Shown piece by piece: positions 1 to 64,000 of a stretch of 64,000 nt of DNA. Source of the DNA: a virus. Lineage: Duplodnaviria; Caudoviricetes. Made by a program: the position numbers and the translations under genes. The DNA lies in the IMG/VR virus record IMGVR_UViG_3300010352_000284, positions 1 through 64,000 of that record; one strand, 5' to 3'. The notes under the pieces are model-generated. The model saw nothing but the letters and a program-made list of their open reading frames with translations, had not been told where the DNA came from and made no database searches. How positions within the stretch are numbered: the stretch's first letter is position 1; each line of letters begins with the position of its first letter.

Positions 1-148
1 TGGGTCTTCTAGACCCATCTGCCCCGAGTTCCGGGGTGAGTAACGCTGGTGGAGATGAGAGGTTACAGTTTCTTTTGAAACAGTGCTCGTCGATGAATCC
101 AGAAGTCTGTAGTGGTCCATTGAAAAATACGACTACGAATGATTGAAC
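1..148 (+). mobile_element. tnpB: 3' end and right end of an IS200/IS605-family (tnpB) element, truncated by the window edge
   Basis: The frame is open from base 3 to TGA 144-146 and reads ...SNAGGDERLQFLLKQCSSMNPEV..., like TnpB C-terminal tails (xACGE...SxKQE). The DNA ACGCTGGTGGAGAT...TCGATGAATCCAGAA parallels the typical tnpB 3' signature ACGCCTGTGGAGA...TCGATGAAGCAGGAA. A subterminal hairpin GTAGT(109-113)/ACTAC(132-136) is present. The exact right end is uncertain by a few nt. Confidence 0.7.
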
Positions 149-168
149 TGATAAAGAATACAAAGCTG
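20..168 (+). ncRNA. Putative TnpB omegaRNA scaffold plus flank-derived guide (~149-168)
   Basis: Nested pairings seen directly: CTGG(46-49)/CCAG(99-102), GATGAG(54-59)/CTCGTC(86-91) with internal loop TGGA/GATGAAT, GTTTC(68-72)/GAAAC(77-81), GCCCCG/CGGGGT(21-37). RNA boundaries are inferred. Confidence 0.6.
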
Positions 169-710
169 AATATAATATTAAAAATAATGACCGTCTTAAA
201 AAACAAAAGAAGGAAAGATATAATAAAATAAAAAATACTCCTGAATATAAAGATAAACAAAAACAATATGCAGAAAATAATAAAGAATATACAAATTTTT
301 ATCATAAATTTCGAAGAGAGACAGATGAACACTATAGGATTGTAACAATTCTTCGTGGTAGTTTATTAAAGTTTCTGAAAGGTTCGAAAATAAAACATGC
401 TAAAGAATACGGTATTGATTATGAGGCTATAATAAAGCACATTGGGGGAGCACCTAAAGATGGATTAAAATATGATGTTGACCACATTATTCCTTGTGAT
501 GCTTTTGATTTTACCAATGAAGAGCATATTAAGCTTTGTTATCATCCTACAAATCTTAGGTGGTTTGAGCATAAGAAAAATTGTGCTAAAGGCGGCAAAA
601 TCATTCCAAAGTTAATAAATCATTTCAATCTTAGTTGGATTTGTGATAAGATAAAATTGGATTTGACCAAGCATGTAGAAATGGATGTTTATTTTGAGGA
701 GTTTAAGTAA
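147..710 (+). pseudogene. HNH endonuclease lacking its 5' end and start codon (interrupted by the tnpB element); not in the ORF track
   Basis: Manual translation from 147: TDKEYKAEY...EYGIDYEAIIKHIGGAPKDGLKYDVDHIIPCDAFDFTNEEHIKLCYHPTNLRWFEHKKNCAKGGKII...EEFK*. Clearly paralogous to the C-terminal part of 4719..5864. No in-frame ATG until the last few codons. Confidence 0.85.
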
Positions 711-764
711 TAGATTTTATGGTAAAGAAAATATCAATAAATAATTTTAGTAGGAGAATATGAT

Positions 765-1016
765 ATGCAGACGGTATATATTAAATCTGATGAGATGCCA
801 GATTTAGGATTTATTTTCAAAAGGAGAGTAAATTCGGGTGCTAATATGCTTTGTAAGAATAAGACATATGTAGACAAGCCATATACAATGATAATGAGTG
901 ATAATCGTATTTTTATTCTATCGTCATCTGGGAAAATAATAATGGAGATACCAAGAGGTGAATACACTTCTGATAATATAGACATGGTATATTTTTCAGA
1001 TATCGAAACGACATGA
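765..1016 (+). CDS. Hypothetical protein (83 aa)
   Basis: ORF preceded by AGGAG; no recognised motif. Confidence 0.7.
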   Translation: MQTVYIKSDEMPDLGFIFKRRVNSGANMLCKNKTYVDKPYTMIMSDNRIFILSSSGKIIMEIPRGEYTSDNIDMVYFSDIETT

Positions 1017-1019
1017 AAA

Positions 1020-1901
1020 ATGAGAAATATTATGTCTTCGGAAACGGCTTGGATTCTTTTTCTAGCGTCGTCGGAATTAGATGCTGAGCAGAGATTTATT
1101 AAAGATTTAGCATATGGTGTATTTTGTTTAGAAGCCGCAGGAATATCGCATTCGAATATTTTCATTTATATAGATGGGCAAGATAGAAACGTAATACGGC
1201 AAATTATTTCAACAGGAACTAATAATTTATATAATATCAAAATAACAGATGAATTTTTTATTGATATGAAATCTATAACACATAAGAATGTTGTAATGTT
1301 TGTTACGGGTCATGGTAATTTGAAAGGTATTGATGCTTCACCAGAAATATCACCAACAAAACTCGTTAATAGTTTGAAGACCTCACCAAATTTTGAATGT
1401 GGAATAATTTATCTTGGACAATGTTACGCTGGTGTATTTAACTACATAAATGTTAAAACTGAAGAACCAAAATCCGATATTATAATGGTTGGAGCGACAA
1501 ATTTACATAGTAGTATTAGTTCTCCTACACAAAAAAGTATGTTAAACAGTGTACGAATTCCTTGGGTAGCTAATTTATTTTTGTTGAATATATTTGAATG
1601 GTTTGGTTCACCACATGATTTGGATGGAGATGGGTATAATAGTATTGTTGATTCTTATAAATATGCTGGCGGAATGACTCACAAATACATAAATGAAATT
1701 AAAGGGGATTGTCATCAAAGACTCAAGAGAATAGAACAGACAATAGATTCTCTTGAGATTGTTTCAAATGATACTACACTCACAGTTGCCAAAGAAATAA
1801 TTGAGACGAAAAAAGAAAAAGAATTAATGTTGCAGATATTATACAATCATCAAGAAAGTTGGATATTAAATGCAATTCCAGGACAGAACATAATCATATA
1901 A
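1020..1901 (+). CDS. Clan CD cysteine peptidase, C13 (legumain/GPI8)-like
   Basis: N-terminal WILFLASS..RF..DL..G...GI..SNI; His-Gly in MFVTGHG; catalytic Cys in IYLGQCYAG; DLDGDGYNS Ca-binding-like motif. Confidence 0.75.
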   Translation: MRNIMSSETAWILFLASSELDAEQRFIKDLAYGVFCLEAAGISHSNIFIYIDGQDRNVIRQIISTGTNNLYNIKITDEFFIDMKSITHKNVVMFVTGHGNLKGIDASPEISPTKLVNSLKTSPNFECGIIYLGQCYAGVFNYINVKTEEPKSDIIMVGATNLHSSISSPTQKSMLNSVRIPWVANLFLLNIFEWFGSPHDLDGDGYNSIVDSYKYAGGMTHKYINEIKGDCHQRLKRIEQTIDSLEIVSNDTTLTVAKEIIETKKEKELMLQILYNHQESWILNAIPGQNIII

Positions 1902-1944
1902 AATAAACAACACTCCAGGAATAATATCTTGGAGTTTTCTTTTA

Positions 1945-1950
1945 TAAATA
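1945..1950 (+). promoter_or_regulatory. T4-type late promoter (TATAAATA 1943-1950) 5 nt before ATG 1956
   Basis: TATAAATA-ACTAT-ATG; another TATAAATA at 1897-1904. Confidence 0.65.
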
Positions 1951-1955
1951 ACTAT

Positions 1956-2270
1956 ATGTATGACGAAAAGGCAGACAGATATATTCCCACGCAATCTGAG
2001 CGGAGAGCGTTTGGTCGGGTTTCTAATAATTACAATCCATCTTCGAACAAAGTACATAGAGAGTTATTGAAGCAGTTATATAATATTTCCAACCATCTTT
2101 CTGAGCGTTCTAGGAAGTTATTTTACGATATTATTTGGGATTGCTATGCTGAGAAATATTCTGTTCCATCTGTTTGTTATTCTTATGTTTTATCTAGATT
2201 GAGTGACAAGTTTTACCCATCTGAGATTGAGTTGATTCGGAAAAAGATAGAAGAGTTGAAGAATAAATAA
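1956..2270 (+). CDS. Hypothetical protein (start revised to ATG 1956)
   Basis: ORF track 1929..2270; the internal ATG follows a late-promoter motif. Confidence 0.65.
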   Translation: MYDEKADRYIPTQSERRAFGRVSNNYNPSSNKVHRELLKQLYNISNHLSERSRKLFYDIIWDCYAEKYSVPSVCYSYVLSRLSDKFYPSEIELIRKKIEELKNK

Positions 2271-2290
2271 AAGAAAACGAAAGGTTACAT

Positions 2291-2710
2291 ATGTTGTATG
2301 AGAGTCGGTGGATAGAGCCTCTTGAGTTCCGGAATGCGATGACTGGAGAGGTGAAGGTTGTGGTGTATGGAGGAGTGATAGAGCTTCCTGAATCTGTTGG
2401 TCGTTTGTATCCTAATTATCTAAAGCAAGTTTCCATGACATTGCCGGAAGAGGTTGTGATAGAGGACATTCAGAGTGAGATTGTGAAAGATTTCAACGGC
2501 ACTTCTGAGAGGCAAATTCAGAAAGAGGATGAGATTGGGAAATTGATTCTTGACGGTGAGGAAAAGAAGACTGAGAAGGTGAAGAAAGCTGGACGACCTA
2601 GAGTTTGGGGAAAAGATGTTCCGAACGCTGACAAGAGATTTTATCAACGGAAGGCAAAGAAGGAGAGAGAGCAGAAGTTCAAGGATTTGGGAATGGGAGA
2701 TGCTGAGTGA
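2291..2710 (+). CDS. Hypothetical protein (139 aa)
   Basis: GAAAGG SD before ATG; basic C-terminus. Confidence 0.7.
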   Translation: MLYESRWIEPLEFRNAMTGEVKVVVYGGVIELPESVGRLYPNYLKQVSMTLPEEVVIEDIQSEIVKDFNGTSERQIQKEDEIGKLILDGEEKKTEKVKKAGRPRVWGKDVPNADKRFYQRKAKKEREQKFKDLGMGDAE

Positions 2711-3903
2711 GTCTAAAGAAATTCGTGAACAAGGAAGATAATTATTCTATAAGACTGATGAATGGTGATTGCCTTGAGAAATTGAAAGAACTGGAAGACA
2801 ACAGCATAGATTCAATAGTTACAGATCCTCCATATGGTTTGAGTTTTATGGGAAAGAAATGGGATTATGATGTTCCGAGTGTTGAAATTTGGAAGGAGTG
2901 TTTTCGTGTCTTGAAGCCAGGAGGACATCTTTTAGCATTTGCCGGAACGAGGACACAACATCGAATGGCCGTCAAGATAGAAGACGCTGGATTTGAAATT
3001 CGAGACATGATTGCTTGGGTTTATGGAAGTGGTTGGCCTAAGTCAATGGATGTTTCAAAAGCAATTGACAAGCATTTTGGCGCAGAGAGAACAGAAGGTG
3101 AAAGAGTTTGGCAAGGTGGTAAACGATCTGGTGGCATCATTAAAGATGATGAAACTAAAACAACCTCTGAACGAACCATTTTTGACACTCCAGCAACAGA
3201 AGAAGCAAAACAATGGAGTGGATGGGGAACCGCGCTAAAGCCAAGCATGGAACCAATCACTGTTGCAAGGAAACCATTGGAAGAAGGCACTGTTGCTCAG
3301 AATGTTTTGAAATTTGGCACAGGAGGATTGAATATAGATGAATGTCGCGTTTCGTTAAATGGAGAAACCCCATACTCATATCCAAATGGACGTGGTGGCA
3401 CAGGATGTTTCAAAAAAAAGAGCCTCGAATCAAATTTAGAAACACCAATTCAAGGAAATGAAAATGGCAGATTTCCGGCAAATTTAATTCATGATGGTTC
3501 TGAAGAAGTGGTTGAATTATTTCCAAATACCGGCAAATCAGGAATCGCAGTTCAAAGAAATGGTGGAGGCCAGAAACTTGGAGGCAATGGAATATGTGGC
3601 GGCTCTAAAGGATTGATTCGAGATGATGTTGGATATTCTGATGCTGGCTCTGCGTCTCGTTTCTTTTATTGCGCCAAAGCTTCCCAAAAAGACAGAGAAG
3701 AAGGAAACAATCATCCAACAGTCAAACCAACAGACCTAATGAAATATCTTTGCCGCCTTGTCACTCCTAAAAATGGAACAGTGCTCGATCCTTTCATGGG
3801 TTCTGGGTCAACAGGAAAAGCAGCAATTTCTGAAGGGTTTGGATTTGTTGGAATAGAAAGAGACGAAGCCTATTTCAAAATCGCCCAGAATAGAATCGGA
3901 TAA
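2707..3903 (+). CDS. Site-specific DNA methyltransferase (N6-A/N4-C, beta class)
   Basis: IVTDPPY catalytic motif near the N-terminus; HPTVKP and VLDPFMGSGSTG SAM-binding motif at the C-terminus. Confidence 0.92.
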   Translation: MSLKKFVNKEDNYSIRLMNGDCLEKLKELEDNSIDSIVTDPPYGLSFMGKKWDYDVPSVEIWKECFRVLKPGGHLLAFAGTRTQHRMAVKIEDAGFEIRDMIAWVYGSGWPKSMDVSKAIDKHFGAERTEGERVWQGGKRSGGIIKDDETKTTSERTIFDTPATEEAKQWSGWGTALKPSMEPITVARKPLEEGTVAQNVLKFGTGGLNIDECRVSLNGETPYSYPNGRGGTGCFKKKSLESNLETPIQGNENGRFPANLIHDGSEEVVELFPNTGKSGIAVQRNGGGQKLGGNGICGGSKGLIRDDVGYSDAGSASRFFYCAKASQKDREEGNNHPTVKPTDLMKYLCRLVTPKNGTVLDPFMGSGSTGKAAISEGFGFVGIERDEAYFKIAQNRIG

Positions 3904-3925
3904 ATAATAACAGAGGTAACTTTCA

Positions 3926-4684
3926 ATGGGCCAAATCACGAGCGAACTTAGTTTTATTAATTATCTGAAATTGATGATGGGTAATCCTGTCGTAAACGTT
4001 GAAGTGGCCGATGAACAGTTCTCTCAGTGTATATATGATTCTATTCAATTATTCCAACGATATCATTATGGTGAAGGTAATGTTAGAGATGTTTTAACAA
4101 TTTCTCTAAGTGCTGGAACATCTGCTTATCAATTACCAGAAGATATTGATTCTGTACTTGATATAAAATTGAGTCAAGGTCTGAATAATATAAACACATT
4201 ATTTACTCCTCAACACACACTTTTGTACTCGGATTGGGTTAATGGCATGTATCCGGGAGGACAAGGTGCTGCTGGTGGTGCGGCTGGACTTGGTGGAGCA
4301 ATGGCGGTTGGTAATTATTATATCCAAATGATGTATTTAACAGAGATTGAAGATATATTTACAAGAAAATACGTCTGTGATTTGAATTCGAATAATAAAA
4401 TAATGACAGTTAAACCAACACCAAATGTTGATACTACTGGAATTATAATGGTGTATAGAACAGAAAGTGCAATAAATCTTTATAATCATCCATTAGTGAA
4501 AAGATTGGCCTTGGCAAAAGCTAGACAATTACATGCCTGGCACCTCCAAAAATACAACATTTCGATTCCTTCCGGCGCAACATTGAATGCTAGTGAATTG
4601 ATGAGTCGTGCTGTTGAAGAAGAGAAACAAGTTTTGGCGGATATTGTTGCCGAATCAGAACCTCCGATCTTTATTTGTGGATAG
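3926..4684 (+). CDS. gp13: Neck protein, T4 gp13-like
   Basis: LG(MG)NPVVNVEVADEQ..CI...IQ.FQRYHY motif; WHLQKYN.IP.GATLNA C-terminus; position upstream of gp14. Confidence 0.85.
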   Translation: MGQITSELSFINYLKLMMGNPVVNVEVADEQFSQCIYDSIQLFQRYHYGEGNVRDVLTISLSAGTSAYQLPEDIDSVLDIKLSQGLNNINTLFTPQHTLLYSDWVNGMYPGGQGAAGGAAGLGGAMAVGNYYIQMMYLTEIEDIFTRKYVCDLNSNNKIMTVKPTPNVDTTGIIMVYRTESAINLYNHPLVKRLALAKARQLHAWHLQKYNISIPSGATLNASELMSRAVEEEKQVLADIVAESEPPIFICG

Positions 4685-4718
4685 ATGAATTTAATAATTT
4701 AGAAAGGTATTTTGTGTA

Positions 4719-5864
4719 ATGTGCAAGCATGAATTATATTCAGTAATAAATGGAAAAAAGATTTGCTATACTTGTTTAATTGAAAAAGATACTTCGGAAT
4801 TTAATAAAAGAAAAACAACTAAAGGATTCTCTTATAGAAGTGAGTGTTCTGATTGTGAGAAGAAAATGCTTAATACGAAATACGAAACTGATAAATTAAA
4901 ACCAACATACGTCGAAACAGATTTAAACAAACAAAAAACTTGTATTAAATGTGGCGAAGTTAAAAATATTTCTGAATTTTCGTTAGCTAATAAAAAGACT
5001 GGAAGTTATTATAATTCTTGTAAATGTTGTAGAGCAAAAGAATCTAGTATATATTCTAAAAATAGGCGTATACGAAAATCTAAAGAAGAAAAAATAAAAA
5101 TAGAATATAAACAATGTAATACGTGTGGTCAGATAAAAAGTATAATAGAATTTAATAAAAATACATGTTCGAATGATGGTTTTAAAAATATCTGTGTTTG
5201 TTGTGAGAAGGCATATCGTTCAAACTATAATATATTAAATAAAGAAAGAAAACAAAAATATAATGATGAATATAAAGTTAAAAACAAAGATATTATAAAA
5301 CAAAAACAAAAACTTCGACGTGATACGGAAGAACACAAAATGTACCAAAAAGAATATCGCAAGAAAAATAAAGAACGATTAAGAGAACAACATAGAGAGT
5401 ATGAAAGAAATAATAAACAACGATTATCTGAACAACGAAGAAAAAATGAAAAACGTAGATTAGAAGAAAATAAGCAATACAAATTATACAAAACTATAAA
5501 ATGTAATTTATTTTACGCTTTTAGGAATTATTCTAAAAACGGCAAAATAAATTCCTGTTCCGAATATGGTATTGATTTTTCGGCAATATACAACAAAATT
5601 GGCCCTCGTCCTCATAAAGATTTTCAACTTGACCACATTATCCCTGTTCGTGCTTTTAATTTCGATGACCCTGAACATGTAAGATTGTCCCACATTCCTG
5701 AAAATCTTCGTTGGATACATAAAGACGAGAATAATGCTAAGAAAGACAAAATCATTTGGTCTCTTATTTCTTCGTCTCCAGAGTTACTTTCCGTTGCTAA
5801 TAGTCTCCATCTTTCTGAATATCATGATAATATGAATGCTGCCGATATTTTTAATTATCTTTGA
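4719..5864 (+). CDS. Free-standing HNH homing endonuclease with three Zn-ribbon repeats
   Basis: Three CxxC..K...EF...CxxC repeats, a charged helical linker, and DHIIP...ENLRW.....N.AK HNH motif; low GC; lies between gp13 and gp14. Confidence 0.88.
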   Translation: MCKHELYSVINGKKICYTCLIEKDTSEFNKRKTTKGFSYRSECSDCEKKMLNTKYETDKLKPTYVETDLNKQKTCIKCGEVKNISEFSLANKKTGSYYNSCKCCRAKESSIYSKNRRIRKSKEEKIKIEYKQCNTCGQIKSIIEFNKNTCSNDGFKNICVCCEKAYRSNYNILNKERKQKYNDEYKVKNKDIIKQKQKLRRDTEEHKMYQKEYRKKNKERLREQHREYERNNKQRLSEQRRKNEKRRLEENKQYKLYKTIKCNLFYAFRNYSKNGKINSCSEYGIDFSAIYNKIGPRPHKDFQLDHIIPVRAFNFDDPEHVRLSHIPENLRWIHKDENNAKKDKIIWSLISSSPELLSVANSLHLSEYHDNMNAADIFNYL

Positions 5865-5870
5865 CGTTCA

Positions 5871-5876
5871 TAAATA
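5871..5876 (+). promoter_or_regulatory. Late promoter TAAATA 5 nt before ATG 5882
   Basis: TAAATA-ACAGT-ATG. Confidence 0.65.
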
Positions 5877-5881
5877 ACAGT

Positions 5882-6553
5882 ATGGGAAATTTTGATTCAT
5901 TTTCTAAGTTCAATTCAGGTCCATGGTTCGATCATTATTCATCGGCGTATAATAATGAGAGAAAGCTTTATGATTTATTACTTACAGAGGCATACAATCT
6001 TCATGGTGTATGTTCGCGATGGTATCCTATTTCTGTAGACACTGATTATGACAGGATATTTGGAGAGGACAACAACCGGACGATTTTGAATTCGTTTCCC
6101 ATCATGGCTTATTTTGACCTTCCTCGAGAAACGAAGCAATTTTCCACTCAGGGTCAGCTTTGGATTGACAAGTTCCACATTTTCATTTCAAAAAAACACT
6201 TTGCTGCTGCTTGTGCTCTTTATACATCTGGATATTTGCCGAAGATTGGAGACATTGTTCGTTCTGATTATAATGATGTTTATTATGAGGTATTATCTGT
6301 AAAGGCTGAGGAGGAGCAATTTCTTCAAGGCAAGCACAGTTGGGATTTGACAGTTCGTGTTTATGTTGATAGGAATTTGAATGTGAATCCTGCGACGAGT
6401 GCTGATATGGGTAGTTTGCCTAATTACACTACTCAAAATGATATATTTAACATTGGTAGTTGGATAAATAACAATAAAGAAACAGTTGAATATCAGCCGG
6501 AGGTTACAGAATGTCCTCCAAATGATCCTTTCAACGATTGGACAAAGAATTGA
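5882..6553 (+). CDS. gp14: Neck/head-closure protein, T4 gp14-like, copy A (start revised to ATG 5882)
   Basis: ER.LYD.L..EAY..HG...W.P....D.IFGED motif; PKIGDIV; QFLQGK. Confidence 0.8.
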   Translation: MGNFDSFSKFNSGPWFDHYSSAYNNERKLYDLLLTEAYNLHGVCSRWYPISVDTDYDRIFGEDNNRTILNSFPIMAYFDLPRETKQFSTQGQLWIDKFHIFISKKHFAAACALYTSGYLPKIGDIVRSDYNDVYYEVLSVKAEEEQFLQGKHSWDLTVRVYVDRNLNVNPATSADMGSLPNYTTQNDIFNIGSWINNNKETVEYQPEVTECPPNDPFNDWTKN

Positions 6554-6557
6554 GGGT

Positions 6558-6833
6558 ATGATGGATTTAGATAGGATTCAAGAACTGATTGCTGAGATTG
6601 CGAAGACTGGTGACAAACAAACCATTCGAAACATTTGTGAGCTTTTGTCTGAGATGAGTCGGTACAAAGGCAAGAGTGAGAAGGGAACTAGGATGGAAGA
6701 GAGTGTTCAAATTCCAAGAAACATTCAAGACCATGTTAGTTTGATTCTTGAAGGTGAAGGAAAATTTGTTCCCAAGAAGGCTGCGGGCTCCGAAAGCATG
6801 AAGATGAGCCACGCTGCTGACATTCTTGGATAG
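6558..6833 (+). CDS. Hypothetical protein, possibly head-associated
   Basis: GAGGG SD before ATG 6558/6561; ORF track 6486..6833. Confidence 0.6.
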   Translation: MMDLDRIQELIAEIAKTGDKQTIRNICELLSEMSRYKGKSEKGTRMEESVQIPRNIQDHVSLILEGEGKFVPKKAAGSESMKMSHAADILG

Positions 6834-6841
6834 GAGAAGAG

Positions 6842-7372
6842 ATGCCAAACTCGATAATTAAATCATTCGCTAAAAAGACTGACAAGACTACAAAAGCAGT
6901 TGAGAAGAAATGGAACATTGCTGAAAAATTGGTGAAGAAGAAGTATGAATTGACCCCAGATGAAGATTCTGACAGGTTTTATGCTCTTGTTGTTGCCGTT
7001 TTGAAGAAGATGCTGAAACTTGATGAACCAAAACCTGTGACAGAAGATGACGGGACAATCACCACAGCAAACATGGGAGATTACAAATTTGCTCAGAGAA
7101 TGGGAGTTGTTCAGCGTCAAAAGCCAGTAACTCAAGATGAATATGAAGTTGCTGAAAAAGAATCTATTGAAAGTCTTGATGCTGTCAAACTAGCCAAGAG
7201 AATCAAGAAGATTGTGGACACTTTGAATGGTGTGAATGAAGGTACAGATATTTTTGATGAATATATTAATTACTTCAAAACAAAATATGATGACCCAGAA
7301 ATCATAGTTGAAAAAGCTATTGAATATATTGAAAAGAAATTGGGAATTGTCAAAGGAGCGATGGACAAATGA
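6842..7372 (+). CDS. Hypothetical protein, possibly head-internal
   Basis: AGGAG SD; N-terminal helical domain MP..IIKSFAKK....VEKKW..A...FYALVV.VLKKM. Confidence 0.7.
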   Translation: MPNSIIKSFAKKTDKTTKAVEKKWNIAEKLVKKKYELTPDEDSDRFYALVVAVLKKMLKLDEPKPVTEDDGTITTANMGDYKFAQRMGVVQRQKPVTQDEYEVAEKESIESLDAVKLAKRIKKIVDTLNGVNEGTDIFDEYINYFKTKYDDPEIIVEKAIEYIEKKLGIVKGAMDK

Positions 7373-7764
7373 AGTTTTCTGAATATTTGACAGAGATTGC
7401 TAAAGATAAAAAAGATTTGAAGATGGAAACAATCCGCCTGTTTGAGTCTGGAAAGAAAATCATAGACAAGGATGTTCATGCTCTTGCTGATGAACTTGGA
7501 GTTGAACATGATGAACTTGAGAACACAATTTATTCAATCATGTCAGCTTTCTTTTCAAATGGGATGTATATGAAGAGTGGGAAAGATGCGAAATTTGATA
7601 AGAAGGAATTGGTGAAAGGAATTAAGGTTGAGATGGAGCATACTGGAGATAAATATATTGCTGAAAGAATTGCTAAAGACCATTTGACAGAGATTCCTGG
7701 AACTGGTAATAATGATGGATATTATTCTCTGCTTGAGAGAATGGAAGCTGAAGCAGAATTATAA
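7369..7764 (+). CDS. DUF5661-like protein
   Basis: GIKVEMEHT...IAERIAKDHL.E.P....YY..L.RME motif; N-terminus MKFSEYLTE. Confidence 0.7.
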   Translation: MKFSEYLTEIAKDKKDLKMETIRLFESGKKIIDKDVHALADELGVEHDELENTIYSIMSAFFSNGMYMKSGKDAKFDKKELVKGIKVEMEHTGDKYIAERIAKDHLTEIPGTGNNDGYYSLLERMEAEAEL

Positions 7765-7767
7765 ATA
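7760..7767 (+). promoter_or_regulatory. T4-type late promoter TATAAATA
   Basis: Exact consensus followed by AGGAG and ATG 7792. Confidence 0.7.
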
Positions 7768-7791
7768 AGAGTATATAGGAGAATTAGCAAC

Positions 7792-8496
7792 ATGGATTTT
7801 AAGGATTTTCTAAGCAAAAATAGACGCGGAATAAATAAGACTCCAGTCTCGAGTAATGTTAATGAAGATGTAGAAAAAGAGGTCATTTCCGAAAATCACG
7901 TTCCGATTTCTTTCAGACAAGAAACTTATATCCAGAAAGAAATCAAGAAGAACAAGAGATACATCGGTGAGGTCGCTGAGCTTCCATCGACTGTAGATTT
8001 TGAAGAAGGAACCTTGGCCCGCAAAGGACAGACCGTATTTATTAAGCAAGATGGATTATGGGAGAGCTTGATTGAAGGAAACACAGTCACAAGAGAAGTG
8101 GTTAAATACGGTGTCCCTGGTGGTGGTTGTGGTGTAAATGAAGTGAAAAATCTTATAACAGAGCAAGCAGCAGGACGACTATTTTTATTAAACGGAACAA
8201 CCGAAACAACTACAAGTGCTACGGTTGTCGATTTAAAATCATTTGACCAATCTTACAATTTTAATATTATTGGTTTAAAAGTTGAAGGCCCAAAAACGGG
8301 AGTTTATTCGGCAGTTGTTAAATTTTATACATATGAAAATAACTCGTTTAAATTAGCTGCGACATCGGTTATAACAAATACAAATAATGTTGATGGTATT
8401 TTATTTTTAAGTGAAAATAAACAATGGGCCGCTGATTTACAGGTTACCTCTGGAATTGTTGAAGCTCCCGGAATTATTGCTAAGGTTGTACTATAA
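7792..8496 (+). CDS. Hypothetical protein, probably virion-associated
   Basis: Late promoter and SD; N-terminus MDFKDFLSK; beta-rich C-terminal domain. Confidence 0.7.
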   Translation: MDFKDFLSKNRRGINKTPVSSNVNEDVEKEVISENHVPISFRQETYIQKEIKKNKRYIGEVAELPSTVDFEEGTLARKGQTVFIKQDGLWESLIEGNTVTREVVKYGVPGGGCGVNEVKNLITEQAAGRLFLLNGTTETTTSATVVDLKSFDQSYNFNIIGLKVEGPKTGVYSAVVKFYTYENNSFKLAATSVITNTNNVDGILFLSENKQWAADLQVTSGIVEAPGIIAKVVL

Positions 8497-8507
8497 AAGG
8501 AATTTAT

Positions 8508-11267
8508 ATGCGATTAGAAAATAATATAGAAAATTACTATTCTACAAAAACATGTTATGATACAAATAATATTTTTAATGGGTTAGAGTTGTTTGATCCA
8601 GTATATACTATGGATATTAAAAATTTACCAACATCCGCTATACAAAATTATCCATATTTTTCAAAAGTTTATGTTTCCGAAGTTTCTGCTTGGTGTATAT
8701 CTGCAACAAATCCAACATCATCTACAAGGTATTGTAATATATATTTTGATATTTCTAAATTTTCTGGGTGTTTGTTAAATTTATATGCTAATTATAAAAT
8801 CACATCAGGAACTACACCATTAAGTATTGACCATAAATTCTATACAACATCAGCAACTTCTTATGGTTATATCAAGTCAGCTACGAGCGGAGAATTTACA
8901 GATTTTTATAATAACGCGGTTTATTATTTCCCAGAAGGCGTTCAATATGATTATATCCAGATTGGTATAACATCGGGTGGAACAGCTTTAATAAAAAATG
9001 TTCAAATGATATATGCAACTAAAAAAAATCAATATGTTGTTGATAATACATTAACTCCGGTTACAAATTATTTTGGGAATGTTGCGCGTGGTGGAAATAT
9101 ATCAAATGTTATAGGATTGTCAGGATTTGATGTTGATTTGTCTCAATTTAAAATGCTTAAAGATAATTATAATTTAAATGTTATACGATGGCAAATTGTT
9201 CCGCTTAATAGAGATTCTGTTCAGTTTGATTATTATGATTGGGAAAAAGCACAAGAGTGGCTAAATGTTAAAATAGATCAATTAAAAAAAGTATTGTCTT
9301 ATTGTGCTCAGAATAAGATAAAAGTAATAATTGATATGCACGTTCGTTTTGGTTTTGATACTATTAATGGAAAGGGTAAATTTTTAATTGATTCTGATAT
9401 AAGAGAAAAAAATATTGAAATGTGGCGAAGAGTTGCATCTGCAATTAAAGGACACCCCGCAATTTTTGCTTATGGAATTATTAACGAACCCGCAACAAAT
9501 CAAAACACAATTGGAATTTCTGCGGAATATCAAGACACAAGATTTGATATGTCTGTTAATGAATATCAAGAATTGTGCTGTAGGGAAATTCTAAAAATTG
9601 ATCCAACTGCGAGATTTTCATTAACTTGTACTAGACTATCAAACGCATTTGGTTTTACTTCTATTAAACCATCTAAATATCCGGCAGTTTATGAACTTCA
9701 TAATTATTTCACAGGAAGATATACAGTATCCGATTGGGGAGTTTCTGCGGATTACTACCCAGGATATTATGATTCTCAATATAGAAAATATGTTAATAAA
9801 ACAACTATGAAGGAATTTCTACAGCCAGTTAGAGATTTTCAATTGGCTCACAATGTTCCAATTTATGTTGGCGAATTTGGCGTTGTTCGTTGGGCACAAA
9901 ATGCGGCTCAATGGGTTAAAGAATGTATAGAAATATTTGAAGAATGGGGATGGAATTATACAGCGTTTGAATTTTTAAGTTATGCTCATATATTTGTTCC
10001 TTGGTACGACCCCGGAACATATAAAGACGATGTTTATGCACCATTAGCATCTGCACGGCCAACCGCAATTGAATATGAATATATAAAAGGAATATCTGCT
10101 TCAAATTCTCTTTATTCATATGAAGAAAATATTCCATATCCTATTAATGGAATTTCAGCAACAAAAACATCAACTGGGAAGATTAGATTTGGATGGGATG
10201 ACGCAAACTATCCTTTAAGTGCTTATAATTTCAATATATATAAACCAGAATATGGATGGCAAACAATCAAAACGTCCGCGAATTCGTTATTAGTTAGTGC
10301 TACTATAAATACAATATTGTCCGCAAATGTGACATCTACAAATGAATTCGGGACGGCTTCTGGAAATGTAATAAGTGATAAACCAATAGTAGTTTATCCA
10401 TTAGATAATATTTCATCAAAACCATATAGAGCATTATCTGTTAGAAAATTAACATCTGCTTATAATGGGCCGTTGTTGAATATTTATCGCACAGATGGGG
10501 CAAATTTAGATATCTATGCTGACAATACGGGAATTGTTGATTTATCAGCAATTAACAATTTCTTATCAGCAACATCTACAAGTGGATATGTTAGAACATG
10601 GTATGACCAATCTCCGAATTCTGCTCACGTCAGCGCAACACAGTTATCAAGAAGAGCATATATTGGATCGAATGGAGGAAACTTAATTTATAATGGTAAT
10701 ATTCTTGGTGCGCTATTTGATGGAACTAAAGGATATTTCGGAACAAGTGGAGTGTCAGCTTACACATCAGCAACTACATCAATCGCGGCGTTTAAATCAT
10801 TAAGTGCCCAAGCACAACAGACAACTCTTTGGTGTGAAATGTCAGCAGGAACACCATCAACAATATATGCCCCTATGGTAGTTTCTACGGATTTAACAAA
10901 AATTAAAGCGCATATTGTTTCAAATGATGGAACGGTTTTGATAACAAATTCAACTACAAGCGGGCCTATTGCTATAAATCAGCAAACCAATATTGTATCA
11001 GTTCAAGATGATTTTACAACAATAACTACAAAAGTCAATGGTAATAAATATTCAAAAAATACAGTTTCGTATATAGCATCCCGTGCTGCTCATCCAATTG
11101 ATTTGTCTCAGAACGGATATTTTTCATTTGGAGCAAAAACATCTCCCAGCACTTATAATACAGGAATTAACGCAATTGTTTCGGAATTGATAGTATTCGA
11201 TAAACACATACCGGATAATGAATTAGAGTTATTGGAAAATAATTTATTAGATTCTTATAAAAATTAG
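8508..11267 (+). CDS. Multidomain glycoside hydrolase (GH5/clan GH-A) with C-terminal arabinofuranosidase-B/ConA-like domain
   Basis: NVIRWQI, IIDMH, acid/base IINEP, ELHNY, nucleophile IYVGEFG, GWNY; C-terminal RALSVRKLTSAYNGPL...GYVRTWYDQS. Confidence 0.82.
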   Translation: MRLENNIENYYSTKTCYDTNNIFNGLELFDPVYTMDIKNLPTSAIQNYPYFSKVYVSEVSAWCISATNPTSSTRYCNIYFDISKFSGCLLNLYANYKITSGTTPLSIDHKFYTTSATSYGYIKSATSGEFTDFYNNAVYYFPEGVQYDYIQIGITSGGTALIKNVQMIYATKKNQYVVDNTLTPVTNYFGNVARGGNISNVIGLSGFDVDLSQFKMLKDNYNLNVIRWQIVPLNRDSVQFDYYDWEKAQEWLNVKIDQLKKVLSYCAQNKIKVIIDMHVRFGFDTINGKGKFLIDSDIREKNIEMWRRVASAIKGHPAIFAYGIINEPATNQNTIGISAEYQDTRFDMSVNEYQELCCREILKIDPTARFSLTCTRLSNAFGFTSIKPSKYPAVYELHNYFTGRYTVSDWGVSADYYPGYYDSQYRKYVNKTTMKEFLQPVRDFQLAHNVPIYVGEFGVVRWAQNAAQWVKECIEIFEEWGWNYTAFEFLSYAHIFVPWYDPGTYKDDVYAPLASARPTAIEYEYIKGISASNSLYSYEENIPYPINGISATKTSTGKIRFGWDDANYPLSAYNFNIYKPEYGWQTIKTSANSLLVSATINTILSANVTSTNEFGTASGNVISDKPIVVYPLDNISSKPYRALSVRKLTSAYNGPLLNIYRTDGANLDIYADNTGIVDLSAINNFLSATSTSGYVRTWYDQSPNSAHVSATQLSRRAYIGSNGGNLIYNGNILGALFDGTKGYFGTSGVSAYTSATTSIAAFKSLSAQAQQTTLWCEMSAGTPSTIYAPMVVSTDLTKIKAHIVSNDGTVLITNSTTSGPIAINQQTNIVSVQDDFTTITTKVNGNKYSKNTVSYIASRAAHPIDLSQNGYFSFGAKTSPSTYNTGINAIVSELIVFDKHIPDNELELLENNLLDSYKN

Positions 11268-11278
11268 TATTTAATTCC

Positions 11279-11286
11279 TATAAATA
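11279..11286 (+). promoter_or_regulatory. T4-type late promoter TATAAATA upstream of the long fibre gene
   Basis: Exact consensus; the leader has a small GCC-TTCG-GGC hairpin and GGAG SD. Confidence 0.7.
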
Positions 11287-11328
11287 CTCCTATAATGGCC
11301 TTCGGGCGTCCTTTTGGAGATTATGTTA

Positions 11329-14300
11329 ATGGCTGGATTTAAGAATGGTAGTTTATCGTTAAAAAGAAAAGACACTTCGGCGTCTTCTGACATTGGATTT
11401 ACTAATCTTAACTTCAGTACAGATAACGTAGCATATATTGTTGATGAATATGGTATTAAAAGACCAGTTACTCCTATATCAACAGGCGCTATAAATCTGC
11501 CACAAGAAACCCGATTAACTAATTCAGTTTATATTCCTTCATTTGAAATTAACATATTTGATAATTCATCATTCCAAGGAGTCATACATAGAAAAATTGT
11601 ACCAGAAACAACATTAAACATTACTTCAGGTGGCATAAATCAATATGTTGTCGCGACTTGGAATAATGGTTCCCCGATATTGTCTGTAACTTCAGATAAG
11701 AGTACCATAAATCAATCAAATGTTGTAGCTTGTTATCTTTTCTGGAATATTAATGGAACTATTCACGGGATGAGTTTCCATAATAAAGGTATTGGGCTAG
11801 CAAACAAAGTTGATATAGCATTAATTTCTACAGAGCCATTTAAAAGAAGTCTTGAAGGAGGATTGAGTTTATTAGAAGATGGGACGCGCCATGTTTTGGT
11901 AACGTCGGCGGTTGTTTATGCCGGTGTTACTCCATACAATATTTCTTATTATAATTCAAACATTGATAATTTAACAGAAGTACATCACACATCAGGAATT
12001 TGGACATTTAACTTAACATCCGGAACTTATGATAATACGAGATATGATAATGGTACTAATTTAGTTTCTGCGGGAACAAACAAATATTTGGTAAGATGGA
12101 TGTTTAGAGCTATTGGAGATGAAAAAGAAATATTGATGGTTTATGGAACTGATCAATACAATACATTAGATGCCGCAAAACTAGAAGCATTTCCAACAGT
12201 TCCGAATGTAGTGTTGAATCATTGCTTATATGTTGGCCGCATTATACTTCAATACGGAGCTTCTTCAGGTATTATAGAATCACCATTCGCGGTAAATTCT
12301 TCTACAGGTGGTGGAATAACAAATCATAACAATTTAACCAATCTTCAAGGTGGAAAAGCGGCATTATCGGAATATTATCATTTATCTCAAACAAATTTTT
12401 CATACATTTCGGCTGTCAGTGCTGATGTACAAGAGCAAATAAACGTTTTGAAAAATGCTACATTACCAGGGAATTGGATTGTTAGTGCTGGTAATGGATT
12501 GACAGGCGGGGGATATATTTCAGCATCTCCAACGATATCTTTGCAAAATATTTTATCTGGAGGAATATATACAAAAGTTAATGTTGATACGTATGGAAGA
12601 GTAACAACAGGAACAACTCTGACATCTGGAGACATTCCGCAATTACCTATTACTAGAATTGGTTCTGGAATAATTGATAATACTGAATTTGAATACCTTA
12701 ATGGAGTATCTGCTAATATTCAGAATCAATTTACAAATATTTCAGCAAATATAAAAGATAGTCTTGTAGGATTTCTTCCGATTTCTGGAGGAACATTAAC
12801 TGGTAATTTATCCGGATTGGGAATATCAGCAAATACTTTTTATAATTCACAATATTCTGGAAATTTAGTTCTTATATCTGATGCTAATAAGAATATTGGA
12901 GAAAGTGATGTTTCTATTGTTACTTTAGAATATATTAATGGCACTTCTGCCAACATTCAGACTCAGTTAAACAACATTTCAGCACTCGATTCTCAAAAAG
13001 CATTAAAAACAATCACGATTACTGCCGGAACGGGTTTGACGGGCGGCGGAGATTTAAGCACAAACAGAACATTATCTCATCAAACTGTAGGAACTTCTGG
13101 AACATATTCAAACATTGTGACAAACTCAACAGGGCATATAACATCTGCAAGAAATTTGATTGCTGTAGATATGCCTTCTGGGATAGACACAACTAAAATT
13201 GCAGATGGCTCGGTTGATAATAATGAGTTTCAATTTCTTAATGGCACTACTTCAAATATTCAAAATCAGATTGATTCAAAATTGGCTAAAAACGCAACCA
13301 TACAACAAGGAACAGGAATAGTAATTTCAAATTCTTTTTTGTCGGCATCTCCAATAGTATCACTTTCTCAATTTGGAACATCTGGAAATTATGACATTGT
13401 TCAAACTGATGCTTATGGAAGAGTCGTGTCTGGCCGTGCTCAAACTTCCGCAGATATTCCTCAAATTCCTGCTACAAAAATAGGTTCAGGTAATATTTCA
13501 AATCAAGAATTTGAATATTTAGATACTGTCTCGGCTAACATACAAACTCAGCTAAACTCAAAAACAAATACAACAAATTTAACAGCATATCAAGCACGTT
13601 CTGAGAAAGGTAACTCGCTTGGATATGCTGCTCTTGATTCAAATTCAAAAATATATACAAGTTCTGTTCCAGATTTTATTCTTGGGCAATTAAGATATGC
13701 GGGTACTTGGAACGCAAATACAAACAGTCCAGTATTGCCAGTACCAAGTTCGGTTTCAGGTAATTTTTATATTGTAACAGTTTCAGGAACTACGATTCCA
13801 AATGGTCTAAATCCTAATACATCAGCATCGTTATTCCCAACAGGTATCAAATGGCATGTTGGTGATTGGATTGTGTCGGATGGCATATATTGGGATAAAA
13901 TAGATAATACTGACGCAATATCAACTTGGAATGGCCGTCTAGGAGCGATTGTTCCGATTGATGGAGATTATAATGCAAAGCAAATTACAAATACTCCTTC
14001 TGGAAATATAACTGCTGCAAATGTTCAAAATGCTATAAATGAACTTGATAGTGAAAAAGTTCCAACTAGCCGAACAGTTAATACAGGGGTTGGATTAACT
14101 GGAGGAGGTACATTAACTGCTGATAGAACAATATCACTTTCTCCATTTGGTACGTCTGGAAATTATGACATTGTGCAAACTGATACTTATGGACGTGTAA
14201 TTTCTGGCCGTCCCCAAACTTCAGCAGACATTCCTCAAATACCAGCAACTAAAATTGGTTCTGGCAATATTTCAAATCAAGAGTTTGAATATCTTGACAC

Positions 14301-16935
14301 AGTTTCAGCAAACATTCAGGCCCAATTCAACAACATTTCTGCCATTGCTTCTCAGAAAGCTTTGAAGACAATCACAATAACCGCCGGAGAAATGTTGTCT
14401 GGAGGCGGAGACTTAAATACAAATAGAACAATATCTCATCAAACTGTAGGAATTGCAGGAACATATTCAAACATTGTGACAAACTCAACAGGGCATATAA
14501 CATCAGCAAGAAATTTAATATCCGCAGATGTTCCTCAGATTCCAGCGACAAAAATTGGTTCTGGAAACATTTCAAATCAAGAATTTGAATATCTTGATAA
14601 TGTTTCGGCTAATATTCAGACACAGTTTAACAATCTTTCCGCGAGAACATCTCCATATCAAAACTGGAATACTGCTTATACAACGGTTAACTCAAACTCA
14701 GCAGATTGGGAAACCGCAGCAGCGAACAGTCACACTCACTCAAATAAATCAACTCTTGATTTGGTCAACCAGAGTCTAAACACTTCAGCAAGTCCAACAT
14801 TCGCAGGACTGACGGTTGGTAATGTCTCAAATACGGAAATTGGATATCTTGACACAGTTTCAGCAAACATTCAGACACAGTTCAACACCATTTCAGCACT
14901 CGATTCTCAAAAAGCATTAAAAACAATCACGATTACTGCCGGAACGGGTTTGACGGGCGGCGGCGATCTTTCAACAAACAGAACATTATCTTTATCAACA
15001 ACCGGAACATCTGGAACATATACAAAAGTAACAACTGATGCTTATGGAAGAGTAATAGCAGGCATAACTTTGACATCTGGAGACATTCCAACAATCCCAG
15101 TATCAAAAATTCAAGATTCTTCAACCGACAGATTTGTCTCAGATACTCAAATTGGTCAATGGTCATCAAATTACACAACTGTTAATTCAAACTCAGCAGA
15201 TTGGGAAACCGCAGCGGCGAACACTCATACCCACTCAAACAAATCAACTCTTGATTTGGTCAACCAGAGTTTAAACACTTCAGCAAGTCCAACATTCTCA
15301 GGACTGACGGTTGGCAATGTTTCAAATACAGAAATTGGTTACCTTGATGGAACCTCAGCAAATATTCAGACACAGTTAAACACGAAACAACTTTCTCTTG
15401 GGTACACTCCTGTCAACAAGGCAGGGGACACCGGCGTTGGATCGCTCACGCTTGCCAATGGAAATCATCTGGAGGCCCGAGCGGACACGCTGCCCTCCAC
15501 TTCGGCAAATACCGCATATTTACAAGCCGGTCTTATTACCGGTCGAGTCGCTACTAGTGGTAATACTTATGCCGCTGGCGTCGGGTTTCGTAATGTCGGA
15601 GGGAACGCCGCCCTTTTGTACTATTCTCCCGAATCCTCTGTGTTTAAGTACAACCGTCACACGGGGCCAATAGTCACTCTTTGGGATACATCTAATCTCA
15701 CCAATCTCAACCAGCTTACGAATGGCCCTGGCTACATCACGGCCTCTGGTGTCAAAGAGCTGTACAACTGGTACTCCTCGCGTCCTACCGACTGTAACCT
15801 CGCGCAAGATGGTAATGGTGGAGTGCGGTCATTCGTGGCAACCAATTCTATGTCGGCACACAAGCCTCCACAGGGCGATTCCGCGATCCTCCATCTTGGC
15901 TGGGATACCACCGTGGGGTGGGACTCGCAGGTAGCTGTAGCAAATGTTACCGGCCAAATCCAGGTTAGATCGCAAGACACTGGCGTTTGGGGCGAATGGC
16001 ACACCGTATGGGATTCTGTCAATTTAACCGATTCAGATATATCCAACTGGAATACTGCTTATGCAAACACTCATACACACTTAAATCAATCAAAACTTGA
16101 TTTGGTCAACCAGAATTTAAACACTTCAGCAAGTCCAAGTTTTGCAAAATTATACATTACAAATGATGGTTCGGGAGAAAATTTACTAATAGGTAACGAT
16201 CTTTGGATTGGAGACATAGATCATGAAAGTACAGCATTATTAAAAGGAGCAATTAATTCAGAAACAGCGTATCTCAAATTTACGTCTGATGGCCCGAAGG
16301 TTGGATATGATGGAACAGATTTTAGTATAATAAATGGTGGCGGAAGTTCGTCTCTTTTACTCGGTGGAGGTTCAAATCTTAGCAGTGCATTAGTTCTACG
16401 TGGTACTATGGGAAGTACAATTGTATTTAATTCGGGAAATGATGATTTTAGAATTAATGGGAGAACTGGAAGCTCTGGAAAATTTGAAATTGATTCGTAT
16501 AACGCAGGTTCTTATGTAGATACTCCTGTGACAATTGGAAAATTATCAACAAGTAATATTGATATAACTAGAAATGTAAATCTTCCAGCAGCTAGGATGG
16601 GAGTATTCACGATTCCAAGTTATGATTATACTCTTGAACAGGGTAAATATTATTATGTTATACCAAAGACTCAATCAACAACAGCTACAGGTACAATTTA
16701 TTTACCAGCATCTCCAACAGCAGGATGTTCTTTTATGATAATGGGTACTAATGGTGGGAGTTCGGGAAATCCAAATACATGTAATGTTAATGGACATGGT
16801 AAATCAATTATAATTACAAATAATAATACTACATCTCAAGCACACGGCACGGTTAATGAAATTCAATTATTAATGAACATGATATTTGTATATGATGGAA
16901 CATATTGGTATGTTTTCAAATCAATACCTGGATAA
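11329..16935 (+). CDS. Long tail fibre (~1870 aa) with internal repeats and a knob-like receptor-binding segment
   Basis: Repeated TAGTGLTGGG, YTKV.VD.YGRV, EF.YLD.VSANIQ.Q fibre motifs; LGYTPVNKAGD junction; RS...GVWGEW knob motif; start placed at ATG 11329 by SD spacing. Confidence 0.88.
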   Translation: MAGFKNGSLSLKRKDTSASSDIGFTNLNFSTDNVAYIVDEYGIKRPVTPISTGAINLPQETRLTNSVYIPSFEINIFDNSSFQGVIHRKIVPETTLNITSGGINQYVVATWNNGSPILSVTSDKSTINQSNVVACYLFWNINGTIHGMSFHNKGIGLANKVDIALISTEPFKRSLEGGLSLLEDGTRHVLVTSAVVYAGVTPYNISYYNSNIDNLTEVHHTSGIWTFNLTSGTYDNTRYDNGTNLVSAGTNKYLVRWMFRAIGDEKEILMVYGTDQYNTLDAAKLEAFPTVPNVVLNHCLYVGRIILQYGASSGIIESPFAVNSSTGGGITNHNNLTNLQGGKAALSEYYHLSQTNFSYISAVSADVQEQINVLKNATLPGNWIVSAGNGLTGGGYISASPTISLQNILSGGIYTKVNVDTYGRVTTGTTLTSGDIPQLPITRIGSGIIDNTEFEYLNGVSANIQNQFTNISANIKDSLVGFLPISGGTLTGNLSGLGISANTFYNSQYSGNLVLISDANKNIGESDVSIVTLEYINGTSANIQTQLNNISALDSQKALKTITITAGTGLTGGGDLSTNRTLSHQTVGTSGTYSNIVTNSTGHITSARNLIAVDMPSGIDTTKIADGSVDNNEFQFLNGTTSNIQNQIDSKLAKNATIQQGTGIVISNSFLSASPIVSLSQFGTSGNYDIVQTDAYGRVVSGRAQTSADIPQIPATKIGSGNISNQEFEYLDTVSANIQTQLNSKTNTTNLTAYQARSEKGNSLGYAALDSNSKIYTSSVPDFILGQLRYAGTWNANTNSPVLPVPSSVSGNFYIVTVSGTTIPNGLNPNTSASLFPTGIKWHVGDWIVSDGIYWDKIDNTDAISTWNGRLGAIVPIDGDYNAKQITNTPSGNITAANVQNAINELDSEKVPTSRTVNTGVGLTGGGTLTADRTISLSPFGTSGNYDIVQTDTYGRVISGRPQTSADIPQIPATKIGSGNISNQEFEYLDTVSANIQAQFNNISAIASQKALKTITITAGEMLSGGGDLNTNRTISHQTVGIAGTYSNIVTNSTGHITSARNLISADVPQIPATKIGSGNISNQEFEYLDNVSANIQTQFNNLSARTSPYQNWNTAYTTVNSNSADWETAAANSHTHSNKSTLDLVNQSLNTSASPTFAGLTVGNVSNTEIGYLDTVSANIQTQFNTISALDSQKALKTITITAGTGLTGGGDLSTNRTLSLSTTGTSGTYTKVTTDAYGRVIAGITLTSGDIPTIPVSKIQDSSTDRFVSDTQIGQWSSNYTTVNSNSADWETAAANTHTHSNKSTLDLVNQSLNTSASPTFSGLTVGNVSNTEIGYLDGTSANIQTQLNTKQLSLGYTPVNKAGDTGVGSLTLANGNHLEARADTLPSTSANTAYLQAGLITGRVATSGNTYAAGVGFRNVGGNAALLYYSPESSVFKYNRHTGPIVTLWDTSNLTNLNQLTNGPGYITASGVKELYNWYSSRPTDCNLAQDGNGGVRSFVATNSMSAHKPPQGDSAILHLGWDTTVGWDSQVAVANVTGQIQVRSQDTGVWGEWHTVWDSVNLTDSDISNWNTAYANTHTHLNQSKLDLVNQNLNTSASPSFAKLYITNDGSGENLLIGNDLWIGDIDHESTALLKGAINSETAYLKFTSDGPKVGYDGTDFSIINGGGSSSLLLGGGSNLSSALVLRGTMGSTIVFNSGNDDFRINGRTGSSGKFEIDSYNAGSYVDTPVTIGKLSTSNIDITRNVNLPAARMGVFTIPSYDYTLEQGKYYYVIPKTQSTTATGTIYLPASPTAGCSFMIMGTNGGSSGNPNTCNVNGHGKSIIITNNNTTSQAHGTVNEIQLLMNMIFVYDGTYWYVFKSIPG
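12950..14990 (+). repeat. Imperfect intragenic direct repeats in the fibre (~12950-13160, ~14310-14520, ~14865-14990; and ~13360-13560 vs ~14135-14330)
   Basis: Long near-identical DNA blocks, e.g. CATTTCAGCACTCGATTCTCAAAAAGCATTAAAAACAATCACGATTACTGCCGGAACGGGTTTGACGGGCGGCGG occurs at ~12975 and ~14889. Confidence 0.9.
14662..16143 (+). repeat. Three copies of a direct repeat (~14662-14886, ~15172-15381, partial ~16045-16143)
   Basis: Shared core CTTGATTTGGTCAACCAGA.T.TAAACACTTCAGCAAGTCCAA in all three copies. Confidence 0.9.
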
Positions 16936-16936
16936 T

Positions 16937-17800
16937 ATGGATTTTAACACAATAACATTAATACATAATCAGGAGAAGAATCTAGCTCAATTGTTAGATT
17001 CGTATTCCTCACAATCTATCAAACCAAACAATTTTATATTTGTTCTTGATAGATGTACTGACGATTCTGAAAATATGATAAATGATTTTTCCAACAAGTA
17101 TAACACAACTATAATTAAAAATGAAAATGGCTCGGATTTTATGGCTGGGTATTGTAGAGATTTGGCATATTCAACATTTAATAATCTCCCTGTAATTTTT
17201 CTTGATGGTGATTGTATTCCTTCTCCTGATTTATTTCATCAGTTTGCTTTGGAATTTGAAAGAAACAAAAATGGCATAGTAATTGGAAGTAGAAGATTAG
17301 AAGATAATAATGGCCATATTGATGAAGATAGAAGAGTAATTATTCCTTGGGTAAAAGGACTTATATTTAATGATGATAAAAATTTGGATATAACGAATTT
17401 ATTTTTCGCTAAGAATGGTCTATTGACGATTTCTTGTTGTCTTGGAATTACACCATCCTCGGCTAATATCATTTCAAACATTAATGAAAAGATAACTGGG
17501 AATAGAAGAATATTTTCAAGTTCGTTTGATGGTAGATATGGTGGAGAAGATGATGTTGTTGGTTTGATTGCAATGTTTTACAATATTCAAATTTCTTCAA
17601 TAGCAACAAATCATCACGTTCTTCATAAATGGCATGAAAATCACATGAAGGAAGAATTTCAAGACCGAATAAATATTGAATATGAAAAAATAAAAGAACA
17701 GGCAATTAAAGATAATGCTCCAGGACTATATAATAAAGACATTGATTTTTCTGAATATGTACAGAATTTTGTTTTTTCTCAAATGATGAACAGTAAATAG
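16937..17800 (+). CDS. Family-2 (GT-A) glycosyltransferase, copy 1 (start revised to ATG 16937)
   Basis: IHNQE, VLDRCTDDS, FLDGDCIP (DxD), FDGRYGGEDD, HKWH; starts 1 nt after the fibre stop codon. Confidence 0.88.
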   Translation: MDFNTITLIHNQEKNLAQLLDSYSSQSIKPNNFIFVLDRCTDDSENMINDFSNKYNTTIIKNENGSDFMAGYCRDLAYSTFNNLPVIFLDGDCIPSPDLFHQFALEFERNKNGIVIGSRRLEDNNGHIDEDRRVIIPWVKGLIFNDDKNLDITNLFFAKNGLLTISCCLGITPSSANIISNINEKITGNRRIFSSSFDGRYGGEDDVVGLIAMFYNIQISSIATNHHVLHKWHENHMKEEFQDRINIEYEKIKEQAIKDNAPGLYNKDIDFSEYVQNFVFSQMMNSK

Positions 17801-17815
17801 TTTTAGAGGACTTTT

Positions 17816-18358
17816 ATGACAGACCCAATTTCAAAAGCATTAAATACATCGTTTGAATCAGAAATGGCATCAGCTAATCTTGAAATTGAAAAGATTAATG
17901 AAGAGATAACTGCGCTTGAGAAGACTAATGAAAAAGTCAGAACAAAAGCGTATCGAATGGAAGATAAAGAATATATTGAATTTGAGCTTAAATCATTAAT
18001 AGCATCAAATCAAAACATTAAAGCTAGATTAGAAGATGAATTAATGAAACAAGGAACGAAAGCGTCAATGTTTGAAGTGTATACATTGATTTGTAATGCT
18101 ATTCATAATGCTCTTAGAGAATTGAGACAGTTGAATAGAGATGTTGTTGATGTCGCGATTGCTGAAAGAAGAATGGTTGTTAGAGAAACAGAAACAGGAG
18201 TCAACAAGAATTCGTTCAATGGTCCAGTCACAGTGAACAATTCCTACGTGCTGAATTCGAATGATCTTGAAAAAATGATCTCGGACGCTAGACAGAATTC
18301 CCAATTGAACGAGATTGAAGTTGATTTTGAATCTGATAGGAAGAACATCAAAGCATGA
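17816..18358 (+). CDS. gp16: Terminase small subunit, T4 gp16-like
   Basis: D.EY....L.SLI....... .MFEVY..I.N.....L..L..L...VTVNNSYVLNSNDLEKMI pattern matches gp16 architecture; TAAATA upstream. Confidence 0.6.
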   Translation: MTDPISKALNTSFESEMASANLEIEKINEEITALEKTNEKVRTKAYRMEDKEYIEFELKSLIASNQNIKARLEDELMKQGTKASMFEVYTLICNAIHNALRELRQLNRDVVDVAIAERRMVVRETETGVNKNSFNGPVTVNNSYVLNSNDLEKMISDARQNSQLNEIEVDFESDRKNIKA

Positions 18359-19050
18359 ATTACGATGAATGGAGCGCATTACCAAACAATTTCTTCGTCA
18401 AATGTACTTCTGCGTATGATAATGAGAGGGAATTGTATGATGTGTTAGAAATGGAAGCATACAATCACGCAGCAGTTCCAATGAGATATTATGTTACTTC
18501 AATTTCGGCGGATACTTTGTATGGTGAAGATAATGCTAGAACAATAACAAGAGCTTTTGATTATAATGCTCACTATGAATTGCCGAAAGAAGAGAAAACA
18601 TATTCTTCTCTTGGTACTGTTGTAATTGATAATTTCCCAATCTATATCAACATGCTCCATTTTGCTGAAGCATCTAAATATGATTCTTTTGGAAATTCGG
18701 CAACATATCCTAGTTATGAACCGAAGATTGGTGATTTCGTGTATGCTAGATATAATGACAAATTCTATTCAATCAACATGGTCAAACAAGAAGATGAAAT
18801 ATTCCTTCAAGGAAAACATACATGGACATTACATCTGATTGAAATGAAGAATAATGGGTATCTATTTGGGTCTGAGATAATTTCTGCTGGGGATTATATT
18901 ACAACATCGGCATCTGGTATTGACGGGGTCGACATTTATGGATTGAATGATGTGATTGATGAAGAGAAGGTTAATGTTTTGTATGAACCAGAAGTGACCG
19001 AATGCCCTCCCAATGACCCAGGAAATGATTGGTGGAGTGACAGGCTTTAG
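18355..19050 (+). CDS. gp14: Neck/head-closure protein, T4 gp14-like, copy B
   Basis: Collinear paralog of 5882..6553 (SAYDNERELYD, LYGEDN.RTI, PKIGD, FLQGKH.W, PEVTECPPNDP). Confidence 0.8.
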   Translation: MNYDEWSALPNNFFVKCTSAYDNERELYDVLEMEAYNHAAVPMRYYVTSISADTLYGEDNARTITRAFDYNAHYELPKEEKTYSSLGTVVIDNFPIYINMLHFAEASKYDSFGNSATYPSYEPKIGDFVYARYNDKFYSINMVKQEDEIFLQGKHTWTLHLIEMKNNGYLFGSEIISAGDYITTSASGIDGVDIYGLNDVIDEEKVNVLYEPEVTECPPNDPGNDWWSDRL

Positions 19051-19111
19051 TTGATGTCTAACGCTATTCTATTAAACATTCTTAATATGTTTTAATGAAT
19101 TGTTAGTCGCA

Positions 19112-19117
19112 TAAATA
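19112..19117 (+). promoter_or_regulatory. Late promoter TAAATA 5 nt before ATG 19123
   Basis: TAAATA-CTAAT-ATG. Confidence 0.65.
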
Positions 19118-19122
19118 CTAAT

Positions 19123-19350
19123 ATGAATATAAAATCAGTTCTTTATTTCCTTGAGTCTTCCTTTTCACGTGACGATTCTTTCATAGAGGAATTAAAATCT
19201 GAGATTGATACAGATTATAACAAGCTTGGAGAATTTATAACATCCGAATTCTCAAGTATTAACATTTCTGACCTTGAAAAATACGAATCACAAATAGTAA
19301 AGCTTCGTCACATTCGTTCGCAGCTTAGAAAGATTTTAGAGGACATTTAA
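19123..19350 (+). CDS. Hypothetical protein (75 aa)
   Basis: ORF after late-promoter motif; stop overlaps the gp15 start. Confidence 0.65.
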   Translation: MNIKSVLYFLESSFSRDDSFIEELKSEIDTDYNKLGEFITSEFSSINISDLEKYESQIVKLRHIRSQLRKILEDI

Positions 19351-20132
19351 TGCTTCAAGAATATTACTTCAAAGACGAAACTAGAAATGTCACAATCGCA
19401 TTTTTAGATATGTTCAATGCTATCAAAGTTTATAGAAAAGATAAAACAGGAACCATCATCAAAGTTATAGATGTTCCTGTGAAATTTGGCCCTGCTGAAA
19501 AATATTATCTATTCCAAGCACAGAGAGAATCCGGGAAGAAATATTATCCAACACTTCCAAGCATCCAAGTCGAACTCACTTCACTTTCATATGATTCTGA
19601 CCGAGCTACCGGTGTGAATGAACTCAGGCAATTTTACGATCCAATCCTTCTGTCTGCGGCTGATGATTTTTGGTCCGATGTTCAACCAACTCCATACAAT
19701 TTCAATTTCACGGTCCAAATCAAAACAGAATCAATCTCAGATTTTTCTCAGATCATTGAAAACATCCTCCCTGGCTTCAATCCTTCACTTCAACTCAGAG
19801 TGAAAGAATTCAATTTCCTCAACATCGAACGAAATCTAAAAGTGATTCATTCCGGAGATGTTCCATTAGACTATCCTCAAGAAATGGGTGAAGAAGACCA
19901 TCGTTACATCAACTCAAACCTAAATTTCACAGTCCATGGTTATCTATATCGTCCAGTTTCTAAAGACTATATTATCAAATTCATTCATACAAACTATTTC
20001 TATAATAACGATACAATTAATAAAGAAACATACTCAACATCAGGAATGGATATCTCTGCCGCACCTCCAGAAAATTACCTATACAGTGAGTTGATTGACG
20101 GCAGAAAAAAATATGTCTCGGTTGAAGGGTAA
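19350..20132 (+). CDS. gp15: Tail terminator/sheath stabiliser, T4 gp15-like
   Basis: YYF....R..TIAF.DMFN.I.V.R....G.....IDVP.KFGP.EK; LP.I..E..SL.YD; PTPYNFNF.V.I...IENILP.FNP. Confidence 0.88.
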   Translation: MLQEYYFKDETRNVTIAFLDMFNAIKVYRKDKTGTIIKVIDVPVKFGPAEKYYLFQAQRESGKKYYPTLPSIQVELTSLSYDSDRATGVNELRQFYDPILLSAADDFWSDVQPTPYNFNFTVQIKTESISDFSQIIENILPGFNPSLQLRVKEFNFLNIERNLKVIHSGDVPLDYPQEMGEEDHRYINSNLNFTVHGYLYRPVSKDYIIKFIHTNYFYNNDTINKETYSTSGMDISAAPPENYLYSELIDGRKKYVSVEG

Positions 20133-20138
20133 TAAATA
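20133..20138 (+). promoter_or_regulatory. Late promoter TAAATA 5 nt before ATG 20144
   Basis: TAAATA-TTAAT-ATG. Confidence 0.65.
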
Positions 20139-20143
20139 TTAAT

Positions 20144-20458
20144 ATGAGATTTAGAGAATATTACCAAGCGTCCATCCGGCAAACCAAACTTGATATTTTT
20201 GAACAAGTGTTTGATAAGTATTACACAAAAGGCTTCTACGGCTCATTACCAGAAACCGTGATAAAGAAACAACAAAAATCATGGTTCGAAAAATTCCTCA
20301 TCATTCTTGAAAACAAAGACTCTGACGAAATCTTGTTCCACCTAGAAGACAGGCAAAACGTCGTCACAAGAGAATGGTTTTCCAGATTGTATGAAACTGA
20401 TATTGTCGAAAAATCTAAAAAAGAAATTGAAGAAGTCCTGAAAACGAAGATTAAATGA
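20144..20458 (+). CDS. Hypothetical protein (104 aa)
   Basis: N-terminus MRFREYYQA; late promoter. Confidence 0.7.
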   Translation: MRFREYYQASIRQTKLDIFEQVFDKYYTKGFYGSLPETVIKKQQKSWFEKFLIILENKDSDEILFHLEDRQNVVTREWFSRLYETDIVEKSKKEIEEVLKTKIK

Positions 20459-21042
20459 ATGTCTATGAATACATTAACAAAATCTCACCATTCAGTCTAG
20501 CCGAGTTAGAAACAAAAACAAGTTACCCCGGCAGAATCCATTATTGTAAATCCCGTCTCGAAACTCTAGCCCATGGTTCCGCAAGAGTCGTGTTCGTGCT
20601 TGGTGAAAACGTGATCAAAGTGGCAAAGAATGAAAAAGGGTTCGAACAAAATCTCATCGAATCCATCATCTCAGAATCAAACACCCACAACGTCGCAACT
20701 CTTGTAAAATCAGGGAATGGCATCTATAACGTGTTCAAAAAAGCATCAATGATAGATTTACCAATGTTTGAACAATTCACAAATATCAAAATGTGCGACT
20801 TACATACCTATCTTAAATATGAAAAAGATAAGAAAAAATATAATATCAAACACGACTACTATAAAGAAAAAATAATAAATGAAAATGAATTCGTCGGAAC
20901 TCTGTGTGGATTGATTCGAGATTATGACCTGTCCGTTGGCGACCTTATACGAATTTCAAGCTGGGGAATCTATGAAAATGAAGCAGTCCTGATCGATTTC
21001 GGGCTGACCTCCACTATATATAAGAAATACTATAAAGGTTGA
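20455..21042 (+). CDS. Protein-kinase-like (PKL/APH fold) protein
   Basis: Gly loop LAHGSARVVF, VIKVAK, QNLIE, GDL.R.SSWG catalytic-loop-like, VLIDFGL. Confidence 0.65.
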   Translation: MNVYEYINKISPFSLAELETKTSYPGRIHYCKSRLETLAHGSARVVFVLGENVIKVAKNEKGFEQNLIESIISESNTHNVATLVKSGNGIYNVFKKASMIDLPMFEQFTNIKMCDLHTYLKYEKDKKKYNIKHDYYKEKIINENEFVGTLCGLIRDYDLSVGDLIRISSWGIYENEAVLIDFGLTSTIYKKYYKG

Positions 21043-21046
21043 ACGC

Positions 21047-21823
21047 ATGAAATATTATATATACAAAACAACAAACTTAATAAATGGAAAGATTTATATT
21101 GGCTTACACAAATCAGAAAATATTGAGACTGACAAATATATAGGAACTGGTTGGGCTTTTACAGACGCGGTTAATAAATATGGCCGCGAAAACTTTAAGA
21201 GGGAAATACTATTCGAATTTGATACTCTTGAAGAAGCTAATGCGAAAGAATATGAATTAGTAAATGAAGAGTTTGTAAATAGAGACGATAACTATAATTT
21301 GCGGACTGGTGGAAATGTTGGAACCATGTCGGACGAAACAAAGAAACGATTGTCGGAAGCATTGAAAAATTCAGAAGTTCGCAAAGAAATGATGGCGGAT
21401 CCTGAATATAGAAAACGTATTTCGGAACGACAGAAAGGGAAGTCGCATCCGTGGCAAGATAAAATTAATAAAAATCCAGAAAAGATAAGAAAAATGGCTG
21501 AGAAACATCGTGGAATGAAACGGTCAGAGGAAACATGTAAACGAGTTTCAGAATCATTAAAAGGTAAGAAAAAAGGAACAGAAAGTAATTCGTTCAAAGG
21601 ATATTGGGTAACTCCTTGGGGGAAATTTGACTCTTTGGAAGCGGCAGCAACAAAATTAGGAAACGGTTTTATAACTATACGAGACAGATGTTTAGCCAAA
21701 AATAACAATAAAGTAAATTCGTTTTCAGTTAACCATGATTCAAAATTAAACAAAACAATGATTGGAAAAACTTGGGCTGAACTTGGCTGGGGATTTGAAC
21801 CAATGGAGAAGAAAAATGTTTGA
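21047..21823 (+). CDS. GIY-YIG homing endonuclease (Seg-like) with NUMOD3-type repeats
   Basis: YIYKTTNLINGKIYIGLH...YIGTG...NFKREIL...E...YN; MSDETKKRLSEA and RSEETCKRVSESLKG repeats. Confidence 0.9.
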   Translation: MKYYIYKTTNLINGKIYIGLHKSENIETDKYIGTGWAFTDAVNKYGRENFKREILFEFDTLEEANAKEYELVNEEFVNRDDNYNLRTGGNVGTMSDETKKRLSEALKNSEVRKEMMADPEYRKRISERQKGKSHPWQDKINKNPEKIRKMAEKHRGMKRSEETCKRVSESLKGKKKGTESNSFKGYWVTPWGKFDSLEAAATKLGNGFITIRDRCLAKNNNKVNSFSVNHDSKLNKTMIGKTWAELGWGFEPMEKKNV

Positions 21824-23411
21824 TGGGAATAAACAATTACGAGCTGAAGGTGAAGCTTATGAATATAGTCAGGAAATGATTAATGAAGTTGTTAGATGTT
21901 CTGAAGATATTTTATATTTCGCATCCAGATATTTTTACATTCAGAATCTGGATGATGGTAAAATCAAAATACCGCTTTGGGAGTTTCAGAAGAAATTACT
22001 TAAAGTTATGACAAGCCCGCCCGATAATAAACGGCACGTTGTTGTTCTGTCAGCTCGTCAAATGTCAAAAACTACAGTATCTACAATTTTTATTCTTCAT
22101 GAAATGTTGTTTAAGAAGGACTATAATATTTCAATTTTAGCAAATAATGAAAAAACTGCTAAAGGAATTTTATCAAGAATACAAATGGCGTATGCGATGC
22201 TTCCATTATGGCTTCAAAGAGGAGTTAAAGAATGGAATAAAAACTCAGTAATTTTGGAAAATAGTGTTCGTGTATTTGCTGCTTCTACATCATCAAACTC
22301 CTCCAGGGGCGAGTCATGTAATTTGCTTTTTTTAGATGAATGCGCGTTTGTGTATGACCACATTTGGGAGGATTTTTATGCTTCTGTTATGCCGACAATT
22401 TCATCAGGCAAGACTTCGAAAATTATCATGGTATCTACACCTAATGGATTGAATCACTTTTACAACATTTACAAAAAGGCGGTTCTTGGTGAGTCTGATT
22501 TTTATGCTGTGAAGATTCCGTGGTATTATCATCCAGATCGAGATGATGCTTGGAAGGATTCGATGATACGTAACACTTCGAAGCAGCAATTTGCTCAGGA
22601 GTTTGATTGTCAGTTTCTTGGGAGTTCAAACACGTTGATTCTTCCTGAAAAGCTTGAAACACTTATACCGAGAGAGCCGGACGACATTACAAAGTATTCG
22701 GGTGCTTTTCAGATTTACGAACATCCGAAAGAGGAATGTCAGTATGTGATTGGTGTTGACCCGAGTAAGGGAACTGGTTCGGACTACACGGTTATACAGG
22801 TATTGAAGCTTAACTCTGAGAACAATGTTGAGCAGGTAGCGGTATATCGTTCAAACTATACTAAGATTGAATTGATGCCGGATATTATAATGGGGATTTC
22901 ACAATATTACAACAATTGTCAGGCGATGGTTGAGAGTAATGACGTTGGTGAAGTTCTTTGTCGTGATTTATGGAACAAGTATAATTTTGATGGATTGTGT
23001 AATATAGATAAAGGGAAGCTTGGAATTAGATCGACCCGAAAATCAAAGTTAGAGGGTAATTTATTATTAAAGCAGTATATTGACAATGGTTGGTTAGAAA
23101 TTCATGACAAGCGGACGATATATGAGCTTTCTCGGTATGTTGAAGTTTCTCCGGATGTTTACCATGCTGAGGGGCAGAATGAAAATGATGATTGTGTGAC
23201 TTCATTAATTTGGGCATTGTATTATTTGAAAACGGATTATTATGACAGTGGTGCTACTTCGAAAGATGGTGGAAGTGTTGATTTTTCGTCATTTGCTATT
23301 CTTGATGGGAGTATAGTTGGGAATGGTTTTGGTGATTCGTCTATCTATGAAAGTCCATTTGGAAATTCGGGATATGATGGGAATTTTTATCCAGGAAGTA
23401 ATTTTTTCTAA
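21816..23411 (+). CDS. gp17: Terminase large subunit, T4 gp17-like (start revised to ATG 21816)
   Basis: LSARQMSKTT Walker A, RGESCNLLFLDECAF Walker B, IIMVSTPNG, FAQEFDCQFLGS, VIGVDPSKG nuclease Asp, DDCV. Confidence 0.95.
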   Translation: MFDGNKQLRAEGEAYEYSQEMINEVVRCSEDILYFASRYFYIQNLDDGKIKIPLWEFQKKLLKVMTSPPDNKRHVVVLSARQMSKTTVSTIFILHEMLFKKDYNISILANNEKTAKGILSRIQMAYAMLPLWLQRGVKEWNKNSVILENSVRVFAASTSSNSSRGESCNLLFLDECAFVYDHIWEDFYASVMPTISSGKTSKIIMVSTPNGLNHFYNIYKKAVLGESDFYAVKIPWYYHPDRDDAWKDSMIRNTSKQQFAQEFDCQFLGSSNTLILPEKLETLIPREPDDITKYSGAFQIYEHPKEECQYVIGVDPSKGTGSDYTVIQVLKLNSENNVEQVAVYRSNYTKIELMPDIIMGISQYYNNCQAMVESNDVGEVLCRDLWNKYNFDGLCNIDKGKLGIRSTRKSKLEGNLLLKQYIDNGWLEIHDKRTIYELSRYVEVSPDVYHAEGQNENDDCVTSLIWALYYLKTDYYDSGATSKDGGSVDFSSFAILDGSIVGNGFGDSSIYESPFGNSGYDGNFYPGSNFF

Positions 23412-23448
23412 ATGATAAATAGTTTTAGATATAAGGAGAAAATGACAC

Positions 23449-25194
23449 ATGGCATTAAATAGACTTCCTGGTATAGTGACCACTGAAGTAGACAATTCAC
23501 AGGTTAATATTGTTGATAATACTACCGTGGTTGCTACTGTTGGTCTTGCCAGAAAAGGTATAGTTAATAGTAAAGTTCTTGTTTCGTCTGAACAGGACTT
23601 AATCACAAAATTTGGGGCTCCTCTAGTTTCTGGTGGAGTTCCTGGGACGCAGACGATTGATTATGGCATTTATGCGGCTCGTGAAGCATTGAAGGAATCC
23701 AACAATGTTTATTTCGTCCGTCTAACAAATGGAACAGAGGTTTACGCTGGTGTTGGATTGTCAGGCACCATTTCTGCTAGTTCTGTTTCACTTCCTGTCA
23801 CTGCTACGGCGACTTCAGGAGTGACTTCAAATTATCCTGATGGTTATTCAGCAAATGATATTGGTGATTTTTCTTCCAACCCAACATCTGTTTTGGATGT
23901 TCATGCTATTGCTCCAGGTATTTGGGGAAATGATATTGCTATTTCGGTTATCACTCCATCTCAGTCTGGCACAAATGGATTGGTTGATTGGAAATATAAG
24001 TATGATGACAACACTTCTGCGGCAAATGCTAAGTGGCGTTCAATTTTCAAGCTCAATGTTTATGTGAAGAAGCCTACGGATACATTTGCGAACATTTGGT
24101 CTTCAATTTCTGCCACTCCTGATGAATCTTTCTATGTTTCTAATGATTATGCTATTTTGGATAATTCTGGAAACACGATGTTTGTTGATGAAGTTGTTAA
24201 TGGAAATTCTAACTACATTTATGTTAGGTCAAACACAGTAATGCCCGGATATACTTCAACATATTTCCAGCTTGCGGGCGGTGTTGATACTAATTTCGCA
24301 ACAGTTTCAACCGCGAGTTATCAGGCTGGTTGGGCATTTTTCTCAAACAAGTCTTCTGAAGCAATTGATTTGTTCAGCGTCACTCCGGTAAATGGAAATG
24401 CTTCAACAAACTTGGTTGATACAGGTTTTGCTTCAACTGTTGACGGTGTTGTTGGAAAGAGGCTTGACGTTTTCGCAGTGACTAATGTTGGAAAAATTTC
24501 TGACAAGAACAAGACCCAAGTGATTGCGGCTGACTTTGCTGGCCCAGGTTCAGGAACGGTTTCAAATCCTTCCTATTGGGGCAAGTATGTTGGTTGGCAG
24601 CAGATTCTTGACCCATACAATTCTGTTCGTGTCTGGCTTCCAAACTCGGTTTTCGCAGTTGAAGCGATGGCTCGTGTTGACAGAGTTGCGAATCGTTGGG
24701 AAACTCCTGCGGGCATCGATTTTGGTGGAGTTCCTGCGGCGAAGCAAAATCTAGCTCTTTCTGATGCTGACATGGGAGATTTGTACGAAAACTACAACAT
24801 CAACTCTGTCAAGCGGATCGGCGGCGTTCAGTACATTTGGGGTCAGAAGACTGCTCAATTGAAGAACACTGCTAGAGACAGAATAAATGTTCGTCGGATG
24901 CTATTGTATGTTGAGCGGAATGTTGAGAATATTCTTGCTGGATTCTTGTTCAAAGGAAATTCTGACAAGTCCAGAGAGCGCATTTCAAGTTTGATTAACA
25001 CTTTTATGGCTTCTGTAAAGACTGGTGAAGGTGTTCAGAGTTATCGGGTTGTTTGTGATGGAACTAACAACACAGCTACCACAATCGCTCAGAATATCTT
25101 GAATGTCGATCTTTATATTCAACCAACATACGCGATTGAATATATTAATTTGAAGGTTGTTATCACTGCCGACTCTGTATCGGTGGCTGAATAA
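23449..25194 (+). CDS. gp18: Tail sheath protein, T4 gp18-like
   Basis: PGIVTTEVD N-terminus; WETPAG, INSVK, IWGQKT, RDRINVRRMLLY, LYIQPTYAIEYI. Confidence 0.95.
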   Translation: MALNRLPGIVTTEVDNSQVNIVDNTTVVATVGLARKGIVNSKVLVSSEQDLITKFGAPLVSGGVPGTQTIDYGIYAAREALKESNNVYFVRLTNGTEVYAGVGLSGTISASSVSLPVTATATSGVTSNYPDGYSANDIGDFSSNPTSVLDVHAIAPGIWGNDIAISVITPSQSGTNGLVDWKYKYDDNTSAANAKWRSIFKLNVYVKKPTDTFANIWSSISATPDESFYVSNDYAILDNSGNTMFVDEVVNGNSNYIYVRSNTVMPGYTSTYFQLAGGVDTNFATVSTASYQAGWAFFSNKSSEAIDLFSVTPVNGNASTNLVDTGFASTVDGVVGKRLDVFAVTNVGKISDKNKTQVIAADFAGPGSGTVSNPSYWGKYVGWQQILDPYNSVRVWLPNSVFAVEAMARVDRVANRWETPAGIDFGGVPAAKQNLALSDADMGDLYENYNINSVKRIGGVQYIWGQKTAQLKNTARDRINVRRMLLYVERNVENILAGFLFKGNSDKSRERISSLINTFMASVKTGEGVQSYRVVCDGTNNTATTIAQNILNVDLYIQPTYAIEYINLKVVITADSVSVAE

Positions 25195-25204
25195 GGAGTA
25201 AAAA

Positions 25205-25864
25205 ATGGCAGACAAAGGACAAATGTATATAGAAGGACGGAAGATTAAGAATTTCGCGGATATTCAGCGTTCATTCTTATTTGAAGTTGAGATTGTGAAT
25301 TTCACAAGTAAGCGGATTCCAGGAATGGAAGGTACCGCTCTTGGAACTAATTGGGAAAATGAAGATATTACTCTTCGGGCACGGACTTGTTCCCTACCAT
25401 CTCGCGGAACTGATGCCATCGAATCAAACTTCGGTGCTATGAAACAGTTCTTCCCAGGAAAGCCAACATTTGAGAACACCACTCAGATAACTTTTGAGGA
25501 AACGGAATCTCAGGGTGTTGGAATTTTCCTTTACAATTGGGCACAGATGATTTTTGACATCACCAAGGGGCACTCCAATTCTTCAAAGAAACGTGGCGCG
25601 GCGTTGACAGATGCTTACGTGGACATGATTAAAGTAACTCCAATTCGTTATAATGGAGAGCCGTTCAAAAATTCTGTATACTTCTACAATTGCTGGCTAC
25701 AGAATGTTGATTCTGTTTCTCTTGATTACACTACAAGCGAATCTGTAAAATATAATGCTACATTCCAATTTGACTTCTGGCTTCTTGGCGAAACAAGCAA
25801 GAATCCGGCAATTGGTGAAGCTGGTCAAAAGCTCACACTCAATGTTTCGGAGAATGCGAGCTAA
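25205..25864 (+). CDS. gp19: Tail tube protein, T4 gp19-like
   Basis: QRSFLFEV.I; RARTCSLP....AIE.NF.....FFPGK.TF; FYNCW..NV..V.LDY...E...Y..TF.FD.W. Confidence 0.85.
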   Translation: MADKGQMYIEGRKIKNFADIQRSFLFEVEIVNFTSKRIPGMEGTALGTNWENEDITLRARTCSLPSRGTDAIESNFGAMKQFFPGKPTFENTTQITFEETESQGVGIFLYNWAQMIFDITKGHSNSSKKRGAALTDAYVDMIKVTPIRYNGEPFKNSVYFYNCWLQNVDSVSLDYTTSESVKYNATFQFDFWLLGETSKNPAIGEAGQKLTLNVSENAS

Positions 25865-25868
25865 GTAA

Positions 25869-26480
25869 ATGGGAAGTGCTGATGATAATCTTTTTTTGAG
25901 CGACGGCGGATCCTTGACAACGAGGACCGCCAACTTCTTCGAACGAAAATCAATCCAACGTTCTTATAATTTCATGGTTTATTTTGACGAATCTGGGCTT
26001 GATACTGGATTAGCCAAAACTGATAGAACTGGAGTTTTTAGTGACATGGATGCTTTTCACGCTATTTCAGTTGAGCTTCCTAATTATGGATTTAAGAGAG
26101 AAGAAATGAATTATGGTCCATTCTTCAAGAAATTCCCGGTTCTTGACCATGATGGGTTTGAATTCACAATAAAGTTTGAGGAAGATGACGAAGGACGGGT
26201 GAAGAACATGATTCATAAGCTCGTCCGTCGTAATATTAGAAGTGATGGATATTTGAAACCTTATAGCGAAACGGTGATTCCGAATATTGTTGTGAGCACA
26301 TATAGACCAGATGGAAAGAATGTTAACAAGACATATTTCAAGAACTGTTTTTATATGAAATCGTCCACTCCATCGTTTTCTTATGAGGATGGTAAGCAAA
26401 TATTTTATGATGTAACGTTCAACGCCGACCACTATATATTTGTAGAGCATCAAGGCGCAGTGAATCAAACTGGTCGATAA
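25869..26480 (+). CDS. Tail-tube-fold paralog (gp54/gp19-like tube initiator)
   Basis: Same fold pattern as the preceding gene (QRSYNFMV, SVELP, FTIKFEE, YFKNCF, YDVTF..D.Y). Confidence 0.7.
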   Translation: MGSADDNLFLSDGGSLTTRTANFFERKSIQRSYNFMVYFDESGLDTGLAKTDRTGVFSDMDAFHAISVELPNYGFKREEMNYGPFFKKFPVLDHDGFEFTIKFEEDDEGRVKNMIHKLVRRNIRSDGYLKPYSETVIPNIVVSTYRPDGKNVNKTYFKNCFYMKSSTPSFSYEDGKQIFYDVTFNADHYIFVEHQGAVNQTGR

Positions 26481-26494
26481 ACGAAAGGTAAAAC

Positions 26495-27292
26495 ATGGCA
26501 GTTGAAAAGAAGAGAAGTCCTATTGTGAAGGATTTTGTTGAACCGCAAGAACCTATCACAAAGAAGGATAATTATTATTTGATTGAGGGGATTCCAACAA
26601 AGTATCGGTTGTATCCTGAAGGTACGCAGATTTATGGTCGCCCTTTGACAGTTAAGGAAGTTCGGTTTTTAGCATCAATGACAGATTCGAATTATCAGTT
26701 TGTCATCAATGAAATTCTCAAGAATACAATTAAGGGTATTGATATTCAGGAATTATATGTTGCTGATAAGGTATTCATTTTGTTTTGGCTAAGAGCGAAC
26801 ACATATAAGAATGAAGGGTATTCTACTGAGTTTACCTGCCGTCATTGTGGTCGGTCAAATCATTATCTTTTCACCATGGACAAGCTTAGGGTTGAATATC
26901 TTAAGGACGATTTTGTTGCGAATGATGATTTCAAGCTTCTGACAACCGATGATGTTCTAAGAATTTCATTTCCAAAGGTTCGGGATGAAAATAAGGTTTC
27001 TCAGATTTTGAAGAATAAGACTTCTGTAGAATATGATGAAGATATTTTGTCAGTTGCGGCTATGGTCAAATCTATAAATGGTACAGAGTATAATACAAAG
27101 TACGTTTATGATTATCTATTGTCTTTGAATCCTGAAGACTATGCGTATCTTGAGACTTATATTTCTGACAACGAGATTGGTGTTTCTCCAGAAGTTTCAA
27201 CCAATTGCCAGCATGAAGATTGTGGGGAGGAATCTCTTATTGAGGTACGATTTCAATCAGACTTCTTTCTTCCCAAGTATAAGTCAAGATGA
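26495..27292 (+). CDS. gp26: Baseplate hub / tail assembly chaperone, T4 gp26-like
   Basis: RPLTVKE, LY..D...ILF.LR, CxHC, FPKV.D, C....C and terminal ...DFF motif. Confidence 0.75.
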   Translation: MAVEKKRSPIVKDFVEPQEPITKKDNYYLIEGIPTKYRLYPEGTQIYGRPLTVKEVRFLASMTDSNYQFVINEILKNTIKGIDIQELYVADKVFILFWLRANTYKNEGYSTEFTCRHCGRSNHYLFTMDKLRVEYLKDDFVANDDFKLLTTDDVLRISFPKVRDENKVSQILKNKTSVEYDEDILSVAAMVKSINGTEYNTKYVYDYLLSLNPEDYAYLETYISDNEIGVSPEVSTNCQHEDCGEESLIEVRFQSDFFLPKYKSR

Positions 27293-27470
27293 TATTATTG
27301 ATTTAGAATTCTCTTTAGCATATTATCTACACATTCCCGACATTAATAATAGAGATTTTTATGAAGTGTTGGCATTAAAAGAACGGTTAGATGATATGTT
27401 AGAAAAGAGAAATGCTGCGCTTGGAAATGGGAATGTTGGATTGATGGATTTCATGCGCGGCGCTAAATAA
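27240..27470 (+). CDS. gp51-like short ORF, either TTG-started or the +1 frameshift extension of gp26
   Basis: Reads FFPSISQDDIIDLEFSLAYYLHIPDINNRDFYEVLALKERL; overlaps the gp26 end in the +1 frame; TTG 27240 has GGGGAGG 9 nt upstream. Confidence 0.6.
   Translation: MRYDFNQTSFFPSISQDDIIDLEFSLAYYLHIPDINNRDFYEVLALKERLDDMLEKRNAALGNGNVGLMDFMRGAK
27464..27469 (+). promoter_or_regulatory. Late promoter TAAATA 5 nt before ATG 27475
   Basis: CTAAATAATAATATGGCTA, identical 19-mer also at 36017. Confidence 0.65.
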
Positions 27471-27474
27471 TAAT

Positions 27475-29127
27475 ATGGCTACAAATCCGTCAGACATTAC
27501 GAACATGTTGAATGAAGTCATGGGAGCGATGAACAAATTATCAAGCTCCCAAATGGCTTCTGTTCAAAAATTAAATGATGCTCAAGAGAATGCTTCTGAA
27601 AAGAGTAGGAAGCTTTCTCGTGTTATTCAGACAACCGTTCAGCAGTTTGACTTGTTTGAAAATATAAAAGAAAAGAAAGAGAAAAAGAAGAACGATCCGG
27701 TAGACAAGCTTTTGAAGATGACCACGGATTTGTTGAAAAAGACAAACATCACCAAACCTGAAAAAAAGGCAACCAAGACAAAGGATGTTATAACTCCTGT
27801 CACAATAGAGAATTCAAATATCAATGTTCGTGGAAATTTGATTATGAATTCGAAGTCATTGCCGAAGATTCTTGGACTTGGGACTGAAAAGAAATCACAG
27901 TCTCTTGAGAATTTTGACATGGCAGAACAAGACCCAATTTTGCTAGAAGAGTTGAAGTTATTGAAGAGCATCGAAACCAAACTCGGAACTCCTGGTGGGA
28001 CTGGTGGAGGGTTGTTTGACGCATTGTTTGGAGGTCTTGGGAATTTAATAAAAATGTTTACGGGGGGTGCTGCTGGTGAAGTTGGAGGATTGATGGCTGG
28101 AATGTTTGGCCTGAATAAATTTGCCAAACTAAAAAATCTGTTGAATCCGATTAAATCCATTCAAAAGAGTTTACCTAAGATTGCTTCGGCTGGGAAATTG
28201 CTGAAGAATCCAAAGATGCTGATTCCTGCCTTGGTGATTGGTGGTGCTGGAGCTATTTGGTCTGGGATGAAAATGTATGAAGGTGGAGTGTTCACAAAGC
28301 CATTGGACCAAATTGGAAACCCTGAAGAACTGAATGCTGAACAGAGAGAAAAAGGTGGTTCGGTTTATTCAGGTAAGCCATACATTGTTGGTGAAAAAGG
28401 CCCAGAATTGTTCACCCCAAGAGAAACTGGAAAAATCGTCCCAAACAATCAATTACGTTCTCAGCGAGATGACAATACAACAACAAGCATTTTAGAATTG
28501 TTCAAAGACTATTCAAAATCATCTAACAAGGTATTTGATTACTTTGTAGATAAGGTTAAAACAGTTTTCGATTTTATCAAGCCATCCAACATTCTTGACA
28601 TGGTTCGGAAATTACTAGGGAAAGCTGCTGATAAGGTTGGAGATGTTATTGATAAAACAAAAGAAGCGGCTGCAACGGCTGTTACAAATGTTTTTAATTT
28701 CGGAAAAGAGAATGTTAACAAAGTAACAAATGTTTTAGGATTGGGGAATGTTTTTAATATGACTGCATCGGAATCACCAGAAACCTCGAAGGTTCCACAG
28801 CCACAAATATCCGAACCATCAATATCAAATATTCCAAGAAGTTACAGAATTGGCTCATATTCAGTTCCTTCTGATGGGCCTTCGAAGGTTCACAAAGATG
28901 AGATGATAATTCCAGCAGCGCAAGCAGAACTTGTTAGAACTGCTGCGAAACTTCAAAACTCACAAGTAAGCATTCCAAGAACTCCTGAAGTTGTTTCAAA
29001 TTCTCAATTGCCTAAAGAATTCTGGATGGAAGAGTTCGTGCCAAAATTCGCCAGTATGATAAAGACAAAGAAAACAAATGAGAGAATTAAAGAGTATACT
29101 ATTGGCAATGTATTCGGGGCTGCTTGA
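27475..29127 (+). CDS. Tape-measure-like protein, copy 1
   Basis: Gly/Leu-rich membrane-like segment; REKGGSV..GKPYIVGEKGPELFTP and VHKDEMIIP motifs typical of TMP C-termini; position after the chaperones. Confidence 0.7.
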   Translation: MATNPSDITNMLNEVMGAMNKLSSSQMASVQKLNDAQENASEKSRKLSRVIQTTVQQFDLFENIKEKKEKKKNDPVDKLLKMTTDLLKKTNITKPEKKATKTKDVITPVTIENSNINVRGNLIMNSKSLPKILGLGTEKKSQSLENFDMAEQDPILLEELKLLKSIETKLGTPGGTGGGLFDALFGGLGNLIKMFTGGAAGEVGGLMAGMFGLNKFAKLKNLLNPIKSIQKSLPKIASAGKLLKNPKMLIPALVIGGAGAIWSGMKMYEGGVFTKPLDQIGNPEELNAEQREKGGSVYSGKPYIVGEKGPELFTPRETGKIVPNNQLRSQRDDNTTTSILELFKDYSKSSNKVFDYFVDKVKTVFDFIKPSNILDMVRKLLGKAADKVGDVIDKTKEAAATAVTNVFNFGKENVNKVTNVLGLGNVFNMTASESPETSKVPQPQISEPSISNIPRSYRIGSYSVPSDGPSKVHKDEMIIPAAQAELVRTAAKLQNSQVSIPRTPEVVSNSQLPKEFWMEEFVPKFASMIKTKKTNERIKEYTIGNVFGAA

Positions 29128-31517
29128 TGGATATTCGTTCTTTTTTCAATTCAGAATATTCAAAGCTTCAAATATCTAACGAAAATACTGTTAGAGAAGC
29201 TGAGAAAACGAGTAGAATTCTTGATAGGCACATAAATGAATTTGAACAACTTAATAGAATTCTAAAAGGATTTCTTCAAGATAGTAATAAAGATGAAAAA
29301 AAGAATGTTACAAAAGAAGTCACAAAATTTAGAAACTATCAGAGAGAACTTGTATCTTCTGTAAAAAAGCTAATAACTCCTGAAAAGACAAAGACTGAAA
29401 AATTAACAGAAACAAAATTCAATAACAAGAAATTCGTTTTGTCTAATATTAAAATGTCCAAAGTCGAAATGAAAAATGTTGTTATTAAAATTTCAGGAAT
29501 TGGACCAGTAGCTAAGACATCTCAATCATTACAGAATTATGATACAACAGAACCAAATCCTTTAATGATGGACAAGATTACTATACTCAGACGAATTGAT
29601 AAGAATCTGTCAAATCGTCCAGGGATGGGGTCAGGTGAAGCGGAAAAGGAATCCGAAGGTGGCGGTTTTGGAAACATTTCAGGAATCGTTTCAGGGCTTC
29701 TTGGTGGTTCATTGTTTTCAAAAATCTTCGGAAAATTGTTCCCTAAAGCATCTATGATGAGGGCAGGACTTAAGATATTTGGTAAGACTGGAATAAGAAC
29801 GATACAAAAAGCTGGAAAAAAAGCAATTCCTGTCATTGGAGCCGTTTTCTCAGTTTACGATTTGTTTAAGACCATCAAATCAGGAATATCGGATTATAAC
29901 AAATATACTCAAGCTGGTGATTATCAAGCCGCGTCAGGAGTGATATCTTCTTCTTTAATGGGTGCTTTTGGAAATATTATAAACATTATTGGAGCATTTT
30001 TGCCGCCTCCTCTTGATATCGCGGCTATGGCTGTTGGAACGGGTATGGGACTTGTTTCTAACACAATGGCTTCAAAAAATGGTCGGACTTCTGGATTCAT
30101 TGGAGATGCTCGAAACAAAACTGCGATTGCTAAAAAGACAATTTCGGTTGAACAAGCCAAGGGAGAATTTGTAGAACTCCGGCCAAATTTCAAAAATCCA
30201 TCAAACATTTATTGGGAATATAATAATGGGACTGATTGGATTCCTGCGAAAGATAGTGGGACTGGGAAAAATCTATCCGCAATGAAAGATAGAAATTCAA
30301 TAATTCCAACAACCGATCCAAAGAAGCCAGGAATTCAAACATATCAAATCTCTACGAAACAAGGTGTTAGAGATATTGTGATGAAGAACGGACAATTGTT
30401 CATGAATGTTCCGAACGTTGGTCTTCTTCCATTATCAACAAGAAAGCAAGGCGGTTCTGTTGTAAAAAATAAAACGTACCTTGTTGGAGAGCATCGTGCT
30501 GAGACATATGTTCCTTCTAAGAAAAATGAAGAAATATTAAATCTAAAAACAAAGATTAAAAAAGATAGCAAAAAATCAATTGAAAAGATAGACAATTCGT
30601 TTAAGCTTATTGATGATAGTATGTTGTCAATTAAGAATTTTTTGAAATCTGGCTCTAGTACAAAATCTCCAACACCAGCACCTTCGGATAATGTTTCAAA
30701 TCAACAAGAGAATATTTCTGAACAAAAAACTAAAACAATGTCATCTATCGGTGATAATTTTCAAAATGTAACTCCGCAACAAGCAATCATGTCATCTATA
30801 GGGATAAAAACAAATATATCTGAAATAGTTTCTTCGAATGGACGAGAATTAACATTAAAAAGAAATGATGGTAGCACGGTTAAAAGAATTGGTAATATAA
30901 ATTGGAGAGCAAACAATCCAGGAAATATTCGTCCTAATAAATGGTCATTGCAATGGCCCGGAGTAGTTGGTTCTATTGATACTATGAATGGCGAGTTTTT
31001 AGTTTTCGAATCTTACGAATCGGGAAGAAATGCTCTATATAAGCAATTGTTTGAGCTAGATAGTTATAAAAACTTAACAATATCTAAAGCACTTCAAAGA
31101 TATGCTCCGGCAGCGGATAAAAATGATCCGGTTGCTTATGCGAAATCTGTTATAGCGGTTGCTGGTCGAGATGGTATATTATCTTCATTTGACGAAACTA
31201 CTCGTCAGAAAATTATAGATGCTTTCCAGAAAAAAGAAGGATACGTTCCAGGAAAAGAAATTATAAATTCATTTGATGTTGGTTCTTGGAAATTAGATTC
31301 GGACCAAGAAGCATTTATACACCAAGGGGAAATGATTATACCACAATCCCCCGCGAATAAAATTAGGTCTTTAGCAAAATCTGGAAAAATGGAAATAAAT
31401 ATTCCTCAAATGATTTCTGAATATGATATTTATTCGGATGCTTCGTTCTGGATAAATACTTTCATGCCAGCTTTAGCGAATGTTGTTCTTTCTGAATTTG
31501 GAGAAGTAAATGGCTGA
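29127..31517 (+). CDS. Tape-measure-like protein, copy 2, with lysozyme-like (NNPGNI) domain
   Basis: Paralog of 27475..29127; NWRANNPGNIR...F..YESGR.AL...TI..ALQRYAP..DKNDP.AY domain; TGATG overlap with the upstream gene. Confidence 0.72.
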   Translation: MDIRSFFNSEYSKLQISNENTVREAEKTSRILDRHINEFEQLNRILKGFLQDSNKDEKKNVTKEVTKFRNYQRELVSSVKKLITPEKTKTEKLTETKFNNKKFVLSNIKMSKVEMKNVVIKISGIGPVAKTSQSLQNYDTTEPNPLMMDKITILRRIDKNLSNRPGMGSGEAEKESEGGGFGNISGIVSGLLGGSLFSKIFGKLFPKASMMRAGLKIFGKTGIRTIQKAGKKAIPVIGAVFSVYDLFKTIKSGISDYNKYTQAGDYQAASGVISSSLMGAFGNIINIIGAFLPPPLDIAAMAVGTGMGLVSNTMASKNGRTSGFIGDARNKTAIAKKTISVEQAKGEFVELRPNFKNPSNIYWEYNNGTDWIPAKDSGTGKNLSAMKDRNSIIPTTDPKKPGIQTYQISTKQGVRDIVMKNGQLFMNVPNVGLLPLSTRKQGGSVVKNKTYLVGEHRAETYVPSKKNEEILNLKTKIKKDSKKSIEKIDNSFKLIDDSMLSIKNFLKSGSSTKSPTPAPSDNVSNQQENISEQKTKTMSSIGDNFQNVTPQQAIMSSIGIKTNISEIVSSNGRELTLKRNDGSTVKRIGNINWRANNPGNIRPNKWSLQWPGVVGSIDTMNGEFLVFESYESGRNALYKQLFELDSYKNLTISKALQRYAPAADKNDPVAYAKSVIAVAGRDGILSSFDETTRQKIIDAFQKKEGYVPGKEIINSFDVGSWKLDSDQEAFIHQGEMIIPQSPANKIRSLAKSGKMEINIPQMISEYDIYSDASFWINTFMPALANVVLSEFGEVNG

Positions 31518-32436
31518 ATGGAGCATTTATAAAAATCATGGTTCTGATGGTAAAGGTGATTTGGTCGATCCGGCACAGTTACCCGCTGCTCAAGAACATA
31601 AAATAACAATTGATATTATACCCAATGCTAATGTGCCAAATGCGAAATCAATATACACACTTATTGGTTTTATGAAAGACCAATTTAGCTATTCAGTTGC
31701 TGCACAATATAATAAAATTAAAGATATTCCATCATTAGATGGGTTTGCGAGATATGGAAAAGACCTTATAAATTCTGATGCTTCTTATCATTCCGGGTTT
31801 TTCTCAAAGAAAATGTTTGAACCAGGAAATGCTTATTCTAAATTAGACTTGAAATTTAGAATATACGATGACCCAACAATAACTAAAAAATGCGATTTGT
31901 TAATAGCATGTTGCTTGCCGATGATAGCTGGAGATAACCCAGTACTTAATACATCTGTTATCGCTGTAGGGTCGGATCTTTTTGGTAAAACGGTAGATGC
32001 TGCCGCCGAAGTCGCAGTAGCAGCCACTTCATTAAATGTTGGTACAACAATTGCCGCAGCTATGGATGCTATTATGAAGATTGGAACTACAAGAAAGCCG
32101 CCTCATCTAAATGTTAAAATTGGTTCGTATTTTTCAAAAACTGACATGGTTTTAACAAATGTTGAATTTACTTATTCAAAAGAATTTGTGTATAGTGAAA
32201 AATTAAAACAATCATATCCATTATACGCCGATTTTAACATTTCCCTTGAAAGCCTTTATTCGATGCTAGCTATGTCAGATACTACCGATGAAAATATTAA
32301 GAGGTTTGGAACAGGGTTTGAACAAAGTGGTATGGCCCGAGTTATTGTGAAAACGGCTCTTGATGAAAGACCTATAAAAACTATTATAAAATCCGCTGAG
32401 GAAGGATGGGGATATAAACCAGAGGTCAAAAAATGA
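31510..32436 (+). CDS. Baseplate tail-tube cap, gp48-like
   Basis: Tube-fold pattern (L.VKIG.YF...MVLTNVEFTYS) and synteny between TMP and gp53. Confidence 0.55.
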   Translation: MAEWSIYKNHGSDGKGDLVDPAQLPAAQEHKITIDIIPNANVPNAKSIYTLIGFMKDQFSYSVAAQYNKIKDIPSLDGFARYGKDLINSDASYHSGFFSKKMFEPGNAYSKLDLKFRIYDDPTITKKCDLLIACCLPMIAGDNPVLNTSVIAVGSDLFGKTVDAAAEVAVAATSLNVGTTIAAAMDAIMKIGTTRKPPHLNVKIGSYFSKTDMVLTNVEFTYSKEFVYSEKLKQSYPLYADFNISLESLYSMLAMSDTTDENIKRFGTGFEQSGMARVIVKTALDERPIKTIIKSAEEGWGYKPEVKK

Positions 32437-32792
32437 AAACTTCCCGTTCAAACTTTTTCAAAACAAACATGGTTGATGGCATTGCTGAACGTGATTTGAT
32501 AAATGTAGCGTTTAATGACTATACTTTCAAATACGATTTCACCAAGTATCGTCTTCAATATAATGATTACATGCGACCTGACCTTATATCTTTGAAATTT
32601 TATGGAACCTCTGATTATTGGTGGATTATTCTCAAATGCAACCCATCAATTGAAGATATTTGGAATGATGTTGCTATTGAAGATGAACAGGAAGAGAAAT
32701 ACCCAGAGGCGATAACACTTCTAGAATATATAAACATCCCGGCGAAACAAGATATTGATGATTTCATAGCATTCTCAAAGAACTATAACTAA
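32433..32792 (+). CDS. gp53: Baseplate wedge LysM-type protein, T4 gp53-like
   Basis: MRPDLIS.KFYG..DYWWIIL..N motif. Confidence 0.85.
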   Translation: MKTSRSNFFKTNMVDGIAERDLINVAFNDYTFKYDFTKYRLQYNDYMRPDLISLKFYGTSDYWWIILKCNPSIEDIWNDVAIEDEQEEKYPEAITLLEYINIPAKQDIDDFIAFSKNYN

Positions 32793-32803
32793 ATATATTT
32801 AAG

Positions 32804-34060
32804 ATGGCATCAGACAATACTAACTTAGATGGCGCTCAGTATTTTACTCGAGTTTTCATAGACGACCACGAACTTCCTAACAAGAGCATTCAATCACTTT
32901 CTATCAGAGAGTTTGTTCAAGATACTGCGTGTGAATTGGATTTGTTTTTCTTTGACAATGGTTTTTGTGTTGAACAATCCCCAATTGTTGATGGTTCCGT
33001 TGTCAAAGTAATTCTAGCAAAAGACAATGATGAAAAACCATTAGAGATGTCATTTGATGTCCTTGGTTCTAAAGTTGAAAAGAAAAATTCTCCAGGAAAC
33101 ACAATTTATTTCGTTGAGCTTGTTGGTATTACAAAAACCGAGAACCTTTTTGGTCCAGTTGCTCAGAGAGCTTTTGTTGGTCCATCTAATGAAGTTATTG
33201 GTCAAATTATCTCCGAAGAAAAAGATATAACTTATGTAGAAGAAGTGAAGTCAAATGATTCTCAGACATGGTTTCAGATTTCAATCAATAATTCGAACTT
33301 CGTGAAAAATATAATTCGTCGTTCATATTATCAAGACGAAGACATGGCATTGATTTATTGTAATTCAAAGAACGTTTTTACATTTTCAACATTAAAGACG
33401 AAGGCTGCGAAATCTTCAAAATATATCGCGATTAATAATGATTTAATGTCTCTTGATTCTGGAGATTATGATAAGGTTTTGAAGGATTTGAGAATTGACA
33501 CAAAGAACAAGAATGTTTTGTTTTTCAGAACCAATTATACATTTAATGATAATATGCCGATTGAAAACAGAACGGGTGGATATGGTTACGATTTCACTTA
33601 TTTTGATGGTACGAATTTTTATGACCATGTGATAAATTTTGATTATGCTCCTTTGACGAAATACATTAATAAGAAAAAAGGACACAATCTAAATTATGAT
33701 AGTATTAATTACAACATGCAAAATTCAAATGTTCATGGTAAATATATTTTAGCATACAATCAGAACAGTTATTTGTCTAGAACGTTCTTTTCAAATTTCA
33801 CAACAATCACAATATCTCCAAACAACAAGATTGATTTGATGGATAAGATTGATGTTCAGTTTTTGAAAATGGAAGATTCTGATTCTGGAGAAGTTTCGAT
33901 TGATGCTGCTCACTCTGGAGAATATTTGGTTGCCGGAATATATCACAACATTCAGCAAGGCGGTATTTACACAATGATTTTGATTCTTGCTAGGAATGGT
34001 TATAATATTGTTGAAGACCCGAAGATAAGTAAGGTTATGTTGGAGAAGGGAAATCTATGA
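32804..34060 (+). CDS. Baseplate hub protein, gp27/gpD-like
   Basis: Size, beta-rich N-terminus, HSGEYLV.GIYH...GG.Y.M.LILAR C-terminus; synteny gp53-hub-gp5. Confidence 0.7.
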   Translation: MASDNTNLDGAQYFTRVFIDDHELPNKSIQSLSIREFVQDTACELDLFFFDNGFCVEQSPIVDGSVVKVILAKDNDEKPLEMSFDVLGSKVEKKNSPGNTIYFVELVGITKTENLFGPVAQRAFVGPSNEVIGQIISEEKDITYVEEVKSNDSQTWFQISINNSNFVKNIIRRSYYQDEDMALIYCNSKNVFTFSTLKTKAAKSSKYIAINNDLMSLDSGDYDKVLKDLRIDTKNKNVLFFRTNYTFNDNMPIENRTGGYGYDFTYFDGTNFYDHVINFDYAPLTKYINKKKGHNLNYDSINYNMQNSNVHGKYILAYNQNSYLSRTFFSNFTTITISPNNKIDLMDKIDVQFLKMEDSDSGEVSIDAAHSGEYLVAGIYHNIQQGGIYTMILILARNGYNIVEDPKISKVMLEKGNL

Positions 34061-35514
34061 AACAACAAATGGCGAAACCTTTAATTCAACAGATTAGAGA
34101 GTTTGTTGATTTCAAAGAAGAGAACATTTATGATGGCCGGTATAATGGCGTAGTAGAAGATAACAATGACCCAGAACAAAATGGTCGTTGTCGAATCCGT
34201 GTCATGGGTCTTTATGATGGAATTGAAACAGAGCTTCTTCCTTGGGCTCTTCCAGATTTCTATTTTTCCGGTACTAAGAAAGGTTCATTCATAGTTCCTG
34301 AAATTGGCACAGTGGTTAATGTTTATTACGACGATAATGATATTTACCAACCACGATATTATTCAAAGACGATGGACCTTCAGAATCAATCATTTCAGGC
34401 GGACAAAACAGAAGACTATCCAAACAGCATGATTTTTTGGGAAACTGAACAGGGAGATTATTATAAATTCAATAGAGCCAAAGGAGAGGCGACATTCAGA
34501 ACTCATATGGGAGTTTTTGTCAAAGTCTTTCAGAATGGTAATATTGAAGTTTCTAATGATTCTACAGATGTTGGCTCAGTTAATTTGAATCTCAGAGGCA
34601 ATTTCAACATTTCGAATCAATTTGGAAACATCAACATCTTCACAAACAATTTCAATATCTCTGGTTTTGGAGACATGAATATTACGAATAATGGTTCGAC
34701 ACATATTAAAACATTACAAAACACCACAATACAGGCAAACGGAGACTGCGATATTACTACAGGTGGGGCGACAAAAATAACTGCGAAAGAATCGTGCTCA
34801 ATCGAATCAATAAACTGTAATATCCTTTCAAACAATATTAACTTTGATATTGCGACAGGCCCAGCAACAGTTTATAATACCAGCGGAACAATTGATACTG
34901 AAGACACTGCCCAAACATCTAAATTTGATATGTCTGTTGGTAGCGATTTAGGAGTTCCATTTATGGCAGTTGAACAGAGTCTTTTAGGAGGTCCATTCAA
35001 TTGTATTATGTTCGATCCAATGACAGGGCAACCACACCAAGGAAGACATGTTACTGGCGCTGCTGTATTCAGGGACACTACAAAAGAAAAGACACTTCTA
35101 GCAAAAACTATCGCGTCTCTTAATATTTCAAGAACAAAAGAAATAGCCGATGATACGAATGATATTATAAAGAAGTATGATTCTGTGACTGAGAAAACTA
35201 AGTTAATGTTATCTGGTCCTGCGGCAATAGCATTCACAGCAAAGAAAAAAGCTGAAGAAATTAACTCCGCTGTAGATTCAGTAAATAAGAAATATGATGC
35301 TTTGATTGTTGAAGCTGAACAAACATATGGGTCAAATATAACAAGCCCTGTATTTGGAACCAATCTTGAACCAACATCTCCTCAAGGAAAGAGTTTGATT
35401 TGGAATTCTAAGAAGCCCGCAGCGGATATACAAGCAAATCTAGACCCAACTGGAAAGACCGCCTATTATGATTTGATAGGAATGTCTGATGGATTGATAA
35501 GTTCGGAGGAATGA
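34057..35514 (+). CDS. gp5: Central spike, gp5/VgrG-like (OB fold + beta-helix, no lysozyme domain)
   Basis: YNGVVEDNNDPEQNGRCRIRV, LPWA, FIVPEIG.VV.V; 8-residue beta-helix repeats. Confidence 0.88.
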   Translation: MKQQMAKPLIQQIREFVDFKEENIYDGRYNGVVEDNNDPEQNGRCRIRVMGLYDGIETELLPWALPDFYFSGTKKGSFIVPEIGTVVNVYYDDNDIYQPRYYSKTMDLQNQSFQADKTEDYPNSMIFWETEQGDYYKFNRAKGEATFRTHMGVFVKVFQNGNIEVSNDSTDVGSVNLNLRGNFNISNQFGNINIFTNNFNISGFGDMNITNNGSTHIKTLQNTTIQANGDCDITTGGATKITAKESCSIESINCNILSNNINFDIATGPATVYNTSGTIDTEDTAQTSKFDMSVGSDLGVPFMAVEQSLLGGPFNCIMFDPMTGQPHQGRHVTGAAVFRDTTKEKTLLAKTIASLNISRTKEIADDTNDIIKKYDSVTEKTKLMLSGPAAIAFTAKKKAEEINSAVDSVNKKYDALIVEAEQTYGSNITSPVFGTNLEPTSPQGKSLIWNSKKPAADIQANLDPTGKTAYYDLIGMSDGLISSEE

Positions 35515-36014
35515 TGGTAAACTTAGATTCGGTAGTTAGTCGGTATAATGCTAAGAATCCTGTATATGAAGACATTATTAAAAATCTGGTTGCTTCTGGA
35601 CTTTATTCAGAATTTCTTGCCCCAGGTTCTAAAGCAGTGGATCCAACAGTTGAAGGAAACATTCTTCAATATAAAAATGGTGCTTCTGTTGAAAATGCGG
35701 CTGTAGCTCTTGAAGTTCTTGCTGATGGAATTTCAAAAGCTATTCTAAAACAATTGCGGGATGGATTTTCGGGTTCTTTTGATTCGGCTATTAATGTAAA
35801 CTTGAGCGCAACAGATTGTGTGAATGTTAATATATCTACAGATAATAATGTTCATGCTGCTCTTATTAAATTAGCGAATGAAGTTTCTATTTTACATACG
35901 ACAGTTGCTACAGTATTAACATCTCTTGGGTTTGCGGCTAATGTTGCTCAAATGGAAACCGAAATAGCAACGGCAAATGCTTTGGTTCAAACAAATACCA
36001 AGATTGCCTTATAG
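35511..36014 (+). CDS. Hypothetical baseplate-region protein
   Basis: ORF overlapping the gp5 stop; no recognised motif. Confidence 0.65.
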   Translation: MMVNLDSVVSRYNAKNPVYEDIIKNLVASGLYSEFLAPGSKAVDPTVEGNILQYKNGASVENAAVALEVLADGISKAILKQLRDGFSGSFDSAINVNLSATDCVNVNISTDNNVHAALIKLANEVSILHTTVATVLTSLGFAANVAQMETEIATANALVQTNTKIAL

Positions 36015-36017
36015 TTC

Positions 36018-36023
36018 TAAATA
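36018..36023 (+). promoter_or_regulatory. Late promoter TAAATA 5 nt before ATG 36029
   Basis: TAAATA-ATAAT-ATG. Confidence 0.65.
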
Positions 36024-36028
36024 ATAAT

Positions 36029-37048
36029 ATGGCTACTGCTGAACAAAATGTATGTAATTTATTAAGAGACACTTGGATGTCTTTAGTTACATTGATTGAA
36101 AATCTTGCGGATATTCCTAAAAGAGTATTAGACCAGATAAGACAATTGCTTCAAAAACTAAAAAACATCATTCTAAATTCTTTGGTTGACCATGCTAAAG
36201 AAATTATGGACATGATTAAATCATATTTGAAACTTAGAAATATTGATGGAACAAAAGCAAGACAATCGTTTTGCTCATTGTTATATGCCTGTACGCCAGC
36301 AATAAACAAATTAGTTGAGTATAATATTCTTCCAAAGTCGTTATCCGATGCTATTTTTGGTTCGTCGCTTGTATCAGAAGACACACTAAAAACATTTGGA
36401 TTTCAGAATGTCCAATTTAATAGTAATTTTGAATTATTTGAATATCTTGCTTGCCGGTTATCTATGACATCATTATTAAATTCTTTTATTGATAGACTTA
36501 TAAATTCTTTGATTGAATATTTGAGCCAGTTTGAAAAATATTTTGATTTGGATTTCTGGCTGAACAATCATTATATTGGTAGATTGATAAAAAGAAAGAT
36601 TGCGGAATATGAAGCTTTAATGTCAGAAATCTTAAGAATAATAAATGAAGATTTACAGCCATTCATGGATTGTGCTTTTGCTACATGCGATTTTGCAGTT
36701 TCAACAAAAAATTTCATGGAAGCATTTGGCTTGAAGCATCCAATTGAAAGCACTCCAGTCACAGGAAACACCAAGGCCGAATCTTGGAAAGTTAGTAAAG
36801 ACAAGATGTTTTCTGAGTTCAACAGTTCTTTAGAAAATACAAAACAAATTTTCATGCAAATAAAACATAACTCTGATGATGTTCAAGAAAATTATTCAAA
36901 AGCGAAGACAAAGATAACAAAAACTAATACTAACAATGAATTGGTTTCAGATGTAGTTACTCCTAAAGCGTATTCTGCTAAAAAGAAAACAGACCAATAT
37001 CATAGAGAGATAATTTTTATAAGCACTACAACAAGTGAGATTGCCTAA
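36029..37048 (+). CDS. Hypothetical helical protein in the baseplate cluster
   Basis: 339-aa ORF; no recognised motif. Confidence 0.7.
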   Translation: MATAEQNVCNLLRDTWMSLVTLIENLADIPKRVLDQIRQLLQKLKNIILNSLVDHAKEIMDMIKSYLKLRNIDGTKARQSFCSLLYACTPAINKLVEYNILPKSLSDAIFGSSLVSEDTLKTFGFQNVQFNSNFELFEYLACRLSMTSLLNSFIDRLINSLIEYLSQFEKYFDLDFWLNNHYIGRLIKRKIAEYEALMSEILRIINEDLQPFMDCAFATCDFAVSTKNFMEAFGLKHPIESTPVTGNTKAESWKVSKDKMFSEFNSSLENTKQIFMQIKHNSDDVQENYSKAKTKITKTNTNNELVSDVVTPKAYSAKKKTDQYHREIIFISTTTSEIA

Positions 37049-37422
37049 TGAGCGAATTATTTATAAATGGGTATGCTATAGATTTGTCAAAGAATTCGTT
37101 AACTGATTCGGATGTATATGATGCCAAAGCTTTGATACAATCTGTTGAAAATATTCTTCTAACTATTCCTGGAGAGCGTGTGTTTGAGCCGGGATTTGGT
37201 TCTCCTTTGATGGCAACAGTTTTCAAAAATCTCAACACGGAATCTGGCGAAAAATTGTTAGACTCTTTAATTTCATCGATAAATAGATTTGAGCCGAGAG
37301 TTAGAGTTCTTCCTAAACAATGTGGCCTTGAGATAAATCAAGCTCAGAATAAATTGACTATAAGTATTGTATTTATCGCATTAAAAACTGGAAATGTAAT
37401 AACTTATAGAAAAACTGTTTAA
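37048..37422 (+). CDS. gp25: Baseplate wedge/sheath initiator, gp25-like
   Basis: IQSVENILLTIPGERVFEPGFGS...I..FEPRV. Confidence 0.93.
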   Translation: MSELFINGYAIDLSKNSLTDSDVYDAKALIQSVENILLTIPGERVFEPGFGSPLMATVFKNLNTESGEKLLDSLISSINRFEPRVRVLPKQCGLEINQAQNKLTISIVFIALKTGNVITYRKTV

Positions 37423-37433
37423 GAAAGGGATTT

Positions 37434-38621
37434 ATGAACATTGTAATAGTTCCTTCTCACAATCAAGCTGAGAATATTGATAAGATTATAGCTGGATATG
37501 ATAAGCAAACAGTTCCTCCAGATTTGTTGATATTTGTTCTTGATAGATGCACCGACAATTCAAGAGAGGTTTTTTCAAGAAAGCAAAGCAAGATTCGGAA
37601 AGTCTGTCTTATAAAAAATTCAGGAGATAATTTTACAGCGGGAGCAACAAGAGATTATGGATTATCTTATGTTGAAGAGAACTATCCAGAATATACAAAT
37701 GTGATTTTTACAGATGGCGATTGTGTGCCTTGCGAAAAACTTGTAGAAATTCATTTAGATTGTTTGTCTCAGTCATCAAAACCAGCAGTATCTTGCGGTA
37801 TGAGAATAATGGTTCAGCAGGATGGGTCAGAGAAACAAGATGAACGACTTGATGAATCTTGGACAAATGATTATTCGTTCACTGACAAGAATGCGAGATT
37901 GTTAATATCCTCAAGAGTTACATTAGAGAGTATTTTCACATATTCTTGTAATTTTGCGTTTAACAAATCAGCAATTTTATTAATAAAGAAAATAAACAAA
38001 CAGTTATCAAATAAATCTAGACTATTCAACCCTGAGTTCGATGGAAGTTGGGGAGGTGAAGATAATTTTATTTCGGATTGTTTGTATAGAACAGGAAATA
38101 ACATTTTACTAACATCAAAAGAATGTTATGTGAAACATCAATGGCATAAAGAAGCTGATAAATCCGATATTGGGAAGAAACGACATATTGTAATCAGATT
38201 ATCGGAACGTTTGAAATCTTTAATTTTGAAAGAACAAATTCCTGGAGAATTTTCTATATTTGAGAAAAACCGAAATATTTTATTACCTACAAAATTCATT
38301 CATCAAGAACTTAGTAATATAAAAAAAATTGTAAAAGCCGAATCGGGCTTAAGTATTATTGATGAAATTAAATACCCTTTTGAGATTTATGGAGATGATA
38401 TATTAACAATAAAATATATGTTGTCTAGGAATAAAATAACAATCGCTGCTACAGAATTTAATGGTCCTAAATATGTTGAATATACTAGAACAGATTTCTT
38501 AACAGATTTCTTAACACATATTAAAATATATTTACGAAATGATTCTTTTGAAATTGATTCTTCGTTCAAACCTATGAAATCTCTAAATAATATCATGAGG
38601 ACTCAATCGTGGACAATTTGA
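37434..38621 (+). CDS. Family-2 (GT-A) glycosyltransferase, copy 2
   Basis: PSHNQ, VLDRCTDNS, FTDGDCVP (DxD), FDGSWGGEDN, HQWH; between gp25 and gp6, overlapping the gp6 start. Confidence 0.88.
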   Translation: MNIVIVPSHNQAENIDKIIAGYDKQTVPPDLLIFVLDRCTDNSREVFSRKQSKIRKVCLIKNSGDNFTAGATRDYGLSYVEENYPEYTNVIFTDGDCVPCEKLVEIHLDCLSQSSKPAVSCGMRIMVQQDGSEKQDERLDESWTNDYSFTDKNARLLISSRVTLESIFTYSCNFAFNKSAILLIKKINKQLSNKSRLFNPEFDGSWGGEDNFISDCLYRTGNNILLTSKECYVKHQWHKEADKSDIGKKRHIVIRLSERLKSLILKEQIPGEFSIFEKNRNILLPTKFIHQELSNIKKIVKAESGLSIIDEIKYPFEIYGDDILTIKYMLSRNKITIAATEFNGPKYVEYTRTDFLTDFLTHIKIYLRNDSFEIDSSFKPMKSLNNIMRTQSWTI

Positions 38622-41209
38622 ACTATACGAATCTAACTTATACTGAATTAAAGCAGGGTCTTGTTTCGAGAATGTCACAAGACCCGAGGTTTTCAAATTT
38701 CACAGAATCAGAATTAAATACAGTATTATTAGAAATATTCGCAGCTACTACGGATTTCACAAACTATTATATTGGTCGCCGTGCGGAAGAATCTTTCTTA
38801 GATTCTGCCAAGCTTAGAAGTTCGGTTGTAATGCTTTCTAAGATGCTTGGTTATGTTGTTCAAAGACCAATTCCATCAACCACATCGATTCAGGTTAAAA
38901 TCAAATCAGGAACTCTTGGGCAAATATTTACATTACCAAAAGGAACTTCATTTTCTTACAACGGTAATAGTTATGTACTAAAAGATACAATATCATATAC
39001 AATAACTCAAGACGATGTTAATAATTTTGCAACAGATCCTTCATATGTTATTATTCTTGAGTTCTATGATATTAATGACAAAGGAATATTAAAAGCTTCA
39101 GATGAGATTGAAGATTCCAATAAGATTCCAGTTTATCTAATTCAAGGTGAGTTTAAGACGTTTGAAGTGGCTCCTACTAATAACAATCAATTAAACACCA
39201 GATTCCAAACATATAAGATTTTTGATAAAGACTTTTCAAACGTGTTTGGTACCGAAGATTATGGATATGACAATTCAACAGGATATATCGATGTAACTTC
39301 AAATTATACAAGAGTTGGTGTTGGTGAAAATGAATCAGAAGCATTTGCTGATGATATGTCTGTTTTTGGAGCTTCAGGGGAATTTTATATTGACCGCCGT
39401 TCTTTCTTAAATGATGCTACAATAAACATGCTATCTGCTACAGGAACAGGGGCGACTACAAAATACTGTGTTGTCAGAACTGCGATTGATGATAATGTAG
39501 AAATTTTATTTGCCGATGATAGCATTGGTAAAATTGGTCCAAAGAATAACGAATCATTATTTGTTAGATATTTCTCAACAAAAGGTTCATTTGCTAATGA
39601 AGTAGGTGCTGCTGGAAAGATGATTCAATGTCAGTCCTCCAATTTCGGCACTGGATTTGGAACAGCAAATGTTGATTTTTATCTCCGAAAAAATATAACT
39701 GGAGGAGCAGATAAAGAAAGCATAGAATCTATTAAGGTCAATTCCCCAGGCATTTTCTATTCATTGGATCGATGCGTTTCTTCAAAAGACTATGTTAATT
39801 TTTTGAAGACTTTAACATCTCCTATAAATGTGAAGAATGCGATTGCTTGGGGTGAACAGGAAGAAACCAAAGATGGAAATGTTTCAAACTTAAAGATGTT
39901 CAATGTTGTTCTATTCAGCATCCTTGGAGAAATGTATCATAAAGACCAAGACGTTTATACAAGATTGTCAAATTCAACAGATTCTTACACATTGACAGCA
40001 AATAATCAATGGTTTAATTTATTAGTTGCTAGTGATTCAGTTACTCCTTTGAGAGATGATAACTTTGATGCGGAACAAGATGTTGGTTTGGTATATTCTA
40101 AATTAAAAAATCGTTCCCAAGTTACTGTTAAAAATGTTTATATTAGTCCAATCATAAAAGATTTGAAGATAACAGGATATATTTATTTGAATCCTCTTGC
40201 TGATAGAATTAAAACGAATCAGAAAATAACTGATGCGGTGTATGGGTATCTAAATGAAAATGCAGACTTTGACACAAGAGTTTATATTTCTAAATTAATT
40301 GAAATCATAGAATCCTTCTCAGAAGTAAAACATGCTGATATTAAATTAATATCAAATCTTGAGAATTATCAAGACGCAGATTCTTTTTATGTTACATCCG
40401 ATTCTTTAGCATTCTCAGCAACATCAGCATCATATTCAACGGACCCTATTGGAAAGGTTTATAATTCTAAAATAAACGAACGGGAAGTTTCGTCTCCAGA
40501 ACTTGTATCGTGCTATTCATTATATCTCTCTCAATTATCAAAATTCACATCTGCTTATTCTGATGGAACTAAGCAGGCAATTATAATGGCAATGCCAGGG
40601 TTGGAAACCAAAACATTCAAGATTGATCCAGCTTTGAATGGAAATCAAAATTTTGTTAGAACTGAACTTGTGTGGCCATCAAATAATATATGGAATAAAA
40701 AAAATTGTAGTTATGGAAGTGTGATAGATTCTTCAACAGACATTATAACAAATTTTGTACCTTCTGAGAGAAATTTTTATATTGGAATGATGAAATGTGT
40801 ATATGAAAAACTTAAATCTTTAGGTATTTCGCAGGATTCAGTAAATACAATAAATAAAAAACTTGAAGCGTATTATTCAAACAGCAGCCAATGTGTTGGA
40901 TGCTCTCTTAGAACAATTCAAAACGAAGTAACTCATTCCTCATCAAATTTAAGTTGGGAACATTTCCATCGTTGGTTTCTTCCTGTTCACCCCAAGCAAT
41001 CGCATGTTTATAATTCAAATCCTATTGAAATACAGGATTTTTTGGATACACATTTTGAAATTGTATGTGATATGTTTAGAAATTCTTTTATAAATAGTCT
41101 TCAAAATTCAGTTCTTGATGCATATTCAAATGCTTCGATATTCTCTATGAAAAATGAAATTGTCAGAATAAAAGCTCCAGATTTGTCACAATATATTTAT
41201 TATAAATAA
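38609..41209 (+). CDS. gp6: Baseplate wedge protein, T4 gp6-like
   Basis: ESFLDSAKLRSSVV..SK.LGY....P; ITGGADKESIESIK.N.P....RCVS..DY. Confidence 0.9.
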   Translation: MDNLNYTNLTYTELKQGLVSRMSQDPRFSNFTESELNTVLLEIFAATTDFTNYYIGRRAEESFLDSAKLRSSVVMLSKMLGYVVQRPIPSTTSIQVKIKSGTLGQIFTLPKGTSFSYNGNSYVLKDTISYTITQDDVNNFATDPSYVIILEFYDINDKGILKASDEIEDSNKIPVYLIQGEFKTFEVAPTNNNQLNTRFQTYKIFDKDFSNVFGTEDYGYDNSTGYIDVTSNYTRVGVGENESEAFADDMSVFGASGEFYIDRRSFLNDATINMLSATGTGATTKYCVVRTAIDDNVEILFADDSIGKIGPKNNESLFVRYFSTKGSFANEVGAAGKMIQCQSSNFGTGFGTANVDFYLRKNITGGADKESIESIKVNSPGIFYSLDRCVSSKDYVNFLKTLTSPINVKNAIAWGEQEETKDGNVSNLKMFNVVLFSILGEMYHKDQDVYTRLSNSTDSYTLTANNQWFNLLVASDSVTPLRDDNFDAEQDVGLVYSKLKNRSQVTVKNVYISPIIKDLKITGYIYLNPLADRIKTNQKITDAVYGYLNENADFDTRVYISKLIEIIESFSEVKHADIKLISNLENYQDADSFYVTSDSLAFSATSASYSTDPIGKVYNSKINEREVSSPELVSCYSLYLSQLSKFTSAYSDGTKQAIIMAMPGLETKTFKIDPALNGNQNFVRTELVWPSNNIWNKKNCSYGSVIDSSTDIITNFVPSERNFYIGMMKCVYEKLKSLGISQDSVNTINKKLEAYYSNSSQCVGCSLRTIQNEVTHSSSNLSWEHFHRWFLPVHPKQSHVYNSNPIEIQDFLDTHFEIVCDMFRNSFINSLQNSVLDAYSNASIFSMKNEIVRIKAPDLSQYIYYK
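41201..41208 (+). promoter_or_regulatory. T4-type late promoter TATAAATA
   Basis: Exact consensus followed by GGAG and ATG 41227. Confidence 0.65.
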
Positions 41210-41226
41210 CTTTGACGGAGAATATT

Positions 41227-44200
41227 ATGTCAAAGATAGATTTGCGTGTTACTAAAGGCCAGAATTATAATGATAATTCTTTATATTCATTAAGCTTTGA
41301 ACTACAAAACAATGATACCTCGGCTGTAAGTTTGTCGGGTATTAGAATTGTAGGAAACTTTTGGTCACAATCTCCATCATATTCAAATTTAACTTCCGGA
41401 ATTTATAGTAATGGTATTATTAAGCAAATTGTTAGTGCTTCATCTGACAATTCTTCTCAAACCGGTATTGTTCAATTATCCAATACTCAATCAGTGTATC
41501 GTGTAAACCATCAAATGATAGACAGTTCAAAAATAGCACCAATTGTTACTTTAAATATACCAGCAAATGGATATTACATTTCTCCCGTTAGTGTTACAAA
41601 CCGAACAGATTTTTACTTTGACATTATTTTAACTGAAATTCCACCATCAAATAATTATTCGGTTTCGTGGTTTATACCAAATACTGCGGAAACTTATTCT
41701 GGAATTACAACGGCAGTCGATAGCCCAAAAATTTCTTTCATATCAGCAGCACCATCAGTACGTGTTGATTCTAGAAGAAGTGACTCAAAATTTATCATCG
41801 GTTGGGCAGATTCAAAAAGCATACCATCTAACTGCGCGTTGATAAGTGCTAATTATTATATTAAACCAACTTCCGGAAACTTTTTTTATTCATCAAAACC
41901 TAATAATCATTGGTATAGCAAACTTTCAGATTCTACGATTTGCATAGATGACTCGTTCTTTTCTTTAGAACAATGGAACGGATCAGCCTGGATGCCAGTT
42001 TCGGAATATAATGAATATGGTATGATTGATTCAGGCATGGTATACGGACCCACAATGTCTAACCAATTAACATATATTTCAACGTCCGCCGATTATTCTG
42101 TTTATATTCAAAGTGGTTCAAGCAATCCATTATCGGCAAATAAAAGTGATAAGAATATTTTAAAATTAAACAGCACAGGAGCAGCAAAGGCACGTTCATT
42201 AATAAAATTTAATAGTCTAAATATTCCAACATCAGCAACTTCTATCAGAAACGCAGTCCTCAGAATAACAACAAATGCCATTTCGAATGGATGGACTTAT
42301 ACAGGAACTTCTGGTAACGTATCGGTACATCGTATCACAAGAGATTGGAATCCATCAGAAGCAACTTGGACTTCAGCCACAGTATTTTCTCCATGGACAT
42401 CCCAGGGAGGAGATTTTGAAGATTCGTCAAATATTTGGATTGGAAATACTAACTTAAACAATTCTTTTACATCGGCTAGCTCAAATTCAGCTTTTTATGT
42501 TGATGTTAATGTTACGGATATTGTTGAATATTGGAGGCAAAATCCATCAGAAAATTATGGGTTTGCTGTTAAATTAAATCCAGCAATTCAGGAAAATAGT
42601 ATTTCAGCAGTATCATATTCCATTAATTCTTCAAGATCAACTTCAGGAACACCAACATTATTTGTAGCATATAACTCTCCAAATAGCAATGGCCCAGTAC
42701 CAAATGTTACAATTGAATCACCATCAAGCAATTCGTCTATTATTAATAGTTGCGATTTTGTAGTTTCTACGAATATTCTGGCAGGAGCAGTTTCGGATGT
42801 AAAGATATATCAGCAAACAGATTCTATGAATAATGTGTATATCGGTTCTTTGAAATATACTAGCAATAATATGTGGACTGGAACATTGCCCCTAAATGTA
42901 TCAGCAACGACTATAAAATTGTTTGCTAGGGCGGAATCTGATCTCGGTGTATATGGATTTAGTGATATTATTCAGTACACCGTTGTAAATGTATCAAATC
43001 CTATTATAAATCCTATGGGAATATTTTGTTATTCTGACGATTTTAATGTTAGTGGATCATATTTTCAATCAGCGCCAAACTCAATATTAGTCGAATATTC
43101 AGGGAATTATATACCCGATACTTTGAAAATAAACAAAATTGTGGAAGATAAAATTTTTCCAAACGTTATATGGTTTACAACTTCTAATAATGGTCTTTGG
43201 AGATATGATCCGGCTACAGGAGTTGCTAAAAATTATAATACACAAAATTCGCCAATACTGAGTGACAATATATATGCCATTGCAACAAAATATGATGGAA
43301 ACATTTATATTGGTTGTCGTCAACTAGATTCGGTAATTGGTATAGGAATTGTAAGATTTGATGGAAATAATTGGAATTCGTTTACTGATAATGATTGGGA
43401 GATTTTTGATAAATCTAATTCAACATTAACGGACTTCTCAAATATTGATGTTTCGTCAATTATAGTTGATTCGAGCGATAATGTTTGGTTTGGCTTTTCT
43501 TGGCAGACCGCACAAAATATTTTAAGAATGGTTGGCAATAATATAAACAGCCCATTTATTCAAAAATATACTGCGGATAATTCTGGTATAAACAACATGA
43601 AATATGAAAATGGAAAGCTTGTTGTTTGTCATCAGAATACATCAATAAGCTTATATTCGTCTGCTTCAAATAATTTTTCTACAATTACAAATTCATATTC
43701 AAATGCACGAGATATTTCAGTAGATTCTTCTGGAAACTTGTGGGTTTGTAATGATGGCGGATTATCATTTTATAAAACCTCGACATCGACATGGACATAC
43801 GCAAATGATACAAATACTCCAGCTTGGCCTAATGGATTGAATGGTAATTCTACACATTTTAGAAATAATTCATGTAACTTTATAATTCTTAGTGGAACGA
43901 ATAAATATTTTGGATTTGATACTGGAAATTCAAACCAATATAATGGGGGACTTGTTAAATATACAGGAACTACATTTGATTTGAGTGCTACATCAAGTAC
44001 AAATAATTGGTCGGTTATTGATAAAGATACTACAATTTCTTTCTTATCAAATAAAACAAAATCTGGAGTAATTACCACAAATGGAACTTTATGGGTTTCA
44101 ACTGATACTGGTATTACTAAATTAAATTCCGTATGGAGTTCTCCTAGCAAAAAGAAAATAATTCAAACATCTGCCGTCAATAATGGGAATTGGTCTTCCA

Positions 44201-47200
44201 CAATTTCGGATATTCAATATTCTACACCAATTAATATAGATGTTAAATTTGACTATGATAATTATGTTTTATCAGCATCTACCATACTTAGCGCGGGAAG
44301 GAATCCAATAATTACAAGAGTATATCCAACCCAATCAGACATTTCTATATATAGCAACGATAGTAAATTGTTTGAATTTTCTGTGTCTGGGGTTGATTTT
44401 ACTCATGGAGAAACCGCAACATATGAAGTTTATAAAAGCGCAGATAATATTAATTGGTTTTTATTTGATGCGGCTTCCGTTACAAAAAATATCACAATAT
44501 ATGATACTCCAACTTCAGGACAATCGGTTTGGTATTATGTAAATGTAGTTTCAAATTATGGATGCTCAGCAACATCACAAAAAGTATTAGCTTATGGAAA
44601 TATTGCACCAACAATAACAATTTCGTCACAATCGTCAGCATATAATACATCAACATCTGCTACAATTTCTGGAACATTTTATGATTTAGATTTTGGGAAA
44701 ACTATTACTATTAATTCTTCTTCTAGATATGATTCTGTTAGCGCAATAACAGTTTCATCTGATAAAGGATATATAGGAAATGCCAATATTGTATATCAGC
44801 AAACAGGGGCCATTCCAGGGATGTGGAATTTAATTTGGAATAATCCAACTGCTTCAGCTACAAAAATATCAGCAACAATATATGATACTTTTGGCAAAAA
44901 TTCAACAGCATCATCTTCAATTTCTTCTGTAAAAACAGCTCCAATAATTACTTTATTGAATCCACCAACATCCGGAATTTTTTCATATCAAGCAAACCCT
45001 GTAACAGTTAGTGCAACGGTTTTTGGAACGTCTAATATTTCGGCAGTTGATTTTTACTTATCCGGAACAACATCGACATTAATAGGAGCCGCATCTTTAT
45101 CAGGTTCAACTTGGTACAAAACATTTAATGTTAGTGCTGTTTTGTCCTCTTTTAATAATATTGGTGGAACTTATGGAATTTTCGCGTCAGCAATTGATTC
45201 AAATAGTTTGACGGCGATCTCGGAAGTTCATCCAATATCAGCAAACAATCTTCCACAATTCTTTCTAACAAACCCTGTTGGCCAATCTTGTCATTCAGGA
45301 ACTATTGTTATTGAAGGAAATGTTTCAGATAAGGATAATTCAAATGAAAATCTTGTTGAAATGTATGTCGGTGGTACGAAAATAACAAGCGCAATGACAA
45401 CTGCGAAGAAGTTTTTATATTCGTGGACAAATCCAACAACAGGAATATTTGATATCACCTTCACCACTCGAGATTCTGCATTGTCTGCCGATTATTCAAA
45501 TACCACTTATACGTTATCTGCTGGTCAGAAACCAACAATTACCGTGTATGATAACTATACGCATGGAATAAAAAATGATTCAACTGTGATTCCATATATT
45601 AATGTTGTAGGAACTTCGGCAATAGTATCCGCAAGTTCGTCTTCGGCTGATTCATATTCTATAAACTATTGGTATTGTGATAGTTCCGAAGCAAAAACAA
45701 CATTAATATCTGCTAATACAACATCAGCAAACGTTACATTCCAAAAATCATTTGGAAGCACAACAAACATTTTGGTAGAAACTGTTACGATTGCTGGATG
45801 CTCTGATGCTCGTATTCTAAAATTTTATACACTTCAGCCAATAGTTGAACTTGAAAATTTTAATAATTGCTCTGAGAAAATAAGAATAGCCGGAACATTA
45901 GATTTTGATGGTATAATTGGAACAAATTCTTTAATAGATACAACATTTATAGCTAAATTATACGCTGATGATGTATATATTTCAGATTTAACACTTTCTC
46001 AATATGGGGCAAAATATAGATTTGATTATTTGTGGGAAACCCCAATTGTTGGTACATCTAGTTTGAAATTTGAATGTGCTACTTCTTATGGAAATTACAG
46101 CACAACTAAGCAAATTCTCCCAATAATGCCAAGCACAGTAATTAATCAAATAGTCCCATCAGAATTTATATCAAATTATAACAACATTTATATCGTGTCA
46201 GCTAATTCGATTCAGTTAAGTTCTTCTATTTTAGATGTTGCTACAAATCAAATAATTATAGAAACTGAGAACTCGATTAATGTAGCTTATTCAAATTCAA
46301 GTTCAGCTATTATTGGATTGAAAAAAGATATTCTTTATAATATCAAATCAATAATTACGACAAATGGTGGATGTCAATTGATTTCCGATTACATCACTAT
46401 TATTAGAACAGATTATTCTCAAAAAATAACAAATGTCGCGTCGGTTGGCTGTAGCAATTCGTTGATGAGCGTCGCTGGATATATTGGAAAACTAAGAAAT
46501 ATAACTGGAAACTATGATTCATCAGCAACTCCAAATATTTTAATTACCGAAACAATTAATAGTGATGTTTATGAGCAGCCATCAAATACGTTAATATATT
46601 CGGTTTCAGCAGACTCATTAAATAATTATCAAGATGTTAATTCTATTGGATTTGTATTTGATTATTATCCGTCTGTTGGTACGAGTTCGATTCAATTATC
46701 ATCAAATTCATCCTTGTTTAATTCTTATACAACCAGCATTGTTATACCTACAATTGTTTCAGCACAGGCGGTTAATTTAACAGCAGCATCAACTACAGTT
46801 GCTATAGGAAATTCCTTATCAATAGGAATACAGGATTATTCAAATTTAGCAAGTTGCATTATTTATGCGAATGATAATATTATAGCATCTTCATTTACAA
46901 CATCATGGATTCCTATGTATCCAGGAATTTATAATATTGTAGCAAAAACAAAAAATATTAATGGGTGCCCAATCAATTCTAATATCTTAACAATAACAGT
47001 TACATCAATGCCTGTTGGAGTAATTACAACACCCGCAAATAATTCCTATATAATGTCAGGAACTCAGTTTGATGTATCTGTTCTAACATCTCCAAGTTAT
47101 TATGGAAATATAAGTGCTGTTGAATTTTATGACAGTACTAACACGTTAATAGATTATGGAACAAATATTGGAAATGTTTGGACTGTTACTGGAGTATCAA

Positions 47201-48645
47201 ATATATCTGGAGTTTATGCTAAAATTTATGATACTTCTTTGTTAAGCGCGACTACCAATAACGTACATATTAATTTAATAATGCCAACAACTACAACAAT
47301 TTCAGCATCTTCAGCGAGTTATAATATGTATGATAATGTCGTGGTAGCTGTTTCGGGATATTCTCCAAATACAGGAATATCAACAATTGAAATATACGAA
47401 GTTGTTGGTACATCATTGGTTTATATTTCTGCTACAAATTCTGAATTGATTATACCAGCGAGTATCTTCGGTCAAGGAAACCACACATTAAGAGCAAAAA
47501 CGATTGATTATTATGGAGCATATTCATATTCCCAAGACATTTCATTCTCAGTTATACCAGCTAGCAAAAACACATTCCCAAAAATTACATATGTTTCTTC
47601 TAATCCTGAAACAAAAATTTCTGAATATGGTAATGAAATTGTTTCAATATTTACAATTTCTGATAACTCTTATGGAATATTAAGTGCTTCAATCGGGGTT
47701 GATAATGGAACAGTTAAGAGCATTACCTCGTTAAATGGGCAAAACAAATACCAGATTGAAGTTGGGGTTTCTGGAACTTGTAATTTAACAGTTTCCGCGA
47801 CGAATAAATTAAATAATACTAAAACCGAGACAATTTATAATTATATTTTCTCGTGTCAAGATAATCGAGATATAAATCTAACAAATTATATTCCAAATCA
47901 CTTAGCATTTGATGACTCTGGTAATACTTCGGAATTTTTCACTTTAACGAAATTCTATGAATATTATTTGAACACACTTTACACAAATTTGGATGAACCA
48001 TGTTCTATTGGTGTCCTGGAAAAAACTTCACGTCTAAGAAATCTCCACGATCCCGATAAAATGGAACTGGATTATATTCAATATTTCGCAAATTACTTGG
48101 GATATAATGTAGATGTCAATAAAGCAGAACTTGGAGGGTTTACAACGTCTCCCAATAGCTCTTCCTACAATGACGGCCCGGACAATTCGGAAATTTTTAG
48201 CGAATATCAGAAAAAAGCATTGCGATTTGTAGTTAGAAATCTTCCAAACTGGTATTCAATTAAAACCACCAGAAATTCGATCAAAATGCTACTGTTATCA
48301 TTTGGAATTTTTGGAGATTTGCTGGAAGTTTATACAAATGATTATACAAACGACTGGTTTATAAATTCTATACCCCCAGGAACTTATGTTGCTGACGATA
48401 TGATTATTGATAGATATCCAACTCCGCACATGTTTGTTGAAATAGATATTAATAGTACGAATTTGAATTACATATATGGTTCTGAACAAAATCTAACATC
48501 ATTATACAAAAGTTTTGATTCGATACGGCCAGCAAACGTAGTATTTGAAGGCATTCTTGGTAAAACTGAGAATTCAACTCAACCAATATATACTGTAAAT
48601 GCTGCTTGTATGATGGAAAAGGACTATTTTATTTCAAACCTCTAA
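41227..48645 (+). CDS. Giant baseplate protein: DNRLRE/CBM96-like domain, beta-propeller, Ig-like repeats, C-terminal gp7/P2-gpI-like domain
   Basis: ARSLIKF...A.LR...HRITRDW....ATW..W...GGD...DVTDIV..W....NYGF; propeller blades (IWFTT.NGLWRYD, VWFG, LWV); DPDKM..DYIQYFANYLGY and WYSIKTT...IK.LL..FG at the C-terminus; follows gp6. Confidence 0.78.
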   Translation: MSKIDLRVTKGQNYNDNSLYSLSFELQNNDTSAVSLSGIRIVGNFWSQSPSYSNLTSGIYSNGIIKQIVSASSDNSSQTGIVQLSNTQSVYRVNHQMIDSSKIAPIVTLNIPANGYYISPVSVTNRTDFYFDIILTEIPPSNNYSVSWFIPNTAETYSGITTAVDSPKISFISAAPSVRVDSRRSDSKFIIGWADSKSIPSNCALISANYYIKPTSGNFFYSSKPNNHWYSKLSDSTICIDDSFFSLEQWNGSAWMPVSEYNEYGMIDSGMVYGPTMSNQLTYISTSADYSVYIQSGSSNPLSANKSDKNILKLNSTGAAKARSLIKFNSLNIPTSATSIRNAVLRITTNAISNGWTYTGTSGNVSVHRITRDWNPSEATWTSATVFSPWTSQGGDFEDSSNIWIGNTNLNNSFTSASSNSAFYVDVNVTDIVEYWRQNPSENYGFAVKLNPAIQENSISAVSYSINSSRSTSGTPTLFVAYNSPNSNGPVPNVTIESPSSNSSIINSCDFVVSTNILAGAVSDVKIYQQTDSMNNVYIGSLKYTSNNMWTGTLPLNVSATTIKLFARAESDLGVYGFSDIIQYTVVNVSNPIINPMGIFCYSDDFNVSGSYFQSAPNSILVEYSGNYIPDTLKINKIVEDKIFPNVIWFTTSNNGLWRYDPATGVAKNYNTQNSPILSDNIYAIATKYDGNIYIGCRQLDSVIGIGIVRFDGNNWNSFTDNDWEIFDKSNSTLTDFSNIDVSSIIVDSSDNVWFGFSWQTAQNILRMVGNNINSPFIQKYTADNSGINNMKYENGKLVVCHQNTSISLYSSASNNFSTITNSYSNARDISVDSSGNLWVCNDGGLSFYKTSTSTWTYANDTNTPAWPNGLNGNSTHFRNNSCNFIILSGTNKYFGFDTGNSNQYNGGLVKYTGTTFDLSATSSTNNWSVIDKDTTISFLSNKTKSGVITTNGTLWVSTDTGITKLNSVWSSPSKKKIIQTSAVNNGNWSSTISDIQYSTPINIDVKFDYDNYVLSASTILSAGRNPIITRVYPTQSDISIYSNDSKLFEFSVSGVDFTHGETATYEVYKSADNINWFLFDAASVTKNITIYDTPTSGQSVWYYVNVVSNYGCSATSQKVLAYGNIAPTITISSQSSAYNTSTSATISGTFYDLDFGKTITINSSSRYDSVSAITVSSDKGYIGNANIVYQQTGAIPGMWNLIWNNPTASATKISATIYDTFGKNSTASSSISSVKTAPIITLLNPPTSGIFSYQANPVTVSATVFGTSNISAVDFYLSGTTSTLIGAASLSGSTWYKTFNVSAVLSSFNNIGGTYGIFASAIDSNSLTAISEVHPISANNLPQFFLTNPVGQSCHSGTIVIEGNVSDKDNSNENLVEMYVGGTKITSAMTTAKKFLYSWTNPTTGIFDITFTTRDSALSADYSNTTYTLSAGQKPTITVYDNYTHGIKNDSTVIPYINVVGTSAIVSASSSSADSYSINYWYCDSSEAKTTLISANTTSANVTFQKSFGSTTNILVETVTIAGCSDARILKFYTLQPIVELENFNNCSEKIRIAGTLDFDGIIGTNSLIDTTFIAKLYADDVYISDLTLSQYGAKYRFDYLWETPIVGTSSLKFECATSYGNYSTTKQILPIMPSTVINQIVPSEFISNYNNIYIVSANSIQLSSSILDVATNQIIIETENSINVAYSNSSSAIIGLKKDILYNIKSIITTNGGCQLISDYITIIRTDYSQKITNVASVGCSNSLMSVAGYIGKLRNITGNYDSSATPNILITETINSDVYEQPSNTLIYSVSADSLNNYQDVNSIGFVFDYYPSVGTSSIQLSSNSSLFNSYTTSIVIPTIVSAQAVNLTAASTTVAIGNSLSIGIQDYSNLASCIIYANDNIIASSFTTSWIPMYPGIYNIVAKTKNINGCPINSNILTITVTSMPVGVITTPANNSYIMSGTQFDVSVLTSPSYYGNISAVEFYDSTNTLIDYGTNIGNVWTVTGVSNISGVYAKIYDTSLLSATTNNVHINLIMPTTTTISASSASYNMYDNVVVAVSGYSPNTGISTIEIYEVVGTSLVYISATNSELIIPASIFGQGNHTLRAKTIDYYGAYSYSQDISFSVIPASKNTFPKITYVSSNPETKISEYGNEIVSIFTISDNSYGILSASIGVDNGTVKSITSLNGQNKYQIEVGVSGTCNLTVSATNKLNNTKTETIYNYIFSCQDNRDINLTNYIPNHLAFDDSGNTSEFFTLTKFYEYYLNTLYTNLDEPCSIGVLEKTSRLRNLHDPDKMELDYIQYFANYLGYNVDVNKAELGGFTTSPNSSSYNDGPDNSEIFSEYQKKALRFVVRNLPNWYSIKTTRNSIKMLLLSFGIFGDLLEVYTNDYTNDWFINSIPPGTYVADDMIIDRYPTPHMFVEIDINSTNLNYIYGSEQNLTSLYKSFDSIRPANVVFEGILGKTENSTQPIYTVNAACMMEKDYFISNL

Positions 48646-48675
48646 ATAGTTTAGTAAATAAATGATGAGGCATAA

Positions 48676-51600
48676 ATGTCGAATTTGAATAGTTATACAT
48701 ATATTTGTTCTGCTGGATTAGCTTCTGTAACGTCAGCGGGTTCTCTCGGACCATATTTTTCGTTAACTCACTTCTTACCAATCTATGACTTTAGACTTGA
48801 TAAGAATATATGTGATACTTCAGCAATTAATGTTAGTTCATTAAATTATACATCAGCAACACATTCTTCTTTGAGTGGTTTCGAAACAATATATAACAAT
48901 TCAGAGTTGTCAGGTTTTGGTTCATATGAAATAAAAGAATTCAATGCTTTATATTATAAAAATGTTAGTGGTACTGGACCTTTATTCACGGGAAGCCTAC
49001 AGAAAACAGGATCCAATAAAGTAAATTCACTTTCTGGAAAAGTTCTTCAGCCTCTTGTTTCGGCTACGTCATTCATAAGCACTACGGCACCAGGAAATCT
49101 TAGCGCAGTTGGTTCTTATCAACTTCTTACTAATGGTAATGTTTTGTCTTGGAACCCATTATCTGCTAGCTCAACTTCATGGAATTTTAGAAATTTGTAT
49201 CGAGTAGTTTCATATTCTCCAAATGCAAATACTACTCCAGGAATATGTAAAGGAAATTATAAATGCCGCATCCCAGCAGGAACAGGCTCTTTCAAATTTA
49301 ACATGCTCGCAATATATGCGACAAGAGTTAATGAATATGGATATTATGATCCAGGAGTTGTTGGTTCTCCTTACAATCCAACATTATTTGCAATAGTATG
49401 CTTTGATACTCCTCAAGAAAAATATGATGCTGCGGGTTCAATGAATGCTTTTGAAGCGAATGTTGAACTACAATTTTCATTACAATCTTCAGCAGCTTCT
49501 CCAGTTTATTTAAATACAGATTATTTTACAAGAATTCCAACATCAAACGTTACATCTGCTTATGCTTTGAATTATGATGGAGATGTTGTTATTTCTTGCT
49601 CAGCCAATCCAGGATCTTGGGTTCCTAAAGCAAAACTAACAGTTACAGATTCTGAAAAAAATCAACTTCATTTGGCGTATGATGGTTTAAGATATACTGA
49701 TATAACAACAAAAAGTTTTGCACCATATCCAACATATCCTCCAACAGCAAATATGTCAGTTTTAGATATTGATACAGCTTGCCCAGATGACGCTCTGATA
49801 CAAGCTGGCCCAAATTGTGAAGCTACGGGAATTAAATCAATTGCTCTTGGGTGCTATTCATCAGCAACAGGATATGCGGACAATACTCCAATCGATTTCG
49901 GAAATACTGAACCGGATCCAATAACATTGTATCAAAGTGGTAGAGGTGGATATACATTCGCATATGGTGTTGAAAACTTATCACAGGGATTAGCATCTAC
50001 AACATTTGGTTATGGTAACAGTGCTATTGGTTTTGGATCATTTGCAGGAGGACATTTATCATTAGCTTCTTCTGATATGAATTCTGTCAGCATTTATTAT
50101 TCTGCTCCATCCGATGGTTTGAATTTCGCATATGGTTTCAAAACATCAGCGGTTGGGGATTCTGATAATATAAATCCCGATGGCACAAGTTTATCAAGTA
50201 TTTGGACTTGGCTAAATAATGTTTCAATTTACGGAGGCAATGCTGCATTAAATGTTCAAACGTTAGCAAAAGGAAATGCGAACGTTTCTTTGAACATGAA
50301 TACAACGACTTATGGAACTTGTAATTTTGCAACAGGTTTCAGAACATCAGCAATTGGTAATATAAACGTTGCTACAGGAATAAATACGCTTGCAAAAAAT
50401 ATTTTATCACAGGCTCATGGTGATAGTACATCGGCTTTAAGTATAATGTCTTATGCGTATGCTGGAAATGCAATTGCTGATGAAAAAGCAAAAGGTTCGT
50501 TTACATTTGGCGGTCCATCAATTCAAGGATCAGGCAATGAAACATATTCAATAATAATTCCGGGATACAGATATATATCAATTAGTAATGGCGAAGATAG
50601 TGTTCAGGATTTTAGTCATTATAGTATTTCAATTTCTCAATATGAAAAAACATATAATAACTCTGTTGGCAGTTTTGTATTTGGATTAGCATCATCTGCA
50701 ACAGACACATCAAATCATTCAATACTATTTGGAATTAAAAATAAAATATCTGGGCAAAATTCGAAAGTATTTGGAAATATGAACGATGTGTCATATTCTT
50801 CAGACTATTCCAGCATATTTGGCGAATCTAATGCATTATCATATACAAGTTATTCGCATATTATTGGATCTCTTAATAGTGAAACATACTCATCATTTTC
50901 AAATATTGTTGGTAATCGTAATATTTTAACAGCATCCCAATACAATACTATTCTTGGGTTTACAAATCAGTTAACAAATTCAGATCAAATAAATGTTCTT
51001 GGTTCTAATAATATAGCTTCGGATGATATACGTTCAACTTACATAGGATTTAATAATATAGGGTCTCAAAATAATTATTCATACACTCTTGGACGAAATA
51101 ACTCAATAATATCAGCCACAAATTGTTATACTGTTGGAGTTGGTAACACAATTTATAATAGTGTAAATTCCTTCGCGATTGGAAATTCTGTTACGGCTGC
51201 AAATGTTACGAATTCTGTTAGTATTGGTTTTGGTTCAGTTTCGACCGTTTCAAATTCCGTAAATATCGGTTCTTGCAATCTATCGGAACTTAATTTAAAA
51301 TCCCCGGTAATCAATATTGACGCAAAATCTTGTAATCTTGGAACCAGTACTTCAATCTCTATCAAAGCCGACAAAATTACTCTTGATGGCTATACTGGAA
51401 ATATCGAAAAGTATAAATACGCTGTTGGATACAGTAGATATCGTTTTCCGCAAGGAAGCGAGGCTAATATAAAAATTTGTAAAATGCGATGTGATGAATT
51501 CTCTGGAAAAGTTGAAACTTGCTGGTTGAACATTTCTCACGAACCTGGAAAACAATTTTATTGCTTTATTACAAACGATCCTTCTGCAATAAGGCCGTCG

Positions 51601-52134
51601 ACTCCAACATCTCCATTTTCTTATGACCTAGTTAAGTATGTCATGTTCAATCCAACAACATTTAAATTTTTTATAGGTACGGATGATTCGAATATGGATG
51701 AATACTTTAAAAATGGATATGTATTATTAATGTATTCTGAAACGAATGTTCTTGACCCAATAGTTGATTATTATTTATTTAATGATGTTAATAAATTTTA
51801 TGGATATGTGATAGCTAAAGATTCAAGCAATGATACTCATGATTATATTCATTCGACATGTAAATTTAATGAAAATGGGCAATCATTTACATCTGATGCT
51901 GAATTTAATATTGTCACTGTTACTGACACCGCTAGGGATGTATATTTAACATTTATTTCACGGTCTGGTCAAACACAAACGTCTGATACAATTGGACATG
52001 GGAATTTTTCAGATTATCGTATATTTACAACGTCGAATGGATGTTATATAAATTATCTGTCTGGAAAACGGTCGAAGGATTGGGATGCTTTCTCAAATAA
52101 TAGTACTATTAGAGCCGGAATGCTTCTTGGATAA
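48676..52134 (+). CDS. Baseplate-anchored tail fibre with tail-collar-like N-terminus and YadA-head-like beta-roll repeats
   Basis: N-terminal ..AGL.....G....LTHF / F.F.ML.IY / LFAI pattern; repeated x(A/G)xG.N.xxG 14-residue motifs. Confidence 0.65.
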   Translation: MSNLNSYTYICSAGLASVTSAGSLGPYFSLTHFLPIYDFRLDKNICDTSAINVSSLNYTSATHSSLSGFETIYNNSELSGFGSYEIKEFNALYYKNVSGTGPLFTGSLQKTGSNKVNSLSGKVLQPLVSATSFISTTAPGNLSAVGSYQLLTNGNVLSWNPLSASSTSWNFRNLYRVVSYSPNANTTPGICKGNYKCRIPAGTGSFKFNMLAIYATRVNEYGYYDPGVVGSPYNPTLFAIVCFDTPQEKYDAAGSMNAFEANVELQFSLQSSAASPVYLNTDYFTRIPTSNVTSAYALNYDGDVVISCSANPGSWVPKAKLTVTDSEKNQLHLAYDGLRYTDITTKSFAPYPTYPPTANMSVLDIDTACPDDALIQAGPNCEATGIKSIALGCYSSATGYADNTPIDFGNTEPDPITLYQSGRGGYTFAYGVENLSQGLASTTFGYGNSAIGFGSFAGGHLSLASSDMNSVSIYYSAPSDGLNFAYGFKTSAVGDSDNINPDGTSLSSIWTWLNNVSIYGGNAALNVQTLAKGNANVSLNMNTTTYGTCNFATGFRTSAIGNINVATGINTLAKNILSQAHGDSTSALSIMSYAYAGNAIADEKAKGSFTFGGPSIQGSGNETYSIIIPGYRYISISNGEDSVQDFSHYSISISQYEKTYNNSVGSFVFGLASSATDTSNHSILFGIKNKISGQNSKVFGNMNDVSYSSDYSSIFGESNALSYTSYSHIIGSLNSETYSSFSNIVGNRNILTASQYNTILGFTNQLTNSDQINVLGSNNIASDDIRSTYIGFNNIGSQNNYSYTLGRNNSIISATNCYTVGVGNTIYNSVNSFAIGNSVTAANVTNSVSIGFGSVSTVSNSVNIGSCNLSELNLKSPVINIDAKSCNLGTSTSISIKADKITLDGYTGNIEKYKYAVGYSRYRFPQGSEANIKICKMRCDEFSGKVETCWLNISHEPGKQFYCFITNDPSAIRPSTPTSPFSYDLVKYVMFNPTTFKFFIGTDDSNMDEYFKNGYVLLMYSETNVLDPIVDYYLFNDVNKFYGYVIAKDSSNDTHDYIHSTCKFNENGQSFTSDAEFNIVTVTDTARDVYLTFISRSGQTQTSDTIGHGNFSDYRIFTTSNGCYINYLSGKRSKDWDAFSNNSTIRAGMLLG

Positions 52135-52136
52135 TT

Positions 52137-52583
52137 ATGACTTATAAAAAATTAGAAATATTGATACAGGTATTGAAAAAAATAAAATTGTCAGGCCCAC
52201 CACAAAAAAGATTGGTAATTTTAAATGTTTTGTCAGAATTAGAAAATACGAAAACTATTTATGATTCATTGAAAAAAACATATGAAACCGATGAATTTAT
52301 TGCTATGGAACAAAACAAATACAATTTTGTAAAAAAATATGAATCCGAAATAGGAGTTCGAATATATGGCATAACGGTATCCGAAGCAGATGTAAATATT
52401 GTTCTAGAATATATAAACGAAATGAACATGACCAAAATTTACAAAGAATATGAGGAGTTTGTTAATTTTTCAGAAACGGCCTTAGTTCCTGTGTCTCTTA
52501 TAAAAATAGAAGATGTTCCTGATGACATTTTTGAAAATTTGGAACCTAATGAAATAGAAATACTATCGGAAATAATATCATAA
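52137..52583 (+). CDS. Hypothetical protein (DUF1617-like, possible fibre chaperone), copy 1
   Basis: Helical acidic protein after the fibre gene; similar to the next ORF. Confidence 0.55.
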   Translation: MTYKKLEILIQVLKKIKLSGPPQKRLVILNVLSELENTKTIYDSLKKTYETDEFIAMEQNKYNFVKKYESEIGVRIYGITVSEADVNIVLEYINEMNMTKIYKEYEEFVNFSETALVPVSLIKIEDVPDDIFENLEPNEIEILSEIIS

Positions 52584-52602
52584 ATACAATAAACTGAAAG
52601 GG

Positions 52603-53091
52603 ATGCTTATGAAGCGTGTTGAATTGGTTGACCTATATAAGAAAATTGAAAAATTGCCAGCAAAGAATTACAACAAATATCTTTTACTTTCTATTATGAA
52701 AACAAAGATTCTTTTTAACCCGGAAATTAATAAGATAGTTGATAAAGAACGAGAATTATATTTTGATGAACGATTTAATGAATTTGAGCAAAAACGTATC
52801 GTAATAGTTCAATCGTATTCAGAAAAAACTGAGGATGGTACTTATAAAATTGATAATGGACAATATGTTATACGTCCAGAAAGTAATAATGATGCTCAGG
52901 AAAAAATCCGAGACTTGAAAAAAGAATATTCTGAAGTTTTATCTGAACACGATAGAAAAATATCGGAATACAATACTTTTATTAATGCTGATATTGATAT
53001 AGAAATTGTCAAAACTTCATTCGAGAATCTTCCAACAGACATGACTCCAGACGAATTTGAATTTTTATCAAGATTTGTTAAGGAAGAATAA
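52603..53091 (+). CDS. Hypothetical protein (DUF1617-like, possible fibre chaperone), copy 2
   Basis: R..IV..YSEK.EDG...Y.I...L..E.DI.I...LP..MTP.EF..L..F pattern. Confidence 0.55.
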   Translation: MLMKRVELVDLYKKIEKLPAKNYNKYLLLSIMKTKILFNPEINKIVDKERELYFDERFNEFEQKRIVIVQSYSEKTEDGTYKIDNGQYVIRPESNNDAQEKIRDLKKEYSEVLSEHDRKISEYNTFINADIDIEIVKTSFENLPTDMTPDEFEFLSRFVKEE

Positions 53092-53618
53092 TGTTACCAA
53101 ACGTCCAACATTCTGATAAGTGGCGGGTTATTTTTAGCAACATCCCCGGATTTATTCCTGGAAGCTATAACAATTTTACTAATTTTGATTTGTATGAATT
53201 GTATATTAAAACTATAAATTTCCCGTCGTTGGATGTTCAGTTTGTAGAATCTGATTTTAAAAACTATCATATAAATCATCCAATTTCAAAAATAAATAAT
53301 GATTTATCAGATATTACCATAACATTCAAACTTTCGGAGGATATGTTAAATTATCATTACATTTATAATTGGATGAAGGGTTTAAGGAATCAGATAAATA
53401 TAAACTCCGAAAAATACTTTAGGCAAAACTTTATAGATGAATTTAAAATAATATTTTTGGACAATGAAAAGCGACCAAATGTAAAATACACTTATAAAAA
53501 TTGTTTCGTGTCAAATATTAGTTCTTTGAATTTGACTCAAGGAATATCAGATGAATTGACCTTTGATGTAACGTTAATATATGAAGACTACGATGTTCAA
53601 TTTGTGGAACCTTGTTAA
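53091..53618 (+). CDS. gp3: Tail tube terminator/completion protein, T4 gp3-like
   Basis: INFPSL.V; DITITFKLSEDM.NY..IYNWM.GL; F.NCF...I..L.L....S....FDVT..Y. Confidence 0.78.
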   Translation: MLPNVQHSDKWRVIFSNIPGFIPGSYNNFTNFDLYELYIKTINFPSLDVQFVESDFKNYHINHPISKINNDLSDITITFKLSEDMLNYHYIYNWMKGLRNQININSEKYFRQNFIDEFKIIFLDNEKRPNVKYTYKNCFVSNISSLNLTQGISDELTFDVTLIYEDYDVQFVEPC

Positions 53619-53620
53619 TA

Positions 53621-53626
53621 TAAATA
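53621..53626 (+). promoter_or_regulatory. Late promoter (TATAAATA 53619-53626) 5 nt before ATG 53632
   Basis: TATAAATA-TTCCT-ATG. Confidence 0.65.
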
Positions 53627-53631
53627 TTCCT

Positions 53632-54144
53632 ATGAAGTGGTTATTGATTATTAGCGCATGTTTGTTAGTTTGTTCAATTCTTCTAAATGTATTGTTTGTA
53701 AATGAAAAACCTGTAATAAAAATTCAAAGAGAAATTCATTACATTCAAACAACCAGACACTCACAAAGTAAAAAATCGGATAGTTTAGTTACTTCAAATA
53801 TAAGCAAATACAAAGTCAAAAAACAGCAATTAGAAACAATGACTCCAAATGAAATAGAATCAACATTTGTTTCAGAAATCAAAGATACTAATGAACTTGA
53901 AATAATGAAAACTTGTTTAGAATACAAATATCAACATGAACAAGATTCTGCTAATTTTGAAATAATTAAAACTGATAGAGATAGCTGTAATGAGCAATTA
54001 GATAATATTGTTTCAAAATCTGATGCTCTCGTTAAAGAATCACAAAAGAATTCTCAAAAAAATTATTTGAAGGGAATTCTTCACGGCTCAGTTATAACGG
54101 GTGGAATTTTTGGACTTATTAAAATTGGATTGTTTATACTTTAA
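53632..54144 (+). CDS. Membrane protein with N- and C-terminal hydrophobic segments and coiled coil (possible spanin/lysis accessory)
   Basis: MKWLLIISACLLVCSILLNVLF N-terminus; GSVITGGIFGLIKIGLFIL C-terminus. Confidence 0.55.
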   Translation: MKWLLIISACLLVCSILLNVLFVNEKPVIKIQREIHYIQTTRHSQSKKSDSLVTSNISKYKVKKQQLETMTPNEIESTFVSEIKDTNELEIMKTCLEYKYQHEQDSANFEIIKTDRDSCNEQLDNIVSKSDALVKESQKNSQKNYLKGILHGSVITGGIFGLIKIGLFIL

Positions 54145-54164
54145 TTCTTTGGAGACACACTTAT

Positions 54165-54314
54165 ATGAAGGACACTGAAGACATAAATTGGAGAAACGAT
54201 GACTCTGAATTTGGTTTTGAAGAACTAAGTGCTTGGAGGTCATTGGACGATTATCCTGAAAGAGAAACAATATTCTTAGATGACCCAGAGGATTTGGAAC
54301 AGGATTTTTTTTGA
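54165..54314 (+). CDS. Small acidic protein (49 aa), not in the ORF track
   Basis: GGAG SD; MKDTEDINWRNDDSEFGFEELSAWRSLDDYPERETIFLDDPEDLEQDFF*. Confidence 0.55.
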   Translation: MKDTEDINWRNDDSEFGFEELSAWRSLDDYPERETIFLDDPEDLEQDFF

Positions 54315-54399
54315 AAAACTTATTATGACGAATGCTAATTAAAGAAGAATGGACCAATATCCAATTCTTCTTTTTTGTTTTCACCCAAAAGGAACCACC

Positions 54400-55380
54400 A
54401 TGGCGAAGCAACCGATAAAGAAAAATAAAAAAGAACAGAAGATTGATGAAATAAAAGTCACACCATCTGTTACGTATGTTGCTGATATTGATTTAATGAG
54501 ATTCTTATGTCCTGAAGATGTTGTTAAAATTAAGAAAACGTTTGATGTCAAAATTGATATAAAAAATGAACGGTTCTATATAACCTCTGACAATATTAGA
54601 AATTGCCGAAAAGCAGCCAACGTCCTTGAAAAACTATTTGATTGGTTTGATTCTGACGTGTTTGTGGAAGCTGAGGCTGTAGACGACCTGATAGATGAAT
54701 ACCTGCCTAAAATATATTCTGAAACAAAATACAAGAATATTTTCACGACTGTTGATGGACGCGAAATCTCCCCAAGAACAATTAATCAAGAACGTGTTGT
54801 CAAAACCATCAAGAACAAGAAGATTTCGATCATTGGCGGCTGTGCCGGAGGTGGAAAGACATTGTTTGCCTTGACTCTTGGATTGAAGTTCTTGTTTGAT
54901 GGTCGGTTCAATCAATTGGTCATCACTCGTCCAATTTCAACAGTTGGAAATTCTCTTGGTTATATGCCAGGAGATGTTGATGAAAAAATCCAGCTTTATT
55001 ACGAAACAATCTACGCAGAATTGTTTAATCTTGTCGGGGATAAAGTTCTTGCCCAAATGATCACAGAAAAGAAAATCGTGTTCACACCAGTTAGCTTCCT
55101 TCGAGGAGCAACGATGGATGATTCTTATATTGTGATTGATGAAGTTCAGAACCTTACGGAGCATGAACTGAAGACAATTTTAACAAGACTTGGAATTAAT
55201 TCAAAGATTGTTCTCACGGGTGATAGTAGCCAAGTAGATATTAAGAATGTGAAAGACACTGCGCTTGATATTGCTATTGAAAAACTATCAGACCTTGAAG
55301 ATGTTGGTGTTGTCAAGATGACTGAACACGACATTCAGAGGTCCAAACTTGTAGCAGATATTGTTAGGATGTTTGACTAA
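54400..55380 (+). CDS. phoH: PhoH-family ATPase with N-terminal KH-like domain (start revised to ATG 54400)
   Basis: PRTINQ, GCAGGGKT Walker A, TRP, GYMPGD..EK, LRGATM, IDEVQNLT, LTRLG..SK.VLTGD..QVD, RSKLV..IV. Confidence 0.93.
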   Translation: MAKQPIKKNKKEQKIDEIKVTPSVTYVADIDLMRFLCPEDVVKIKKTFDVKIDIKNERFYITSDNIRNCRKAANVLEKLFDWFDSDVFVEAEAVDDLIDEYLPKIYSETKYKNIFTTVDGREISPRTINQERVVKTIKNKKISIIGGCAGGGKTLFALTLGLKFLFDGRFNQLVITRPISTVGNSLGYMPGDVDEKIQLYYETIYAELFNLVGDKVLAQMITEKKIVFTPVSFLRGATMDDSYIVIDEVQNLTEHELKTILTRLGINSKIVLTGDSSQVDIKNVKDTALDIAIEKLSDLEDVGVVKMTEHDIQRSKLVADIVRMFD

Positions 55381-55997
55381 TGATTCAAATAAACACTGGC
55401 AATGAATTCGTTGATGATTTTATTGCCCATGTTGATTCGCAGCTCAAAAAATCGAAGAACACTTTGGTTTTTCATCTTGGAGATAATTTGGAGATTGACG
55501 GCTCTGATGTTGATGGGTATTATTGCGAAGACGAAAAACAATTAGCAATCTCGTATGATAGTGGGTTGTCTTTCGTTGGAGTTCTCGCCCACGAATTTAA
55601 TCATTTTATTCAAGCCAAAACAAAAACAACAAAGTGGCTCAATTTGAATTATAATGGTAACAATTGCTATGAGCTTTGGTGGGATTGGCTGAACAACGTG
55701 ATTGAATTGTCTGATGATGATTTAGAACAAGTTGTCAGAAGAGTCCAAGATGTTGAGTGGGAATGTGAAAATATGACTATTCCAATGTTAGAAAAATTCA
55801 ATCTCCCTGTTGATAAAGAAAAGTATATTGGTTCCGCAAACTCATATATTTTGTTTTTTCAATATGCCAAAACAACAAGGCGATGGTATGAACAAGGCGA
55901 TGGACCAGATAACGAAAACATAATTCGCTATTTACCAAAAGAAAAAATGGTAGATGAATACTATCACCTACCATTTGGTCTTGAACTATTGTTTTGA
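55380..55997 (+). CDS. Putative zincin-type metallopeptidase
   Basis: VLAHEFNHFIQ (HExxH) with downstream E in EWECE. Confidence 0.6.
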   Translation: MIQINTGNEFVDDFIAHVDSQLKKSKNTLVFHLGDNLEIDGSDVDGYYCEDEKQLAISYDSGLSFVGVLAHEFNHFIQAKTKTTKWLNLNYNGNNCYELWWDWLNNVIELSDDDLEQVVRRVQDVEWECENMTIPMLEKFNLPVDKEKYIGSANSYILFFQYAKTTRRWYEQGDGPDNENIIRYLPKEKMVDEYYHLPFGLELLF

Positions 55998-55998
55998 T

Positions 55999-56382
55999 TT
56001 AGCCATTAAGGAGAGTTATTGGACTTGCTCCTACCTTTTGAACATGGTCGGAGCACTTCTTCAATTCCTTCTCAATATTTTCTTTGGTCAATAGAAGCTG
56101 CTTTTGAGAAATCTTGAACACTGCTTCGTTGCTCTTAGAATCTCGGATCTTGAAAATCACATCAGTTCCAAGTGTTTCGATGTAAAGGTAGTCTCCAAAC
56201 TCATTGCGAACACCACCAAGAATATCAGCAGAATTGAACGTAACAGTCTCCATTAGGGATTTGTCCTTTGTTGAATGGGGTTTGAGTCCTTGACCATGAG
56301 CAATTATAGAAGGCTTAGCAATAGATGGTGCAGGTGCTACTCCTCCAGAGATAAAGTTCCCTTCTTTAATTGGATTCGTCAT
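55999..56382 (-). CDS. Hypothetical protein (start revised to ATG 56382)
   Basis: GAAGGAG SD and its own sigma70-type promoter. Confidence 0.7.
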   Translation of the reverse strand: MTNPIKEGNFISGGVAPAPSIAKPSIIAHGQGLKPHSTKDKSLMETVTFNSADILGGVRNEFGDYLYIETLGTDVIFKIRDSKSNEAVFKISQKQLLLTKENIEKELKKCSDHVQKVGASPITLLNG

Positions 56383-56404
56383 AGAAACTCCTTCGTGGGC
56401 AACT

Positions 56405-56433
56405 AATGTACTCAATTAATTCTTCCAAGTCAA
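56405..56433 (-). promoter_or_regulatory. sigma70-type promoter TTGACT-17-TACATT
   Basis: Canonical 17-nt spacer; shares GCTTGACTTGGAAGAA with the promoter at 62726-62754. Confidence 0.7.
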
Positions 56434-56439
56434 GCCCAA

Positions 56440-58257
56440 TCATCCAATCATTTTCAAAAAGTCGTTCAATGATACTACTTTGACTCCGAGACTTTTTGCC
56501 TTTTTTGATTTTTCGCTGTTTGAATTCACATCCTTCACAACGAGAATGTCAAGATTTTTGCTCACTCCACTTTTCTCTTCCCATCCAGCATTCTTGGCTT
56601 TTTGCTTTTGTTCTTCATTCAACCGAACTCCAGTGATACAAAATTTCTTATCACCAACAGTTTCAACTTCATCATAAATTTCCAGAATTTCACACGCATT
56701 AGATATCATTTCCAGCTTATCATGAAGTTCTTGAATGATGTTTGAATTGAAGTTTGATAGTGATTCTAGATTTGAAAATTCCCCTGTCCCATTTACATAA
56801 TTCTCAAACTTGAACCCAGAATTCACAATAGCTCTTGATGCTCGTTCTCCACATCCGTTTAAGAATGTTTTGTAAATCACTTTTGAATTGATTGGATTGT
56901 ACATAGCATCAAACAACATATCAATCAATTCCACCTTATCAGAGCCTATTCCTGGAATTTGTGAAAAATCAACCTCATCATCAAACAGAACCAAATCCAG
57001 AACAGAATGAATGTCAAAATAATCAAAAACCTTTTCCAGAGTCTTTTCCTTCAATCCTTCTGGGGCAATTAAATTACAGAACTTATACAAATATTCATGT
57101 TCAATGTTTGGGCATTCTGGATTGACACAAAACATGTGAGCGCCGTTGAACTGAGCAAGAGAATCGCAAACAGGGCAACGAATTTCCGAAAGAACGACCT
57201 CATCCCCGGAAGAAATGACCTCAGTGATGACAGGGATGATTTCCCCACTCCGAACCACCTTGACTCTGTTGTTCTTTTTCAGAGGAAATAATCCAAGCAA
57301 TTTGGCGACAGACATCGACCCAAGAGACGCACGGGAAATCAAACTGCCTGACAAATTCACAGGGTCCAGAGCGGCAACTGGAGTCAGTCTTTGAGCCGTT
57401 CCAATTTCAATCTCCAAATTCAAAACTTCAGTCTCAGCAAATTCGTCCTCAAACTTGAACGCAAACAATTCACCAGTTTCCGAATTCCTGAACACAATTC
57501 CATCACACTCGTATTGAGAATTCTCAACAAGATGCTTCAAATATTCCAATGTTACAGGAACACCATTGGCAAACACCGGCTTCTGAGATTCGACTGGATA
57601 ATACTTGCTCCAATCATAATCATATAAATTCTCACCAGTGTCGCAATCAATAAACGTGTACTTGACAGAATCAACATGCTTCAACACTTCTTGATAATCT
57701 GTCTTCCTCGAAATGGCTCCAGCAACAGCATTCCGGCTCGCCTTCTCAATATTAAATCCATTCTCAGTTGTGTATTTTGATTTTGGTAGCACTACTTCAC
57801 CACGAACAGCAACCAGTCTTCTCTCTTTTAGGAAATCAATCTTGTTTGGAACTTTATCACATTCGACAAATCTCTTGGTTCGAATGATTCCAATATTATC
57901 CGAACCACGAGTAACAATGTTTTGTAATACACCATATTCAAAATAATCAACAGTCGAATTTCCATCAAGCTTCAAAGCAAATGTCGCATTCTGGTCAAGC
58001 TTGGAAATCACTTCATCCAAATCCCTATACTTGTCAATACTTCCAACTTCAATAGGGTGTTTGAACTTTTCTTTCTCATCATCCGAAACAGAATATCCTT
58101 TTCCACAAGTTCCAAAAATCTCGTTACTTGGATCGAGAGACTTTAATTCATTGTAGAAAACATCATATTGCTGGTCAGACAAATCCGAAGAACCATTCTC
58201 ATAGTAATCCTGAGACGCTTTCTTTAAGATTTCAGTTAGTTCATTAATTCTTGACAT
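56440..58257 (-). CDS. ligA: NAD+-dependent DNA ligase with Zn finger and BRCT domain
   Basis: SD..YD..., KLDG adenylation motif, TRG, VRGEV, CDGIV, SRASL, RSGEIIP, CPVC...C.N..C, CITG...SGVSK.LD.LV. Confidence 0.92.
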   Translation of the reverse strand: MSRINELTEILKKASQDYYENGSSDLSDQQYDVFYNELKSLDPSNEIFGTCGKGYSVSDDEKEKFKHPIEVGSIDKYRDLDEVISKLDQNATFALKLDGNSTVDYFEYGVLQNIVTRGSDNIGIIRTKRFVECDKVPNKIDFLKERRLVAVRGEVVLPKSKYTTENGFNIEKASRNAVAGAISRKTDYQEVLKHVDSVKYTFIDCDTGENLYDYDWSKYYPVESQKPVFANGVPVTLEYLKHLVENSQYECDGIVFRNSETGELFAFKFEDEFAETEVLNLEIEIGTAQRLTPVAALDPVNLSGSLISRASLGSMSVAKLLGLFPLKKNNRVKVVRSGEIIPVITEVISSGDEVVLSEIRCPVCDSLAQFNGAHMFCVNPECPNIEHEYLYKFCNLIAPEGLKEKTLEKVFDYFDIHSVLDLVLFDDEVDFSQIPGIGSDKVELIDMLFDAMYNPINSKVIYKTFLNGCGERASRAIVNSGFKFENYVNGTGEFSNLESLSNFNSNIIQELHDKLEMISNACEILEIYDEVETVGDKKFCITGVRLNEEQKQKAKNAGWEEKSGVSKNLDILVVKDVNSNSEKSKKAKSLGVKVVSLNDFLKMIG

Positions 58258-58267
58258 GGTATCCTCC

Positions 58268-58273
58268 TAAATA
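58268..58273 (+). promoter_or_regulatory. Late promoter TAAATA 5 nt before ATG 58279
   Basis: TAAATA-GTAAT-ATG. Confidence 0.65.
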
Positions 58274-58278
58274 GTAAT

Positions 58279-59229
58279 ATGAAACTGACAGACGAACAAA
58301 AACAATTATATTCAATTTGGAAGAAGCTTATCAACATGAGTGCTTCTGAGATTGAGAAATTCCTTGATTCTGATGAAGGAAAGGCTGCTGGATTGTCGCG
58401 GCAAGAAGCTCGGACTGCTGGCGCTGGTGGGAAGAAAATCAAATCAGGTAGGGATTCCGCAAGAGCAATCATTCGAATGTTAGAAACTAAGAAAGAAGAT
58501 TGGACTGAGAATGATTGGGCCTGGGCAAAACGTCAAGTATCGTTCCTAAAAAGAATGTTAGGAGTCAAAGCACCATTGATGAAAGATGACAAAAAGACAA
58601 GAAAAACTTTGGCATTGATGGTTTGGGGTCATAATCCATTAAAAGAGTCTGTTGATGAAATCCTAAATATTATAGAGGACATAGAAATGACTTTTGAAGA
58701 AGAACTTGAATTGTTTGAAGCTGAAGAAGAAATAGAATCTAAGAGAGAAATCATTCCTACAGACAGAGAAATAATGTGGCAGAAGTTTGTTGAATTGACC
58801 AACGTTACTGCTGCGGATCTTCGGTCATTTCTAAAGTCTGAAGCTGCGAAAGATGTTGGTTGGACTAAAGCAGAAGCGGAAAAAGAAAGCGTTAATGGTC
58901 AGAATTATGGACAAAAGGAAGGTGAATTAATTGCTGGTATTTTGTCCAAGACTTCAAAATTTAGAAATGGAACTAAGGCTCCAGATAATTTGAGTGATGC
59001 TGAATGGAATTCGATAGGCCGCATGTGTAGGTTTGTTTCTAGGTTCCGCGAGTTGCCGGGAGACCTAAAAGACTCTGAAGGGAAACCAACTCCAAAATAT
59101 CTTGCTATGTATATGAGAGGCCACGATGCTTCTAAGTATAAGAAATCAGTTCCGTCAACACAAGAAATCAAAAAAGAATTAAAAGACAAACTAAACGAAT
59201 CTTATAGAATTGCTAACTGGCTTCTTTAA
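58279..59229 (+). CDS. Protein with two tandem DUF3140-like domains
   Basis: W.KLINMS.SE...FL.S..G...SGRDS...I..WGHNP (domain 1) and W.KF.ELTN....DL..FL.S...G...I...RGHD (domain 2). Confidence 0.65.
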   Translation: MKLTDEQKQLYSIWKKLINMSASEIEKFLDSDEGKAAGLSRQEARTAGAGGKKIKSGRDSARAIIRMLETKKEDWTENDWAWAKRQVSFLKRMLGVKAPLMKDDKKTRKTLALMVWGHNPLKESVDEILNIIEDIEMTFEEELELFEAEEEIESKREIIPTDREIMWQKFVELTNVTAADLRSFLKSEAAKDVGWTKAEAEKESVNGQNYGQKEGELIAGILSKTSKFRNGTKAPDNLSDAEWNSIGRMCRFVSRFRELPGDLKDSEGKPTPKYLAMYMRGHDASKYKKSVPSTQEIKKELKDKLNESYRIANWLL

Positions 59230-59273
59230 AATATCTTCCCGGTAGGCTGTTTGGTTTCGTTATCATATTCGCG

Positions 59274-59981
59274 TCATTCATCAACTCCAATAACTTCAAT
59301 TTTATCGGACATGATTCTTAGGTATTCGATTTTATAGTCATCTCCGCCAATTGGAACGAAACGACATGCGAGTTTTCTTTTATCATTTCTTCTGAGTTTG
59401 AAACATTCGACATCTACAAACAGTTCAACATCATTTACAGCATCCAGAACAATTTTCCCAATCTCGTTTCCAAAATATTCCGTGACGACTATCAATTCAT
59501 TCTCTATTCCAAAAACATGAATTGGATGTTTCTTTTCGATTGAAAGCCATCCGACAGAGTTTTCCAATGGTTCTGATAGCGTTATGATTTGAGAACTAAA
59601 CGTGACGTGCTTCGGAGGGTGACAAAAATCTGAGGTCAGCGCCATCATTGCTTTATCAAAATCTACATAGTTTTCCAAAGGTTCTGATGGATTGTGTGAG
59701 ATTTTTGGAAAATTATCCCCATTCATTTCAATTTCTTTCTCATTATTTGTTTCAATTGGTTCTTCATGCTTAAACAATAGAAACGCGATGTAGAAATAAG
59801 CAAATGGAATGAGCCCGTAAAAATTAGGCAATACAAAAAAGCTTAATAGCATAGGGATTGCTACAATGATGGTTCTTATTCGCGAGCGGTTTATATTATC
59901 GCAATTTCGGGTAGTATAATAAATTAAATGGATTGGATAGCAAAAATATTTAATAACAATTTCAATCATTCGAATCCTCAT
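59274..59981 (-). CDS. Hypothetical membrane protein
   Basis: Two hydrophobic segments at about residues 37-70. Confidence 0.6.
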   Translation of the reverse strand: MRIRMIEIVIKYFCYPIHLIYYTTRNCDNINRSRIRTIIVAIPMLLSFFVLPNFYGLIPFAYFYIAFLLFKHEEPIETNNEKEIEMNGDNFPKISHNPSEPLENYVDFDKAMMALTSDFCHPPKHVTFSSQIITLSEPLENSVGWLSIEKKHPIHVFGIENELIVVTEYFGNEIGKIVLDAVNDVELFVDVECFKLRRNDKRKLACRFVPIGGDDYKIEYLRIMSDKIEVIGVDE

Positions 59982-60243
59982 TTACTTGTCGTTCAAACTT
60001 TTTATATTTCTTTTCAATCATATCAGTTAGTTCAAAATCAGAGATGTTTAGCATTTCTTTCAAGCAGTCGAACATGATTATAACATCTGCCATTTCTTCA
60101 ACAACATCGTCTTTACCAACTCTTCCTCTTCGATATTGAGAAAGTTTGGCAAGCAATTCTCCAACTTCTTCAGATGTTTGAATATATTGTTGAGCTTCGC
60201 CGTAAATTTGGATTGCTTTTTGAACAACATCTTTATTGAGCAT
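59962..60243 (-). CDS. MazG-like nucleotide pyrophosphohydrolase
   Basis: QTSEEVGELL..L...VVEEMADVIIM (EExxE...EExxD). Confidence 0.82.
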   Translation of the reverse strand: MLNKDVVQKAIQIYGEAQQYIQTSEEVGELLAKLSQYRRGRVGKDDVVEEMADVIIMFDCLKEMLNISDFELTDMIEKKYKKFERQVNEDSND

Positions 60244-60303
60244 TTTTGTTCCTCAAGATATGATTATAGAAAAACTCTTTAAGAATTGTTAAAAATTTAT
60301 TCA

Positions 60304-60492
60304 TCATTCTCTCTTTAATTTTAGACGACGAATTAGAGTTTCATAAGCGTTCTTTTGTAAACTTTCTTTCGGAATATAAACGGGTTCATCTAGGTCAATC
60401 TCAAAATCACATAGATAAACTTCAGTTTCTAAGTTATCAAAATCGCCAAACAAAATTCCACCATCATCATCAACAGTCATTTGAATTTTCAT
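60304..60492 (-). CDS. Small protein, MK..KRLK family
   Basis: MKIQMTV...AYETLIRRLKL. Confidence 0.7.
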   Translation of the reverse strand: MKIQMTVDDDGGILFGDFDNLETEVYLCDFEIDLDEPVYIPKESLQKNAYETLIRRLKLKRE

Positions 60493-60677
60493 AGCAGTTT
60501 CAATCTCTTTATAATTCGTCTATATTCAGTTTTCCGGTTTGACCAATTAGGGATTTCGCAAGGAGTTTCTTTGTTTAGTTCTTTATAATTAAAATATAGT
60601 TCATTATCTTCCGCATTAATATTATCGTATGGAAGAAAATGAACCCCAGATCGCACCAACCTAATTGTAACTTTCAA
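60489..60677 (-). CDS. Small protein, MK..KRLK family
   Basis: MKVTIRL...EYRRIIKRLKL; ATGA overlap. Confidence 0.7.
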   Translation of the reverse strand: MKVTIRLVRSGVHFLPYDNINAEDNELYFNYKELNKETPCEIPNWSNRKTEYRRIIKRLKLL

Positions 60678-61036
60678 ATTTCAACCCCCGCGACAATGAG
60701 CAATCTTCTAATTTCAACCAATTCTGCCAGCATTTCGTTCTTGCTGTATAGAAGGAATGTTGTGCTATCTTTCATGAAATTTTCAGCATCTTCATCGGAC
60801 TGGAATGGAGTGATTTCAAAATTTACCAAGATGGAAATATAGTAATAGTCTTTGAAATTATCGCATATCATTATTACTGAGAGATTGTTTAGAAATTCTG
60901 TGGGAACCGATTTCTTTAATTTGAAATATTGTTCTTTTGATAGAGCAATGTCGTACTTATAGGATATTAAATACGTGCCTACAAGAATCTTTTTGAATTT
61001 TAGTTCATTCATCAAACTCAAACTCTCCCGCACCAA
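60674..61036 (-). CDS. Hypothetical protein
   Basis: ORF in the tightly packed minus-strand run. Confidence 0.6.
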   Translation of the reverse strand: MVRESLSLMNELKFKKILVGTYLISYKYDIALSKEQYFKLKKSVPTEFLNNLSVIMICDNFKDYYYISILVNFEITPFQSDEDAENFMKDSTTFLLYSKNEMLAELVEIRRLLIVAGVEI

Positions 61037-61463
61037 ACAATTCCTCAGTCTTGATGAATTCTTCCTTGTCGAAATATTTGATTTTCATCCCGGCAAACTT
61101 AGCAATCAATTCATCTGAGTGACGAATGTATAACAATGCCATGGTGTCAGTGTCATCCATGATTTCGTTGATCGCTGTTTTCAAATCAGATTCTTTTGTC
61201 TGTGTTGGAATTGTTCGGAATAGAAGAACTCCTGTAGACGAATCAAGTTCATAAGTTTTGCTAGCAGTGATTAGAACATCTTTGAATTCGGTTAACATTG
61301 TCTTCACCTTTTCCATTTGCTCTACAGGGAAGACGAAATTGAAAAGGTATGTGTCTCCAGAACTTGAACCAATGTTTTGAACCATTGCCTTGATAGCATT
61401 GATCGAGATTCCAAGGTCATCCGATTCTTTCTCAAACTTTTCAAGAACAAACTTAATTTTCAT
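61005..61463 (-). CDS. Hypothetical protein
   Basis: MKIKFVLEK start; 16-nt start sequence identical to that of 61453..61626. Confidence 0.7.
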   Translation of the reverse strand: MKIKFVLEKFEKESDDLGISINAIKAMVQNIGSSSGDTYLFNFVFPVEQMEKVKTMLTEFKDVLITASKTYELDSSTGVLLFRTIPTQTKESDLKTAINEIMDDTDTMALLYIRHSDELIAKFAGMKIKYFDKEEFIKTEELFGAGEFEFDE

Positions 61464-61626
61464 ATTTGAGCCTTTTCAATATTTTATGTTCTATGATTGG
61501 TTCTTGTTGAACATATGAATTTGTGAAAATTTCACCATGGCAACTAACATATCCAACTTCATTCGGGGACGTACCAAAAATCCAACATTCTTCAGAATAT
61601 TCTCTAATTACAAACTTAATTTTCAT
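61453..61626 (-). CDS. Small protein, MK..KRLK family (57 aa), not in the ORF track
   Basis: Manual translation MKIKFVIREYSEECWIFGTSPNEVGYVSCHGEIFTNSYVQQEPIIEHKILKRLKYEN*. Confidence 0.7.
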   Translation of the reverse strand: MKIKFVIREYSEECWIFGTSPNEVGYVSCHGEIFTNSYVQQEPIIEHKILKRLKYEN

Positions 61627-61837
61627 ATATTTTTAGTTTCATTCTGTTTGCGAATTTCTTATAAGATGGGACGGCTAATCCAGACACAGGAATTATAAAG
61701 TTATCAACTCCACATAATTCATCAAATGTTGCAATGATGTGGTTTTCAATTTTTTCCCAATTTTCATCATTTGAAAAAGAAAACCCTAACGGAATTTGTT
61801 TTTCTCCATCCATATAGACGCGCATTCCAATTTTCAT
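61616..61837 (-). CDS. Small protein, MK..KRLK family
   Basis: MKIGMRV...SYKKFANRMKL. Confidence 0.7.
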   Translation of the reverse strand: MKIGMRVYMDGEKQIPLGFSFSNDENWEKIENHIIATFDELCGVDNFIIPVSGLAVPSYKKFANRMKLKIYEN

Positions 61838-62067
61838 ATCGCCTCGTCTGTGATTTCTTTAATAATTTTCAAACGTTTACATACTTTAATATAACTCTGG
61901 AAAATATGTGGTTTATAGTCGCACTCGTTTAAGACAACTACTTTGTTTAGGAATTCATTATAATAAAATAAAACTTGTTTAGTCCAATTAAATTTTACCC
62001 CCTCTGCGCGATAACCAACGGAACCAAAAGAAATCACATCATCCGTTACAATTAGTTTTAGTTTCAT
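61834..62067 (-). CDS. Small protein, MK..KRLK family
   Basis: MKLKLIV...IF.SYIKVCKRLKI. Confidence 0.75.
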   Translation of the reverse strand: MKLKLIVTDDVISFGSVGYRAEGVKFNWTKQVLFYYNEFLNKVVVLNECDYKPHIFQSYIKVCKRLKIIKEITDEAI

Positions 62068-62294
62068 TAGTCCTCAAGAACAATGGTTTTTATTTTCAAA
62101 CGTTTTAAAAATTTCCTATAACTTTTGAAAATATTTGTTTCATATTTATTTTTACAAATTATGATAGCACCCTCACCAAATTCGGTATAAAATATTGAAA
62201 CTTGTTGGTCCCATCCGAAATCAATAAAGTTTCTAATGACTCCGATAGAACCAAACGCGATTCCATTTTTTGCTACATTAGCAGTTATTTTCAT
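62067..62294 (-). CDS. Small protein, MK..KRLK family
   Basis: MKITANV...IF.SYRKFLKRLKI; close paralog of 61834..62067. Confidence 0.75.
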   Translation of the reverse strand: MKITANVAKNGIAFGSIGVIRNFIDFGWDQQVSIFYTEFGEGAIIICKNKYETNIFKSYRKFLKRLKIKTIVLED

Positions 62295-62704
62295 TCGATT
62301 GACTTTAGAGTGATGTGTGTTGGATTGTCCTTGTCGCGAAGATAATGCCCAACGAAACCAGCCTTCTCAACATCCGCAGTTTCAAACGTAATCAGAAGTT
62401 CGCAAACATTATCCTTCTTATTCTTTCGTTCAATCTTATTAATCACAGACACTAGAGAAGTTTCGTTGATAATAAGTTCATAGCTTCCAACTCTCTGACC
62501 CCAAGAACAAGAATCGTATGAGATAGAATCCGCAATTGTATTATCATCACCTACGAGAATATCATCAAGCATTCCATCTTGGTAATCAATCTTCACCTTT
62601 ATTTGTGAGACGCGAACAACTTCCTTTGGGTCGGAATCAATAATAGTCCGGGTTGCGCTGGAGTGCTTTACAATCTGGCAGGTGTATTCAGTATCGAGCT
62701 TCAT
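62291..62704 (-). CDS. Hypothetical protein
   Basis: GAAAGG SD; first gene after the sigma70-type promoter. Confidence 0.7.
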   Translation of the reverse strand: MKLDTEYTCQIVKHSSATRTIIDSDPKEVVRVSQIKVKIDYQDGMLDDILVGDDNTIADSISYDSCSWGQRVGSYELIINETSLVSVINKIERKNKKDNVCELLITFETADVEKAGFVGHYLRDKDNPTHITLKSIE

Positions 62705-62725
62705 TATAAGCCTTTCGTTTCATAA

Positions 62726-62754
62726 AGTATAGCATATTTATTCTTCCAAGTCAA
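62726..62754 (-). promoter_or_regulatory. sigma70-type (early) promoter TTGACT-17-TATACT
   Basis: Near-consensus -35/-10 with 17-nt spacer driving the small-ORF array. Confidence 0.8.
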
Positions 62755-62770
62755 GCAGTTTCTTTCTATT

Positions 62771-62811
62771 AAAATGAAAAATGGCTCATTAACAACAATG
62801 CTAATGAGCCA
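62771..62811 (-). terminator. Rho-independent terminator
   Basis: 10-bp stem TGGCTCATTA(62782-62791)/TAATGAGCCA(62802-62811) followed on the minus strand by TTTTTCATTTT; lies just downstream of 62825..63670. Confidence 0.8.
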
Positions 62812-62824
62812 CGTACTTATAAAA

Positions 62825-63670
62825 TTAATAAGTCTTTCCTAAATAAAGTCCACCATGTTTAGAACCGACTGAACGAGACATAACTTCTTTAGCAGCGTCT
62901 CTGATAGGTGCCATAGCTGTACCGGATTCTCTCTTATCTTCTGCATGAATTACATTTCGAAGATTCTTTTCGATCTTGTTGTATATTTCACCCTTTGTCT
63001 TTGGATTGATAATGAGTCTTGGAGCAGCTTTCTTCATTTCAGCAATAATGTCATTGACAAAAGCGTCCATCTTATCAGAATCTTTCAAAAGTTCAACAAT
63101 CTGTTTTCTTGGCATTTCTCTGAATCGGTTTAATAGGTCATCAGGCTTTGGTGCTGGAGTGCTGGATTTATCATCTCCGAGTCCAAAATAATTCTTCTCA
63201 ACAGCAATCTTATAAATTGAAGGAATTGCCAGCCCGATGAGAGGAGCCAATCCAGACACGAGAGTTGCGATTGCCAAGGATTCTTCTAGCTCAATTTCTT
63301 CAGCGCCTTTGATGATTGATTCGATGGTGTCTTTCATATCTTTCATCGCAGCTTTACAAGAATCAAGCTTTGCGTAAGAAACATCATCTTCATCAGGGTT
63401 CTCTGCCTTCATCTTTCCAACAAGTTCATCACCATCAAACACTGAGACTGAGATCGAAAGCTTAACATCTTCATTCTTCTTAGCTGTGACAATTGCCTTA
63501 TATTCCTTTTCAGCAGTTTCATCATCAACAACAAGGACGAATTTCTTCCCATCCATTTCAGAGAACTTGAATGCTCCAAACTTTGTCTTGACATCAAATC
63601 CATTTTCCGCTTTTTCCTTTAGAGCAGTGAGCGGGTCAACACTTTCATACAACCAATTTTTGAAATTCAT
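62825..63670 (-). CDS. Hypothetical protein, probably head-internal (start revised to ATG 63670)
   Basis: GGAG SD, TAAATA upstream, N-terminus MNFKNWLYES, internal IELEES. Confidence 0.7.
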   Translation of the reverse strand: MNFKNWLYESVDPLTALKEKAENGFDVKTKFGAFKFSEMDGKKFVLVVDDETAEKEYKAIVTAKKNEDVKLSISVSVFDGDELVGKMKAENPDEDDVSYAKLDSCKAAMKDMKDTIESIIKGAEEIELEESLAIATLVSGLAPLIGLAIPSIYKIAVEKNYFGLGDDKSSTPAPKPDDLLNRFREMPRKQIVELLKDSDKMDAFVNDIIAEMKKAAPRLIINPKTKGEIYNKIEKNLRNVIHAEDKRESGTAMAPIRDAAKEVMSRSVGSKHGGLYLGKTY

Positions 63671-63696
63671 ATTTATCTCCAATTATCTAACATTAT

Positions 63697-63876
63697 TTAT
63701 CTTATTTGGCTCGGATGGTTCCAATGAAAATAATGAAGACCTTTTGCCGCGAAGTTTTCATTTGGGAATAATTGAGAACTGAAGAATGGAGTTATTTCGT
63801 TTCCAGCATAGCAACGAATTACATAATAAGTTTCAACTTGCTCATATTCTTGAGTTATCTTGAATATTATTTTCAA
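63697..63876 (-). CDS. Small protein (59 aa, TTG start), not in the ORF track
   Basis: MKIIFKITQEYEQVETYYVIRCYAGNEITPFFSSQLFPNENFAAKGLHYFHWNHPSQIR*; the start overlaps the upstream TGA. Confidence 0.55.
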   Translation of the reverse strand: MKIIFKITQEYEQVETYYVIRCYAGNEITPFFSSQLFPNENFAAKGLHYFHWNHPSQIR

Positions 63877-63998
63877 CGATTTAATCTTTCAATGATATGT
63901 TTTTCGATTTCATAATAAGGCTGGCATGGGAAATGGTTTGTTACGAGATGGCCAATATATGTTACAAAATATAAAGATGGACAGTCTAAGAGTTTTTC
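63873..63998 (-). CDS. C-terminal part of a small protein truncated by the window edge
   Basis: ...EKLLDCPSLYFVTYIGHLVTNHFPCQPYYEIEKHIIERLNR*; the ending resembles the KRLK family. Confidence 0.5.
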   Translation of the reverse strand, partial: EKLLDCPSLYFVTYIGHLVTNHFPCQPYYEIEKHIIERLNR

Positions 63999-64000
63999 AT

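Follow-up and report, generated by a model that had tools for sequence, protein, structure and literature searches.

Genes and features at the locus

The analyzed window covers 64 kb from the start of a linear IMG/VR phage contig, which is 80,442 bp long and has an estimated completeness of 36%. Its first base is also the first base of the contig, and the record begins inside a TnpB element (Table 1). The GC content is 0.52 over positions 1-100 versus 0.17-0.34 across the following 600 nt, in agreement with the GC-rich first segment that an earlier note on this DNA had described. Frame 3 is open from position 3 to a TGA codon at 144-146, and the same frame is open again from 147 to a TAA codon at 708-710, with no ATG, GTG, or TTG before about position 656. 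The start-less HNH frame that was reported to continue directly after the TGA is therefore present as described. On the whole, the observation behind the earlier note is confirmed, while its interpretation is partly supported.

Table 1. Coordinates of features in the window and flanks adjoining the right end (RE) of element copies
Feature	Location	Strand	Remark
RE, last 150 nt of tnpB-only element of ~1.37 kb	1..150	+	terminus ...GAATGATTGAACTG at 137-150
Last 47 codons of tnpB plus TGA (144-146)	3..146	+	46/47 identical to L089 TnpB C terminus
Predicted omegaRNA helix 1, GCCCCG / loop AGTTC / CGGGGT	21..37 (pairs 21-26/32-37)	+	4/6 pairs change on both sides
Conserved core of predicted omegaRNA	46..102	+	outer stem 46-49/99-102 (CTGG/CCAG)
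Core inner stem, GATGAG/CUCGUC	54-59/86-91	+	invariant, but part of the search pattern
Core variable apical hairpin	about 62-85	+	
Predicted guide (ATAAAGAATACAAAGC)	151..166	+	first bases past the shared RE; start 149 if terminal TG is target derived
3' fragment of endonuclease-VII/HNH-like gene, last 186 codons	151..710	+	start-less; stop 708-710
Intact paralog, 381 aa, without insertion	4719..5864	+	among baseplate genes
Flank after RE: ATAAAG	window		
Flank after RE: GTAGAT	L009/L104		
Flank after RE: GTAACA	L017/L089		
Flanks after RE: TTCTGG and TTCAGA	L026 (two copies)		
Flank after RE: TTTGTG	L101		
Flank after RE: AAGAGA	L136		

A multicopy tnpB-only element

When the 47-aa tail was compared by phmmer with 1.8 billion representatives, the sole relevant match was a protein (P0001) that is 96% identical, extends 9 residues further at its N terminus (LKYFGMYIL), and is encoded right where a JGI contig of 35.7 kb (L009) begins; a second candidate (P0002) was set aside as a repeat-protein chance match. 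In addition, we built a search pattern from the core motif of the predicted RNA and ran it on IMG/VR, metagenome contigs, and reference prokaryote genomes. In one IMG/VR match (L005), the motif closes a 441-aa TnpB ORF with CxxC...CxxC and HDRDVNAAKNL, and the tail of that protein, INACGDERLQFLIEQCSSMKQE, is close to the tail in the window, SNAGGDERLQFLLKQCSSMNPE. Among metagenome contigs, the element occurs at 89-99% identity in L009/L104, L017/L089, L026 (two copies), L077, and L101, and the same scan recovered three more distant subfamilies. Specifically, positions 1-150 of the window are 95-99% identical to the RE of L009, L017, L026, L077, L089, L101, and L104. Other matches to the core pattern (L003, L004, L006, and a 64-nt human-gut group) were rejected as chance occurrences in GC-rich or coding sequence.

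Two full copies, L089:5898-7268 and L026:948-2318, have 1371 nt in common at 89% identity but unrelated flanks, which defines the complete element. It holds a single 429-aa ORF (L089:5975-7264) and no transposase gene; neither a Y1 (HUH) TnpA nor a resolvase is encoded within the 1371 bp. The ORF matches the Pfam models HTH_OrfB_IS605, OrfB_IS605, and Cas12f1-like_TNB above their cut-offs, scores 289 bits on NCBIfam NF040570 (cut-off 100), and scores higher with the IS200-type model (299 bits) than with the IS607-type model (237 bits). It aligns over its whole length with ISDra2 TnpB (8bf8/8exa/8h1j; E 1e-56), its VDLG, ..IES.., and HDRD motifs line up with the corresponding ISDra2 motifs, and the HTH/REC, RuvC (D-E-D), and zinc-finger domains are present. 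The window itself carries only the 47 tnpB codons that follow RuvC-III; the start of this tail, GLLDPS, aligns with residues 377-382 of the 408 in ISDra2 TnpB, where the alignment stops. That the tail is TnpB-like, as had been read from the letters, is borne out by its near identity to the C terminus of this full-length protein. Positions 1-150 are the right end of a nonautonomous tnpB-only insertion sequence with an ISDra2-like nuclease of the IS200/IS605 type, and this phage's own copy is presumably full length. A tnpB-only insertion sequence carried in a phage is of a kind already known.

The element was recovered only from phage and metagenome contigs. There was no blastn match to positions 1-170 among 50,697 phage records, and the core motif was not found beyond chance in 185,579 reference prokaryote genomes, where all 14 genome_contigs matches to the pattern fell in GC-rich or coding sequence and were discarded. 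An IMG/VR scan with the L089 TnpB returned only L118 and one 55%-identical relative (L137). Y1 tnpA (PF01797) was absent from the 80-kb and 94-kb phage contigs G000 and G001 (174 kb) in a search with positive control genomes, and a Y1 TnpA is possibly supplied in trans. Subterminal DNA hairpins were not detected at the left end (LE) or RE, which fold no better than shuffled sequences (z +1.6, +1.2, -0.2, and +0.4), and the element ends carry imperfect terminal inverted repeats of ~11 nt (GTTCAATCATT).

Activated sludge, wastewater, and sediment harbor a group of T4-like phages in which the element is multicopy. The RE ends in ...GAATGATTGAACTG in all copies, with a 2-nt variant in L136, and the shared ...GAACTG is followed by at least seven different flanks in contigs (Table 1). 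Furthermore, Logan contigs from four runs show additional flanks as loose ends at 150/151, the depth of Logan contigs over positions 1-180 is 4-15 times that of the flanks, and at least six assemblies have contig breaks within the element. The many flanks, the excess depth, and the internal breaks together indicate a multicopy repeat in these phage populations.

Several additional observations concern the copies. At least eight independent contigs start or stop inside the element (the window, L009, L017, L104, L026, L101, L118, and L136), and most of these ends lie 148-179 nt away from its right end. In this phage group, assemblies break systematically at the element. On a 4-kb contig, two inverted copies (L026:948-2318, plus strand, and L026:3891-4038, minus strand) have right ends that face each other across ~1.6 kb. 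L009:5854-7720 is a separate IS607-type unit, comprising a 190-aa resolvase and a 436-aa TnpB with an unrelated C-terminal tail. A related subfamily, whose RE ends in ..AAGTTTTGAAGAGCGG, has at least five flanks, and its copies at L024:9389-9600 (minus strand), L053:6593-6804, and L064:579-789 consist of an omegaRNA-like module without tnpB upstream, which may be miniature or decayed derivatives. Finally, the RE closes with ATGATTGAACTG (window 139-150). In L089:7257-8069 the terminal ATG opens a 270-aa ORF that crosses from the element into flanking DNA; in the window, this ATG lies in frame 1, gives only 30 codons, and does not share the frame of the HNH remnant; the RE variant of L136 has no such ATG.

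An interrupted endonuclease gene

Comparison with intact alleles places the element directly after ...GAT TGT G (codon 241) of an endonuclease-VII/HNH-like gene. The 427-aa product of one such allele (P0003, contig L013) matches the window fragment over residues 242-427 at 70% amino acid identity, and the match is almost perfect beside the junction. L013 is a syntenic close relative, with L013:1544-2315 corresponding to window 1918-2689 at 98%. An allele closer than that of L013 lies in L136, where positions 429-991 match window 149-711 at 94.5% nucleotide identity, rising to 97% downstream. Here the gene is uninterrupted at the site, with GTAGATTGTG joined directly to ATAAAGAATACAAAGCTGAATATAATATTA, identical to window 151-180 (30 nt) and with TTGTG directly upstream. 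Empty-site alleles, which the earlier note had anticipated in related genomes, thus exist in L136, with a perfect match to positions 151-180, and in L013, with one mismatch to the guide region at its position 15. In sediment runs X3 and X5, the empty allele was found alongside copies of the element and showed a loose end, ATTTGGAAGATGTGGAAGATGTATAGATTG, before base 149.

Intact alleles of the interrupted gene, like the paralog at 4719-5864, belong to phrog_1035 ("endonuclease VII"; E 6e-27 for P0003 and 2.5e-27 for the paralog), and a beta-beta-alpha-Me motif (DHIIP...NLRW...N.AKG) can be read from the sequence. Paralogy between the fragment and 4719-5864 had been proposed before and holds at 35% identity over residues 179-351 of the paralog (E 4e-24). 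Pfam returned no match; the 185-aa window fragment alone had no PHROG match; tblastn of the fragment against phages gave only distant matches of 29-31%; and there were no relatives of the HNH gene in IMG/VR. The free-standing position of the gene and its patchy distribution suggest a putative free-standing homing endonuclease. The remnant at 151-710 is probably untranslated.

The region after the endonuclease gene looks like a variable "moron" slot. Window 712-1917 contains two ORFs, 765-1016 (83 aa) and 1020-1901 (293 aa), without Pfam or PHROG matches, and both are missing from the close relatives L013 and L136. In these relatives, the HNH stop is followed within ~42 nt by sequence equal to window 1918 onward, and in L136 a different ORF of 143 aa overlaps the spot after the stop.

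The same gene carries a second insertion, after codon 120. The left junction in L089/L118 follows codons 1-120 and reads ..GAATGTG/TTTAATC, while L136 starts inside the element RE and reads ..GAACTG/AAGAGAC, with the gene continuing from codon 121 on. L013 is empty at this site (GAATGTG/AAGAGGC). Aligned with one another, these contigs describe a clean simple insertion after TGT-G, as at the site in the window. Three left-side sequences were available, namely, ATGTG (L089/L118), TTGTG (L026), and TTGTG again, each read with a 2-nt TG ambiguity, and the empty sites in L013 and L136 are preceded by TTGTG or ATGTG. From these sequences, (T/A)TGTG is a candidate target-adjacent motif (TAM); alternatively, a 2-bp TG may lie on both sides of the element. 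Because only two of the ~8 flanks belong to this gene family, no specific preference for HNH genes is established, and the Cys-rich zinc-ribbon region offers many TGTG sites.

A putative omegaRNA and its guide

The core that had been noticed in the window, CTGG-TGGA-GATGAG...CTCGTC-GATGAAT-CCAG, is present at 46-102. We aligned 11 sequences from four subfamilies and found three helices, which RNAalifold also predicted independently, with 7 of 16 pairs changed on both sides. Paired cells amounted to 96%, versus 33-53% when the partners were slid. In the outer stem, three of the four pairs covary, with the variants CTTG/CAAG, CTTC/GAAG, and CCT/AGG; the CCTG/CAGG form that the earlier note took to be commonly seen occurs in none of the recovered relatives. 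The same note had called the segment highly structured. Folding energy alone does not bear this out, as positions 1-170 have a minimum free energy of -46.4 kcal/mol (z -1.43), a stability reached by 17 of 200 shuffled sequences, but covariation in the relatives does. A search against RNA-family profiles, which had been put forward as a check, gave no Rfam match in window 1-3000 or in a full copy of the element (L089:5800-7400), where only noise appeared at E<=10. A group I intron or a tRNA was considered first for the GC-rich segment and dropped.

The predicted structured RNA overlaps the 3' end of tnpB and ends at the RE boundary, position 150. The guide that had been proposed is correct to within 2 nt, since the flank begins at 151, or at 149 should the terminal TG be part of the target. 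It matches an uninterrupted HNH allele perfectly. Within the window, the guide has no self-targets beyond chance.

Alternative explanations

The strongest competing account is that the right junction is genuine but that the left flank in this phage is not the 5' half of the HNH gene, with the gene deleted or rearranged. The L089 copy has HNH codons 1-120 on its left and unrelated non-HNH DNA on its right, where L136 shows the true right partner. Flanks from different genes imply that element copies have recombined, and hence the HNH 5' half need not adjoin the upstream side of the window here. There is also no HNH N terminus elsewhere in the 80-kb contig, and the breaks inside the element in multiple assemblies are in line with such a context. 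Yet, the insertion after codon 120 is clean and simple when L089/L118 and L136 are set against the empty L013, and there is no sign that the site in the window differs from it. We regard a recombinant left flank as improbable, though a real contender. Of the earlier description of an element nested inside an HNH gene, the right junction stands; the left side lies outside this record, and "nested" would be an overstatement if the left flank were recombinant. Under a simple insertion, the left junction in this phage would read ...GTAGATTGTG joined to TTYAATCATTTC.

A less plausible account is that the window preserves a dead remnant, either a solo right end or a copy with an inactivated tnpB, that has neither nuclease nor guide function. 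The tnpB-less copies of the related subfamily (L024, L053, and L064) provide a precedent, and the contig starts inside the element, so that this copy could be truncated. Nevertheless, tnpB is present in every copy of the same subfamily with enough upstream DNA (L089, L026, L101, L077, and L118), the tail in the window differs from the intact ORF at a single one of its 47 residues, and a 125-nt contig from X1 spans window 1-97 and continues past base 1. We consider this account rather unlikely.

Two other accounts can be dismissed. The suggestion that the element is an IStron, in which a group I intron splices out and restores the HNH frame, is very improbable given that no intron or other Rfam family was found in L089:5800-7400 at E<=10, the tnpB ATG lies only ~77 nt from the left end, and the RE reads through to the TGA in the HNH frame. 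Equally remote is an assembly chimera at 150/151. A contig end is 150 nt away and a repeat adjoins the junction, but contigs of 8.5 kb in X1, probably the source sample, and of 741 nt in X2, from another sample and study, span it with no mismatch, and the flank begins exactly at the TGTG site of the intact alleles.

Relation to characterized systems

The IS1341 group, the tnpB-only members of IS200/IS605 in the ISfinder grouping, may be close kin of the phage element. By description, the two are alike in having a single tnpB ORF, a length of about 1.3-1.4 kb, and multiple copies. IS1341-group elements are described in bacterial chromosomes, whereas the phage element spreads within T4-like phage genomes.

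The phage element shares with the ISDra2 OMEGA system of Deinococcus radiodurans (8exa, 8h1j) the full-length TnpB homology with aligned RuvC and zinc-finger motifs, a predicted structured RNA over the tnpB 3' end that stops at the RE, and a flank that differs per copy, as guide logic would have it. Both may also share a short T-rich 5' motif. In ISDra2 the motif 5' of the insertion site is TTGAT (PMC13565253); the candidate motif of the phage element is TTGTG, ending in G. Unlike ISDra2, the phage element has no tnpA inside or nearby and no detectable LE or RE hairpins, bears terminal inverted repeats, and is confined to phage and metagenome contigs. The features that define IS200/IS605, a Y1 TnpA and subterminal hairpins without inverted repeats, were not found in it. 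It differs from IS607 in having no serine-recombinase TnpA and no Rfam match of the RAGATH-18 type, in its lower TnpB score with IS607_TnpB than with IS200_TnpB, and in its T-rich candidate 5' motif, where a G-rich TAM would be expected (PMC13565253).

IStrons such as CdISt1, which combine IS607 or IS605 with a group I intron (PMC10690162), likewise carry tnpB with an omegaRNA at the 3' end and sit inside a protein-coding gene. The phage element has no intron, and its host gene is therefore not rescued. The interrupted gene, in turn, resembles the free-standing HNH/EndoVII homing endonucleases of T-even phages in being a free-standing beta-beta-alpha-Me nuclease with a paralog among baseplate genes. 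A review put forward "transposon non-restorative homing" and theoretical homing by TnpB between co-infecting phages (PMC13565253). The present case departs from that proposal in that an RNA-guided element lies inside a protein-guided one, and natural alleles of the same site include both occupied and empty ones. Finally, cyanophage A-1(L) is another tailed phage with tnpB, in a copy that is identical to IS copies of its host (bioRxiv 10.64898/2026.02.14.705889); in contrast, no counterpart of the phage element described here was found in reference genomes, and the element occupies many insertion sites within a phage lineage.

Possible RNA-guided homing between phages

Our preferred explanation, in which we have considerable confidence, is that the right end of a TnpB element interrupts an EndoVII/HNH-like gene and that the element would act by RNA-guided homing. 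By analogy with characterized TnpB systems (PMC13565253, PMC10055086, PMC10690162), processing of a transcript over the 3' end of tnpB would yield an omegaRNA, with window ~1-150 and some upstream sequence as the scaffold and the next ~16 nt (151-166) as the guide. Loaded TnpB would cut co-resident DNA that contains an uninterrupted (T/A)TGTG followed by ATAAAGAATACAAAGC, and repair by recombination with the occupied genome would copy the element in. In co-infections, the element would then act like a homing endonuclease with an RNA guide, moving between phages.

A broader proposal, which we advance tentatively and would not favor as a whole, is that a tnpB-only element without a transposase persists and spreads in T4-like phages mainly by such homing, with interconversion of alleles at two TGTG sites and reshuffling by recombination. 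If homing occurs, the two alleles would convert each other, since each phage's guide perfectly matches the empty site of the other. Furthermore, recombination between copies would reshuffle segments of the phage genomes, as the chimeric flanks of L089 suggest.

It is established that IS200/IS605 elements are retained in bacterial chromosomes and plasmids through the homing nuclease activity of TnpB. For co-infecting phages, such activity has so far been proposed only in theory (PMC13565253). The locus offers a concrete natural test case for possible homing of this kind. It brings together phages that are 94-98% identical around the site, two defined sites at which the element is present in some phages and absent from others, perfect guide-target matches, a candidate TAM, and no transposase that could be found. 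On a practical level, the multicopy repeat explains broken phage assemblies, with consequences for binning and estimates of completeness. More generally, the victim of the insertion is itself a putative homing endonuclease gene, and the locus thus illustrates how selfish elements may be layered upon one another in phage genomes.

Follow-up and report, generated by a model that had tools for sequence, protein, structure and literature searches.

A Ser-Ala motif dense in exposed neck and tail proteins of T4-like phages is a candidate acceptor site for a phage-encoded enzyme

Neck, baseplate and fibre genes of the window

The window analysed here is the 64,000-nt stretch at positions 1 to 64,000 of IMG/VR record IMGVR_UViG_3300010352_000284. 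The genes that concern us are listed below; counts of the dipeptide Ser-Ala (SA) are observed versus expected.

3926–4684, plus strand: gp13-like neck/adaptor protein (SA 3 vs 1.3, p = 0.13, not significant alone)
8508–11267, plus strand: GH5 (cellulase-family) virion-associated protein, 919 aa (Pfam PF00150, E = 2.7e-17)
11314–16935, plus strand: 1873-aa fibre adjoining the neck genes, in a position like that of T4 wac (no Pfam match)
16937–17800, plus strand: GT2 glycosyltransferase, 287 aa (PF00535, E = 2.1e-12)
18355–19050, plus strand: gp14B, a second copy of the T4 gp14-like neck protein (PF11649)
19350–20132, plus strand: gp15-like tail sheath stabiliser (phrog_227; SA 2 vs 0.7, p = 0.15)
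23449–25194, plus strand: tail sheath gp18 (phrog_23; SA 4 vs 4.8, not enriched)
37434–38621, plus strand: second GT2 glycosyltransferase, 395 aa (PF00535 match)
38609–41209, plus strand: gp6-like baseplate wedge protein (phrog_219; SA 5 vs 4.5, not enriched)
41212–48645, plus strand: gp7-like distal baseplate protein, 2477 aa (Pfam Disaggr_repeat, weak Big_7)
48676–52134, plus strand: 1152-aa fibre (T-S-A-[IV]-G repeats hold several SA sites)

The GH5 protein has an N-terminal beta domain and a C-terminal beta-sandwich region (AF2 pLDDT 73.6), and PF09206 is present in its orthologues. gp14B is 44% identical to its paralogue at 5861–6553. The two GT2 proteins are 29% identical to each other; both are soluble GT-A enzymes, score above the Pfam cut-off, possess the invariant DxD residues, contain no membrane segment and are encoded by genes that abut tail genes. 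The first gene begins at ATG 16937, 2 nt past the TAA stop of the 1873-aa fibre, and would encode 304 aa if TTG 16886 were used. Its product contains the motifs DGD and GGED, is soluble, lacking any transmembrane segment, and has a GT-A fold in a confident AF2 model (pLDDT 92.8). The top fold matches of this model include polypeptide GalNAc-transferases, but are generic for GT-A (TM about 0.55) and uninformative on the acceptor. The second gene sits between a gp25-like gene and gp6, overlapping the start of the latter by 13 nt.

Ser-Ala enrichment in window proteins

The original prediction held that exposed virion proteins share an over-represented [T/V/I/L]-Ser-Ala motif. The manual counts behind it proved exact: 24 SA and 5 Ala-Ser (AS) in the GH5 protein, 52 SA in the gp7-like protein, 6 in gp14B, 5 in gp6, 4 in gp18, 3 in gp13, 2 in gp15, 1 in the terminase, and none in the ligase or PhoH. 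Against expectations from within-protein shuffles, the enrichment survives correction for composition. In five proteins pooled (the GH5 protein, both fibres, gp14B and the gp7-like protein), SA occurs 137 times versus 50.5 expected (z = 14) and is the top outlier among all 400 dipeptides, while the reversed order, AS, is at chance level (45 vs 50.9). Individually, the values are 24 vs 5.9 (z = 8.4) for the GH5 protein, 52 vs 19.1 (z = 8.5) for the gp7-like protein, 36 vs 13.6 (z = 6.7) for the 1873-aa fibre, 6 vs 1.0 (z = 5.2) for gp14B and a moderate 19 vs 10.6 (z = 2.8) for the 1152-aa fibre. The claim therefore stands for these five proteins and is not confirmed for gp6, gp18, gp13 and gp15, none of which is individually enriched over shuffles. 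Likewise, the proteins described as free of the motif do have low counts but are not specially depleted (pooled SA 41 vs 52.9, at or slightly under chance). As described, all four gp18 sites lie in the N-terminal half (residues 109–221 of 581), and the conserved C-terminal domain of the gp7-like protein, its last ~280 residues, contains none.

In the same five proteins, [TVIL]-S-A occurs 103 times versus 15.6 expected, and the predicted related form [TVIL]-S-G 47 times versus 18.5, whereas [TVIL]-T-A is found 15 times versus 12.3. Hexamers encoding Ser-Ala number 137 in frame but 14 and 2 in the other two frames, and codon usage at the sites is ordinary, with all Ser and Ala codons present; the signal thus acts at the protein level. 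Many sites of the 1873-aa fibre fall within repeat units of the type E-F-E-Y-L-D-x-V-S-A-N-I-Q, and internal repeats, each with the motif, supply part of its count.

The residue context was profiled over 1289 SA sites in 65 non-redundant enriched proteins. Position -1 is enriched in Thr (2.7x), Val (2.6x), Leu (2.3x) and Ile (1.6x), hydrophobic residues are over-represented at -3 as well as -1, and Asp at -1 is depleted to 0.2x. Lys and Arg are depleted from -4 to +5, and Pro after the Ala is down to 0.2x. Thr does not replace Ser (TA O/E 0.71 in the 65 proteins), which makes the motif Ser-specific. In the GH5 model, the 24 SA sites are assigned to coil (15), strand (6) and helix (3) in proportions much like those predicted for the other serines (38, 18 and 4), and nine of the 24 lie at most one residue from a strand end.

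Relatives and their glycosyltransferases

Relatives were collected with the gp6-like protein as marker. Of 50 related IMG/VR loci, about 27 are enriched in the same way (O/E 2.4–3.9). In G002, G003 and G007, all complete genomes, the enrichment is present only in neck and distal-tail proteins; the capsid proteins of this SA-rich set are not enriched (4 vs 3.1; 5 vs 3.0), and the "virion-wide" scope originally proposed was too broad. This is a linear, protein-level motif, specific for Ser and found only in the exposed proteins of neck and tail.

Orthologous families differ between SA-rich and SA-poor genomes: gp15, 23 vs 5.4 expected in the former and 2 vs 2.7 in the latter; gp14, 19 vs 6.2 and 1 vs 3.1; the gp13-like family, 10 vs 4.3 and 2 vs 1.5; the sheath, 36 vs 23.3 and 17 vs 16.3; and the gp7-like family, 128 vs 41.8 and 3 vs 7.2, its SA-poor members matching the conserved C-terminal part only. 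The 1152-aa fibre family reaches 82 vs 41 in pooled SA-rich genomes, and the G003 analogue of the 1873-aa fibre (1870 aa, adjoining gp14) 62 vs 19.2. For a ~1000-aa protein encoded after gp6, the count is 34 vs 8.6 in G018, G023 and G024; the sister genomes G019, G021 and G022, in which its Ser and Ala content is similar, give 13 vs 9.2. T4 tail proteins are not enriched (43 vs 51). Sister lineages and T4 thus lack the enrichment, even in full-length orthologues. G019, mostly SA-poor, has SA-rich and SA-poor tail proteins side by side.

The gp7-like proteins each hold 38–52 sites (52 in the window, 38–48 in orthologues), of which 17–25 positions are held in common at 45% identity and 8–9 at about 29%; in gp15 orthologues, the sites lie in lineage-specific insertions and a C-terminal extension. 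Maintenance of site number while positions turn over fits the behaviour expected of a sequon for a lineage-specific enzyme. Taken together, site turnover, placement in insertions and mixed secondary structure are better explained by a lineage-specific cause acting in trans than by a requirement of the fold. The suggestion that the motif behaves like a sequon is borne out in these respects: Ser specificity, absence from sister-lineage orthologues and T4, and density kept despite turnover.

The proposed enzymes fared differently. Among the related loci, the window GT2 family is confined to the window's subclade. SA enrichment extends far beyond it, so the two GT2s originally proposed cannot be its general cause; at the gp25-like/gp6 junction, G012 and G007 carry no gene. 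The suggested co-occurrence of GT2 genes and SA enrichment does appear for a second GT2 family of ~240 aa: 13 SA-rich records and one intermediate record have it, and all 11 SA-poor records lack it. The link is confounded by shared ancestry and fragmentary records and is not free of exceptions. The domain of this family is lost in the sister genome G019, and the complete sister genome G012, SA-poor, lacks both GT2 types. Matches at the Pfam level do not discriminate: G011 and G012, both complete and SA-poor, have them too. The ~240-aa family is missing from G001 (69% complete), which is nonetheless SA-rich, and G010 (with terminal repeats) has no GT2 match yet shows weak enrichment (12 vs 4.2; 18 vs 8.4). 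A coarse DNA-level proxy gave no clear signal for a cyanophage-like genome whose homologue of the ~240-aa GT2 is 42% identical. The window GT2s align with the ~240-aa family in the nucleotide-binding half only, and functional replacement therefore has to be assumed.

Across the clade, glycosyltransferase genes lie within or adjoining tail modules. The glycosylation islands of relatives contain several glycosyltransferases, methyltransferases and a radical SAM enzyme, with an 1100-aa multi-GT island in G018 and G023. The three complete SA-rich genomes have fourteen families specific to them, of which three are GT-related (two glycosyltransferases and one unannotated GT2-neighbour). Comparison of gene content between SA-rich and SA-poor genomes revealed no kinase, acyltransferase or protease common to the former. 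Three complete SA-rich genomes yielded no ThyA-family hydroxymethylase, which makes it less likely that these glycosyltransferases serve DNA glucosylation in the T4 style.

A candidate acceptor site and its known counterparts

We hypothesize that a phage cytoplasmic enzyme uses [T/V/I/L]-Ser-[Ala, less often Gly] as a selected, high-density acceptor; we give this reading, the likeliest of those considered, somewhat less than an even chance. Selection would keep the motif dense on solvent-exposed neck, distal-baseplate and fibre proteins in a clade comprising this phage and a large group of uncultured T4-like myoviruses. A phage-encoded enzyme would read it in trans and modify the serine hydroxyl in the cytoplasm while virion proteins are being made. 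The leading candidate for this modification is O-glycosylation, carried out by soluble GT-A/GT2 glycosyltransferases whose genes lie within the tail operon in the window and in an island adjoining the tail genes in relatives. From the sequence evidence, a glycan is a plausible modification, and the window's two GT2s may be what adds it here.

The strongest alternative, though an unlikely one, is structural: h-x-h-S-A would be a pattern of beta-rich domains in which the small Ala packs into the core and the Ser occupies strand edges or caps, and lineage differences would reflect exchange of fibre modules. Positions -3, -1 and +1 (Ala) do alternate as hydrophobic or small residues; this hydrophobic context and the nine strand-end sites of the GH5 model are also expected of a beta-strand packing motif, and to that extent count against glycosylation. 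Conserved repeat units hold many sites in both fibres, and the mixed tail of G019 is what module exchange would produce. However, the sites share the secondary-structure distribution of other serines, occur also in insertions and tails, and recur in unrelated folds (the GH5 enzyme, gp14, gp15, fibres). Full-length orthologues of the same fold and similar Ser/Ala content differ 3–4-fold in SA between sister lineages, Thr is no substitute for Ser, and T4 fibres lack the signal.

The statistics that favour a trans-acting reader apply equally to another reader of the motif, be it a different serine modification (phosphorylation, acylation, a phospho-sugar or polymer), a small-x-Ala protease, or a chaperone or host factor, and no one glycosyltransferase family accounts for all SA-rich genomes. 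We regard this as rather improbable, given the absence of a shared kinase, acyltransferase or protease and the GT-related share of the clade-specific families. Signal-peptidase-type cleavage sites follow a -3/-1 rule, which [TVIL]-x-A resembles, but dozens of cuts per structural protein are implausible.

The motif might instead act unmodified, selected by the surroundings for resistance of exposed loops to proteases of the host or the environment, weak adhesion to host polysaccharide or solubility, with lineage differences following host range. Such selection would suit a lineage-dependent trait limited to surfaces exposed outside the cell, and the Lys/Arg depletion could reflect avoidance of trypsin-like cleavage. 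The capsid is equally exposed yet not enriched, and strict Ser-then-Ala order with Ser-over-Thr specificity is hard to obtain from bulk physics; we consider this very unlikely. An artefact of composition, repeats or DNA-level signal, for which local co-enrichment of Ser and Ala in fibres and the repeat copies might speak, is rejected by an order asymmetry impossible from composition, the in-frame signal with all Ser and Ala codons used, enrichment of the gp7-like and GH5 proteins without detectable repeats, and replication across dozens of divergent genomes.

We know of no sequon described for phages. The general O-glycosylation sequon of Bacteroidota, D-(S/T)-(A/I/L/V/M/T), acts outside the cytoplasm; it also spans three residues and allows Ala after the hydroxyl residue, but requires the Asp that is depleted here (0.2x at -1) and accepts Thr. 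Cytoplasmic glycosylation of adhesins by the AIDA-I/TibA autotransporter heptosyltransferases and HMW1C-type enzymes is similar in that a large, beta-rich fibre protein of the cell surface receives many sugars on Ser (or, in N-x-S/T, on Asn) before export or assembly; those enzymes belong to non-GT2 families, are bacterial and recognise another site context. Chlorovirus PBCV-1 glycosylates its capsid with virus-encoded multidomain glycosyltransferases, and its cytoplasmic enzyme sets, which include methyltransferases and act at non-canonical sites, recall the multi-GT island of G018 and G023. It is a eukaryotic virus, however, and its glycans are N-linked and chemically demonstrated.

The PglL O-oligosaccharyltransferases of Neisseria and Burkholderia strongly prefer Ser over Thr, with Ala beside the modified Ser (optimal tag WPAAASAP; PMC8423747, PMC12645811). 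In the periplasm they transfer glycans en bloc from lipid carriers to disordered stretches rich in Ala and Pro, with a preference for Ala at -1, whereas the window motif has T/V/L/I at -1, disfavours Pro after the Ala and often lies in folded beta-rich domains of virion proteins that assemble in the cytoplasm; there is no OTase gene. Virion glycosylation encoded by the phage itself is known among mycobacteriophages, including Che8 and relatives (Freeman et al. 2023, cited in PMC12582341). As summarised in PMC11256854, phage glycosyltransferases are considered to act on virion proteins in the cytoplasm and so to produce a glycan shield, much like the one that may be formed here. In those phages the modification has been demonstrated, with the major capsid protein as its named target, whereas for the present phage, a low-G+C, uncultured T4-like myovirus, it is a prediction. 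In its relatives the capsid proteins are without the motif, the candidate targets being the neck, baseplate periphery and fibres, and the sequence displays a short recurring motif at about one site per 44 residues.

Ser-Ala enrichment in the window

The viral record is 80 kb long with an estimated completeness of 36%, and the window is its first 64 kb. The phage is known from metagenomes alone: cultured phages gave no match to 22 kb of the window by megablast or to the 1152-aa fibre by tblastn, and the identity of the sheath to its cultured-phage counterparts does not exceed 27%. No characterized relative exists, and no cultured phage is close. The + strand of the window carries a T4-like neck, tail and baseplate module.

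Genes of the tail module and the two glycosyltransferase genes
3926–4684, +, gp13-like protein
5861–6553, +, gp14-like neck protein, first of two
8508–11267, +, GH5 protein
11314–16935, +, 1873-aa fibre
16886/16937–17800, GT2 glycosyltransferase (PF00535), first of two
18355–19050, +, gp14-like neck protein, second of two
19350–20132, +, gp15
37434–38621, GT2 glycosyltransferase (PF00535), second of two
38609–41209, +, gp6
Also in the module, +: terminase, sheath, tube, tape-measure-like and hub proteins, gp25-like protein, 2477-aa gp7-like protein, 1152-aa fibre

The two gp14-like paralogues are 44% identical and lie 12 kb apart; the second copy (18355–19050), which just follows a GT2 gene, has three times the Ser-Ala sites (6, against 2 in 5861–6553), and two relatives, G011 and G013, also have gp14-like genes in two copies. 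The GH5 glycanase of about 900 aa (8508–11267), encoded among neck genes and possessing a C-terminal beta-sandwich region (assigned to PF09206 in orthologues), can be presumed to act as a depolymerase carried on the virion; L163, the locus of a relative on a contig of about 300 kb, has a tandem pair of GH5 copies (6109–8793 and 10001–12727). A homing-endonuclease-like gene (21047–21823; phrog_314), whose family has multiple copies in the relative G003, immediately precedes the large terminase gene, the two ORFs overlapping by about 60 nt. Two adjacent tail-tube-like genes occupy 25205–25864 and 25869–26480, the second being weakly similar to tube profiles.

The original prediction took [TVIL]-S-A, over-represented in exposed virion proteins, for an O-glycosylation sequon of the two GT2 enzymes. 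Every Ser-Ala (SA) count on which it was based was reproduced on recount. Compared with shuffles of each protein, five window proteins are SA-enriched: GH5 (24 observed vs 5.9 expected), the 1873-aa fibre (36 vs 13.6), the neck protein gp14B (6 vs 1.0), the gp7-like protein (52 vs 19.1) and the 1152-aa fibre (19 vs 10.6). The list of affected proteins was partly right, because gp6, gp18, gp13 and gp15, also named in it, are at or near chance in the window. Pooled, the five proteins contain 137 SA vs 50.5 expected (z = 14), the greatest deviation of all 400 dipeptides, whereas the reverse pair, Ala-Ser (AS), occurs 45 times vs 50.9; the enrichment thus survives correction for composition, and the shuffles and the SA/AS asymmetry reject a composition artefact. 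The remaining 48 ORFs have 41 SA vs 52.9. Ser precedes one Ala in three in the five proteins, and is itself preceded by T, I, V or L at 103 of the 137 sites, so that [TVIL]SA is found 103 times vs 15.6, [TVIL]SG 47 vs 18.5 and [TVIL]TA 15 vs 12.3. Part of the SA count of the 1873-aa fibre is supplied by internal repeats, each with the motif. This fibre contains at least eight units of the type E-F-E-Y-L-D-x-V-S-A-N-I-Q-T-Q-L-N and further repeated blocks, T-S-A-D-I-P-Q-I-P-A-T and T-S-A-S-P-T-F.

A DNA-level motif was also rejected. Hexamers encoding Ser-Ala number 137 in frame, compared with 14 and 2 in the two alternative frames; they draw on every Ser and Ala codon at ordinary frequencies, and nothing stands out on the opposite strand. 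The signal therefore belongs to the protein and not to the DNA.

Spread among relatives and dependence on lineage

A single-protein gp6 search of IMG/VR returned no match, and relatives were found with an alignment of gp6 homologues, which are abundant in metagenomes. The alignment yielded 80 IMG/VR loci with 10-kb flanks, of which 50, the window included, were scored, these having protein sequence that extended for 1 kb or more beyond gp6. The gp6-downstream proteins have an observed/expected SA ratio (O/E) of 2.4–3.9 in 27 of the 50 loci, with the same −1 preference, and the hub and tape-measure proteins upstream in these 27 loci are near 1. The ratio is below 1.5 in 13 loci and intermediate in 10. 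On a quick gp6 tree, in which some long branches are unsure, the SA-poor state is shared by the outgroups and by two or more nested clades, among them the sister of the window's own clade. Significantly enriched proteins of the complete SA-rich genomes G002, G003 and G007 are restricted to the neck and distal-tail regions, and no protein of the complete SA-poor genomes G011, G012 and G014 is enriched at p < 1e-3. The window itself has no capsid gene; the major capsid proteins of G007 (4 vs 3.1) and G003 (5 vs 3.0) are not enriched. The tail, neck and fibre proteins of T4 have 43 SA vs 51, with 45 AS. The observation is thus confirmed for five window proteins and extended to the whole clade, where the trait is clade-wide yet switchable between sister lineages.

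A weak form of the same bias is seen in gp6 across the clade, the window's own gp6 excepted (120 pooled homologues, P0001–P0120: SA 670 vs 499, AS 374). Two large Ser- and Ala-rich proteins of G007 (168885–173516 and 176602–179313) are SA-depleted (6 vs 18.9 and 8 vs 14.8), the opposite of their tail neighbours.

Orthologous families differ in SA content by lineage.

Observed vs expected SA in five protein families (SA-rich genomes; SA-poor genomes)
gp7-like: 128 vs 41.8; 3 vs 7.2
gp15: 23 vs 5.4; 2 vs 2.7
gp14: 19 vs 6.2; 1 vs 3.1
gp13: 10 vs 4.3; 2 vs 1.5
Sheath: 36 vs 23.3; 17 vs 16.3

The gp7-like contrast is the weakest of the five, because its SA-poor members are short and match nothing beyond the conserved C-terminal part, a stretch that has no SA even in the window's own protein. 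The full-length protein of about 1000 aa that follows gp6 has 34 SA vs 8.6 in the relatives G018, G023 and G024, and 13 vs 9.2 in the sister subclade G019, G021 and G022, with similar Ser and Ala content. GH5 orthologues at 42–49% identity have 16–18 SA sites; a 26%-identical protein of GH5-like length, also with an FN3 domain, has 8 vs 8.5. The gp15 sites of SA-rich genomes are located in insertions and in a C-terminal extension, both missing from SA-poor orthologues; the gp15 of G007 (196670–197629) has 10 sites. The gp7-like orthologues retain 38–52 sites each, the positions in common fall from 17–25 of 52 at 45% identity to 8–9 at about 29%, and the motif Ser and Ala are conserved somewhat better than other Ser and Ala.

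These comparisons bear on a structural explanation of the motif, which we keep alive given that hydrophobic residues recur periodically around the motif and that the motif often lies at strand ends, as at nine SA sites in an AF2 model of GH5 (pLDDT 73.6). Against it stand the differences between orthologous families by lineage and the distribution of the SA sites in the same model (15 in coil, 6 in strand and 3 in helix), which is that of other serines and gives no support to a single structural context. The motif is not dictated by fold.

Flanking residues were compiled for 1289 sites in 65 non-redundant enriched proteins; because this set was picked for SA enrichment, only the flanking preferences are informative. 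T, V, L or I is preferred at −1, −3 has a hydrophobic tendency, the stretch from −4 to +5 is depleted of Lys and Arg, the residue after Ala excludes Pro (0.2x at +2) and Lys, and Asp is at 0.2x at −1. Thr-Ala is under-represented in the 65 proteins (O/E 0.71). A linear, order- and Ser-specific motif that lies on exposed surfaces, depends on lineage and keeps its density while its sites turn over has the features to be expected of a sequon that a lineage-specific enzyme reads.

Glycosyltransferases as candidate readers

Glycosyltransferases are the obvious candidates for reading such a motif. The window's two GT2 enzymes match PF00535 (47.8 bits for 16886–17800, with a cut-off of 23.3, and 37.5 bits for 37434–38621) and are paralogues, 29% identical. 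They contain DGD and GGED motifs, with LDGDC and TDGDC representing the DxD metal/nucleotide-sugar motif; the catalytic-site residues D107, G108 and D109 are invariant among 23 homologues. Both are soluble (maximum 19-residue Kyte-Doolittle hydropathy 1.39 and 1.07), unlike the membrane GtrB-type bactoprenol glucosyltransferases of phage seroconversion, whose C-terminal transmembrane helices they lack. An AF2 model of one of them (304 aa, pLDDT 92.8) is a single domain with a GT-A Rossmann-like fold, and Foldseek matched it to K4CP, ppGalNAc-T1/T2, TarS and SpsA (E = 5e-11 to 3e-8, TM about 0.55), with polypeptide GalNAc-transferases, chondroitin polymerase and polysaccharide/teichoic-acid enzymes at equal scores. 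In polypeptide GalNAc-transferases (GT27) the GT-A domain is followed by a ricin-type lectin domain, which Pfam does not find in the window GT2s. A PDB sequence search gave weak TarS-like matches for one GT2 and none for the other. The first GT2 gene begins 2 nt after the stop codon of the 1873-aa fibre; the second is an insertion that separates the gp25-like gene from gp6, whose junction has no interruption in G012 and G007.

The original prediction tied the motif to these two genes. Across relatives the tie is incomplete, the family being confined to the window's subclade (G000, G016 and L003–L007) and SA-rich relatives elsewhere being without it. We consider it doubtful that the two enzymes are responsible, and this part of the proposal is weaker than glycosylation itself.

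GT2 presence at the Pfam level does not discriminate, because 16 of 20 records are positive, SA-poor ones among them. The three complete SA-rich genomes have 14 families in common that occur in none of the three complete SA-poor genomes, including a GT2 family of about 240 aa (PF00535 and PF02709), a Glyco_tranf_2_5 protein and an unannotated neighbour of GT2 genes; annotation covered ten of the 14, among them these two glycosyltransferases and the neighbour. The only families that the window's clade has in common with all SA-rich genomes are a ligase, a homing endonuclease and small unknown ones. When the 240-aa GT2 was used as a profile, it matched strongly in 13 SA-rich records and one intermediate record, and in no SA-poor record out of 11, an association drawn from few independent contrasts and many fragmentary records. 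The family is missing from 12 SA-rich records: five belong to the clade of the window and four are small fragments, and the others are G001 (69% complete), G009 (56% complete) and G010, which has terminal repeats and no GT2 match, yet weak SA enrichment. By hhalign, the two GT2 families are related over the N-terminal, nucleotide-binding half only.

In G018 and G023 the 240-aa GT2 family forms a domain of an 1100-aa multi-glycosyltransferase. The island in which this protein lies also encodes a second GT2, a GT47/RXYLT1-like protein, a DUF6492 protein, a B12-binding radical SAM enzyme and methyltransferases. It lies just downstream of the fibre genes (G018 49164–59000, equivalent to 9164–18998 of locus L182; G023 29171–34132); its 1100-aa protein has TOD1/MUCI70-like and GT2 domains. 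The island of G007 has two GT2s and one GT11, and the 240-aa GT2 of this genome is at 237880–239351. The sister genome G019 has kept the N-terminal part of the 1100-aa protein and lost its GT2 domain; its tail proteins are SA-poor except for one gp7-like protein (36988–40791, 23 vs 6.9), either a decaying relic or a recently exchanged module. G012, a complete genome from the sister lineage of the window's clade, is SA-poor and contains no GT2 of either type.

T4-style DNA glucosylation is an unlikely job for these enzymes, because three complete SA-rich genomes have no ThyA-family hydroxymethylase; a TET/JBP search, run without a positive control, was negative. The 10-kb flanks of 80 homologues of the 240-aa GT2 contain no SA-rich ORF, a result that says nothing either way, since the distance to the target genes exceeds 10 kb in known SA-rich genomes as well. 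Homologues of the 240-aa GT2 also occur in six cyanophage-like genomes. One of these, whose homologue is 42% identical, gives no clear signal: it has 142 TCNGC vs 114 downstream of gp6, a coarse DNA proxy, with no strand clustering evident from the match list and no [TVIL]SA excess by eye in its 3550-aa protein. The same proxy gives 142 vs 73 in the SA-rich locus L003, with clear coding-strand clustering.

A possible glycan coat and known glycosylation systems

Glycosylation is the best available explanation of the motif, though we hold it tentatively and a shade short of an even call. Its fuller form is less likely than not: that this large clade of uncultured T4-like phages uses its own soluble GT2s to coat the neck, baseplate periphery and fibres, but not the head, with O-glycans. 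Phage-encoded enzymes would attach them at the three-residue sequon [T/V/I/L]-S-[A/G], whose density would be held by selection while its positions drift, as in viral glycan shields, and which would decay in lineages without the initiating transferase. If true, phage virion glycosylation would have its first readable sequon, and glycosylated phages could be predicted from metagenomes, exact modified sites included. Should the motif mark modification, it would identify substrates for many orphan glycosyltransferases encoded beside phage tail genes and bear on tail-fibre receptor binding, protease resistance and immune recognition. Even without a glycan, a 3–4-fold difference in one ordered dipeptide between orthologous proteins calls for explanation. 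The signature is both strong and specific; it is confined to exposed tail proteins, is present in one sister lineage and gone from another, and merits experimental follow-up.

The O-glycosylation sequon of Bacteroidota requires Asp at −1 and accepts Thr; the present motif differs in both respects, as the scarcity of Asp at −1 (0.2x), the Thr-Ala ratio (0.71) and the [TVIL]TA count (15 vs 12.3) indicate. To our knowledge, phage virion glycosylation has been shown for a few mycobacteriophages only; we know of no acceptor motif for it, nor of a sequon described for the mycobacteriophage case, which is the nearest phage precedent. There, the target named in the summary in PMC11256854 is the capsid protein, unlike in the present clade, where motif enrichment, the sole proxy available, is not seen in the capsid proteins of G007 and G003. 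The substrates of PglL oligosaccharyltransferases have Ser over Thr and an adjacent Ala, in periplasmic systems with a preference for Ala at −1 and for disordered stretches rich in Ala and Pro (PMC8423747, PMC12645811). The present motif differs from these in having T/V/L/I at −1 in 69–75% of sites, Pro at 0.2x at +2 and sites in strands and helices too, but resembles them in its choice of Ser over Thr and in its neighbouring Ala.
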